DNA from: Eledone cirrhosa
Taxonomy: Eukaryota
Reading direction: 5' to 3'
DNA length: 64,000 bases
Assembly: GCA_964016885.1 (NCBI GenBank)
Contig: OZ024744.1
Span: 12,276,001 to 12,340,000 of the forward strand
This document shows positions 1 through 64,000 of this stretch, piece by piece (positions within the stretch are counted from its first letter, which is position 1; every line of letters starts with the position of its first letter). Both the position numbers and the translations under genes were made by a program. The notes beneath the pieces were generated by a model, which was not told the origin of the DNA, did no database searches, and saw nothing but the letters and a program-made list of their open reading frames with translations.

Positions 1-3000
1 CGGTATATAACATAAAACATTCTATTTGACCATCTAATGACTGTCTATAACATAAAACATTATATGTGACCATCTAATGACGGTCTATAACATAAAACAT
101 TATATTTGTCGATCTAATGACGGTCTATAACATTAAACATTCTATTTCACCATCTAATGACTGTCTATAACATAAAACATTCTACTTGACAATCTAATGA
201 CTGTCTATATCACAGAACATTCTATTTGACCATCTAATGACTGTCTATAACATAAAACATTCTATTTTACTATGTAATGACTGTCTATAACATAAAACAT
301 TCTATTTGACCATCTAATGACGGTCTATTACATAAAACATTCTATTTGACCATCTAATGACTGTCTATAACATGAAACATTATATTTGTCCATCTAGTGA
401 CGATCTATAACATAAAACATACTATGTGACCATCTAATCACTGTCTATAACATAAAACATTTTATTTGTCCATCTAATGACTGTCCATAACATAAAACAT
501 TCTATTTGTCCATCTAATGACGGTCTATAACATAAAACATTCTATTTGTCCATATAATGACTGTCTATAACATAAAACATTCTATGTGACCATCTAATGA
601 CTGTCTATAACATAAAACATTCTATTTGTCCATCTAATGACGGTCTATAACATAAAACATTCTATTTGTCCATCTAATGTCTGTCTATAACATAAAACAT
701 TCTATTTGATAATCTAATGACTGTCTATAACACATAACATTCTATTTGACCATCTAATGACTGTCTATAACATAAAACATTCTATTTGACTATCTAATGA
801 CTGTCTATAACATAAAACATTCTATTTGACCATCTAATGACTGTCTATAACATAACACATTCTATTTCACCATCTAATGACTGTCTAGAACGTAAAACAT
901 TCTATTTAACCATCTAATGACGTTATATAACATAAAACATTCTATTTGACCATCTAATGACTGTCTATAACATAAAACATTCTATGTGACCATCTAATGA
1001 CTGTCTATAACATAAAACATTCTATTTGTCCATCTAATGACGGTCTATAACATAAAACATTATATTTGTCGATCTAATGACGGTCTATAACATTAAACAT
1101 TCTATTTCACCATCTAATGACTGTCTATAACATTAAACATTCTACTTGACAATCTAATGACTGTCTATAACACAGAACATTCTATTTGACCATCTAATGA
1201 CTGTCTATAACATAAAACATTCTATTTTACTATCTAATGACTGTCTATAACATAAAACATTCTATTTGACCATCTAATGACTCTCTATTACATAACACAT
1301 TCTATTTCACCATCGAATGACTGTCTAGAACGTAAAACATTCTATTTAGCCATCTAATGACGGTATATAACATAAAACATTCTATTTGACCATCTAATGA
1401 CTTTCTATAACATAAAACATTCTATTTGACCATCTAATGACTGTCTATAAGATAAAACATTCTATGTGACCATCTAATGACTGTCTATAACATAAAACAT
1501 TCTATTTGTCCATCTAATGACAGTCTATAACATAACACATTATATTTCACCATCTAATGAGGGTCTATAACATGCAACATTCTATTTCACCATCTAATGA
1601 CTGTCTATAACATAAAATATTCTATGTGACCATCTAATGACTGTCTATAACATAAAACATTCTATTTGTCCATCTAATGACTGTCTAGAACATAAAACAT
1701 TCTATTTGACCATCTAATGACTGTCTATAACATAACACATTCTATTTTACCATCTAATGACTATCTAGAACGTAAAACATTCTATTTAACCATCTAATGA
1801 CGGTATATAACATAAGACATTCTATTTAACCATCTAATGACGGTCTATAACATAAAACATTCTATTTGACCATCTAATGACTGTCTATATCATGAAACAT
1901 TCTATTTGTCCATCTAATGACAGTCTATAACATAAAACATTCTATGTGACCATCTAATGACTGTCTATAACATAAAACATTCTATTTGTCCATCTAATGA
2001 CGATCTATAACATAACACATTATATTTGTCCATTTAATGACGGTCTATAACATAAAACATTCTATGTGACCATCTAATGACTGTTTATAACATAAAACAT
2101 TCTATGTGACCATCTAATGACCGCCTATAACATAAAACATTCTATTTGACCATCAAATGACTGTCTATAACATAAAACATTCTATTTGACCATCTAATGA
2201 CTGTCTATAACATAAAACATTCTATGTGACCATCTAGTCACCGTCTATAACATAAAACATTCTATTTGTCCATCTAATGACTGTCTATAACATAAAACAT
2301 TCTATTTGTCCATCTAATGACGGTCTATAACATAAAACATTCTATTTCACCATATAATGACTGTCTATAACATAAAACTTTCTATGTGACCATCTAATGA
2401 CGGTCTATAACATGAAACATTCTATTTGACCATCTAATGACTGTCTATAACATAAAACATTCTATTTGTCCGTCTAATGACTGTCTATAACATAAAACAT
2501 TCTATTTGTCCATATAATGACGGTCTATAACACAAAACATTGTATTTGACCATCTAATGACTCTCTGTAACATAAAGCATTCTATGTGACCATCTAATGA
2601 CTGTCTATAACATGAAAAATTCTATTTGTCCATCTAATGACGTTCTATAACATGAAATATTCTATTTGTCCATCTAATGACGGTCTATAACATGAAACAT
2701 TCTATTTGACCATCTAATAACGGTCTATAACATAAAACATTCTATTTGTCCATCTAATGACTGTCTATAACATAAAACATTCTATTTGACCATCTAATGA
2801 CTGTCTATAACATAAAACATTCTATTCGACCATCTGATGACTGTCTATAACATAAAACATTCTATGTGACCATCTAATGACTGTCTATAACATAAAACAT
2901 TCTATTTGTCCATCTAATGACGGTCTATAATATTAAACATTCTATTTGTCCATCTAATGACGGTCTATAACATAAAACCTTCTATTTGACCATCTAATGA

Positions 3001-6000
3001 CTGTCTATAACATAAAACATTCTATTTGTCCATCTAATGACGGTCTATTACATAAAACATTCTCTTTGACCATCTAATGACTGTCTATAACATAAAACAT
3101 TCTATTTGTCCATCTAATGACGATCTATAACATAAAACATACTATGTGACCATCTAATCACTGTCTATAACATAAAACATTCTATTTGTCCATCTAATGA
3201 CTGTCTATAACATAAAACATTCTATTTGTCCATCTAATGACGGTCTATAACATAAAACATTCTATTTGTCCATATAATGACTGTCTATAACATAAAACAT
3301 TCTATGTGACCATCTAATGACTGTCTAAATAATTAAATATTCTATTTGTCCATCTAATGACGGTCTATAACATAAAACATTCTATTTGTCCATCTAATGT
3401 CTGTCTATAACATAAAACATTCTATTTGACAATCTAATGACTGTCTATAACACAGACAATTCTATTTGACCATCTAATGACTGTCTATAACATAACACAT
3501 TCTATTTCACCATCTAATGACTGTCTAGAGCGTAAAACATTCTATTTAACCATCTAATGACGGTATATAACATAAAACATTCTATTTGACCATCTAATGA
3601 CTGTCTATAACATAAAACATTCTATGTGACCATCTAATGACGGTCTATAACATAAAACATTATATTTGTCGATCTAATGACGGTCTATAACATTAAACAT
3701 TCTATTTCACCATCTAATGACTGTCTATAACATAAAACATTCTACTTGACAATCTAATGACTGTCTATATCACAGAACATTCTATTTGACCATCTAATGA
3801 CTGTCTATAACATAAAACATTCTATTTTACTATGTAATGACTGTCTATAACATAAAACATTCTATTTGACCATCTAATGACGGTCTATTACATAAAACAT
3901 TCTATTTGACCATCTAATGACTGTCTATAACATGAAACATTATATTTGTCCATCTAGTGACGATCTATAACATAAAACATACTATGTGACCATCTAATCA
4001 CTGTCTATAACATAAAACATTTTATTTGTCCATCTAATGACTGTCCATAACATAAAACATTCTATTTGTCCATCTAATGACGGTCTATAACATAAAACAT
4101 TCTATTTGTCCATATAATGACTGTCTATAACATAAAACATTCTATGTGACCATCTAATGACTGTCTATAACATAAAACATTCAATTTGTCCATCTAATGA
4201 CGGTCTATAACATAAAACATTCTATTTGTCCATCTACTGTCTGTCTATAACATAAAACATTCTATTTGACAATCTAATGACTGTCTATAACACATAACAT
4301 TCTATTTGACCATCTAATGACTGTCTATAACATAAAACATTCTATTTGACTATCTAATGACTGTCTATAACATAAAACATTCTATTTGACCATCTAATGA
4401 CTGTCTATAACATAACACATTCTATTTCACCATCTAATGACTGTCTAGAACGTAAAACATTCTATTTAACCATCTAATGACGTTATATAACATAAAACAT
4501 TCTATTTGACCATCTAATGACTGTCTATAACATAAAACATTCTATGTGACCATCTAATGACTGTCTATAACATAAAACATTCTATTTGTCCATCTAATGA
4601 CGGTCTATAACATAAAACATTATATTTGTCGATCTAATGACGGTCTATAACATTAAACATTCTATTTCACCATCTAATGACTGTCTATAACATTAAACAT
4701 TCTACTTGACAATCTAATGACTGTCTATAACACAGAACATTCTATTTGACCATCTAATGACTGTCTATAACATAAAACATTCTATTTTACTATCTAATGA
4801 CTGTCTATAACATAAAACATTCTATTTGACCATCTAATGACTCTCTATTACATAACACATTCTATTTCACCATCGAATGACTGTCTAGAACGTAAAACAT
4901 TCTATTTAGCCATCTAATGACGGTATATAACATAAAACATTCTATTTGACCATCTAATGACTTTCTATAACATAAAACATTCTATTTGACCATCTAATGA
5001 CAGTCTATAACATAACACATTATATTTCACCATCTAATGAGGGTCTATAACATGCAACATTCTATTTCACCATCTAATGACTGTCTATAACATAAAATAT
5101 TCTATGTGACCATCTAATGACTGTCTATAACATAAAACATTCTATTTGTCCATCTAATGACTGTCTAGAACATAAAACATTCTATTTGACCATCTAATGA
5201 CTGTCTATAACATAACACATTCTATTTTACCATCTAATGACTATCTAGAACGTAAAACATTCTATTTCACTATCTAATGACGGTATATAACATAACACAT
5301 TCTATTTAACCATCTAATGACGGTCTATAACATAAAACATTCTATTTGACCATCTAATGACTGTCTATATCATGAAACATTCTATTTGTCCATCTAATGA
5401 CAGTCTATAACATAAAACATTCTATGTGACCATCTAATGACTGTCTATAACATAAAACATTCTATTTGTCCATCTAATGACGATCTATAACATAACACAT
5501 TATATTTGTCCATTTAATGACGGTCTATAACATAAAACATTCTATGTGACCATCTAATGACTGTCTATAACATAAAACATTCTATGTGACCATCTAATGA
5601 CCGCCTATAACATAAAACATTCTATTTGACCATCAAATGACTGTCTATAACATAAAACATTCTATTTGACCATCTAATGACTGTCTATAACATAAAACAT
5701 TCTATGTGACCATCTAATCACCGTCTATAACATAAAACATTCTATTTGTCCATCTAATGACTGTCTATAACATAAAACATTCTATTTGTCCATCTAATGA
5801 CGGTCTATAACATAAAACATTCTATTTCACCATATAATGACTGTCTATAACATAAAACTTTCTATGTGACCATCTAATGACGGTCTATAACATGAAACAT
5901 TCTATTTGACCATCTAATGACTGTCTATAACATAAAACATTCTATTTGTCCATATAATGACGGTCTATAACACAAAACATTGTATTTGACCATCTAATGA

Positions 6001-7992
6001 CTCTCTGTAACATAAAGCATTCTATGTGACCATCTAATGACTGTCTATAACATGAAAAATTCTATTTGTCCATCTAATGACGTTCTATAACATGAAACAT
6101 TCTATTTGTCCATCTAATGACGGTCTATAACATGAAACATTCTATTTGACCATCTAATAACGGTCTATAACATAAAACATTCTATTTGTCCATCTAATGA
6201 CTGTCTATAACATAAAACATTCTATTTGACCATCTAATGACTGTCTATAACATAAAACATTCTATTCGACCATCTGATGACTGTCTATAACATAAAACAT
6301 TCTATGTGACCATCTAATGACTGTCTATAACATAAAACTTTCTATTTGTCCATCTAATGACTGTCTATAAGATAAAACATTCTATTTGTCCATCTAATGA
6401 CGGTCTATAACATTAAACATTCTATTTCACCTTCTAATGACTGTCTATAACATAAAACATTCTATTTGACAATCTAATGACTGTCTATATCATAACACAT
6501 TCTATTTAACCATCTAATGACGGTCTATAACATAAAACATTTATTTGTCCATCTAATGACGGTCTATAACATAAAACATTCCATTTGTCCATCTAATGAC
6601 GGTCTATAATATTAAACATTCTATTTCACCATCTAATGACTGTCTATAACATAAAACATTCTATTTGACAATCTAATGACTGTCTATAACACAGAACATT
6701 CTATTTGACCACCTAATGACTGTCTATAACATAAAACATTCTATTTTACTATCTAATGACTGTCTATAACATAAAACATTCTATTTGACCATCTAATGAC
6801 TGTCTATAACATAACACATTCTATTTCACCATCTAATGACTGTCTAGAACGTAAAACATTCTATTTAACCATCTAATGACGGTATATAACATAAAATATT
6901 CTATGTGACCATCTAATGACTGTCTATAACATAAAACATTCTATTTGTCCATCTAATGACGGTCTATAACATAAAACATTCTATTTGACTATCTAATGAC
7001 TGTCTATAACATAAAACATTCTATTTGACCATCTAATGACTGTCTATAGCATAAAACATTCTATTTGACCATCTAATGACTGTCTATAACATAAAACATT
7101 CTAGTTAACCATCTAATGACGGTCTATAACATAAAACATCTATTTGTCCATCTAATGATGGTCTATAATATAAAACATTCTATTTGACAATCTAACGACT
7201 GTCTATAACATAAAACATTCTATTTGTCCATCTAATGACTGTCTATAACATCAAACATTCTATTTGTCCATCTAATGAAGGTCTATAACATAAAACATTC
7301 TACTTCCCCATCTAATGACTGTCTATATCATAAAAAATTCTATGTGACTATGTAATGACAGTCTATAACATAAAACATTCTATTTGTCCATCTAATGACA
7401 GTCTATAATATAAAATATTCTATTTGTCCATCGAATGACTGTCTATAACACAAAACATTCTATTTGACCATCTAATGACTGTCTATAACGTAAAACAATC
7501 TATGTGACCATCTAATGACTGTCTATAACACCAAACATTCTATTTGTCCTTCTAATGATGGTCTATAACATAAAACATTCTGTTTGTCAATCTAATGACG
7601 GTCTATAACATAAAACATTCTATGTGACCATCTAATGACTGTCTATAACATAAAACATTCTATTTGTACATCTAATGACGGTCTATAACATTAAACATTC
7701 TATTTCACTATCTAATGACTGTCTATAACATAAAACATTCTATTTGACCATGTAATGACTGCCAATAACATAAAACATTCTATTTGACCATCTAATGACT
7801 GGCTATAACATTAAACATTCTATTTGACCATCTAATGACTGTCTATAACATAAAACATTCTATTTAACCATCTAATGACGGTCTATAACATAAAACATTT
7901 TATTTGACCATCTAATGAGTGTCTATTACATTCTATTTGACCATGTAATGACTCTCTATAACATAAAACATTCTATTTGACCATCTAATGAC
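1..7992. repeat. 40-bp AT-rich tandem satellite, ~200 monomers, continuing beyond the left edge; consensus CTGTCTATAACATAAAACATTCTATTTGACCATCTAATGA
   Basis: Exact 40-bp periodicity from 1 to ~6540; 1-bp deletions near 6541 and 7140 and a ~9-bp deletion near 7928; array ends at ...CCATCTAATGAC ~7992. No ORFs in the track. Confidence 0.99.
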
Positions 7993-8039
7993 CCTGTGTT
8001 TATATTCACTTTCTCGTTACTTATATGAATAATAGTGGT

Positions 8040-8218
8040 TTTAGGGGGAGTTGAAAGTCCATTAAATTGACACCAGTGCATTACTGGTACTTTGTTTTAT
8101 CGACCCCGACATGTTTGAATCAAACTAACATCAGTAGGATTAGAACTCAGAATATACATTGATTTAACTGTTTGCCACAAAGCATGTTTTATGCTCTACC
8201 GATTCTGTCAATCCACCA
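8040..8218 (-). mobile_element. Degenerate tRNA-derived SINE (MetaSINE-like core)
   Basis: CCAGTGCATTACTGGTACTTTGTTTTATCGACCCC (8072-8107) recurs at ~58226-58255 and ~58388-58420. On the minus strand it reads GGGGTCGATAAAAC...GTACCAG, preceded by a B-box-like GAGTTCTAATCC. Family name is from recall, not a search. Confidence 0.7.
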
Positions 8219-8323
8219 TCCTTTTGAATCATAATGATAATACTACAATACAAAATAACTGTTAAATATTATTGATAATAATTTCATGGGATGTTATTAG
8301 AAATATATTTAGAATAATTTACG

Positions 8324-9290
8324 GTTATCCCATATATAACATGTGCCATGACAGATGTTATCCCATATATAACATGTGACATGAGAGACGTTATCCCAAA
8401 TATAACATGACATGACAGATGTTATCCCAAATATAACATGTCATGACAGATGTTATCCCAAATATAACATGTGACATGACAGATGTTATCCCAAATATAA
8501 CATGTCATGACAGATGTTATCCCAAATATAACATGTGACATGACAGATGTTATCCCAAATATAACATGTGTCATGACAGATGTTATCCCAAATATAACAT
8601 GTGACATGACAGATGTTATCCCAAATATAACATGTCATGACAGATGTTATCTCAAATATAACATGTGACATGACAGACGTTATCCCATAAGCAACCTGTG
8701 ACATGACAGACTTTATCCCAAATATAAAATGTGACATGACAGACGTTATCCCATATATAACATGTGTCATGACAGTTGTTATCCCAAATATAACATGACA
8801 TGACAGATGTTATCCCAAATATAACATGTGACATGACAGATGTTATCCCAAATATAACATGTGACATGACAGATGTTATCCCAAATATAACATGTGTCAT
8901 GACAGATGTTATCCCAAATATAACATGTGACATGAAAGATGTTATGCCAAATATAACATGTCATGACATGTTATTCCAAATATAACATGTGACATGACAG
9001 ACGTTATCTCATAAGCAACCTGTGACATGACAGACTTTATCCCAAATATAAAATGTGACATGACAGACGTTATCCCATATATAACATGTGTCATGACAGT
9101 TGTTATCCCAAATATAACATGACATGACAGATGTTATCCCAAATATAACATGTGACATGACAGACGTTATCCCAAATATAACATCTGACATGACAGATGT
9201 TATCCAATAAACAACATGTAACATGACCCCAAATACAACGTGACATGACAGATGTTTTTCCCAAATACAACATGTCACATGACAGATGTT
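8324..9290. repeat. ~33-bp minisatellite (30/31/33-bp variants), ~30 units; consensus GTTATCCCAAATATAACATGTGACATGACAGAT
   Basis: Direct periodicity; degenerates toward 9290; internal 324-bp duplication (marker ATAAGCAACC at 8687 and 9011). Confidence 0.98.
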
Positions 9291-9342
9291 CTATATGAGA
9301 CAATGTTGAAAACAACAATGTTTAGATATTTCATGACAATTG

Positions 9343-9776
9343 CCTGCCTGGTACCCCTCTTGAAGATGAATGTCCCTGCAGTGGCACAGTACCTCCATCT
9401 GTGACATTTTCACAAATGCCATTGTAGAGTAGTTGTGGACGAGTTCAGTCTGCATCTGCTCTCTTGCTGCCTTAATGTAATCTGGCTCCCCTGTCACACC
9501 GTCCTAAATGACATCATCTAAAGGAGCGTTCATACAGCCAGTTTCCTCGTCTCATGGATCCAGCTGGATTCAACCATGTTGTTACCAAACACCCTCATGG
9601 ATTAACCCTCTTCCCTTTCAAGGAAGGCAAATCCCTACCTTGGGATGTGACTTGTTCTCTGCCTCCAATCATGTCACTTCGGCCAAGACCTCGGGCTCCG
9701 CTGCTTGCAATACAGAGGAGAGGAAGATACCGGGGCCTGACAAACCACTTCATCTTTGTACCTGTCACAGTTGAGA
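9343..9776 (+). mobile_element. Decayed CRE-clade-like non-LTR retrotransposon, left part: CCHC zinc knuckle and first part of the RLE domain
   Basis: Manual translation from 9411 gives HKCHCRVVVDEFSLHLLSC...CHTVLNDII*RSVHTA, then across frameshifts DPAGF...KHPHGLTLFPFKEGKSLPWDVTC, SASNHVTSAKTSGSAACNTEERK and YRGLTNHFIFVPVTVE. This follows the CRE-type C-terminal motif order CxC..H..SC / RHxxLNDII / KRPDGLTL.P...GK.L.WD.TC / AA..AE..K..KY / F.PVA.ET.G. Stops and frameshifts show it is dead. Confidence 0.85.
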
Positions 9777-12700
9777 TCTGGTGTCCTTGGTATCCATATT
9801 ACCACAGAGGAGAGAAAGGTCTCTAGTGTCCTTGGTCTCCATATTACCACAGAGGAGACGAAGACCTCTGGTGTCCTTGGTCTCCATATTACCACAGAGG
9901 AGAGGAAGACCTCTAGTGTCCTTGCTCCCCACATTACCAGAGAGACGAGGAAGACCTCTGGTGTCCTTGGCCTCCATATTACCACAAATGAGAGGAAGAC
10001 CTCTGGTGTCCTTGGTCTCCATATTACTACAGAAGAGAGGAAGACCTCTGGTGACCTTGGACTCCATATTACCAAAGAGGAGAGGAAGACCTCTAGTGTC
10101 CTTGGTCCCCACATTACCGCAGAGGAGAGGAAGAACCCTAGTGTCCTTGCTCCCCACATTACCACAGAGAAGAGCACCTCTGATGTCCTTGGTCTCCATA
10201 TTACCACAGAGCAGAGGAAGCCCCCTAATGTTCTTCGTCTCCATATTACCACAGAGGAGAGGAAGACCTCTAGTGTCCTTGGTCCCCATATTACCACAGG
10301 GGAGAGGAAGACCCCTAGTGTCCTTGGTCTCCATATTACCACAGAGGAGAAGACCTCTGGTGTCCTGTGTCTCCATATTACCACAGAGGAGAGGAAGACC
10401 TCTGGTGTCCTTGGTCTCCATATTACCACAGAGGAGAGGAGGACCCCTAGTGTCCTTGGTCTCCATATTACCACAGAGGAGAGGAAGACCTCTGGTGTCC
10501 TTGGTCTCAACATTACCACAGAGGAGAGGAAGACCTCTAGTGTCCTTGGTCTCTACATTACCACAGAGGAGAGGAGCTCTGGTGTCCGTGGTCTCCACAT
10601 TACCACAGAGGAGAGGAAGACCTCTGGTGTCCTTGGTCCCCATATTACCACAGAGGAGAGGAAGACCTCTCGTGTCCTTGGTCCCCATATTACCACAGAG
10701 GAGAAGACCTCTGGTGTCCTTGGTCTCTACATTACCACAGAGGAGAGGACCTCTATTGTCCTTGGTCTCCACATTACCACAGAGGAGAGGAAGACCTCTT
10801 GTGTCCTTGGTCCCCACATTACCACAGAGGAGAGGAAGACCCCTAGTGTCCTTGGTCCCCACATTACCACAGAGGAGAGGAAGACCCCTAGTGTCCTTGG
10901 TCCCCACATTACCACAGAGAAGAGCACCTCTGATGGCTTTGGTCTCCACATTACCACAGTGGAGAGGAAGACTTCTGGTGTCCTTGGTCTCCACATTACC
11001 ACAGAGTAGAGGAAGACCCCGAGTGTCCTTGGTCTCCACATTACCACAGAGGAGAGGACCTCTGGTGTCCTTGGTCATCACATTACCACAGAGGAGAGAA
11101 CCTCTGGTGTCGTTGGTCTCCACATTACCACAGAGGAGAGGAAGACCTCTGGTGCCTTGGTCTTCATATTACCACAGAGGAGAGAAAGATCTATGGTGTC
11201 CTTGGTCCCCACATTACCACAGAGGAGCGGAAGACCCCTAGTGTCCTTGGTCCCCACATTACCACAGAGAAGAGCACCTCTGATGTCTTTGGACTCCACA
11301 TTACCACAGTGGAGAGGAAGACCTCTGGTGTCCTTGGTCTCCACATTACCACAGAGTAGAGGAAGACACCGAGTGTCCTTGGTCTCCACATTACCACAGA
11401 GGAGAGGAAGACCTCTAGTGTCCTTGGTCCCCATATTACCACAGAGGAGAGAACCTCTGATATCCTTGGTCTCCACATTACCACAGAGGAGAGGAAGACC
11501 CCTGGTGTCCTTGGTCTCCATATTACCACAGAGGTGAGGAAGACCTCTAGTGTCCTTGGTCTCAACATTACCACAGAGGAGAGGACCTCTGGTGTCCTTG
11601 GTCTCCACATTACCACAGAGGAGAGGAAGACCTCTGGTGCCTTGGTCTCCATATTACCACCGAGGAGAGGACTTCTGCTGTCCTTGGTCTCCACATTACG
11701 ACAGAGGAGAGGAAGACCTCTGGTGTCCTTGGTCCCCATATTATCACAGAGAAGAGGACCTCTGGTGTCCTTGGTCTCCATATTACCACAGAGGAGAGGA
11801 AGACCTCTGGTGTCCTTGGTCTCCATATTACCACAGAGGAGAGGATCTCTGGTGTCCTTGGTCTCCATATTACCACAGAGGAGAGGAAGACCTATGGTGT
11901 CCTTGGTCTCCATATTACCACAGAGGAGAGGAAGACCTATGGTGTCCTTGGTCTACATATTACCACAGAGGAGAGGAAGACCTCTGGTGACCTTGGTCTC
12001 CATATTACCACAGAGGAGAGGTCCTCTAATGTCCTTGGTCTCCATATTACCACAGAGGAGAGGAAGACCTCTGGTGTCCTTGGTCCCCATATTACCACAG
12101 AGGAGAGGAAGACCTCAGGCGTCCTTGGTCTCCATATTACCACAGAGGAGAGGAAGACCTCTGGTGTCCTTTGTCTCCATATTACCACAGAGGAGAGGAC
12201 CTCTGATGTCCTTGGTCTCCATTTTACCACAGAAGAGAGGAAGACCTCTAGTGTCCTTGGTCTCCACATTACCACAGAGGAGAGAAGCTCTGGTGTCCTT
12301 GGTCTCCACATTACCACAGAGGAGTGGAAGACCTATGGTGTCCTTGGTCCCCGTATTACCACAGAGGAGAGGACGACCTCTGGTAACCTTGGTCCCCATA
12401 TTACCACAGAAGAGAGGAAGATCTCTGGTGTCCTTGGTCCCCTTATTACCACAGAGGAGAGGACGACCTCTGGTGTCCTTGGTCCCCACATTACCACAGA
12501 GGAGAGGACGACCTCTGGTGTCCTTGGTCTCCATATTACCACAGAGGAGAGGACGACCTCTGGTGTCCTTGGTCTCCACATTACCACAGAGGAGAAGAAG
12601 ACCTCTGGTGTCCTGGCTCCCCACATTACCACAGACGAGAGGAAGACCACTGGGGTCCTTGGTCTCCAGATTACTACAGAGGAGAGGAAGACCTCTGGTG

Positions 12701-15700
12701 ACTTGGTCTCCATATTACCACAGAGGAGAGGAAGACCTCTGGTGTCCTTGGTCCCCATATTATCACAGAGAAGAGGACCTCTGGTGTCCTTGGTCTCCAT
12801 ATTACCACAGAGGAGAGGAAGACCTCTGGTGTCCTTGGTCTCCATATTACCACAGAGGAGAGGATCTCTGGTGTCCTTGGTCCCCACATTACCACAGAGA
12901 AGAGGACCTCTGGTGTCCTTGGTCTCCATATTACCACAGAGGAGAGGAAGACCTATGGTGTCCTTGGTCTCCATATTACCACAGAGGAGAGGAAGACCTA
13001 TGGTGTCCTTGGTCTACATATTACCACAGAGGAGAGGAAGACCTCTGGTGACCTTGGTCTCCATATTACCACAGAGGAGAGGTCCTCTAATGTCCTTGGT
13101 CTCCATATTACCACAGAGGAGAGGAAGACCTCTGGTGTCCTTGGTCCCCATATTACCACAGAGGAGAGGAAGACCTCAGGCGTCCTTGGTCTCCATATTA
13201 CCACAGAGGAGAGGAAGACCTCTGGTGTCCTTTGTCTCCATATTACCACAGAGGAGAGGACCTCTGATGTCCTTGGTCTCCATTTTACCACAGAGGAGAG
13301 GACCTCTGGTGTCCTTGGTCTCCACATTACCACAGAGGAGAGGACGACCTCTGGTGTCCTTGGTCTCCACATTAACACAGAGGAGAAGAAGACCTCTGGT
13401 GTCCTGGCTCCCCACATTACCACAGACGAGAGCAAGACCACTGGTGTCCTTGATCTCCAGATTACTACAGAGGAGAGGAAGACCTCTGGTGACTTGGTCT
13501 CCATATTACCACAGAGGAGAGGAAGACCTCTGGTGTCCTTGGTCCCCATATTACCACAGACAAGAGGACCTCTGGTGTCCTTGGTCTCCATATTACCACA
13601 GAGGAGAGGAAGACGGCTGATGTCCTTGGTCTCCATATTACCTCAGAGGAGAGGAAGACCTCTGGTGTCCTTGGTCTCCATATTACCTCAGAGGAGAGGA
13701 AGACCTCTGATGTCCTTGGTCTCCACATTACCACAGAGGAGAGGACCTCTGGTGTCCTTGGTCTCCACATTACCACAGAGGAGAGGAAGAACTCTGGTGT
13801 CCTTGGTCTCCATATTACCACAGAGACGAGGACGTGCTCTGGTGTCCTTGGTCTCCATATTACCCCAGAGGAGAGGAAGAGCTCTGGTGTCCTTGGTCTC
13901 CCAATTACCACAGAGGAGAGGAAGACCTCTGGTATCCTTGGTCCCCGTATTACCACAAAGGAGAGGACGACCTCTGGTAACCTTGGTTCCCATATTACCA
14001 CAGAGGAGAGGAAGATCTCTGGTGTCCTTGGTCCCCACATTACCACAGAGGAGAGGACGCCCTCTGGTGTCCTTGGTCTCCATATTACCACAGAGGAGAG
14101 GACGACCTCTGGTGTCCTTGGTCTCCACATTACCACAGAGGAGAAGAAGACCTCTGGTGTCCTTGGTCCCAACATTACCACAGAGGAGAGGAAGACCTCT
14201 GGTGTCCTGGCTCCCCACATTACCACAGACGAGAGGAAGACCACTGGTGTCCTTGGTCTCCATATTACCACAGAGGAGAGGAAGACCTCTGGTGACTTGG
14301 TCTCCATATTACCACAGAGGAGTGGAAGACCTCTAGTGTCCATGGTGTCCACATTGACACAGACAGAGGAAGACCTGTGGTGTCCTTGGTCCCCACATTA
14401 CCACCATAGAGAGAAAGACCTCTGGTGTCTTTGCCTCCCCACATTACAACACAGGAGAGGAAGACCTCTGTTGTCCTTGCTCTCCATATTATCACAGAGG
14501 AGAGGACCTCTGATACCTTGGTCTCCACATTACCACAGAGGAGAGGAAGACCTCTGGTGTCCTTGGTCCCCACATTACCACAGAGCAGAGGGAGACCTCT
14601 AGTGTCCTTGGTCTCCATATTACCACAGAGGGAGGACCTCTGGTGTCCTTGGTCTCTACATTACCACAGTGGAGAGGAAGACCTCTAGTGTCCTTGGTCT
14701 CCATATTACCACAGAGGAGAGGAAGACTTCTGGTGTCCTTGGTTCCCATATTACCACAGAGGAGAGGAAGACCTCTCGTGCCCTTGGTCCCCATAATACC
14801 ACAGAGGAGAGAAGCTCTGGTGTCCTTGGTCTCTACATTACCACAGAGAAGAGGACCTCTATTGTCCTTGGTCTCCACATTACCACAGAGGAGAGGAAGA
14901 CCTCTAGTGTCCTTGGTCCCCACATTACCACAGAGGAGAGGAAGACCCCTAGTTTCCTTGGTCCCCACATTACCACAGAGCTGAGGAAGACCCCTAGTGT
15001 CCTCGGTCCCCACATTACCACAGAGGAGAGGAAGACCCCTAGTGTCCTTGGTCTCCATATTACCACAGAGGAGAGGAAGACCCCTAGTGTCCTTGGTCCC
15101 CACATTACCACAGAGAAGAGCACCTCTGATGTCTTTGGACTCCACATTACCACAGTGGAGAGGAAGACACCGAGTGTCCTTGGTTTCCACATTACCACAG
15201 AGGAGAGGAAGACCCCTAGTGTCCTTGGTCCCCACATTACCACAGAGAAGAGCACCTCTGATGTCTTTGGACTCCACATTACCACAGTGGAGAGGAAAGA
15301 CCCCGAGTGTCCTTGGTCTCCACATTACCACAGAGGAGAGGACCTCTGGTGTCCTTGGTCATCACATTACCACAGAGGAGAGAACCTCTGGTGTCCTTGC
15401 TCTCCACATTACCACAGAGGAGAAGAAGACCTCTGGTGCCTTGGTCTTCATATTACCACAGAGGAGAGAAAGATCTATGGTGTCCTTGGTCCCCACATTA
15501 CCACAGAGGAGAGGAAGACCCCTAGTGTCCTTGGTCTCCATATTACCACAGAGGAGAGGAAGACCCCTAGTGTCCTTGGTCCCCACATTACCACAGAGAA
15601 GAGCACCTCTGATGTCTTTGGACTCCACATTACCACAGTGGAGAGGAAGACACCGAGTGTCCTTGGTTTCCACATTACCACAGAGGAGAGGAAGACCCCT

Positions 15701-18700
15701 AGTGTCCTTGGTCCCCACATTACCACAGAGAAGAGCACCTCTGATGTCTTTGGACTCCACATTACCACAGTGGAGAGGAAGACCCCGAGTGTCCTTGGTC
15801 TCCACATTACCACAGAGGAGAGGACCTCTGGTGTCCTTGGTCATCACATTACCACAGAGGAGAGAACCTCTGGTGTCCTTGCTCTCCACATTACCACAGA
15901 GGAGAAGAAGACCTCTGGTGCCTTGGTCTTCATATTACCACAGAGGAGAGAAAGATCTATGGTGTCCTTGGTCCCCACATTACCACAGAGGAGAGGAAGA
16001 CCCCTAGTGTCCTTGGTCTCCATATTACCACAGAGGAGAGGAAGACCCCTAGTGTCCTTGGTCCCCACATTACCACAGAGAAGAGCACCTCTGATGTCTT
16101 TGGTCTCCACATTACCACAGAGTAGAGGAAGACACCGAGTGTCCTTGGTTTCCACATTACCACAGAGGAGAGGAAGACCTCTAGTTTCCTTGGTCCCCAT
16201 ATTACCACAGAGGAGAGAACCTCTGATATCCTTGGTCTCCACATAACCACAGAGGAGAGGAAGACCCCTGGTGTCCTTGGTCTCCATATTACTACAGAGG
16301 AGAGGAAGACTTCTAGTGTCCTTGGTCTCAACATTACCACAGAGGAGAGGACCTCTGGTGTCCTTGGTCTCCACATTACCACAGAGGAGAGGAAGACCTC
16401 TGGTGCCTTGGTCTCCATATTACCACAGAGGAGAGGATCTCTGGTGTCCTTGGTCCCCACATTACCACAGAGAAGAGGACCTCTGGTGTCCTTGGTCTCC
16501 ATATTACCACAGAGGAGAGGAAGACCTATGGTGTCCTTGGTCTACATATTACCACAGAGGACAGGAAGACCTCTGGTGACCTTGGTCTCCATATTACCAC
16601 AGAGGAGAGGACCTCTGATATCCTTGGTCTCCATGTTACCACAGAGGAGAGTAAGACATCTGGTGTCCCTGGTCTCCACATTACGACAGAGGAGAGGTCC
16701 TCTGATGTCCTTCGTCTCCATATTACCACAGAGGAGAGGAAGACCTCTGGTGTCCTTGGTCCCCATATTACCACAGAGGAGAGGAAGACCTCAGGCATCC
16801 TTGGTCTCCATATTACCACAGAGGAGAGGAAGACCTCTGGTGTCCCTGGTCTCCACATTACGACAGAGGAGAGGTCCTCTGATGTCCTTCGTCTCCATAT
16901 TACCACAGAGGAGAGGAAGACCTCTGGTGTCCTTGGTCCCCATATTACCACAGAGGAGAGGAAGACCTCAGGCATCCTTGGTCTCCATATTACCACAGAG
17001 GAGAGGAAGACCTCTGGTGTCCTTGGTCCCCACATTACCACAAAGGAGAGGAAGACCTCTGGTGTCCTTGGTCTCCACATTACCACAGAGGAGAGGAAGA
17101 ACTCTGGTGTCCTTGGTCTCCATATTACCACAGAGGAGAGGAAGACCTCTGGTGACTTGGTCTCCACATTACCACAGAGGAGAGGAAGAACTCTGGTGTC
17201 CTTGGTCTCCATATTACCACAGAGGAGAGGAAGACCTCTGGTGACTTGGTCTCCATATTACCACAGAGGAGTGGAAAACCTCTAGTGTCCTTGGTGTCCA
17301 CATTAACACAGACAGAGGAAGACCTGTGGTGTCCTTGGTCCCCACATTACCACCATAGAGAGGAAGACCCCTGGTGTTTTTGCTCCCCACATTACAACAG
17401 AGGAGAGGAAGACCTCTGTTGTCCTTGCTCTCCATATTATCACAGAGGAGAGGACCTCTGATACCTTGGTCTCCACATTACCACAGAGGAGAGGAAGACC
17501 TCTGGTGTCCTTGGTCCCCACATTACCACAGAGCAGAGGGAGACCTCTAGTGTCCTTGGTCTCCATATTACCACAGAGGGAGGACCTCTGGTGTCCTTGG
17601 TCTCCACATTACCACAGAGGAGAGGAAGACCTCTGGTGTCCTTGGTCTCTACATTACCACAGAGGAGAGGAGCTCTGGTGTCCTTGGTCCCCACATTACC
17701 ACAGAGGAGAGGAAGACCTCTAGTGTACTTGGTCTCCATATTACCACAGAGGAGAGGACCTCTGATGTCCTTGGTCTCCACATTACCACAGAGGAGAGGA
17801 CCTCTGGTGTCCTTGGTCCCCACATTACCACAGAGGAGAGGAAGACCTCTAGTGTCCTTGGTCTCCATATTACCACAGAGGAGAGGAAGACTTCTGGTGT
17901 CCTTGGTCCCCATATTACCACAGAGGAGAGGAAGAGCTCTAGTGTCCTTGGTCTCCACATTACCACAGAGGAGAGAAGCTCTGGTGTCCTTGGTCTCCAC
18001 ATTACCACAGAGGAGAGGAAGACCTCTGGTGTCCTTGGTCCCCATATTACCACAGAGAAGAGGACCTCTGGTGTCCTTGGTCTCCATATTACCACAGAGG
18101 AGAGGAAGACCTCTGATGTCCTTGGTCTCCACATAACCAGAGAAAAGAGGAAGTCTTCTGGTGTCCTTGGTCTCCATATTACCACAGAGGAGACGAAGAC
18201 CTCTGGTGTCCTTGGTCTCCATATTACCACAGAGACGAGTACGACCTCTGGTGTCCTTGGTCTCCATATTACCACCATAGGGAGGAAGACCTCTGGTGTC
18301 TTTGCTCCCCACATTACAACAGAGGAGAGGAAGACCTCTGTTGTCCTTGCTCTCCATATTATCACAGAGGAGAGGACCTCTGATACCTTGGTCTCCACAT
18401 TACCACAGAGGAGAGGAAGACCTCTGATGTCCTTGGTCTCCACATAACCAGAGAAAAGAGGAAGTCTTCTGGTGTCCTTGGTCTCCATATTACCACAGAT
18501 GAGAGGAAGACCTCTGGTGTCCTTGGTCTCCATATTACCACAGAGACGAGTACGACCTCTGGTGTCCTTGGTCTCCATATTACCCCAGAGGAGAGGAAGA
18601 GCTCTGGTGTCCTTGGTATCCAAATTACCACAGAGGAGAGGACGACCTCTGGTAACCTTGGTCCCCATATTACCACAGAGGAGAGGAAGATCTCTTGTGT

Positions 18701-21700
18701 CCTTGGTCCCCTTATTACCACAGAGGAGAGGACGACCTCTGGTGTCCTTGGTCTCCATATTACCACCATAGAGAGGAAGACCTCTGGTGTCTTTGCTCCC
18801 CACATTACAACAGAGGAGAGGAAGACCTCTGTTGTCCTTGCTCTCCATATTATCACAGAGGAGAGGACCTCTGATACCTTGGTCTCCACATTACCACAGA
18901 GGAGAGGAAGACCTCTGGTGTCCTTGGTCCCCACATTACCACAGAGCAGAGGGAGACCCCTAGTGTCCTTGGTCTCCATATTACCACAGAGGGAGGACCT
19001 CTGGTGTCCTTGGTCTCCATATTACCACAGAGGAGAGGAAGACCTCTGGTGTCCTTGGTCTCCATATTACCTCAGAGGAGAGGACCTCTGGTGTCCTTGG
19101 TCTCCACATTACCACAGAGGAGAGGACCTCTGGTGTCCTTGGTCTTCATATTACCACAGAGGAGAGGAAGACCCCTGGTGTCCTTGGTCCCCATATTACC
19201 AGAGAGAAGAGGACCTCTGGTGTCCTTGGTCTCCATATTACCACAGAGGAGTGGAAGACCTATGGTGTCCTTGGTCTCCATATTACCACAGAGGAGAGGA
19301 AGACCTCTGGTTTCCTTGGTCCCCATATTACCACAGAGGAGAGGAAGAGCTCTGGTGTCCTTGGTCCCCACATTACCACAGGGGAGAGGAAGACCTCTTG
19401 TGTCCTTGGTCCCCACATTACCACAGAGGAGAGGAAGAGCTCTGGTGTCCTCTGTCTCCAAATTACCACAGAGGAGAGGAAGACCTTTGGTGTCCTTGGT
19501 CCCCGTATTACCACAGAGGAGAGGACGACCTCTGGTGTCCTTGGTCGCCATATTACCACAGAGGAGAGGAAGATCTCTGGTGTCCTTGGTCCCCATATTA
19601 CCACAGAGGAGAGGACGACCTCTGGTGTCCCTGGTCCCCACATTACCACAGAGGAGAGGAAGACCTCTGGTGTCCTTGGTCCCCACATTACCACAGAGGA
19701 GAGGATGACCTCTGGTGTCCTTGGTCTCCACATTTCCACAGAGAAGAGCACCTCTATTGTCCTTGGTCTCCATATTACCACAGAGGAGAGGTAGACCATT
19801 GGTGACCTTGGTCTCCATATTACCACAGAGGAGAGGAATACCTCTAGTGTCCATAGTCTCCACATTACCACAGAGACGAGGAACACCTCTGGTGACCTTG
19901 GTCTCCATATTATCACAGAGAAGAGGACCTCTGGTGTCCTTGGTCCCCACATTACCACAGAGACGAGGACGACCTCTGGTGTCTTTGGTCTCCATATTAC
20001 CCAAGAGGAGAGGAAGAGCTCTGGTGTCCTTGGTTTCCAAATTACCACAGAGGAGAGGAAGACCTCTGGTGTCCTTGGTCCCCGTATTACCACAGAGGAG
20101 AGGACGATCTCTGGTGTCCTTGGTCCCCATATTACCACAGAGGAGAGGAAGACCTCTGGTGTCCTTGGTCCCCACATTACCACAGAGGAGAGGACGACCT
20201 CTGGTGTCCTTGGTCTCCACATTACCACAGAGAAGAGGACCTCTAGTCTCCTTGGTCTCCATATTACCACAGATGAGAGGACCTCTGTTGTCCTTGCTCT
20301 CCATATTAACACAGAGGAGAAGACCTCTGATACCTTGGTCTCCACATTACCACAGAGCAGAGGGAGACCCCTAGTGTCCTTGGTCTCCATATTAACATAG
20401 AGGGAGGATTTCTGGTGTCATTGGTCCCCATATTACAACAGAGGAGAGGAAGACCTCTGTTGTCCTTGGTCCCCATATTACCACAGAGGAGAGGACCTCT
20501 GGTGTCCTTGGTCTCCACATTACCAGAGAAAAGAGGAAGTCTTCTGGTGTCCATGGTCTCCATATTACCACAGAGGAGAGAAAGACATCTGGTGTCCTTG
20601 GTCTCCATATTACCACAGAGGAGAGAACCTCTATTGTCCTTGGTCTCCATATTACCACAGAGGAGAGAAAGACCACTGGTGTCCTTGGTCCCCACATTAC
20701 CACAGAGGAGAGAAATACATCTGGTGTCCTTGGTCCCCACATTACCACAGAGGAGAGGAAGAGCTCTGGTGTCATTGGTCTCCATATTACCACAGAGACG
20801 AGGATGACCTCTAGTGTCCTTGGTCTCCATATTACCCCAGAGAAGAGGAAGAGCTCTGGTGTCCTTGGTCCCCATATTACCACAGAGGAGAGGAAGACCT
20901 CTGCTGTCCTTGGTTTCCAAATTACCATAGAGGTGAGGAAGACCTCTGGTGTCCTTGGTCCCCGTATTACCACAGAGGAGAGGACGACCTCTGGTGTCCT
21001 TGGTCCCCATATTACCACAGAGGAGAGGACGACCTCTGGTGTCCTTGGTCCCCACATTACAACAGAGGAGAGGACGACCTATGGTGTCCTTGGTCTCCAC
21101 ATTACCACAGTGGAGAGAAAGACTTCTTGTGTCCTTGGTCTTCATATTACCACAGAGGAGAGGACCTCTGGTGTCCTTGGTCTCCACATTACTACAGAGG
21201 AGAGGAAGACTTCTGGTCTCCTTGGTCCCCACATTACCACTGAGGAGAGGAAGACCTCTGGTGTCCTTGGTCTCCATATTACCACAGAAGAGAGGACCTC
21301 TGATGTGCTTTGTCTCCACATTACCACAGGAGAGAGGATCTCTGGTGTCCTTGGTCTCCTTATTACCACAGAAGAGAAGAAGACTTCTGGTGTCCTTGGT
21401 CTCCATATTACCATAGAGGAGAGGACCTCTGATATCCTTCGTCTCCATATTACCCCAGAGGAGAGGAAGACCTCTGGTGTCCTTGGTCTCCATATTACCA
21501 CAGAGGAGAAGACTTCTGGTGTCCTTGGTCTCCATATTACCACAGAGGAGAGGAAGACCTCTGGTGTCCTTGGTCTCCATATTACCACAGAGGAGAGGAA
21601 GACCTCTGGTGTCCTTGGTCTCCACATTGCCACAGAGGAGAGGAAGACCTCTGGTGTCCTTGCTCTCCATATTTCCACAGAGGAGAAGAAGACCGCTGGT

Positions 21701-24700
21701 GTCCTTGCTCCCCACATTACCACAGACGAGAGGAAGACCTCTGATGTCCTTGGTCTCCACATTAGCACAGAGGAGAGGAAGACCCCTAGTGTCCTTGGTC
21801 CCAACATTACCACAGAGGAGAGGACCTCTGGTGTCCTTCGTCTCGAAATGACCAGAGAGGAGGGTACCTCTGGTGTCCTTGGCCCCATATTACCACCGAG
21901 GAGAGGAAGACCTCTGATGTCCTTGGTCTCCATATAAAAAACAGAGACGAGGACCTCTGGTGTCCTTGGTCTCCACATTACCACAGACGAGAAGACTTCT
22001 GGTGTCCTTGGTCTCCACATTACCACAGAGGAGAGGAAGACCTCTGGTGTTCTTGGTCTCCACATTACCACAGAGGAGAGGAAGATATCTGGTGTCATTG
22101 GTCCCCATATTACCACAGAGGAATGGACAACCTCTGGTGTCCTTGGTCCCCATATTACCACAGAGGAGAGGACGACTTCTGGTGTCCTTGGTCCCCATAT
22201 TACCACAGAGGAGAGGAAGACCTCTGGTGTACTTGGTCCCCATATTACCACAGAGGAGAGGACGACCTCTTGTGTCCGTGGTCCCCACATTACCACAGGG
22301 GAGAGGGAGACATCTGGTGTCCTTGGTCTCCATATTACCACAGAGGAGAGGAGGACCTCTAGTGTCCTTGGTCCCCACATTACCACAGAGGAGAGGAAGA
22401 TCCCTAGTGTCCTTGGTCTCCATATTACCACAGAGGAGAGGACCTCTGATGTCCTTGGTCTCCACATTACCACAGAGGAGAGGAAGAACCCTAGTGTCTT
22501 TGGTCTCCATATTACCACAGAGGAGAGGAGGACCTCTAGTGTCCTTGGTCCCAACATTACCACAGAGGAGAGGAGATCTGGTGTCCTTCGTCTCGAAATG
22601 ACCACAGAAGAGAGGACCTCTGGTGTCCTTGGTCTTCATATTACCACAGAGGAGAGGAAGATCTATGGTGTCCTTGGTCTCCATATTACCACAGAGGAGT
22701 GGAAGACCTATGGTGTCCTTGGTCTCCATATTACCACAGAGGAGAGGATGACCTCTGGTTTCCTTGGTCCCCATATTACCACAGAGGAGAGGAAGACCTC
22801 TGGTGTCCTTGGTCCCCATATTACCACAGAACAGAGGACGACCTCTGGTGTCCTTGGTCCCGCTATTACCACAGAGGAGAGGACGACCTCTGGTGTCCTT
22901 CGTCTCCATATTACCACAGAGGAGAGGACGACCTCTGGTGTCCTTGGTCGCCATATTACCACAGAGGAGAGGAAGATCTCTGGTGTCCTTGGTCCCCATA
23001 TTACCACAGAGGAGAGGACGACCTCTGGTATCTTTGGTCCCCATATTACCACAGAGGAGAGGACGACCTCTGGTGTTCCTGGTCCCCACATTACCACAGA
23101 GGAGAGGACCTCTAGTGTCCTTGGTCTCCCCATTACCACAGAGACGAGGAACACCTCTGGTGACCTTGGTCTCCATATTATCACAGAGAAGAGGACCTCT
23201 GGTGTCCTTGGTCCCCACATTACCACAGAGACGAGGACGACCTCTGGTGTCCTTCGTCTCCATATTACCCCAGAGGAGAGGAAGAGCTCTGGTGTCCTTG
23301 GTTTCCAAATCACCACAGAGGAGAGGAAGACCTCTGGTGTCCTTGGTCCCCGTATTACCACAGAGGAGAGGACGATCTCTGGTGTCCTTGGTCTCAACAT
23401 TACCAGAGAGGAGAGGACGATCTCCGGTGTCCTTGATCCCCATATTACCACAGAGGAGAGGACGACATCTGGTGTCCTTGGTCCCCACATTACCACAGAG
23501 GAGAGGACGACCTCTGGTGTCCCTGGTCTCCACATTACCACAGAGAAGAGGACCTCTAGTCTCCTTGGTCTCCATATTACCACAGAGGAGAGGACCTCTG
23601 GTGCCCTTGGTATCCACATTACCACAGAGGAGAGGACCTCTGTTGTCCTTGCTCTCCATATTATCACAGAGGAGAAGACCTCTGATACCTTGGTCTCCAC
23701 ATTACCACAGAGCAGAGGGAGACCCCTAGTGTCCTTGGTCTCCATATTACCACAGAGGGAGGACCTCTGGTGTCCTTGGTGTCCATATTACCACAGAGGA
23801 GAGGAAGACCTCTGCTGTCCTTGGTCTCCATATTACCACAGAGGAGAGAAAGACCTCTGGTGTCCTTTGTCTCCACATTACCACAGAGAAGAGGACGTCT
23901 GAGGTCCTTGGTCTCCATATTACCACAGAGGAGAGGAAGACCTCTGTTGTCCATGGTCCCCATATTACCACAGAGGAGAGGACCTCTGGTGTCCTTGGTC
24001 TCCTCATTACCAGAGAAAAGAGGAAGTCTTCTGGTGACCTTGGTCTCCATATTACCACAGAGGAGAGAAAGACCTCTGGTGTCCTTGGTCTCCATGTTAC
24101 CACAGAGAAGAGGAAGACCTCTGGTGTCCTTGGTCTCCATATTATCACAGAGGAGAAGACCTCTGATACCTTGGTCTCCACATTACCACAGAGCAGAGGG
24201 AGACCCCTAGTGTCCTTTGTCTCCACATTACCACAGAGAAGAGGACGTCTGATGTCCTTGGTCTCCATATTACCACAGAGGGGAGAAAGACCTCTGTTGT
24301 CCTTGGTCCCCATATTACCACAGAGGAGAGGACCTCTGGTGTCCTTGGTCTCCACATTACCAGAGAAAAGAGGAAGTCTTCTGGTGTCCTTGGTCTCCAT
24401 ATTACCACAGAGGAGAGAAAGACCTCTGGTGTCCTTGGTCCCCACATTACCACAGAGGAGAGGAAGAGCTCTGGTGTCCTTGGTCTCCATATTACCACAG
24501 AGACGAGGATGACCTCTGGTGTCCTTGGTCTCCATATAACCCCAGAGAAGAGTAAGAGCTCTGGTGTCCTTGGTCCCCATATTACCACAGAGGAGAGGAA
24601 GACCTCTGCTGTCCTTGGTTTCCAAATTACCATAGAGGAGAGGAAGACCTCTGGTGTCCTTGGTCCCCGTATTACCACAGAGGAGAGGACGACCTCTGGT

Positions 24701-27700
24701 GTCCTTGGTCCCCATATTACCACAGAGGAGAGGACGACCTCTGGTGTCCTTGGTCCCCACATTACAACAGAGGAAAGGACGACCTATGGTGTCCTTGGTC
24801 TCCACATTACCACATGGAGAGAAAGACTTCTTGTGTCCTTGGTCTTCATATTACCACAGAGGAGAGGACCTCTGGTGTCCTTGGTCTCCACATTACCACA
24901 GAGGAGAGGAGCTCTGGTTTCCTTGGTCCCCACATTACCACAGAGTAGATGAAGACTCCGAGTGTCCTTCGTCTCCATATTACCACAGAGGAGAGGAAGA
25001 CCCCTAGTGTCCTTGGTCCCCACATTACCACAGAGAAGAGGAAGACCTCTATTGTCCTTGGTCCCCATATTACCACAGAGGAGAGAACATCTGATGTCCT
25101 TGGTCTGCACATTACCACAGAGGAGAGGAAGACCCCTGGTGTCCTTGGTCTCCATATTACCACAGAGGAGAGGAATACCTCTAGTGTCCTTGGTCTCAAC
25201 ATTACCACAGAGGAGAGGATCTCTGGTGTCCTTGGTCTCCACATTACGACAGAGGAGACGAAGCCCTCTGGTGTCCTTGGTCTCCATATCGCCACCGAGG
25301 AGAGGACTTCTGCTGTCTTTGGTTTCCACATTACCACAGAGGAGTGGAAGACCTCTGGTGTCTTTGGTCTCCATATTATCACAGAGGAGCAGACCTCTGG
25401 TGTCCTTGATCTCCACATTACCACAGAGGAGCGAACCTCTGGTGACCTTGCTCTCCCCATTACCACATAGTAGAGGACCTCTGGTGTCCTTCGTCTCCAC
25501 ATTACCACAGAGGATAGGAAGACCTCTGATGTTTTTGGTCTCCATATTATAACAGAGAAAAGAACCTCTGGTGTGCTTGGTCTCCATATTAAAAACAGAG
25601 AAGAGGACCTCTGGTGTCCTTCGTCTCCATATTACCACAAAGGAGAGGAAGATCTATCGTGTCCTTGGTCTGCATATTACCACAGAGGAGAGAAAACCTC
25701 TGGTGTCATTGGTCCCCACATTACCACAGACGAGAGGAAGATCTCTGATGTCCTTGGTCTCCATATTACCACAGAGGAGAGGAAGACCTCTGGTGTCCTT
25801 AGGTCCCCACATTACCACAGACGAGAGGAAGACCTCTGATGTCCTTGGTCTCCATATTACCACAATGGAGAGAACGACCTCTGGTGTCCTTGCACCCCAC
25901 ATTACCACAGACGAGAGGAAGACCTATGGTGTCCTTGGTCTCCATATTAAAAACAGAGAAGAGGACCTCTGGTGTCCTTCGTCTCCATATTACCACAGAG
26001 GAGAGTAAGTCCTCTGGTGTCCTGGGTCTCCATATTATCACAGAGGAGAGGAAGAACTATGGTGTCCTTGGTCTCAATATTACCACAGAGGAGAGGAAGA
26101 TCTATGGTGTCCTTGGTCTGCATATTACCACAGAGGAGAGAAAGACCTCTGGTGTCCTTGTTCCCCACATTACCACAGACGAGAAGAAGACCGCTGATGT
26201 CCTTGGTCTCCATATTACCACAGAGGAGAGGAAGACCTCTGGTGTCCTTGCTCCCCACATTACCACAGACGAGAGGAAGACCTATGGTGTCCTTGGTCTC
26301 CATATTACCACAGAGGAGTGGAAGACCTATGGTGTCCTTCGTCTCCATATTACCACGGAGGAGAGGAAGACCTCTGGTTTCCTTGGTCCCCATATTACCA
26401 CAGAGGAGAGGAAGACCTCTGGTATCCTTGGTCCCGATATTAACACAGAGGAGAGGATGACCTCTGATGTCCTTGGTCTCAACATTACCACAGAGGAGAG
26501 GAAGACCTATGGTGTCCTTCGTCTCCATATTACCACAGAGGATAGGAAGACCTTTGGTGTCCTTGGTCCCCATATTACCACAGAACAGAGGACGACCTCT
26601 GGTCTCCTTGGTCCCGATATTACCACAGAGGAGAGGATGACCTCTGATGTCCTTGGTCTCCACATTACCACAGAGGAGAAAAAATCTGTTGTTCTTGGTC
26701 TCCATATTACCACAGAGGAGAGGACCTCTGATGTCCTTGGGCTCCATATTACCCCAGAGGAGTGTAAGACCTCTGGCGTCCTTGGTCTCCACATTACCAC
26801 AGACGAGAGGAAGACCTATGGTGTCCTTGGTCCCCATATTACCACAGAGGAGAGGACCTCTGATGTCCTTGGTCTCAACATTACCACAGAGGAGAGGAAG
26901 ACCTATGGTGTCCTTCGTCTCCATATTACCAAAGAGGAGAGGACCTCTGATGTCCTTGGTCTCCATATTACCACAGAGGAGAGGAAGACCTCTGGTGTCC
27001 TTCGTCCCCATATTACCACAGACGAGAGGACGACCTCTGGTATCCTTGGTCCCCATATTACCAGAGAGGAGAGGAAGACCTCTGTTGTCATTGGTCCCCA
27101 TATTACCACAGAGGAGAGAAAGATCTCCGGTGTCCTTGGTCTCCATATTGCCACAGAGGAGACGAAGACCTATGGTGTCCTTGGTCTCCATATTACCAAA
27201 GAGTAGAGGACGACCTCTGGTGTCCTTGGTCCACATATTTCCACAGAGTAGAGGACGACCTCTGGCGTCTTTGGTCCCCATATTACAACAGAGGAAAGGA
27301 CGACCCCTAGTGTCCTAGGTCCCCACATTACCACAGAGGAGAGGTCGACCTCTGGTGTCCTTGGTCTCCACATTACCACAGAGGAGAGGAAGACCCCTAG
27401 TGTGCTTGGTCTCCATATTACCACAGAGGAGAGGAAGACCCCTAGTGTCCTTGGTCTCCATATTACCACAGAGACGAGGATGACCTCTGGTGTCCTTGGT
27501 CTCCATATAACCCCAGAGAAGAGGAAGAGCTCTGGTGTCCTTGGTACCCATATTACCACAGAGGAGAGGAAGACCTATGGTGTCCTTGGTCTCCATATTA
27601 CCGACGACCTCTGGTATCCGTGGTCCCCATATTACGACAGAGGAGAGGAAGACCTCCGGTGTCCTTGGTCCCCATATTACAACAGAGAAGAGGACCTCTG

Positions 27701-30700
27701 GTGACCTTGGTCTCCATATTACCACAGAGACGAGGAAGACTTCTGGTGTCCTTGGTCTCCACATTACCACAGAGGAAAAGAACTCTGGTGTCCTTGGTCT
27801 CCATATTACCACAGAGGAGAAGAAGACCTCTGGTGTCCTTGGTTTCCATATTACCACAGAGGAGAGGACCTCTATTGTCCTTGGCCTCCACATTACCACA
27901 GAGGAGAGGAATACCTCTAGTGTCCTTGGTCCCCACATTACCACAGAGGAGAGGAAGAACCCTAGTGTCCTTGGTCTCCATATTACCACAGAGGAGACGA
28001 AGACCCCTTGTGTCCTTGGTCCTCACATTACCACAGAGAAGGGCACCTCTGTTGTCTTTGGTCTCCACATTACCACAGTGGAGAGGAAGACTTGTGGTGT
28101 CCTTGGTCTCCACATTACCACAGAGTAGAGGAAGACCCCGAGTGTCCTTCGTCTCCATATTACCACAGAGGAGAGGAAGACCTCTAGTGTCCTTGGTCCC
28201 CATATTACCACAGAGGAGAGAAACTCTGATGTCCTTGGTCTTCACATTACCACAGAGGAGAGGAAGACCCCTGGTGTCCTTGGTCTCCATATTACCACAG
28301 AGGAGAGGAATACCTCTAGTGTCCTTTGTCTCAACATTAGAGGAGAGGAGCTCTGGTGATTGGTTCCCACATTACGACAGAGGAGACGAAGCCCTCTGGT
28401 GTCGTTGGTCTCCATATTGCCACCGAGGAGAGGACTTCTGCTGTCCTTGGTTTCCACATAACCACAGAGGAGAGGAAGACCTCTGATGTCCTTGTTCTCC
28501 ATATTATAACAGAGAAGAGAACCTCTGGTGTGCTTAGTCTCCATATTAAAAACAGAGAAGAGGACCTCTGGTGTCCTTCCTCTCCTTATTACCACAGAAG
28601 AGAGAAAGATCTCCGGTGTCCTTGGTCTCCATATGGCAACAGAGGAGAGGAAGACCTATGGTGTCCTTGGTCTCCATATTACCAAAGAGTAGAGGACGAC
28701 CTCTGGTGTCCTTGGTCCACATATTTCCACAGAGTAGAGGACGACCTCTGGCATCTTTGGTCCCCATATTACAACAGAGGAAAGGACGACCCCTAGTGTC
28801 CTAGGTCCCCACATTACCACAGAGGAGAGGTCGACCTCTGGTGTCCTTGGTCTCCACATTACCACAGAGGAGAGGAAGACCCCTAGTGTGCTTGGTCTCC
28901 ATATTACCACAGAGGAGAGTAAGACCCCTAGTGTCCTTGGTCTCCATATTACCACAGAGACGAGGATGACCTCTGGTGTCCTTGGTCTCCATATAACCCC
29001 AGAGAAGAGGAAGAGCTCTGGTGTCCTTGGTACCCATATTACCACAGAGGTGAGGAAGACCTCTGCTGTCCTTGGTCCCCGTATTACCACAGAGGAGAGG
29101 ACGACCTCTGGTGTCCTTGGTCCCCACATTACAACAGAGGAAAGGACGACCTATGGTGTCCTTGGTCTCCACATTACCACAGTGGAGAGAAAGAATTCTT
29201 GTGTCCTTGGTCTTCATATTACCACAGAGGAGAGGAAGACTTCTGGTTTCCTTGGTCCCCACATTACCACTGAGAAGAGGAAGACCTCTGGTGTCCTTGG
29301 TCTCCTTATTACCACAGAAGAGAGGACCTCTGATGTCCTTTGTCTCCACATTACCACAGGAGAGAGGAGCTCTGGTGTCCTTGGTCTCCATATTACCCCA
29401 GAGGAGAGGAAGACCTCTGGTGTCCTTGGTCTCCACATTGTCACAGAGGAGAGGAAGATCTCTGGTGTCCTTGGTCCCCATATTACCACAGAGGAGAGGA
29501 CGACCTCTGGTGTCCTTGGTCCCCATATTACCACAGAGGAGAGGAAGACCCCTAGTGTCCTTGGTCCCCACATTACCACAGAGAAGAGCACCTCTGATGT
29601 CTTTGGTCTCCACATTACCACAGTGGAGAGGAAGACCTATGGTGTCCTTTGTCTCCACATTACCAAAGAGTAGATGAAGACTCAGAGTGTCCTTCGTCTC
29701 CATATTACCACAGAGGAGAGGAAGACCCCTAGTGTCCTTGGTCCCACATTACCACAGAGGAGAGGAAGACCTCTAGTGTCCTTGGTCCCCATATTACCAC
29801 AGAGGAGAGAACATCTGATGTCCTTGGTCTGCACATTACCACAGAGGAGAGGAAGACCCCTGGTGTCCTTGGTCTCCATATTACCACAGAGGAGAGGAAT
29901 ACCTCTAGTGTCCTTGGTCTCAACATTACCACAGAGGAGAGGATCTCTGGTGTCCTTGGTCTCCACATTACGACAGAGGAGACGAAGCCCTCTGGTGTCC
30001 TTGGACTCCATATCGTCACCGAGGAGAGAACTTCTGCTGTCTTTGGTTTCCACATTACCACAGAGGAGTGGAAGACCTCTGGTGTCTTTGGTCTCCATAT
30101 TATCACAGAGGAGCAGACCTCTGGTGTCCTTGATCTCCACATTACCACAGAGGAGCGAAACTCTGGTGACCTTGCTCTCCCCATTACCACATAGTAGAGG
30201 ACCTCTGGTGTCCTTGGTCTCCACATTACCACAGAGGATAGGAAGACCTCTGATGTCTTTGGTCTCCATATTATAACAGAGAAAAGAACCTCTGGTGTGC
30301 TTGTCTCCATATTAAAAACAGAGAAGAGGACCTCTGGTGTCCTTCGTCTCCATATTACCACAGAGGAGAGGAAGATCTATGGTGTCCTTGGTCTGCATAT
30401 TACCACAGAGGAGAGAAAACCTCTGGTGTCCTTGGTCCCCACATTACCACAGACGAGAGGAAGATCTCTGATGTCCTTGGTCTCCATATTACCACAGAGG
30501 AGAGGAAGACCTCTGGTGTCCTTAGGTCCCCACATTACCACAGACGAGAGGAAGACCTCTGATGTCCTTGGTCTCCATATTACCACAATGGAGAGGAAGA
30601 CCTCTGGTGTCCTTGCTCCCCACATTACCACAGACGAGAGGAAGACCTATGGTGTCCTTGGTCTCCATATTAAAAACAGAGAAGAGGACCTCTGGTGTCC

Positions 30701-33700
30701 TTCGTCTCCATATTACCACAGAGGAGAGTAAGACCTCTGGTGTCCTGGGTCTCCATATTATCACAGAGGAGAGGAAGAACTATGGTGTCTTTGGTGTCAA
30801 TATTACCACAGAGGAGAGGAAGATCTATGGTGTCCTTGGTCTCCATATTACCACAGAGGAGTGGAAGACCTATGGTGTCCTTGGTCTCCATATTACCACA
30901 TAGGAGAGGATGACCTCTGGTTTCCTTGGTCCCCATATTACCACAGAGGAGAGGAAGACCTCTGGTGTCCTTGCTCCCCACATTACCACAGATGAGAGGA
31001 AGACCTATGGTGTCCTTGGTCTCCATATTACCACAGAGGAGTGGAAGACCTATGGTGTCCTTCGTCTCCATATTACCACAGAGGAGAGGAAGACCTCTGG
31101 TTTCCTTGGTCCACATATTACCACAGAGGAGAGGAAGACCTCTGGTATCCTTGGTCCCGATATTAACACAGAGGAGCGGAAGACCTATGGTGTCCTTCGT
31201 CTCCATATTACCACAGAGGATAGGAAGACCTTTGGTGTCCTTGGTCCCCATATTACCACAGAACAGAGGACGACCTCTGGTCTCCTTGGTCCCGATATTA
31301 CCACAGAGGAGAGGATGACCTCTGATGTCCTTGGTCTCCACATTACCACAGAGGAGAAAAAATCTGGTGTTCTTGGTCTCCATATTACCACAGAGGAGAG
31401 GAAGACTTCTGGTGTCCTTGGTCTCCACATTACGACAGATGAGAGGACCTCTGATGTCCTTGGGCTCCATATTACCCCAGAGGAGAGGAAGACCTCTCGT
31501 GTCCTTGGTCTCCACATTACCACAGACGAGAGGAGAGTAAGACCTCTGGTGTCCTTGGTCTCCACATTACTACAGAGGAGAGGAAGACCTCTGGTGTCCT
31601 TGGTCTCCATATTACCACAGAGGAGAGGAAGACCTCTGGTGTCCTTCGTCCCCATATTACCACAGACGAGAGGACGACCTCTGGTATCCTTGGTCCCCAT
31701 ATTACCAGAGAGGAGAGGAAGACCTCTGTTGTCATTGGTCCCCATATTACCATAGAGGAGAGGAAAACCTCTTGTGTCCTTGGTCTCCACATTACCACAG
31801 AGGAGAAGAAGACCTATGGTGTCCTTGGTCTCCATATTACCACAGAGGGGACGACCTCTGGTATCCTTGGTCCCCATATTACCACAGAGGAGAGGAAGAC
31901 CTCCGGTGTCCTTGGTCCCCATATTACCACAGAGAAGAGGACCTCTGGTGACCTTGGTCTCCATATTACCACAGAGACGAGGAAGACTTCTGGTGTCCTT
32001 GGTCTCCACATTACCACAGAGGAGAAGAACTCTGGTGTCCTTGGTCTCCATATTACCACAGAGGAGAGGAAGACCTCTGGTGACCTTGGTTTCCATATTA
32101 CCACAGAGGAGAGGACCTCTATTGTCCTTGGTCTCCACATTACCACAGAGGAGAGGAATACCTCTAGTGTCCTTGGTCCCCACATTACCACAGAGGAGAG
32201 GAAGACCTATGGTGTCCTTGGTCTCCATATTACCACAGAGGAGACGAAGACCCCTTGTGTCCTTGGTCCTCACATTACCACAGAGAAGAGCACCTCTGAT
32301 GTCCTTGGTCTCCACATTACCACAGAGTAGAGGTAGACCTCTAGTGTCCTTGGTCCACATATTACCACAGAGGAAAGAACCTCTGATGTCTTTGGTCTTC
32401 ACATTAACACAGAGGAGAGGAAGACCCCTGGTGTCCTAGGTCTCCATATTACCACAGAGGAGAGGAATACCTCTAGTGTCCTTTGTCTCAACATTAGAGG
32501 AGAGGAGCTCTGGTGATTGGTCTCCACATTACGACAGAGGAGACGAAGCCCTCTGGTGTCGTTGGTCTCCATATTGCCACCGAGGAGAGGACTTCTGCTG
32601 TCCTTGGTTTCCACATAACCACAGAGGAGAGGAAGACCTCTGGTGTCTTTGGTCTCTAAATTATCACAGAGGAGAAGACCTCTGGTGTCCTTGGTCTCCA
32701 CATTACCACACAGGATAGGAAGACCTCTGATGTCCTTGGTCTCCATATTATAACAGAGAAGAGAACCTCTGGTGTGCTTAGTCTCCATATTAAAAACAGA
32801 GAAGAGGACCTCTGGTGTCCTTCGTCTCCATATTACCACAGAGGAGAGAAAGATCTCTGGTGTCCTTGGTCTCCATATTGCCACAGAGGAGAGGAAGACC
32901 TATGGTGTCCTTGGTCTCCATATTACCAAAGAGTATAGTACGACCTCTGGTGTCCTTGGTCCACATATTGCCACAGAGGAGAGGACGACCTTTGGCGTCT
33001 TTGGTCCCCATATTACAACAGAGGAGAGGACGACCCCTAGTGTCCTAGGTCCCCACATTACCACAGAGGAGAGGTCGACCTCTGGTGTCCTTGGTCTCCA
33101 CATTACCACAGAGGAGAGGAAGACCCCTAGTGTGCTTGGTCCCAACATTACCACAGAGGAGAGGAACTCTGTTGTCGTTGGTCTCCATATTACCACAGAT
33201 GAGAGGAACTCTGATGTCCTTGGCCTCCATATTACCACACAGGAGAGGACCTCTGGTGTCCTTGATCTCCATATTCCCACAGAGGAGAGGAAGAACTCTG
33301 TTGTCCTTGGTCTCCACATTACCACAGAGGAGAGGACCTCTGATGTCCTTGGTCTCCACATTACCACAGGGGAGAGGAGCTCCGGTGTCTTTAGTCTCCA
33401 TATTACCACAGAGGAGAGGACCTCTGATGTCTTTGGTCTCCACATTATCACAGAGGAGTAGAAGACTTCTAGTGTTCTTGGTCTCCATATTACCACAGAG
33501 GAGTAGAAGAATTCTAGTGTCCTTGGTCCCCAAATTACCACAGATTAGAGTAACCTCTGGTGTCCTTGGTCTCCACATTGTCACAGAGGAGAGGAAGACC
33601 TCTGGTGTCCTTGGTCTCCATATTACCACAGAGGAGAGATCCTCTGATGTCCTTGGTCCCCGTATTACCACAGAGGAGAGATCCTATGATGATCTTGGTC

Positions 33701-36700
33701 TCCATATTACCACAGAGGAGAGATCCTCTGATGTCCTTGGTCTCCATATTACCACAGAGGAGAGATCCTATGATGACCTTGGTCTCCATATTACCACAGA
33801 AAAGAGGAAGACCTCTAGTGTCCTTGGTCTCTACATTACCACAGAGGAGAGGAACACCTCTACTGTCCTTGGTCTCCACATTACCACAGAGGAGAGGAAG
33901 ACCTCTGGTGTCCTTTGTCTCCATATTACCAGAGAGGAGAGGTCCTCTGATGTCCTTGGTCCCCGTATTACCACAGAGGAGAGGAAGACCTCTGGTGAAC
34001 TTGGTCTCCATATAACCACAGAAGAGAGGAAGAGCTCTAGTGTCCTTGTTCCCAACATTACCACAGACGAGAGGAACTCTGATGTCCTTGGTCTCCATAT
34101 TACCACAGAGGAGAGGAACTCTGATGTCTTTTGTCTCCATATTACCACACAGGAGAGGACCTCTGGTGTCCTTGGTCTCCACATTACCACAGAGAAGAGG
34201 ACGACCTCTCGTTTTCCTTGGTCTCCACATTACTACAGAGGAGAGGAAGACCTCTGGTGTCCTTTGTCTCCACATTACGACTGAGGAGGCGAAGACCTCT
34301 GGTGTCCTCTGTCTCCATATTACCACAGAGGAGAGGAAGACCTCTGGTTTCCTTGGTCCCCATATTACCACACAGGAGAGGAAGACCTCTGGTATCCTCG
34401 GTCCCCATATTACCACAGAACAGAGGACGACCTCTGGTGTCCTTGGTCCCGATATTACAACAGAGGAGAGGATGACATCTGATGTCCTTGGTCTCCACAT
34501 TACCACAGAGGAGAACAAATCTGGTGTTCTTGGTGTCCATATTACCACAGAGGAGAGGAAGACTTCTGGTGTCCTTGGTCTCCACATTACCACAGATGAG
34601 AGGATCTCTGATGTCCTTTGGCTCCATATTACCCCAGAGGAGAGGAAGACCTCTCGTGTCCTTGGTCTCCATATTACCACAGAGCAGAGTAAGACCTCTG
34701 GTGTCCTTGCTCTCCACATTACTACAGAGTAGAGGAAGACCTCTGGTGTCCTTGGTCCCCATATTACCACAGAGGAGAGGACCTCTGATGTCCTTGGTCT
34801 ACATATTACCAAAGAGGAGAGGACCTCTGATGTCCTTGGTCTCCATATTACCACAGAGGAGAGGACGACGTCTGGTATCCTTGGTCCCCATATTACCAGA
34901 GAGGAGAGGAGGACCTCTGGTGTCAGTGGTCCCCATATTACCACAGAGGAGAGGAAGACCTCTCGTGTCCTTGGTCTCCACATTACCACAGAGGAGAAGA
35001 AGACCTATGGTGTCCTTGGTCTCCATATTACCACAGAGGAGACGACCTCTGGTATCGTTGGTCCCCATATTACCACAGAGGAGAGGAAGACCTCTGCTGT
35101 ACTTGGTACCCATATTACCACAGAGAAGAGGACCTCTGGTGACCTTGGTCTCCATATTACCACAGAGACGAGGAAGACTTCTGGTGTCCTTGGTCTCCAC
35201 ATTACCACAGAGGAGAAGAACTCTGGTGTCCTTGGTCTCCTTATTACCACAGAGGAGAGGAAGACCTCTGGTGTCCTTGGTTTCCATATTACCACAGAGG
35301 AGAGGACCTCTATTGTCCTTGGTCCCCACATTACCACAGAGGAGAGGAAGAACCCTAGTCTCCTTGGTCTCCATATTACCACAGAGGAGACGATTACCTC
35401 TAGTGTCCTTGGTCTCAACATTACCACAGAGGAGAGGAGCTCTGGTGTCCTTCGTCTCCACATTACGACAGAGGAGACGAAGCCCTCTGGTGTCCTTGGT
35501 CTCCATATTGCCACCGAGGAGAGGACTTCTGCTGTCCTCGGTTTCCACATTACCACAGAGGAGAGGACCTCTGGTGTCCTTGGTCTCCACATTACAACAG
35601 AGGATAGTAAGACCTCTGATGTCCTTGGTCTCCATATTATAACAGAGAAAAGAACCTCTGGTGTCCTTGGTCCAGATATTGCCACAGAGTAGAGGACGAC
35701 CTCTGGTGGCCTTGGTCCAGATATTGCCACAGAGGAGAGGACGACCTCTGGCGTCTTTGGTCCCCATGTTACCACAGAGGAGAGGAAGACCTCTCGTGTC
35801 CTTGCTCCCCACATTACCACAGAGAAGAGGAAGACCTCTGGTGTCCTTGCTCCCCACATTACCACAGACGAGAGGAAGACCACTAGTCTCCTTGGTCTGC
35901 ACATTACCACAGATTAGTGGAGGACCTCTAGTGTCCTTGGTCCCCACATTACCACAGAGGAGAGGAAGACCCCTAGTGTGCTTGGTCTCCATATTACCAC
36001 AGAGGAGAGGAAGACCTCTAGTGTCCTTGGTCCCAACATTACCACAGAGGAGAGGAACTCTGATGGCCTTGGTCTCCATATTACCACAGAAAAGAGGAAC
36101 TCTGATGTCCTTGGCCTCCATATTTCCACACAGGAGAGGACCTCTGGTGTCCTTGGTCTCCATATTCCCACAGAGGAGAGGAAGACCTCTGTTGTCCTTG
36201 GTCTCCAGATTACCACAGGAGAGAGGAAGACCTCTAGTGTCCTTGCTCCCCAAATTACCACAGAGAAGAGGACCTCTGGTGTCCTTGGTCTCCATATTAC
36301 CACATAGGAGAGGAAGACCTCTTATGTCCTTGGTCTCCACATTACCACAGGGGAAAGGAACTCTGGTGTCCTTAGTCTCCATATTACCACAGAGGAGAGG
36401 ACCTCTGATGTCCTTGGTCTCCACATTATCACAGAGGAGTAGAAGACTTCTAGTGTTCTTGGTCTCCATATTACCACAGAGGAGTAGAAGACTTCTAGTG
36501 TTCTTGGTCTCCATATTACCACAGAGGAGTAGAAGACCTCTAGTGTCCTTGGTCCCCACATTACCACAGATTAGAGTGACCTCTGGTGTCCCTGGTCTCC
36601 ACATTACCACAGAGGAGAGGAAGACCTCTGGTGTCCTTGGTCTCCATATTACCACAGAGGAGAGATCCTCTGATGTCCTTGGTCTCCATATTACCACAGA

Positions 36701-39700
36701 GGAGAGGAAGACCTCTAGTGTCCTTGGTCTCTACATTACCACAGAGGAGAGGAACACCTCTACTGTCCTTGGTCTCCACATTACCACATAGGAGAGGAAG
36801 ACCTCTGGTGTCCTTTGTCTCCATATTACCACAGAGGAGAGGACCTCTGATGTCATTGGTCCCCGTATTACCACAGAGGAGAGGAAGACCTCTGGTCACC
36901 TTGGTCTCCATATAAACACAGAGGAGAGGAAGAGCTCTAGTGTCCATGGTCTCCACATTACCACAGAGGGGGGGAGGACCTCTGGTGTCCTCTGTCTCCA
37001 TATTACCACAGAGGAGAGGAAGACCTCTGGTTTACTTGGTCCCCATATTACCACACAGGAGAGGAAGACCTCTGGTATCCTTGGTGCCCATATTACCACA
37101 GAGGATAGGAAGACCTTTGGTGTCCTTGGTCCCCATATTACCACAGAACAGAGGACAACCTCTGGTGTCCTCTGTCCCGATATTACCACAGAGGAGAGGA
37201 TGACCTCTGATGTCCTTGGTCTCCACATTACCACAGAGGAGAAAAAATCTGGTGTTCTTGGTCTCCATATTACCACAGAGGAGAGGAAGACTTCTGATGT
37301 CCTTGGTCTCCATATTACCACAGATGAGAGGACCTCTGATGTCCTTGGGCTCCATATTACCCCAGAGGAGAGGAAGACCTCTCGTGTCCTTGGTTTCCAT
37401 ATTACCACAGAGGAGAGTAAGACCTCTGGTGTCCTTGGTCTCCACATTACTACAGAGGAGAGGAAGACCTCTGGTGTCCTTCGTCCCCATATTACCACAG
37501 AGGAGAGGACCTCTGATGTCCTTGGTCTCCATATTACCAAAGAGGAGAGGACCTCTGATGTCCTTGGTCTCCATATTACCACAGAGGAGAGGAAGACCTC
37601 TGGTGTCCTTCGTCCCCATATTAACACAGAGGAGAGGACGACCTCTGGAATCCTTGGTCCCCATATTACGAGAGAGGAGAGGAAGACCTCTGGTGTCATT
37701 GGTCCCCATATTAACACAGAGGAGAGGAAGACCTCTCGTGTCCTTGGTCTCCACATTACCACAGAGGAGAAGAAGACCTATGGTGTCCTTGGTCTCCATA
37801 TTACCACAGAGGAGACGACCTCTGGTATCCTTGGTCCCCATATTACCACAAAGGAGAGGAAGACCTCAGGTGTCCTTGGTCCCCATATTACCACAGAGAA
37901 GAGGACCTCTGGTGTCCTTGGTCTCCATATTACCACAGAGGAGAGGAAGACTTCTGGTGTCCTTGGTCTCCACATTACCACAGATGAGAGGATCTCTGAT
38001 GTCCTTTGGCTCCATATTACCCCAGAGGAGAGGAAGACCTCTCGTGTCCTTGGTCTCCATATTACCACAGAGCAGAGTAAGACCTCTGGTGTCCTTGCTC
38101 TCCACATTACTACAGAGTAGAGGAAGACCTCTGGTGTCCTTGGTCCCCATATTACCACAGAGGAGAGGACCTCTGATGTCCTTGGTCTACATATTACCAA
38201 AGAGGAGAGGACCTCTGATGTCCTTGGTCTCCATATTACCACAGAGGAGAGGACGACGTCTGGTATCCTTGGTCCCCATATTACCAGAGAGGAGAGGAGG
38301 ACCTCTGGTGTCAGTGGTCCCCATATTACCACAGAGGAGAGGAAGACCTCTCGTGTCCTTGGTCTCCACATTACCACAGAGGAGAAGAAGACCTATGGTG
38401 TCCTTGGTCTCCATATTACCACAGAGGAGACGACCTCTGGTATCGTTGGTCCCCATATTACCACAGAGGAGAGGAAGACCTCTGCTGTACTTGGTACCCA
38501 TATTACCACAGAGAAGAGGACCTCTGGTGACCTTGGTCTCCATATTACCACAGAGACGAGGAAGACTTCTGGTGTCCTTGGTCTCCACATTACCACAGAG
38601 GAGAAGAACTCTGGTGTCCTTGGTCTCCTTATTACCACAGAGGAGAGGAAGACCTCTGGTGTCCTTGGTTTCCATATTACCACAGAGGAGAGGACCTCTA
38701 TTGTCCTTGGTCCCCACATTACCACAGAGGAGAGGAAGAACCCTAGTCTCCTTGGTCTCCATATTACCACAGAGGAGACGATTACCTCTAGTGTCCTTGG
38801 TCTCAACATTACCACAGAGGAGAGGAGCTCTGGTGTCCTTCGTCTCCACATTACGACAGAGGAGACGAAGCCCTCTGGTGTCCTTGGTCTCCATATTGCC
38901 ACCGAGGAGAGGACTTCTGCTGTCCTCGGTTTCCACATTACCACAGAGGAGAGGACCTCTGGTGTCCTTGGTCTCCACATTACAACAGAGGATAGTAAGA
39001 CCTCTGATGTCCTTGGTCTCCATATTATAACAGAGAAAAGAACCTCTGGTGTCCTTGGTCCAGATATTGCCACAGAGTAGAGGACGACCTCTGGTGGCCT
39101 TGGTCCAGATATTGCAACAGAGGAGAGGACGACCTCTGGCGTCTTTGGTCCCCATGTTACCACAGAGGAGAGGAAGACCTCTCGTGTCCTTGCTCCCCAC
39201 ATTACCACAGAGAAGAGGAAGACCTCTGGTGTCCTTGCTCCCCACATTACCACAGACGAGAGGAAGACCACTAGTCTCCTTGGTCTGCACATTACCACAG
39301 ATTAGTGGAGGACCTCTAGTGTCCTTGGTCCCCACATTACCACAGAGGAGAGGAAGACCCCTAGTGTGCTTGGTCTCCATATTACCACAGAGGAGAGGAA
39401 GACCTCTAGTGTCCTTGGTCCCAACATTACCACAGAGGAGAGGAACTCTGATGGCCTTGGTCTCCATATTACCACAGAAAAGAGGAACTCTGATGTCCTT
39501 GGCCTCCATATTTCCACACAGGAGAGGACCTCTGGTGTCCTTGGTCTCCATATTCCCACAGAGGAGAGGAAGACCTCTGTTGTCCTTGGTCTCCAGATTA
39601 CCACAGGAGAGAGGAAGACCTCTAGTGTCCTTGCTCCCCAAATTACCACAGAGAAGAGGACCTCTGGTGTCCTTGGTCTCCATATTACCACATAGGAGAG

Positions 39701-42700
39701 GAAGACCTCTTATGTCCTTGGTCTCCACATTACCACAGGGGAAAGGAACTCTGGTGTCCTTAGTCTCCATATTACCACAGAGGAGAGGACCTCTGATGTC
39801 CTTGGTCTCCACATTATCACAGAGGAGTAGAAGACTTCTAGTGTTCTTGGTCTCCATATTACCACAGAGGAGTAGAAGACTTCTAGTGTTCTTGGTCTCC
39901 ATATTACCACAGAGGAGTAGAAGACCTCTAGTGTCCTTGGTCCCCACATTACCACAGATTAGAGTGACCTCTGGTGTCCCTGGTCTCCACATTACCACAG
40001 AGGAGAGGAAGACCTCTGGTGTCCTTGGTCTCCATATTACCACAGAGGAGAGATCCTCTGATGTCCTTGGTCTCCATATTACCACAGAGGAGAGGAAGAC
40101 CTCTAGTGTCCTTGGTCTCTACATTACCACAGAGGAGAGGAACACCTCTACTGTCCTTGGTCTCCACATTACCACATAGGAGAGGAAGACCTCTGGTGTC
40201 CTTTGTCTCCATATTACCACAGAGGAGAGGACCTCTGATGTCATTGGTCCCCGTATTACCACAGAGGAGAGGAAGACCTCTGGTCACCTTGGTCTCCATA
40301 TAAACACAGAGGAGAGGAAGAGCTCTAGTGTCCATGGTCTCCACATTACCACAGAGGGGGGGAGGACCTCTGGTGTCCTCTGTCTCCATATTACCACAGA
40401 GGAGAGGAAGACCTCTGGTTTACTTGGTCCCCATATTACCACACAGGAGAGGAAGACCTCTGGTATCCTTGGTGCCCATATTACCACAGAGGATAGGAAG
40501 ACCTTTGGTGTCCTTGGTCCCCATATTACCACAGAACAGAGGACAACCTCTGGTGTCCTCTGTCCCGATATTACCACAGAGGAGAGGATGACCTCTGATG
40601 TCCTTGGTCTCCACATTACCACAGAGGAGAAAAAATCTGGTGTTCTTGGTCTCCATATTACCACAGAGGAGAGGAAGACTTCTGATGTCCTTGGTCTCCA
40701 TATTACCACAGATGAGAGGACCTCTGATGTCCTTGGGCTCCATATTACCCCAGAGGAGAGGAAGACCTCTCGTGTCCTTGGTTTCCATATTACCACAGAG
40801 GAGAGTAAGACCTCTGGTGTCCTTGGTCTCCACATTACTACAGAGGAGAGGAAGACCTCTGGTGTCCTTCGTCCCCATATTACCACAGAGGAGAGGACCT
40901 CTGATGTCCTTGGTCTCCATATTACCAAAGAGGAGAGGACCTCTGATGTCCTTGGTCTCCATATTACCACAGAGGAGAGGAAGACCTCTGGTGTCCTTCG
41001 TCCCCATATTAACACAGAGGAGAGGACGACCTCTGGAATCCTTGGTCCCCATATTACGAGAGAGGAGAGGAAGACCTCTGGTGTCATTGGTCCCCATATT
41101 AACACAGAGGAGAGGAAGACCTCTCGTGTCCTTGGTCTCCACATTACCACAGAGGAGAAGAAGACCTATGGTGTCCTTGGTCTCCATATTACCACAGAGG
41201 AGACGACCTCTGGTATCCTTGGTCCCCATATTACCACAAAGGAGAGGAAGACCTCAGGTGTCCTTGGTCCCCATATTACCACAGAGAAGAGGACCTCTGG
41301 TGTCCTTGGTCTCCATATTACCACAGAGGAGAGGAAGACCTCTGGTGTCATTGGTTTCCATATTACCACAGAGGAGAGGACCTCTATTGTCCTTGGTCTC
41401 CACATTACCACAGAGGAGAGGAATACCTCTAGTGTCCTTGGTCCCCACATTACCACAGAGGAGAGGAAGAAGCCTAGTGTCCTTGGTCTCCATATTACCA
41501 CAGAGGAGACGAAGATCCCTTGTGTCCTTGGTCCACACATTACCACAGAGAAGAGCACCTCTGATGTCTTTTGTCTCCACATTACCACAGTGGAGAGGAA
41601 GACTTGTGGTGTCCTTGGTCTCCACATTACCACAGAGTAGAGGAAGACCCCGAGTGTCCTTCTTCTCCATATTATCACAGAGGAGAGGAAGACCTCTAGT
41701 GTCCTTGGTCCCCATATTACCACAGAGGAGAGAACCTCTGATGTCCTTGGTCTCCATATTACCACAGAGGAGAGGAAGACCCCTGGTGTCCTTGGTCTCC
41801 ATATTACCACAGAGGAGAGGAATATCTCTAGTGTCCTTGGTCTCAACATTACCACAGAGGAGAGGAGCTCTGGTGTCCTTGGTCTCCACATTACGACAGA
41901 GGAGACGAAGCCCTCTGGTGTCCTTGGTCTCCATATTGCCACCGAGGAGAGGACTTCTTCTGCCCTTGGTTTCCACATTACCACAGAGGAGAGGAAGACC
42001 TCTGGTGTCTTTGGTCTCTAAATTATCACAGAGGAGAAGACCTCTGGTGTCCTTGGTCTCTCCATTACCACAGAGGAGAGGACCTCTGGTGTCCTTCGTC
42101 TCCATATTACCACATAGGATAGGAAGACCTCTGATGTCCTTGGTCTCCATATTATAACAGAGAAAAGAACCTCTGGTGTGCTTGGTCTCCATATTAAAAA
42201 CAGAGAAGAGGACCTCTGGTGTCCTTCGTCTCCACATTACCACATAGGATAGGAAGACCTCTGATGTCCTTGGTCTCCATATTATAACAGAGAAAAGAAC
42301 CTCTGGTGTGCTTGGTCTCCATATTAAAAACAGAGAAGAGGACCTCTGGTGTCCTTCGTCTCCATATTACCACAGAGGAGAGAAAGACCTCTGGTGTCCT
42401 TGGTCTCCATATTGCCACAGAGGAGAGGAAGAACTCTGGTGTCCTTGGTCCCCACATTACCTACCACAGAGTAGAGGAAGACCTCTGCGACCTTGGTCTC
42501 CATATTACCACAGAGTAGAGTAAGACCTATGGTGTCCTTGGTCTCCATATTACCACAGAGGAGAGGACGACCTCTGGTGTCCTTGGTCCACATATTGCTA
42601 CAGAGGAGAGAACGACCTCTGGCGTCTTTGGTCCCCATATTACAACAGAGGAGAGGACGACCCCTGGTGTCCTACGTCCCCACATTACCACAGAGGAGAG

Positions 42701-45700
42701 GTCGACCTCTGGCGTCCTTGGTCTCCACATTACCACAGAGGAGAGGAAGACCTCTCTTGTCCTTGCTCCCCACATTACCACAGAGAAGAGGAAGACCTCT
42801 GGTGTCCTTGCTCCCCACATTACCACAGACGAGAGGAAGACCACTAGTCTCCTTGGTCTCCAAATTACCACAGATTAGTGGAGGACCTCTAGTGTCCTTG
42901 GTCCCCACATTACCACAGAGGAGAGGAAGACTCCAAGTGTGCTTGGTCTCCATATTACCACAGAGGAGAAGAAGACCTCTAGTGTCCTTGGTCCCAACAT
43001 TACCACAGAGGAGAGGAACTCTGATGTCCTTGGTCTCCATATTACCACAGAGGAGAGGAACTCTGATGTCCTTTGTCTCCATATTACCACACAGGAGAGG
43101 ACCTCTGGTGTCCTTGGTCTCCATATTCCCACAGAGGAGGGGAAGACCTCTGATGTCCTTGGTCTCCATATTATAACAGAGAAAAGAACCTCTGGTGTGC
43201 TTGGTCTCCATATTAAAAACAGAGAAGAGGACCTCTGGTGTCCTTCGTCTCCATATTACCACAGAGGAGAGAAAGATCTCTGGTGTCCTTGGTCTCCATA
43301 TTGCCACAGAGGAGAGGAAGACCTCTGCGACCTTGGTCTCCATATTACCACAGAGTAGAGTAAGACCTATGGTGTCCTTGGTCTCCATATTACCACAGAG
43401 TAGAGGACGACCTCTGCTGTACTTGATCCACATATTGCCACAGAGGAGAGGACGACCTCTGGCGACTTTGGTCCACATGTTACAACAGAGGAGAGGACGA
43501 CCCCTGGTGTCCTAGGTCCCCACATTACCACAGAGGAAAGGTCGACCTCTGGTGTCCTTGGTCTCCACATTACCACAGAGGAGAGGAAGACCTCTCGTGT
43601 CCTTGCTCCCCACATTACCACAGAGAAGAGAAAGACCTCTGGTGTCCTTGCTCCCCACATTACCACAGACGAGAGGAAGACCACTAGTCTCCTTGGTCTC
43701 CACATTACCACAGTTTAGTGGAGGACCTCTAGTGTCCTTGGTCCCCATATTACCACAGAGGCGAGAACCTCTGATGGCCTTGGTCTCCACATTACCACAG
43801 AGGAGAGAAAGACCCCTGGTGTCCTTGGTCTCCATATTACCACAGAGGAGAGGAATACCTCTAGTGTCCTTGGTCTCAACATTAACACAGAGGAGAGGAG
43901 CTCTGGTGTCCTTGGTCTCCACATTACGACAGAGGAGACGAAGCTCTCTGGTGTCCTTGGTCTCCATATTGCCACCGAGGAGAGGACTTCTGCTGTCCTT
44001 GGTTTCCACATTACCACAGGAGAGAGGAAGACATCTAGTGTCCTTGCTCCCCAAATTACCACAGACAAGAGGACCTCTGGTGTCCTTGGTCTCCATATTA
44101 CCACAGAGGAGAGGAAGACCTCTTATGTCCTTGGTCTCCACATTACCACAGAGGAGAGGAACTCTGATGTCCTTTGTCTCCATATTACCACACAGGAGAG
44201 GACTTCTGGTGTCCTTGGTCTCCATATTCCCACAGAGGAGAGGAAGACCTCTGATGTCCTTCGTCTTCATATTATAACAGAGAAAAGAACCTCTGGTGTG
44301 CTTGGTCTCCATATTAAAAACAGAGAAGAGGACCTCTGGTGTCCTTCGTCTCCATATTACCACAGAGGAGAGAAAGATCTCTGGTGTCCTTGGTCTCCTT
44401 ATTGCCACAGAGGAGATGAAGAACTCTGTTGTCCTTGGTCCCCATATTACCACAGAGTAGAGGAAGGCCTCTGCGACCTTGGTCTCCATATTACCACAGA
44501 GTAGAGTAAGACCTATGGTGTCCTTGGTCTCCATATTACCACAGAGTAGAGGACGAGATCTGGTGTCCTTGGTCCACATATTGCCACAGAGGAGAGGAAG
44601 ACCTCTTATGTCCTTGGTCTCCACATTACCACAGGGGAGAGGAGCTCTGGTGTCCTTAGTATCCATATTACCACAGAGGAGAGGACCTCTGATGTCCTTG
44701 GTCTCCACATTATCACAGACGAGTAGAAGACTTCTAGTGTTCTTGGTCTCCATATTACCACAGAGGAGTAGAAGACTTCTAGTGTCCTTGGTCCCCACAT
44801 TACAACAGATTAGAGTGACCTCTGGTGTCCTTGGTCTCCACATTACCACAGAGGAGAGGAAGACCTCTGGTGTCCTTGGTCTCCATATTACCACAGAAAA
44901 GAGGAAGACCTCTAGTGTCCTTGGTCTCTACATTACCACAGAGGAGAGGAACACCTCTACTGTCCTTGGTCTCCACATTACCACAGAGGAGAGGAACACC
45001 TCTGGTGTCCTTTGTCTCCATATTACCACAGAGGAGAGGACCTCTGATGTCCTTGGTCCCCGTATTACCACAGAGGAGAGGAAGACCTCTGGTGACTTTG
45101 GTCTCCATATAACCACAGAGGAGAGGAAGAGCTCTAGTGTCCATGGTCTCCACATTACCACAGAGGAGGGGAGGACCTCTGGTGTCCTCTGTCTCCATAT
45201 TACCACAGAGGAGAGGAAGACCTCTGGTTTCCTTGGTCCCCATATTACCACACAGGAGAGGAAGACCTCTGGTATCCTTGGTGCTCATATTACCACAGAG
45301 GATAGGAAGAACCCTAGTGTCCTTGGTCTCCATATTACCACAGAGGAGACGAAGACCCCTTGTGTCCTTGGTCCTCACATTACCACAGAGGAGAGAACCT
45401 CTGATGGCCTTGGTCTCCACATCACCACAGAGGAGAGGAAGACCCCTGGTGTCCTTGGTCTCCATATTACCACAGAGGAGAGGAATACCTCTAGTGTCCT
45501 TGGTCCCGATATTACCACAGAGGAGAGGAAAACCTCTCGTGTCCTTGGTCTCCACATTACCACAGAGGAGAAGAAGACCCCTAGTGTCCTTGGTCCCCAC
45601 ATTACCACAGAGGAGAGGAAGACCTCTTATGTCCTTGGTCTCCACATTACCACAGGGGAGAGGAGCTCTGTTGTCCTTAGTCTCCATATTACCACAAGGA

Positions 45701-48700
45701 GAGGACCTCTGATGTCCTTGGTCCCCATATTACCACAGAGGAGAGAACCTCTGATGGCCTTGGTCTCCACATCACCACAGAGGAGAGGAAGACCCCTGGT
45801 GTCCTTGGTCTCCATATTACCACAGAGGAGAGGAATACCTCTAGTGTCCTTGGTCTCAACATTACCACAGAGGAGAGGAGCTCTGGTGTCCTTGGTCTCC
45901 ACATTACGACAGAGGAGACGAAGCCCTCTGGTGTCCTTGGTCTCCATATTGCCTCCGAGGAGAGGACTTCTGCTGTCCTTGGTTTCCACATTACTACAGA
46001 GGAGAGGAAGACCGCTGGTGTCTTTGCTCTCTAAATTATAACAGAGGAGAAGACCTCTGGTGTCCTTGGTCTCCACATTACCACAGAGTAGAGGACGACC
46101 TGTGGTGTCCTTGGTCCACATATTGCCACAGAGGAGAGGAAGACCTCTGGCGTCTTTGGTCCCCATATTACAACAGAGGAGAGGACAACCCCTGGTGTCC
46201 TAGGTCCCCACATTACCACAGAGGAGAGGTCGACCTCTGGTGTCCTTGGTCTCCACATTACCACAGAGGAGAGGAAGACCTCTCGTGTCCTTGCTCCCCA
46301 CATTACCACAGACGAGAGGAAGAAAACTAGTCTCCTTGGTCTCCACATTACCACAGATTAGTGGAGGACCTCTAGTGTCCTTCGTCCCCACATTACCACA
46401 GAGGAGAGGAAGACCCCTAGTGTGCTTGGTCTCCATATTACCACAGAGGAGAGGAAAACCCCCTAGTGTGCTTGGTCTCCATATTACCACAGAGGAGAGG
46501 AAGACCCCTAGTGTCCTTGGTCTCCATATTACGACAGAGGAGAGGAAGACCTCTAGTGTCCTTGGTCCCAACATTACCACAGAGGAGAGGAACTCTGATG
46601 GCCTTGTTCTCCATATTACCACAGAGGAGAGGAACTCTGATGTCCTTGGTCTCCATATTACCACACAGGAGAGGACCTCTGGTGTCCTTGGTCTCCATAT
46701 TCCCACAGAGGAGGGGAAGACCTCTGATGTCCTTGGTCTCCACATTACCACAGGAGAGAGGAAGAGCTCTAGTGTCCTTGCTCCCCAAATTACCACAGAG
46801 AAGAGGACCTCTGGTGTCCTTGGTCTCCATATTACCACAGAGGAGAGGAAGACCTCTTATGTCCTTGGTCTCCACATTACCACAGGGGAGAGGAGCTCTG
46901 GTGTCCTTAGTCTCCATATTACCACAAGGAGAGGACCTCTGATGTCATTGGTCTCCACATAACCACAGGGGCGAGGAGCTCTGGTATCCTTAGTCTCCAT
47001 ATTACCACAAGGAGAGGACCTCTGATGTCCTTGGTCTCCACATTACCACAGAGGAGTAGAAGACTTATAGTGTTCTTGGTCTCCATATTACCACAGAGGA
47101 GTAGAAGACTTCTAGTGTCCTTGGTCCCCACATTACCACAGATTAGAGTGACCTCTGGTGTCCTTGGTCTCCACATTACCACAGAGGAGATGAAGACCTC
47201 TGGTGTCCTTGGTCTCCAAATTACCTACAGAGGAGAGCTCCTCCGATGTCCTTGGTCTCCATATTACCACAGAGGAGAGATCCTATGATGACCTTGGTCT
47301 CCATATTACCACAGAAAAGAGGAAGACCTCTAGTGTCCTTGGTCTCTACATTACCACGGAGGAGGGGAACACCTCTGCTGTCCTTGGTCTCCACATTACC
47401 ACAGAGGAGAGGAAGACCTCTGGTGTCCTTTGTCTCCATATTACCACAGAGGAGAGGAAGACCTCTGGTGAACTTGGTCTCCATATAACCACAGAGGAGA
47501 GGAAGAGCTCTAGTGTCCATGGTCTCCACATTACCACAGAGGAGGGGAGGACCTCTGGTGTCCTCTGTCTCCATATTACCACAGACGAGAGTAAGACCTC
47601 TAGTGTCCTTGGTCGCCACATTACCAGAGAGGAGAGGACCTCTGGTGTCGTTGGTCCACATATTACCACAGAGGAGAAGACCTCTGGTGTCCTTGATCTC
47701 AACATTACCACAGAGGAGCGAACCTCTGGTGACCTTGGTCAACACATTACCACAGATGAGAGGATTTCTGGTGTCCTTGGTCTCCATATTAAAAACAGAG
47801 AAGAGGAGCTCTGGTGTCCTTGGTCTCCACATTATCACAGAGGAGAGGAAGACCTCTGGTGTCCTAGGTGTCCATATTACCACGGAGGAGAGGAAGACCT
47901 CTGGTGTCCTAGGTGTCCATATTACCACAGAGGAGAGGAAGACCTATGGTGTCCTTGGTCTCCATATTACCACAGAGGAGAGAAAGACCTCTGGTGTCCT
48001 TGGTCTACATATTACCACAGAGTTGAGGACCTCTGATGTCCTTGATTTCCATATTACCACAGAGGAGAGGAAGACCTCTGGTGTCCTAGGTGTCCATATT
48101 ACCACAGTGGAGAGGAAGACCTGTGGTGTCCTTGGTCTCCACATTACCACAGAGTAGAGGAAGACCCCGAGTGTCTGTCGTCTCCATATAACCACAGTGG
48201 AGAGGACCTCTAGTGTTCTTGGTCATCACATTACCACAGAGGAGAGAACCTCTGATGTCCTTGGTCTCCACATTACCACAGAGGAGAGGAAGACCTCTGG
48301 TGTCCTTGGTCTCCACATTACCACAGACGAGAGGACCTCTGCTGTCCTTGGTCTCCATATTACCACAGAGGAGAGGAAGAGCTCTGATATCCTTGGTCTC
48401 CATATTACCACAGAGGTTAAGACCTCTGGTGTCCTTGGTCTCCACATTACCACAGAGGAGAGGAAGACCCCTAGTGTCCTTGGTATCCATATTACCACAG
48501 AGGAGAGGAAGACCTCTGGTGTCCTTGGTCCCCATATTACCACAGAGTTGAGGACCTCTGGTTTCCTTGGTCTCCATATTACCACAGATAGAGGAAGTCC
48601 TCTGGTGTCCTTGGTGCCAATATTACCACAGAGGAGAGGACCTCTAGTAACTTGGTCTCCATATTACCACAGAGGAGAGGAAGTCCTCTGGTGTCCTTGG

Positions 48701-51700
48701 TCTCCATATTACCACAGAGGAGAGGAAGACCTCTGGTGTCCTGGTCTCCACATTACCACAGAGGAGAGGAAGACCCCTAGTGTCCTTGGTATCCATATTA
48801 CCACAGAGAGAGGAAGTCCTCTGGTGTCCTTGGTGCCAATATTACCACAGAGGAGAGGACCTCTAGTAACTTGGTCTCCACATTACCACAGAGAAGAGGA
48901 AGACCTCTGGTGTCCTTAGTCCCCATATTACCACAGAGGAGAGGAAGTCCTCTGGTGTCCTTGGTCTCCACATTACCACAGAGAAGAGGAAGACCTCTGG
49001 TGTCCTTGGTCTCCATATTACCACAGAGAAGAGGAAAACCTCTGGTGTCCTTGGTCCCCATATTACCACAGAGGAGAGGAAGATTTCTAGTGTCCTTGGT
49101 CTCCACTTTACCACAGAGAAGAGGACCTCTGGTGTCCTTGGTCTCCATATTACCACAGAGGAAAGGAGGACCTCTGGTGTCCTTGGTCTCCACATTACCA
49201 CAGAGGAGAGGAAACCCTCTGGTGTCCTTGGTCTCAGTATTACCACAGCGAAGAGGACCTCTGGTGTCCTTGGTGTCCACATTACCACAGAGGAGAGGAC
49301 ATCTGGTGTCCTTGTTCTCCATATTACCACAGAGGAGAAGACCTCTGGTTTCCTTGGTCCCCATACTACCAGAGGAGAGGACCTCTGGTGTCCTTGGACC
49401 TCACATTACCACAGAGGAGAGGAAGACCTCTGGTGTCCTTGGTCTCCACATTACCACAGAGGAGAGGAAGACCCCTAGTGTCCTTGATCCCCACATTACC
49501 ACAGAGGAGAGGACCTCTGGTGTCCTTGGTCTCCATATTAACACAGAGGAGAGGAAGACCTCTAGTGTACTTGGTCCCCACATTGCCACAGACGAGAGGA
49601 CCTCTGGTGTCCTTGTTCTTCAAATTACCACAGAGGAGAGGAAGACCTCTGGTGTCCTTGGTCTCCACATTACCACAGACGAGAGGACCTCTGGTGTCCT
49701 TGGTCCCCATATTACCACAGAGTTGAGGACCTCTGGTTTCCTTGGTCTCCATATTACCACAGAGAGAGGAAGTCCTCTGGTGTCCTTGGTGCCAATATTA
49801 CCACAGAGGAGAGGACTTCTAGTAACTTGGTCTCCATATTACCACAGAGGAGAGGAAGTCCTCTGGTGTCCTTGGTCTCCATATTACCACAGAGGAGAGG
49901 AAGACCTCTGGTGTCCTAGTCTCCACATTACCACAGAGGAGAGGAATACCCCTAGTGTCCTTGGTATCCATATTACCACAGAGGAGAGGAAGACCTCTGG
50001 TGTCCTTGGTCCCCATATTACCACAGAGGAGAGGAAGTCCTCTGGTGTCCTTGGTCTCCATATTACCACAGAGGAGAGGAAGTCCTCTGGTGTCCTTGGT
50101 CTCCATATTACCACAGAGGAGAGGAAGACCTCTGGTGTCCTGGTCTCCACATTACCACAGAGGAGAGGAAGACCCCTAGTGTCCTTGGTATCCATATTAC
50201 CACAGAGAGAGGAAGTCCTCTGGTGTCCTTGGTGCCAATATTACCACAGAAGAGAGGACCTCTAGTAACTTGGTCTCCACATTACCACAGAGAAGAGGAA
50301 GACCTCTGGTGTCCTTGGTCCCCATATTACCACAGAGGTGAGGAAGTCCTCTGGTGTCCTTGGTCTCCACATTACCACAGAGGAGAGGAAGACCCCTAGT
50401 GCCCTTGGTATCCATATTACCACAGAGGAGAGGAAGACCTCTGGTGTCCTTGGTCCCCATATTACCACAGAGTTGAGGACCTCTGGTTTCCTTGGTCTCC
50501 ATATTACCACAGAGAAAGGAAGTCCTCTGGTGTCCTTGGTGCCAATATTACCACAGAGGAGAGGAGCTCTAGTAACTTGGTCTCCACATTACCACAGAGA
50601 AGAGGAAGACCTCTGGTGTCCTTGGTCTCCATATTACCACAGAGAAGAGGAAGACCTCTGGTGTCCTTGGTCCCCATATTACCACAGAGGAGAGGAAGAT
50701 TTCTAGTGTCCTTGGTCTCCACTTTACCACAGAGAAGAGGACCTCTGGTGTCCTTGGTCTCCATATTACCACAGAGGAGAGGAGGACTTCTGGTGTCCTT
50801 GGTCTCCACATTACCACAGAGGAGAGGAAACCCTCTGGTGTCCTTGGTCTCAGTATTACCACAGCGAAGAGGACCTCTGATGTCCTTGGTGTCCACATTA
50901 CCACAGAGGAGAGGTCATCTGGTGTCCTTGTTCTCCATATTACCACAGAGGAGAAGACCTCTGGTTTCCTTGGTCCCCATACTACCAGAGGAGAGGACCT
51001 CTGGTGTCCTTGGACCTCACATTACCACAGCGGAGAGGAAGACCTCTGGTGTCCTTGGTCTCCACATTACCACAGAGGAGAGGAAGACCTCTCGTGTCCT
51101 TGGTCTCCATATTACCACAGAGGAGAGGAAGACCCCTAGTGTCCTTGATCCCCACATTACCACAGAGGAGAGGACCTCTGGTGTCCTTGGTCTCCATATT
51201 ACCACAGAGGAGAGGAAGACCTCTAGTGTACTTGGTCCCCACATTGCCACAGACGAGAGGACCTCTGGTGTCCTTGTTCTCCACATTACCACAGAGGAGA
51301 GAAAGATCTCTGGTGTCCTTGGTCCCTATATTACCACAGAGAAGAGGACATCTGGTGTCCTTGGTCTCCATATTACTACAGAGAGGAAGACCTCTGGTGT
51401 CCTTGGCCCCATATTAGCACAGAGGAGAGGAAGATGTCTAGTGTCCTTGGTCTCCATATTACCACAGAGGAGAGGACCTCTGATACCTTGGTCCCCACAT
51501 TACCACAGAGGAGGGGACCTCTGGTGTCCTTAGTCTCCATATTACCACAGAGGAGAGGACGACCTCTTGTGTCCTTGGTCCCCATATTGACACAGAGGAG
51601 AGGAAGACCTCTGGTATCCTTGGTCCCCACATTACCACAGAGGAGAGGAAGACCTCTGGTGTACTTGGTCTCCATATTACTACAGAGTAGAGGACCTCTG

Positions 51701-54700
51701 GTGTCCTTGGTTCCCATATTACCACAGAGAAGAGGACCTCTGGTGTCCTTGGTCCACATATTACCGCAGATAAGAGAACCTCTGATGTCCTTGGTCTCCA
51801 TATTACCACAGTGTAGAGGAAGATCTCTAGTGTCCTTGGTCTCCATATTAGCACAGAGGAGAGGAAGACTCTAGTGTACTTTGTCCCCACATTACCACAG
51901 AGGAGAGGACCTCTGGTGTCCTTGATCTCCACATTACCACAGAGGAGATGAAGACCTATGGTGTCCTTGGTCCTCACATTACCACAGAGGAGCAGACCTC
52001 TGATGTCCTTGGTCTCCATATTACCACAGAGGATAGGAAGATCTCTGGTGTCCTTGGTCCACATATTACAACAGAGAAGAGGACCCCTGGAGTCCTTGGT
52101 CTCCATATTACCACAGAGGAGAGGAAGACCTCTGGTGTCCTTGGCCCCATATTACCACAGAGGAGAGAACGACCTCTGGTGTCCCTGGTCCCCACATTAC
52201 CACAGAGGAGAGGACGACCTCTGGTGTCCTTTGTCCCCACATTATCACAGAGGAGAGGACCTCTGGTGTCCTTGGTCTCCACATTACCACAGAGGAGAGG
52301 AAGACCTCTGGTGTCCTTGGTCCTCACATTACCACAGAGGAGCAGACCTCTGGTGTCCTTGGTCTCCATATTTCCACAGAGAAGAGGAACTCTGATGTCC
52401 TTGGTCTCCATATTACGACAGAGGAGAGGACCTCTGGAGTCCCTGGTCCCCATATTTACACAGAGTAGAGGACCTCTGGTGTCCTTGGTCCCCATATTAC
52501 CACAGAGGAGAGGACGACCTCTGGTGTCCTTGGTCCCCACATTACCACAGAGGAGACGAAGACCTCTGGTGGCCTTGGTCCTCATATACCACAGAGGAGA
52601 GTACGTCTGGTGTCCTTGGTCTCCATATTACTACAGAAAGGAAGACCTCTGGTGTCCTTGGCCCCATATTAGCACAGAGGAGAGGAAGATTTCTAGTGTC
52701 CTTGGTCTCCATATTACCACAGAGGAGAGGACCTCTGATACCTTGGTCCCCACATTACCACAGAGGAGAGGACCTCTGGTGTCCTTGGTCTCCATATTAC
52801 CACAGAGGAGAGAACGACCTCTGGTGTCCTTGGTCCCCATATTGCCACAGAGGATAGGAAGACCTCTGGTGTCCTTGGTCTCCACATTACCACAGAGGAG
52901 TGGAAGACCTCTGGTGTCCTTGGTCCACATATTACAACAGAGAAGAGGACCCCTGGTGTCCTTGGTCTCCATATTACCACAGAGGAGAAGAAGACCTCTG
53001 GTGTCCTTGGCCCCATATTACCACAGAGGAGAGAACGACCTCTGGTGTCCCTGGTCCCCACATTACCACAGAGGAGAGGATGATCTCTGGTGTCCTTGGT
53101 CCCCACATTACCACAGAGGAGAGGAAGACCTCTGGTGTCCTTGGTCTCCACATTACCACAGAGAAGAGGAAGACCTCTGGTGTCCTTGGTCCTCATATAC
53201 CACAGAGGAGAGGACCTCTGGTGTCCTTGGTCTCCACATTACCACAGAGAAGAGGACGACCTCTGGTTTTCCTTGGCCCCCACATTACCACAGAGGAGAG
53301 GAAGACCTCTGGTCTCCTTCATCTCCACATTACCACAGAGGAGAGGACCTCTGGTGTCCTTGGTCTCCACATTACCACAGAGGAGAGGAAGACCTCTGGT
53401 GTCCTTGGTCTCCATATTACCACAGAGGAGAGGAAGACCTCTGGTGTCCTTGGTCTCCATATTGCAACAGGGGAGAGGAAGACCTCTTGTGTCCTTGGTG
53501 TCCATATTACCACAGAGGAGAGGAAGACCTCTAGTGTCCTTGGTCTCCATGTTACCACAGAGGAGAGGAAAACCTCTGGTGTCCTTGATACCCACATTAC
53601 CACAGAGGAGAGGAAGACCTCTGGTGTCCTTGGTCTCCATATTACCACAGAGGAAAGGACGACCTCTAGTGTACTTTGTCCCCACATTACCACAGAGGAG
53701 AGGACCTCTGGTGTCCTTGGTCTCCATATTACCACAGAGGAGATGAAGACCTCTTGTGTCCTTGGTCTCCATATTACCACAGAGGAGAGGAATACCCCTA
53801 GTGTCCTTGGTCCCCACATTACCACAGAGGAGAGGACGACCTCTGGTGTCCTTGGTCCCCACATTACCACAGAGGAGAGGAAGACCTCTTGTGTCCTTGG
53901 TCCCCACATTACCACAGAGGAGAGGACGACCTCTGGTGTCCTTGGTCCCCACATTACTACAGAGGAGAGGAAGACCTCTTGTGTCCTTGGTCCCCACATT
54001 ACCACAGAGGAGAGGACCTCTGGTGTCCTTGGTCTCCATATTACCACAGAGGAGATGAAGACCTCTTGTGTCCTTGGTCTCCATATTACCACAGAGGAGA
54101 GGAATACCCCTAGTGTCCTTGGTCCCCACATTACCACAGAGGAGAGGACGACCTCTGGTGTCCTTGGTCCCCACATTACCACAGAGGAGAGGAAGACCTC
54201 TTGTGTCCTTGGTTCCCACATTACCACAGAGGAGAGGACGACCTCTGGTGTCCTTGGTCCCCACATTACCACAGAGGAGAGGAAGACCTCTTGTGTCCTT
54301 GGTCCCCACATTACCACAGATGAGAGGACGACCTCTGGTCTCCTTGATCTCAACATTACCACAGAGGAGTGGACCTCTGGTGTCCTTGGTCTCCATATTA
54401 CCACAGAGGAGAGGAAGACCTCTGGTGTCCTTGGTCTCCATATTACCACAGAGGAGAGGAAGACCTCTTGTGTCCTTGGTCTCGATATTACCACAGAGGA
54501 GAGGAAGGCACCTAGTGTCCTTGGTCCCGACATTACCACAGAGGAGAGGACCTCTGGTGTCCTTGATCTCCATATTACCACAAAAGAGAGGAAGACCTCT
54601 AGTGTACTTGGTCCCCACATTACCACAGAGGAGAGGACCTCTGGTGTCCTTGGTCTTCACATTACCACAGAGGAGAGGAAGACCTCTGGTGTCCTTGGTC

Positions 54701-57700
54701 CCCACATTACCACAGAGGAGCAGACCTCTGGTGTCCTTGGTCTCCATATTTCCACAGAGAAGAGGAACTCTGATGTCCTTGGTCTCCATATTACGACAGA
54801 GGAGAGGACCTCTGGTGTCCTTGGTCCCCACATTATGACAGAGGAGAGGCCCTCTGGTGTCCTTGGTCCCCAAATTACGACAGAGGAGAGGAAGACCTCT
54901 GGTATCCTTAGTCTCAATATTACCACAGAGGAGAGGACCTCTGGCGTCCTTGGTCCCCATATTACCACAGAGGAGAGGACCTCTGGCGTCCTTGGTCTCC
55001 ATGTTACCACAGAGGAGAGGAAGACCTCTGGTCTCCTTGGTCCCCATATTACCACAGAGGAGAGGACCTCTGGTGTCCTTGGTCTTCACATTACCACAGA
55101 GGAGAGGAAGACCTCTGGTGTCCTTGGTCTCCACATTACCACAGAGGAGCAGACCTCTGGTGTCCTTGGTCTCCATATTTCCACTGAGAAGAGGAACTCT
55201 GATGTCCTTGGTCTCCATATTACGACAGAGGAGAGGACCTCTGGTGTCCTTGGTCCCCACATTATGACAGAGGAGAGGCCCTCTGGTGTCCTTGGTCCCC
55301 AAATTACGACAGAGGAGAGGAAGACCTCTGGTATCCTTAGTCTCAATATTACCACAGAGGAGAGGACCTCTGGCGTCCTTGGTCCCCATATTACCACAGA
55401 GGAGAGGACCTCTGGCGTCCTTGGTCTCCATGTTACCACAGAGGAGAGGAAGACCTCTGGTCTCCTTGGTCCCCATATTACCACAGAGGAGAGGACCTCT
55501 GGCGTCCTTGGTCTCCATGTTACCACAGAGGAGAGGAAGACCTCTGGTGTCCTTGGTCTCCATATTGCAACAGGGGAGAGGAAGACCTCTTGTGTCCTTG
55601 GTGTCCATATTACCACAGAGGAGAGGAAGACCTCTAGTGTCCTTGGTCTCCATATTACCACAGAGGAGAGGAAAACCTCTGGTGTCCTTGATACCCACAT
55701 TACCACAGAGGTGAGGAAGACCTCTGGTGTCCTTGGTCTCCATATTACCACAGAGGAAAGGAAGACCTCTAGTGTACTTTGTCCCCACATTACCACAGAG
55801 GAGAGGACCTCTGGTGTCCTTGGTCTCCATATTACCACAGAGGAGATGAAGACCTCTTGTGTCCTTGGTCTCCATATTACCACAGAGGAGAGGAATACCC
55901 CTAGTGTCCTTGGTCCCCACATTACCACAGAGGAGAGGACGACCTCTGGTGTCCTTGGTCCCCACATTACCACAGAGGAGAGGAAGACATCTTGTGTCCT
56001 TGGTCTCCATATTACCACAGAGGAGAGGAAGACACCTAGTGTCCTTGGTCCCAACATTACCACAGAGGAGAGGACCTCTGGTGTCCTTGATCTCCATATT
56101 ACCACAAAAGAGAGGAAGACCTCTAGTGTACTTGGTCCCCACATTACCACAGAGGAGAGGACCTCTGGTGTCCTTGGTCTCCACATTACCACAGAGGAGA
56201 GGAAGACCTCTGGTGTCCTTGGTCCCCACATTACCACAGAGGAGCAGACCTCTGGTGTCCTTGGTCTCCATATTTCCACAGAGGAGAGGACCTCTGGCGT
56301 CCTTGGTCTCCATGTTACCACAGAGGAGAGGAAGACCTCTGGTCTCCTTGGTCCCCATATTACCACAGAGGAGAGGACCTCTGGCGTCCTTGGTCTCCAT
56401 GTTACCACAGAGGAGAGGAAGACCTCTGGTGACTTGGTCCCCACATTACCACAGAGGAGAGGAAGACCTCTGGTCTCCTTGGTCTCCATATTACCACAGA
56501 AGAGAGGGCCTCTGGTGTCCTAGGTCTCCATATTACCACAGAGGAGAGGAAGACCTCTGGTGTCCTTGGTCCCCACATTACCACAGAGGAGAGGAAGACC
56601 TCTGGTGTCCTTGGTCTCCACATTACCACAGAGGAGAGGACCTCTGGTGTCCTTGGTATCCATATTACCACAGAGGAGAGGAAGACCTCTGGTGTCCTTG
56701 GTCTCTATATTACCACAGAGGAGAAGAAGACCTCTGGTGTCCTTGGCCCCCACACTACCACAGAGGAGAGGACGACCTCTGGTTTTCCTTGGTCCCCACA
56801 TTACCACAGAGGAGAGGAAGACCTCTGGTCTCCTTGATCTCCACATTACCACAGAGAAGAGGACGTTTGAGTTCCTTGGTCTCCATACTACCACAGAGGA
56901 GAGGAACTCTAGTGTCCTTGGTCTCCATATTACCACAGAGGTGTGGACCTCTGATGTCCTTGGTCTCCATATTACCACAGAGGAGAGGAAGACCTCTAGT
57001 GTCCTTGGTCTCCATATTACCACAGAGGAGAGGAAGACCTCTGGTGTCCTTGGTCCCCACATTACCACAGAGGAGAGGAAGACCTCTGGTGTCCTTGGTC
57101 TCCACATTACCACAGAGGAGAGGACCTCTGGTGTCCTTGGTCTCCATATTACCACAGAGGAGAGGAAGACCTCTGGTGTCCTTGGTCTCTATATTACCAC
57201 AGAGGAGAAGAAGACCTCTGGTGTCCTTGGCCCCCACACTACCACAGAGGAGAGGACGACCTCTGGTTTTCCTTGGTCCCCACATTACCACAGAGGAGAG
57301 GAAGACCTCTGGTCTCCTTGATCTCCACATTACCACAGAGAAGAGGACGTTTGAGTTCCTTGGTCTCCATACTACCACAGAGGAGAGGAACTCTAGTGTC
57401 CTTGGTCTCCATATTACCACAGAGGTGTGGACCTCTGATGTCCTTGGTCTCCATATTACCACAGAGGAGAGGAAGACCTCTAGTGTCCTTGGTCTCCATA
57501 TTACCACAGAGGAGAGGAAGACCTCTGGTGTCTTTGGTCCCCACATTACCACAGAAGAGAGGAAGATCTCTGGTATCCTTGTTCTCCATATTGCTACAGA
57601 GGAGAGGAAGACCTCTGGTGTCCTTGGTCTCCATATTACCACAGAGGAGAAGAAGACCTCTGGTGTCCTTGGTCCCCATATTACCACAGAGGAGAGGAAG

Positions 57701-57745
57701 ACCTCTGGTGTCCTTGGTCCTCATATTACCACAGAGGAGAGGAAG
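9777..57745. repeat. ~48-kb tandem satellite, 45-bp monomer (42-bp variant common), roughly 1,100 units; consensus ACCTCTGGTGTCCTTGGTC(T/C)CCA(T/C)ATTACCACAGAGGAGAGGAAG
   Basis: Uninterrupted head-to-tail units in one orientation, with no inserted element seen. Unit lengths are multiples of 3 and the consensus lacks stops in 5 of 6 frames, which explains the many overlapping ORFs. Confidence 0.99.
34536..41339. repeat. Near-identical 3,388-bp tandem block duplication within the satellite (34536-37923 / 37924-~41339)
   Basis: ORF pairs offset by exactly 3388 with near-identical translation (34799/38187, 35005/38393, 35661/39049, 36896/40284, 37032/40420). The only difference noticed is ATTGCCACAG versus ATTGCAACAG (~35728/39116). 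Confidence 0.95.
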
Positions 57746-57992
57746 TTAGTTAACTACTGGGGCCTGACTGACCACTTACTCTTTGTACCTGTCTAAGTGG
57801 AGACCTCCGGTGCCCCTAGTCCCCGCACTGCTGATTTCCTCTGTAAATAGAAAGACAACACCCTGTTTGAGGAAGTCGACCTGTGAGGTGGGGTGGATGT
57901 TGCAGCGTGTGTCTCTGACTATTCTCCATAGTAACACCTTTGCCATTTTGTCAGCGGAATGCAGCCAAAACACTGCTCAGACTGGGGTGTAG
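57746..57992 (+). mobile_element. Decayed CRE-clade-like retrotransposon, right part: end of RLE domain to the ORF stop
   Basis: Reads on from the last satellite unit: (TEERK)LVNYWGLTDHLLFVPV*VETSGAPSPRTADFL, then after a frameshift EVGWMLQRVSLTILHSNTFAILS...*, matching the terminal L.QR.S.AI.RGN...IL motif. Followed by T-rich sequence and a short (AAT)n at ~58122-58136. Confidence 0.85.
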
Positions 57993-58158
57993 TATCTGTC
58001 TCTCCACCTCTCCCTTTCATTCTTGGCTTGATTCTTTTTTACTTTTTCTTCTTTTCATTACCTTTTTTTGTTCCCTTTAATATTTTTTTTTTGTTTTTGT
58101 ATAAACAACTTCATTTAACAAAATAATAATAATAATTATAATTTTAATTATAATAATT

Positions 58159-58346
58159 GTTTCTACTTTAGGCACAAGGTCTGCAATTTGAAGGGGATGA
58201 GAAAGCTGATTCAATCAACCTCATTACATTACTGGTACTTTATTTTATCGACCCCATAAAGGTGAAAGGCAAAGCTTACCTCAGAATGTAAAGAGACGTA
58301 ACTATATGCCATGAATCATGTTGTCCAATGCTCTACTGATTCAGCC
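58159..58346 (-). mobile_element. Degenerate tRNA-derived SINE (MetaSINE-like), copy 1 of a tandem pair
   Basis: TTTCTACTTTAGGCACAAGG...CATTACTGGTACTTTATTTTATCGACCCC...TGAAAGGCAAAG...CTCAGAA...GCTCTACTGATTC; colinear with the next copy and with 8040-8218. Confidence 0.75.
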
Positions 58347-58354
58347 TAATAACT

Positions 58355-58530
58355 GTTTCTACTTTTGGCACAAGGCCAGCAATTATTCCAGTGCATTACT
58401 GGTATTTTATTTTATCAACTCCGTAAGGATGAAAGGCAAAGTTAACCTCGATGGGATTTCAACTCAGATCATAAAGTGAGGTAACTCTATGCTTCAAAGC
58501 ATGGCATCCGACCCTCTACCGATACTGTGG
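58355..58530 (-). mobile_element. Degenerate tRNA-derived SINE (MetaSINE-like), copy 2 of a tandem pair
   Basis: TTTCTACTTTTGGCACAAGG...CCAGTGCATTACTGGTATTTTATTTTATCAACTCC...GGATGAAAGGCAAAGTTAACCTCG...GGATTTCAACTCAG (B-box-like on minus strand)...CTCTACCGATACTG. Confidence 0.75.
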
Positions 58531-58635
58531 ACATTTGATCACAAACTAAAAAAAAACATCAGAAATGTTGATTTTAACAATTTGCAGAGATTTATATAAA
58601 TATTTTGTTTTTGTTTCTTTTATTTTCTGTTTTAG

Positions 58636-58807
58636 ATTTGAAGAGGATTTACAAAATCTCACCCTTCTGAACAGCCAGCTGAAAAAGAAGCAGAAACATT
58701 TTAGGAAATTTTGTTCCTTTATGCAAAAGATTTTGAGTTCTTGTAATGAATTCCATGAGATCAGAGACATTATTTCAAGATATGATACCTTGATTTCAAC
58801 ATTTAAT
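58636..58807 (+). CDS. CCDC42: Internal coding exon (172 bp, phase 2 to phase 0) of a CCDC42/CFAP73-family cilia/flagella coiled-coil protein
   Basis: Polypyrimidine tract plus acceptor TTTTCTGTTTTAG|A and donor AAT|GTAAGA. The open frame FEEDLQNLTLLNSQLKKKQKHFRKFCSFMQKILSSCNEFHEIRDIISRYDTLISTFN is coiled-coil-like; EFHEIRDIISRYDTL matches my recollection of the CCDC42/CFAP73 EF.EI.E.I.RY.TL motif. Exon status is firmer than the paralogue name. Confidence 0.7.
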
Positions 58808-58866
58808 GTAAGATATTGGTTATACTTTCTGAATTCTGAATATTTTAGTTTAATATTTTTCTTCAA

Positions 58867-59303
58867 TTCAGTTTCCATGCCAACCCTTACCTATGGTCAT
58901 GAATCTTGGGTAATGGCTGAAAGAATACGATCTCGAATACAAGCGGCCGAACTGTGGTTTCTCCAAAGGGTCTTTGGAATAACATTACTCGATAAAGTGC
59001 ATAGCTTGGAGATGAGAGAGTCACTCCAGGTAGAGCTGCTACTTCTCTAAATTGAGAGATGACAGCTCTGATACTATGGAGGACATGTGGTTAGAATATC
59101 TTAGTAAAGAATCACTGGACAGATTTTACGGGTAAAACCAACTGGTAGAAGACTCAGGGGTAGACGCTGAGCAAGGTGGGAGGATAACATCCATGAGATT
59201 GACTGGTCTCACTTGAGGATCCAGCTGCATCAGTCGGAGACAGTTGCTTCTGACATGACCTGCTGCAAGGAGTGTTTGAGGACTCTGGCCCCATGATCCT
59301 CTC
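58867..59303 (+). mobile_element. 3' fragment of an RTE-clade LINE (Expander/Rex3-like), decayed
   Basis: PTLTYGHESWVMAERIRSRIQAAELWFLQRVFG...IER*QL*YYG/HVVR...KPTGRRLRGRR*ARWEDNI: post-RT C-terminal RTE motifs with stops. Confidence 0.85.
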
Positions 59304-59351
59304 AAGAAGAAGAAGAAGAAGAAGAAGAAGAAGAAGAAGAAGAAGAAGAAG

Positions 59352-59381
<30 letters not shown>
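59304..59381. repeat. (AAG)26 microsatellite
   Basis: Pure AAG tract of 78 bp. Confidence 0.99.
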
Positions 59382-59382
<1 letters not shown>

Positions 59383-59550
59383 GATTTTATATGGGTTGGA
59401 TGGGTCTCTCTCAGCACAGTATCTCTCCACTCGTCACGGTCCTTTGTTATCTCCTCTGTGAGTCTCAGTGATTTAAGATCAAATCTCACAACCGCTGCCC
59501 AGGTCTTTCTTGGTCTACCTCTACTGTGGCTTCCTCCCACTGGCATTTCC
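59382..59550 (-). mobile_element. Extreme 3' fragment of a second RTE-clade LINE
   Basis: Minus-strand translation PVGGSHSRGRPRKTWAAVVRFDLKSLRLTEEITKDRDEWR contains the RTE C-terminal RGRPRKTW...DR..WR motif. Confidence 0.85.
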
Positions 59551-60134
59551 TGATTAAAACACCAACTTAATAGAATTCTGGCTGTATTACTAAATCCCTC
59601 AAATTCTTGATTATTTCAAAATCAGGTACTCTTCAGTTCCAAATAATAGGTGAGGTAAATAAGCAGGGTAGGGGTTGGAAAATCTGTAAACTTTCTAGGT
59701 TGTCTCCATTGATTATTTTAAAAACCAGAATTAGTTGTTTAGTTTACATATTGAGACCACAAGCTACCCTATTTATTTAATATATGGGATTTCTTGTAAT
59801 GTACTTTTTTTGTCATGTGAAATGTTTTTCAATGGAAAATTAATTGTTGCAGGAATGTTACCACTTAAAATAAAATTTTGTCGGAGATAGATTAGCAAAA
59901 TTTAATGAGCGGTATAGAATAAGAGTGGTGGGAGGGGTCTCAAAAATAAAAAGGCACGTGTGGGGAGGGGGCGATTACTTGAGACCCAAGACTAGTGCCC
60001 TTCATTAGAAATATGGTAACAAAAAGGTTCATTCTTTCTTAGTGAGACATTATAATAGAAAAATAAATATTTATTACAGCTGTATAGGGGAGTTGTTGTT
60101 GTTTTGGTATTGTGGTATTGTGACCATTTCAACA

Positions 60135-60569
60135 TGCTGTTGCTGCTGCTGTTGTTGTTGTTGTTGTTGTTGGGCCCCAGGTTAGACATGTTGCTGTTGT
60201 TGTTGTTGGGCCCCAGGTTAGACATGTTGCTGTTGTTGTTGTTGGGCCCCAGGTTAGACATGTTGTTGTTGTTGTTGTTGGGCTCCAGGTTAGACATGTT
60301 GTTGTTGTTGTTGTTGTTGTTGTTGGGGCCCAGGTTAGACATGTTGTTGTTGTTGTTGTTGTTGGGCCCCAGGTTAGACATGTTGTTGTTGTTGTTGTTG
60401 GGCCCCAGGTTAGACATGTTGTTGTTGTTGTTGTTGGGCCCCAGGTTAGACATGTTGTTGTTGTTGTTGTTGGGCCCCAGGTTAGACATGTTGTTGTTGT
60501 TGTTGTTGTTGTTGGGCCCCAGGTTAGACATGTTGTTGTTGTTGTTGTTGTTGGGGCCCAGGTTAGACA

Positions 60570-60600
<31 letters not shown>

Positions 60601-60917
60601 GGGCCCCAGGTTAGACATGTTGTTGTTGTTGTTGTTGGATCCCAGGTTAGACATGTTGTTGTTGTTGTTGTTGTTGGGGCCCAGGTTAGACATGTTGTTG
60701 TTGTTGTTGTTGGATCCCAGGTTAGACATGTTGTTGTTGTTGTTGTTGTTGGGGCCCAGGTTAGACATGTTGTTGTTGTTGTTGTTGGATCCCAGGTTAG
60801 ACATGTTGTTGTTGTTGTTGTTGTTGGGCCCCAGGTTAGACATGTTGTTGTTGTTGTTGTTGGATCCCAGGTTAGACATGTTGTTGTTGTTGTTGTTGTT
60901 GGGGCCCAGGTTAGACA

Positions 60918-60956
<39 letters not shown>

Positions 60957-60974
60957 CGGGCCCCAGGTTAGACA

Positions 60975-61005
<31 letters not shown>

Positions 61006-61022
61006 GGGCCCCAGGTTAGACA

Positions 61023-61053
<31 letters not shown>

Positions 61054-61188
61054 GGGCCCCAGGTTAGACATGTTGTTGTTGTTGTTGTTGTTGGGCCCCA
61101 GGTTAGACATGTTGTTGTTGTTGTTGCTGGGCCCCAGGTTAGACATGTTGTTGTTGTTGTTGTTGTTGTTGGGGGCCCAGGTTAGACA

Positions 61189-61227
<39 letters not shown>

Positions 61228-61386
61228 CGGGCCCCAGGTTAGACATGTTGTTGTTGTTATTGTTGTTGTTGTTGTTGTTGTCGGGCCCCAGGTTAGACAT
61301 GTTGTTGTTGTTGTTGTTGGGCCCCAGGTTAGACATGTTGTTGTTGTTGTTGTTGGGCCCCAGGTTAGACATGTTGTTGTTGTTGT
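60135..61386. repeat. Compound minisatellite: 30 copies of an ~18-bp core GGGCCCCAGGTTAGACAT separated by variable-length (GTT)n tracts
   Basis: 30 CAGGTTAGACAT cores counted; GTT tracts of about 6-13 units; GGATCC variant at 60637, 60712, 60787 and 60862. Confidence 0.98.
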
Positions 61387-61599
61387 TTCTACAGAACCCT
61401 CCCACAATTTGGTGGTGCTTGTTTGCTGTGGCTGTTTGCTGTAAACACTCAATGACAATGTCACAGATAAAGATAAATTCACCTCCTGTTGCTGGACGAG
61501 AATACAAGGACCCCTCTCTATTTCAGACACGGATGACAAACATAATTCCATCTCCCACACACCTCCCTGCCCCTCAAACCCATCCATCCCACCCTCCCA

Positions 61600-64000
61600 A
61601 CTTCAGAGTTGGTACCATGAATATAGGCACTTGGAAAGGTCGCTCTAATGAGGTTGTAAAGATGCTTGAACGTAAGGAAGTTGATGTTTGCTGTGTTCAA
61701 GGGGTGGGTCTGTTAGATTCATTGTGGGTAAAAAATGATGCTATAAACTTTTCTGGATGGGAAATGACAACGGACTGGGTGGAGTAGGAATTATGTTAGC
61801 AGAAAAATGTGTAGAGAAGGTAATTGACGTAAATAGAGTGAATGATAAAATAATCAAAATAAGACTAGTTCTTAATAGAACTACTGTGACAGTAATATCC
61901 ACTTATGCACCCCAATCTGGTCTACCTGACGTTATAAAAGACAGGTTCTATGAGACGCTAATGCTCACTACCTCCCAAATAACTGACAGTGACTACATAA
62001 TTATTGTGAAGAATGCACCTCCCAACATAGCCTCATAGTTAGTGACCTCATAGTCAGGACTAGATGTACTCGACATCAGAGGAGGCCTACCCTGATGAGA
62101 AGAATATGAAAGTTAAAGGACCCCATAACCAGTGACAAATTTAAAAGCTTATTACTTGATGCCTCTGACAATAAGGAAGAGCAATTAGAGACGTACAATA
62201 TAGAGGAACAGTGGGAATTCTTGAAAGTTAACCTGCTGAAGGCGACAGATGAAATCTGTGGCTGGAGCAGACCTATAGGTAGGAGGAGAGTAACTTGGTG
62301 GTGGAACAGTAAGGTGGAGGAGTCAATCAAGGCCAAAAAGAAAGGCTTGGACAGTATGGCAGGATGGAGGAAGTAGAGAACACTATGAAGTGACCAGGAG
62401 AGAAGCTAAGAGACAAGTGTACTTTGCAAGAAGGGAAGTAGAGGATAGAAAGTTCAAGTATGTTTACAACGTGAGGTGTTCAGACAATGTGTCAAGGAAA
62501 ACCGTGATATTGTTGGGGAGAAGTGTGCCCGTAATGATGATGGTGTACTTGCCCTCACTGATACTGATAAGCAGATAGCTTGCAAGTGTCACTACGAGAG
62601 ACTATTAAATGAGGAGAATAAATGAGATAAAGATACTCTGCCCCAAATCCATCCAATAGAAGGACCAGCGGTGCAAGTTAAAGCTATTATAATAAGTAAG
62701 GCAATCAAAGATATGAAGACATGCAAGGCAGCTGGGCCTTCGGAGATAGTTGCTGAGATGTTGAAGGCATCTGGAATGGTGGGACATACTATGGTCACCC
62801 GTATAGTTAACCAAGTAATATAGAATGGCGTCATACCATCACCATTAACTGCTACAAGGGTAAAGGGGATGCACTAGATAGGGGAAACTATAGAGGCATT
62901 AAGTTAGTTGACCAGGTCATGAAGGTCACAGAAAGAGTTATAGCACAACTAATCAGAGAATGAATTGATCTAGATGAAATGCAGTTTGGGTTTGTGTCAG
63001 GTAAAAGTACCACAAACACTCTTTTCATCATACGACAACTACAGGAGAAGTACCTAGCTAAAAGTAAACCCTTCTACTTAGCTTTTGTAGACCTGGAGAA
63101 AGCCTTTGACAGAGACCCCTGCTCCATTATCTGGTGGGCTCTTAGAAAACCAGGTGTAGATGAATGGCTTGTGAGAGCTATACAAGCTATGTATAAAGAA
63201 ACAGTCAGTAAGGTTAGAATTAACAATGAATATTGTGAAGAATTTAGTGTAAAAGTTGGTGTTCATCAAGGCTCTGTCCTTAGCCGCCTTCTATTTATTA
63301 TTGCCCTTCAGGCTATAACAGGGGAGTTTAAGACCGGCTGCCCATGGGAACTCCTATACACAGATGATATAACTCTCATAGCTGAATCTATGGCTGAACT
63401 AGAGAAGAAATTCCAAACATGGAAGAATGGCCTAGAATCAAAAGACCTTAAAGTTAACTTGTCTAAGACTAAAGTTCTAGTTTGTAGAAAGGAAAATAGA
63501 GTACAGGTGCCCTCAGGCAAATGGCCATGCTCAGTGTGTAGGAAAGGAGTAGGCAGAAATTCCATTTTATGTCCCAAATGCAAACTATGGGTACATAAAA
63601 GATGTAGTGGGATCACAGGTAAACTATCTAAGAACGTAGACTTTATATGTGGGCGATGCTCAGGTGCAATAAGTAGCAAGTGACCACAGGATACTAGCTC
63701 CTTCTATTGCCCAGATGGTTCTATAGAAATAGTAGACACTTTCCGTTGCCTGGGTGACGAAATCAGCAGTGGAGGAGGGTGTTCTGAAAGTACAGTAGCC
63801 AGAGTCAGAACGGGATGGAAAAAGTTCAGAGAGCTTATATCGCTGTTGACCACAAAAGGCTTCCATCTAAAAATGAAAGGCAGATTGTATGATGCCTGTA
63901 TACGAACAGCAATGTTACATGGCAGTGAGACATGGACATTGCGTGCAGAGGATATACGCAGACTGGAAAGGAACAAAGCATGCATTCTCCGTTGGATGTG
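61600..64000 (+). mobile_element. Decayed RTE-like LINE (APE endonuclease + reverse transcriptase + PHD-like Cys/His finger), running off the right edge; 61390-61600 may be its 5' region
   Basis: APE N-terminus FRVGTMNIGTWKGRS...VDVCCVQ, GGVGIM, ISTYAPQSG. RT motifs NYRGIKL, QFGF, FVDLEKAFD, VGVHQGSVLS, LLYTDD (63357). CxxC...CxxC...H..C...CxxC at 63528-63659. Multiple stops and frameshifts, and an apparent deletion of the APE C-terminal half near 62010-62070. Confidence 0.95.

What the first reader, a model, noticed from the sequence alone, without database searches (positions are those of the whole stretch)
9343..57992. A 48-kb satellite born inside the endonuclease domain of a CRE-like retrotransposon, with its assembly history preserved in both flanks
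Seen: removing the array reunites one RLE C-terminus. Let A=ACAGAGGAGAGGAAG (TEERK), B=the YRGLT.H..FVPV.VE segment and C=ACCTCTGGTGTCCTTGGTCCCCACATTACC (TSGVLGPHIT). The locus reads zinc knuckle/PD-motif region-A(9712-9726)-B-(C-A)x~1100-B'-C'(57803-57832)-RLE end. The 45-bp monomer is 15 bp of A plus 30 bp of C with B skipped, and C' differs from the monomer at 8 of 30 sites, all transitions. Known: satellites can derive from TEs, usually from UTR, LTR or terminal sequence. Inference: tandem duplication of A-B-C, deletion of B at a short GA-rich microhomology (GGAAGA/GGAGA), then roughly 1000-fold amplification in situ. I do not know a described case from an RLE catalytic-domain coding region.
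Basis: partly seen in the sequence, partly recalled or inferred. Interest (0 to 1): 0.9.

Follow-up and report, generated by a model that had tools for sequence, protein, structure and literature searches.

The report
Satellite cassette passed between dead retrotransposons
A 48-kb repeat array sits inside the enzyme-coding tail of a dead jumping gene; it likely grew there, but its repeat unit also occurs in seven other dead copies and was likely passed between copies by recombination, which would show how one small rearrangement can seed many satellites.

Summary
Observation confirmed: about 1,090 units of 45/42 bp (9777-57745) lie between two colinear halves of the RLE endonuclease end of an RT+RLE (CRE-like) LINE, inside an intron of a CCDC42-like gene. 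Birth at this locus is not supported as written. The monomer's C-A junction is absent from plain copies but present at 38 loci on 16 contigs, mostly as 102-bp in-frame units, and has seeded 68-, 71- (27 kb), 80-, 88- and 130-bp arrays. The 45/42-bp unit occurs at 8 loci, 7 within C28:12-32 Mb; two are internally more diverged and keep ancestral bases. Among the C28 loci only the B segment behind the array is related (14.6% vs 24.6% for random copies); the outer parts are as distant as random copies. Best reading: an (array + B) cassette was likely moved into separate resident copies by ectopic recombination, then amplified locally. The window could still be the donor.

The parts
9350..9711 (+). 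U: 5'-truncated, decayed RLE N-half (zinc-knuckle and PD-motif region) of the resident LINE copy
   Evidence: 74% to family consensus positions 79-462; blastx to RT+RLE proteins
9712..9726 (+). A: 15 bp ending in the codon of the first K of the K..KY helix
   Evidence: motif role from PMC4838377 passages
9727..9775 (+). B1: first B segment, with an 8-bp deletion; its 3' half carries rare states shared with other cassette loci
9777..57745 (+). Satellite array of about 1,090 (C-A) units; 684 x 45 bp and 292 x 42 bp among 1,069 parsed segments; no B inside; stops in all six frames
34536..41339 (+). 3,388-bp tandem duplication inside the array at 100% identity (very recent, or an assembly artefact)
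57746..57802 (+). B': last B segment; the only non-array part related to the other C28 45-bp loci
57803..57832 (+). C': ancestral-type C, 4 of 30 differences from the family consensus
57833..58111 (+). D: RLE C-terminal end and T-rich 3' UTR of the resident copy
   Evidence: 81% to consensus D 1-289; blastx
58634..58807 (+). Context: exon of a CCDC42-like (DUF4200) gene; the previous exon match ends at C28:12,067,054, so the array lies sense-strand in an intron of about 267 kb

Best explanation
The array is a satellite made from 45 bp of the RLE-coding end of a dead CRE-like LINE; it was likely amplified at this locus, but its seed, a (C-A)n-B' cassette, likely arrived by homology-guided recombination into a resident copy and was not made here. 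Steps: (1) shown: an old RT+RLE family left many 5'-truncated copies. (2) shown: an in-frame 102-bp A-B-C duplication with one distinctive junction exists at 38 loci; inferred: it arose once, perhaps by a template switch that copied 5 bases from an inverted site in D. (3) shown: secondary rearrangements gave 45/42-, 68-, 71-, 80-, 88- and 130-bp units; inferred: the 45-bp unit is a slip at the AG(A) microhomology shared by the A end and the B end. (4) inferred: the 45-bp cassette with its B' was copied into several resident copies within 20 Mb of C28, by gap-repair gene conversion or circle integration. (5) inferred from locus-specific variants and nested duplications: unequal exchange expanded each array on its own, from 3 to about 1,090 units. 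No function is proposed; it behaves as neutral intronic DNA.
For: Among C28 45-bp loci, the last B is 14.6% apart (78/534) against 24.6% for random sets of plain copies; 0 of 3,000 sets were as close. D 24.6% vs 26.4% (P=0.33), U 28.8% vs 29.0% (P=0.50), first B 24.1% vs 25.8% (P=0.33) and last C 24.9% vs 25.9% (P=0.43) show no kinship. The transversion at consensus 522 is in 5 of 5 last B's, 0 of 18 other junction loci then in hand and 1 of 46 plain copies. Junction copies fall into both 3'-end haplotype classes (9:13:4 unclear of 26) like plain copies (17:23:5 of 45). An AU test rejects one clade for 20 junction copies in a 67-row D tree (p=0.021). No colinear flank is shared outside the element. 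Junction loci avoid the large contigs: 5 of 27 on C1-C4 against at least 87 of 135 plain matches, p=1e-5. They also cluster: 16 of 39 lie within 2 Mb of another, against 6.6 expected. Arrays share 1 variant haplotype across 28 locus pairs, and T20 is 0.66 here against 0.00-0.25 elsewhere.
Against: Segments are short (57 bp for B) and old (about 16-20% from consensus), and B was singled out after looking. The D tree does not reject one clade for the four 45-bp copies (p=0.555). The D haplotype classes rest on 8 sites and could partly reflect mutation context; two recombinant masters could also give two classes. C28:31.27, C28:31.79 and C22 share one rare D state and similar 5' ends, as whole-element copies would. 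C28:15.89 ends in poly-A with a 5' end inside the array, which looks like a retro-insertion. In the window, B1 and B' share rare states 522T and 528A, which also fits local origin. Multi-unit loci are easier to find, which biases the contig comparison. No circle or conversion intermediate was observed.
Confidence: 0.58

Rival explanations
1. Local birth (first reader, amended): this copy already had the 102-bp duplication; the 45-bp unit arose here and the window was the donor for the other C28 loci.
For: It is the largest array and has the longest 5' flank of the junction loci examined. B1 and B' share rare states 522T and 528A.
Against: C28:15.59 and C28:16.97 are more diverged inside (0.197 vs 0.131) and keep C20/C24, while the window is 0.55-0.79 T20 along its whole length. 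522T/528A also occur in 102-bp-unit loci on C21 and C22. B' is closer to other loci's B' (12-16%) than to the window's own B1 (9/49, 18%). The junction itself is genome-wide.
Confidence: 0.17
2. Retrotransposed master: one or two source elements carrying the internal repeat were copied whole by TPRT, and the arrays then expanded in place.
For: Variable 5' ends with common T-rich or poly-A 3' ends and unrelated flanks. The 102- and 45/42-bp units, the only ones found at many loci, keep the reading frame. Internal repeats are known in trypanosomatid CRE elements (PMC12278014 passage).
Against: Whole-element copying predicts shared D and U states at the rate seen in B'; none were found. Both D classes are present. 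7 of 8 45-bp loci lie in 0.65% of the genome, unlike plain copies.
Confidence: 0.15
3. Recurrent formation: the sequence directs the same template switch or slip again and again, during reverse transcription or replication, so each locus made its own junction.
For: It explains junctions on both D classes. The 5-base filler has a 10-base inverted match in D; 27 of 1,024 fillers do as well. C8:41.19 has the 45-bp unit without the C28 B markers. A second, unrelated junction made 41-43-bp arrays on C23 and C7.
Against: One junction base that is a CpG in the family is A at 33 of 38 loci, against 14 of 46 at that site in plain copies (partly ascertainment), which points to shared descent. Fillers do not mirror each copy's own D site (read by eye). 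It does not explain B' kinship on C28.
Confidence: 0.1

Closest known systems
ORF-derived satellites: PROsat and Pvc20 (L1 ORF2), chicken HinfI (CR1 partial ORF2), rye E3900 (gag), Chenopodium CficCl-61-40 (CACTA Tnp2) - review PMC9659126; section 2 read whole, Table 1 seen as passages
   Same: Satellite monomer taken from protein-coding TE sequence; the review concludes that any part of a TE can serve.
   Different: None listed is from an RLE domain ('endonuclease' occurs 0 times in that text). Here the array is still inside its parent element, and intermediate 102-bp stages survive at dozens of loci.
Maize CRM1TR/CRM4TR (Sharma et al. 2013, PMC3648361; abstract and outline only)
   Same: Arrays wholly derived from a retrotransposon, repeated births from one region, locus-specific variants.
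   Different: Those come from LTR/UTR with large monomers, and little or no movement between loci was found; here the seed appears to have moved between resident copies.
Drosophila Rsp-like spreading through 1.688 clusters on the X (Sproul et al. 2020, PMC7403614; abstract and section 'Mechanisms of Rsp-like movement' read)
   Same: A rare repeat spreads along one chromosome by homology or microhomology with an older, abundant resident repeat, then expands by unequal exchange.
   Different: There the landing pads are another satellite and eccDNA was measured; here they are dead copies of the very LINE the satellite came from, and no circles were tested.
TE-borne tandem repeats: Helitron/Helentron central repeats, miDNA4-MITE (PMC9659126 section 2.1), trypanosomatid CRE internal repeats (PMC12278014 passages)
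   Same: Short arrays dispersed inside copies of an element, some later amplified.
   Different: There the element carries the repeat as a unit; here the element ends around the C28 arrays show no common descent.

Membership tests
RLE-type non-LTR retrotransposon (parent family) | RT domain followed by a C-terminal endonuclease in one ORF | tested here: met
   Homologues of the L059 RLE stretch mostly carry PF00078; genomic copies L140-L147 match RT through RLE colinearly; best PDB hits are R2 proteins. The window copy itself lacks RT (5'-truncated).
RLE-type non-LTR retrotransposon (parent family) | CCHC knuckle, RH, PD..D and K..KY motifs | tested here: met
   Invariant C703 C705 H715 C719 R728 H729 P762 D763 K809 Y813 in alignment A1; open family consensus; motifs defined in PMC4838377 passages. 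Decayed in the window.
CRE clade | RT phylogeny grouping with CRE1/SLACS/CZAR and Repbase CRE elements | not testable with these tools
   No named CRE reference was returned. The label rests on recalled motif resemblance and on a passage that CRE types occur in cephalopods (PMC10294476).
CRE clade | N-terminal zinc finger(s) | not tested
   Cys-pair motifs are visible in some homologues; the 5' end of this genome's family was not examined.
CRE clade (trypanosomatid members) | Site-specific insertion in spliced-leader genes | tested here: not met
   Copies are dispersed in unrelated flanks; feature from PMC12278014.
Non-LTR insertion | Poly-A or simple tail and target-site duplication at this locus | tested here: inconclusive
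   T-rich UTR and AT-rich tail present; best flank match is 7 bp and not at the border.
Satellite DNA | Long head-to-tail array with locus-specific homogenisation | tested here: met
   48 kb, 7.3% mean divergence of 45-mers, window-specific T20/T24, nested duplications.
Satellite born in situ | Monomer and its junction unique to, or oldest at, this locus | tested here: not met
   the window as donor is not excluded.
TE-borne repeat (moved with the whole element) | Element ends share descent across array-bearing loci | tested here: not met
   D, U, first B and last C no closer than random copies; the D tree alone is uninformative for the four 45-bp copies.
Homology-guided spread (Rsp-like type) | Shared junction, insertion into resident repeats, clustering on one chromosome | tested here: met
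   insertion into residents is inferred from mosaic kinship.
Homology-guided spread (Rsp-like type) | Extrachromosomal circles or pre-insertion alleles seen directly | not testable with these tools
   No relatives of this genome are held; runs were contigs only.

The most novel reading that the evidence does not exclude
Dead copies of a LINE act as landing pads: one template-switch junction in the endonuclease gene spread from copy to copy by ectopic recombination, without transposition, and seeded a whole set of satellites (45/42, 71, 80, 102, 130 bp), two of them tens of kilobases long. Satellite birth here is contagious within a TE family, and every stage is preserved in one genome.
Probability: 0.4. 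Interest if true: 0.8.

Novelty: new variant of a known kind. Interest (0 to 1): 0.58.

Why it matters
How satellites start and reach new loci is usually inferred from end products. Here one genome holds the plain parent, the first duplication, several secondary monomers and arrays from 1 to about 1,090 units, all anchored to a coding sequence whose ancestral state can be read. That makes transposition, ectopic conversion and independent birth separable with sister-species assemblies. It also warns that an array with intact TE flanks does not prove birth at that locus.

Tried and rejected
Coding repeat: rejected; 976 of 1,047 short units are multiples of 3, but all six frames hold 159-554 stops. 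Segmental duplication of the C28 loci: no colinear shared flank in about 4 kb each side of 9 loci. Splicing as the cause of B skipping: no GT/AG borders (read). Pfam found no family for four RLE pieces; the Atlas gave only unnamed clusters. Kinship of the window's outer parts to a CRE remnant inside a 2.3-kb unit on C18/C28: rank 1 of 73 in D by a thin margin after selection, 23 of 55 in U, distance 47/191; inconclusive. The 10-bp U deletion shared with C9 is not diagnostic; 4 of 38 plain copies have a deletion there. No TSD. The neighbouring 40-, 33- and 36-bp arrays do not match the family. Sequencing runs: no RNA holder listed; run X4 (another organism code and study, kind unknown) holds only monomer pieces at depth about 2 and neither flank, not used as evidence. 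The orthologous locus in other species was not seen, so ancestry of the empty site stays open. Literature: 9 searches found no RLE-derived satellite; the library lacks most subscription papers and no supplements were read. Earlier scan notes: retrozyme arrays and one targeting note, unrelated; nothing by sequence or words.

Full report
Observation. The window is G000:C28:12,276,001-12,340,000 of a 3.0-Gb genome. The nearest named proteins are from Octopus species. The array spans 9777-57745 with period 45 and 1089.9 copies. My parse gave 1,069 segments: 684 of 45 bp, 292 of 42 bp, and 7.3% mean divergence among the 45-mers. There is no B inside, and stops occur in all frames. A, B, B' and C' sit as described, and C' differs from the stated C at 8 of 30 sites, all transitions. 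Contigs of sample S1 cross both borders without a difference, so the layout is not a join artefact; this is probably the assembled sample.

Parent element. Both flanks hit one dispersed family (446 and 1,647 first-look candidates, 40 scored each), and plain copies carry them in register as U-A-B-C-D. A consensus of 51 plain loci (60 fetched; 9 dropped as window, tandem-bearing or duplicate) reads as an open frame ending the ORF, with A-B-C equal to 102 bp. An open stretch from L059 found 40 longer proteins, most with PF00078. Their alignment shows the CCHC, RH, PD..D and K..KY residues described for R2 (PMC4838377, passages). A profile's best PDB hits are R2 proteins. Longer genomic copies match RT through RLE. 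So the parent is an RT+RLE LINE. 'CRE' is a recalled resemblance, backed only by a passage that CRE types occur in cephalopods (PMC10294476); it was not tested by phylogeny.

The junction is not local. The C-to-A join of the monomer is absent from the plain consensus; a simple join would differ from it at 5 of 45 positions. A 32-base pattern of junction plus A plus B start gave 56 matches at 27 loci on 13 contigs, with 0 in the reversed control. All searches together gave 38 loci with the full junction and one with it partly deleted, on 16 contigs. Most have 1-15 units of about 102 bp. Others have secondary units: 68 bp (C23:8.83), 71 bp (C26:19.46-19.48, 378 junctions over 27 kb), 80 bp (C17), 88 bp (C21:2.08, C26:5.93) and 130 bp (C24:17.2). 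The census is incomplete: 48 reverse and 1 forward of 1,390 junction matches lie outside fetched loci. A base that is CpG in the family is A at 33 of 38 junctions against 14 of 46 plain copies, which suggests one origin; some loci were found with patterns holding that base. The 5-base filler has a 10-base inverted match in D, reached by 27 of 1,024 possible fillers, so templated insertion is suggestive only.

The 45/42-bp unit. Exact A-to-C junctions (108 of the 45-bp type, 62 of the 42-bp type) all fall in known loci. Eight loci hold the unit: the window, C28:15.59 (128 junctions), 15.89 (13), 16.97 (354), 30.24 (135, with an inversion and interspersed B's), 31.27 (4), 31.79 (3) and C8:41.19 (9). 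Four read U-A-B-(C-A)n-B'-C' like the window; the others lack one side. C28:15.59 and 16.97 have pairwise divergence 0.197 against 0.131 here and keep C at monomer positions 20 and 24, where the window is 0.66 and 0.58 T. One variant haplotype is shared across 28 locus pairs. A 3,388-bp perfect duplication and many 300-900-bp near-perfect ones lie inside the window array. This fits local amplification by unequal exchange. Because both B's are kept, the unit is best read as a duplication of C-A at the AG(A) shared by the ends of A and B, not as loss of B after one duplication.

How it spread. No colinear flank is shared outside the element. Among C28 loci the last B is 14.6% apart against 24.6% for random plain sets (0 of 3,000 as close; for the four loci that keep D, 15.2%, P=0.001). 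D, U, first B and last C are no closer than random (P=0.33-0.50). Rare states in B' (486C, 522T, 528A, 531G) mark the lineage, and 522T/528A also occur in 102-bp loci on C21 and C22. Junction copies split over both D haplotype classes like plain copies, and one clade for 20 of them is rejected at p=0.021. They are scarce on C1-C4 (5 of 27 against at least 87 of 135) and clustered (16 of 39 within 2 Mb, 6.6 expected, p=0.001; without C28, 10 of 31, p=0.03). I infer that an internal cassette was copied into separate resident copies by homology.

Results against this reading. The D tree does not reject a clade of the four 45-bp copies (p=0.555). Window against C28:30.24 alone gives p=0.08 for rare states in B' versus D. 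Three loci share one rare D state. C28:15.89 looks like a poly-A-tailed insertion. B1 and B' of the window share two rare states, so the window may be the donor. All segments are short and old.

Context. The array lies sense-strand about 0.9 kb before an exon of a CCDC42-like gene, in an intron of about 267 kb judged from exon matches. A 40-bp array of at least 28 kb and a 33-bp array abut it upstream. No effect on the gene was tested.

Comparison and verdict. Satellites from TE ORFs are known (PMC9659126, section 2 read), as are retrotransposon-derived arrays in maize (PMC3648361, abstract) and homology-guided spread of Rsp-like repeats (PMC7403614, abstract and one section). Internal repeats in CRE elements are noted in PMC12278014 (passages); PMC5753468 (passages) gave only the clade list. 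Nine searches found no RLE-derived satellite. The RLE origin alone is a modest addition. The preserved series of stages and the mosaic kinship are the stronger result. New variant of a known kind; interest 0.58.

Noticed in passing
window 58634-58807 (+); other exons at C28:12,035,650-12,067,054 and 12,357,866-12,358,039: CCDC42-like (DUF4200) gene whose intron of about 267 kb holds the 45-, 33- and 40-bp arrays.
   Followed up: partly
window 6-7992 and L132-L133 (C28:12,256,001-12,276,000): 40-bp satellite, at least 28 kb, running past the fetched region; no match to the CRE-like family.
   Followed up: partly
window 8324-9290 and 60153-61387: 33-bp array (30 copies) and a 36-bp array with a variable (TGT)n tract; origins not traced.
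   Followed up: no
window 61600-64000 (+): Decayed LINE with RVT_1 (E=4e-20) and a PHD-like finger at 62979-63680; RTE-like by recalled resemblance.
   Followed up: partly
L158-L188; C18:5-12 Mb, C28:46-47.6 Mb, C370, C1379, C1635-6: A CRE remnant with a 34-bp deletion sits inside a unit of about 2.3 kb, 90-94% identical between copies and clustered in megabase regions (most of 103 pattern matches); carrier not identified.
   Followed up: partly
C26:19,457,215-19,484,284 (L134-L136, L148): 27-kb array of a 71-bp unit with the same junction, very homogeneous; the 3' part of the element is missing.
   Followed up: partly
C28:30,235,528-30,242,018 (L091-L092): Mixed 45/42/102-bp array with an internal inversion of about 2.3 kb; may preserve an intermediate stage.
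   Followed up: partly
C23:7.16 Mb (L102) and C7:10.01 Mb (L108): 43- and 41/43-bp arrays from the same C segment with a different junction: an independent birth from the same region.
   Followed up: partly
L052:2436-3065: 210-aa open RLE stretch of a related family (64% to the consensus), perhaps a younger lineage.
   Followed up: no
L121 (C23:0.74 Mb): A 71/72-bp junction array sits between two inverted tRNA-like sequences, read by eye.
   Followed up: no
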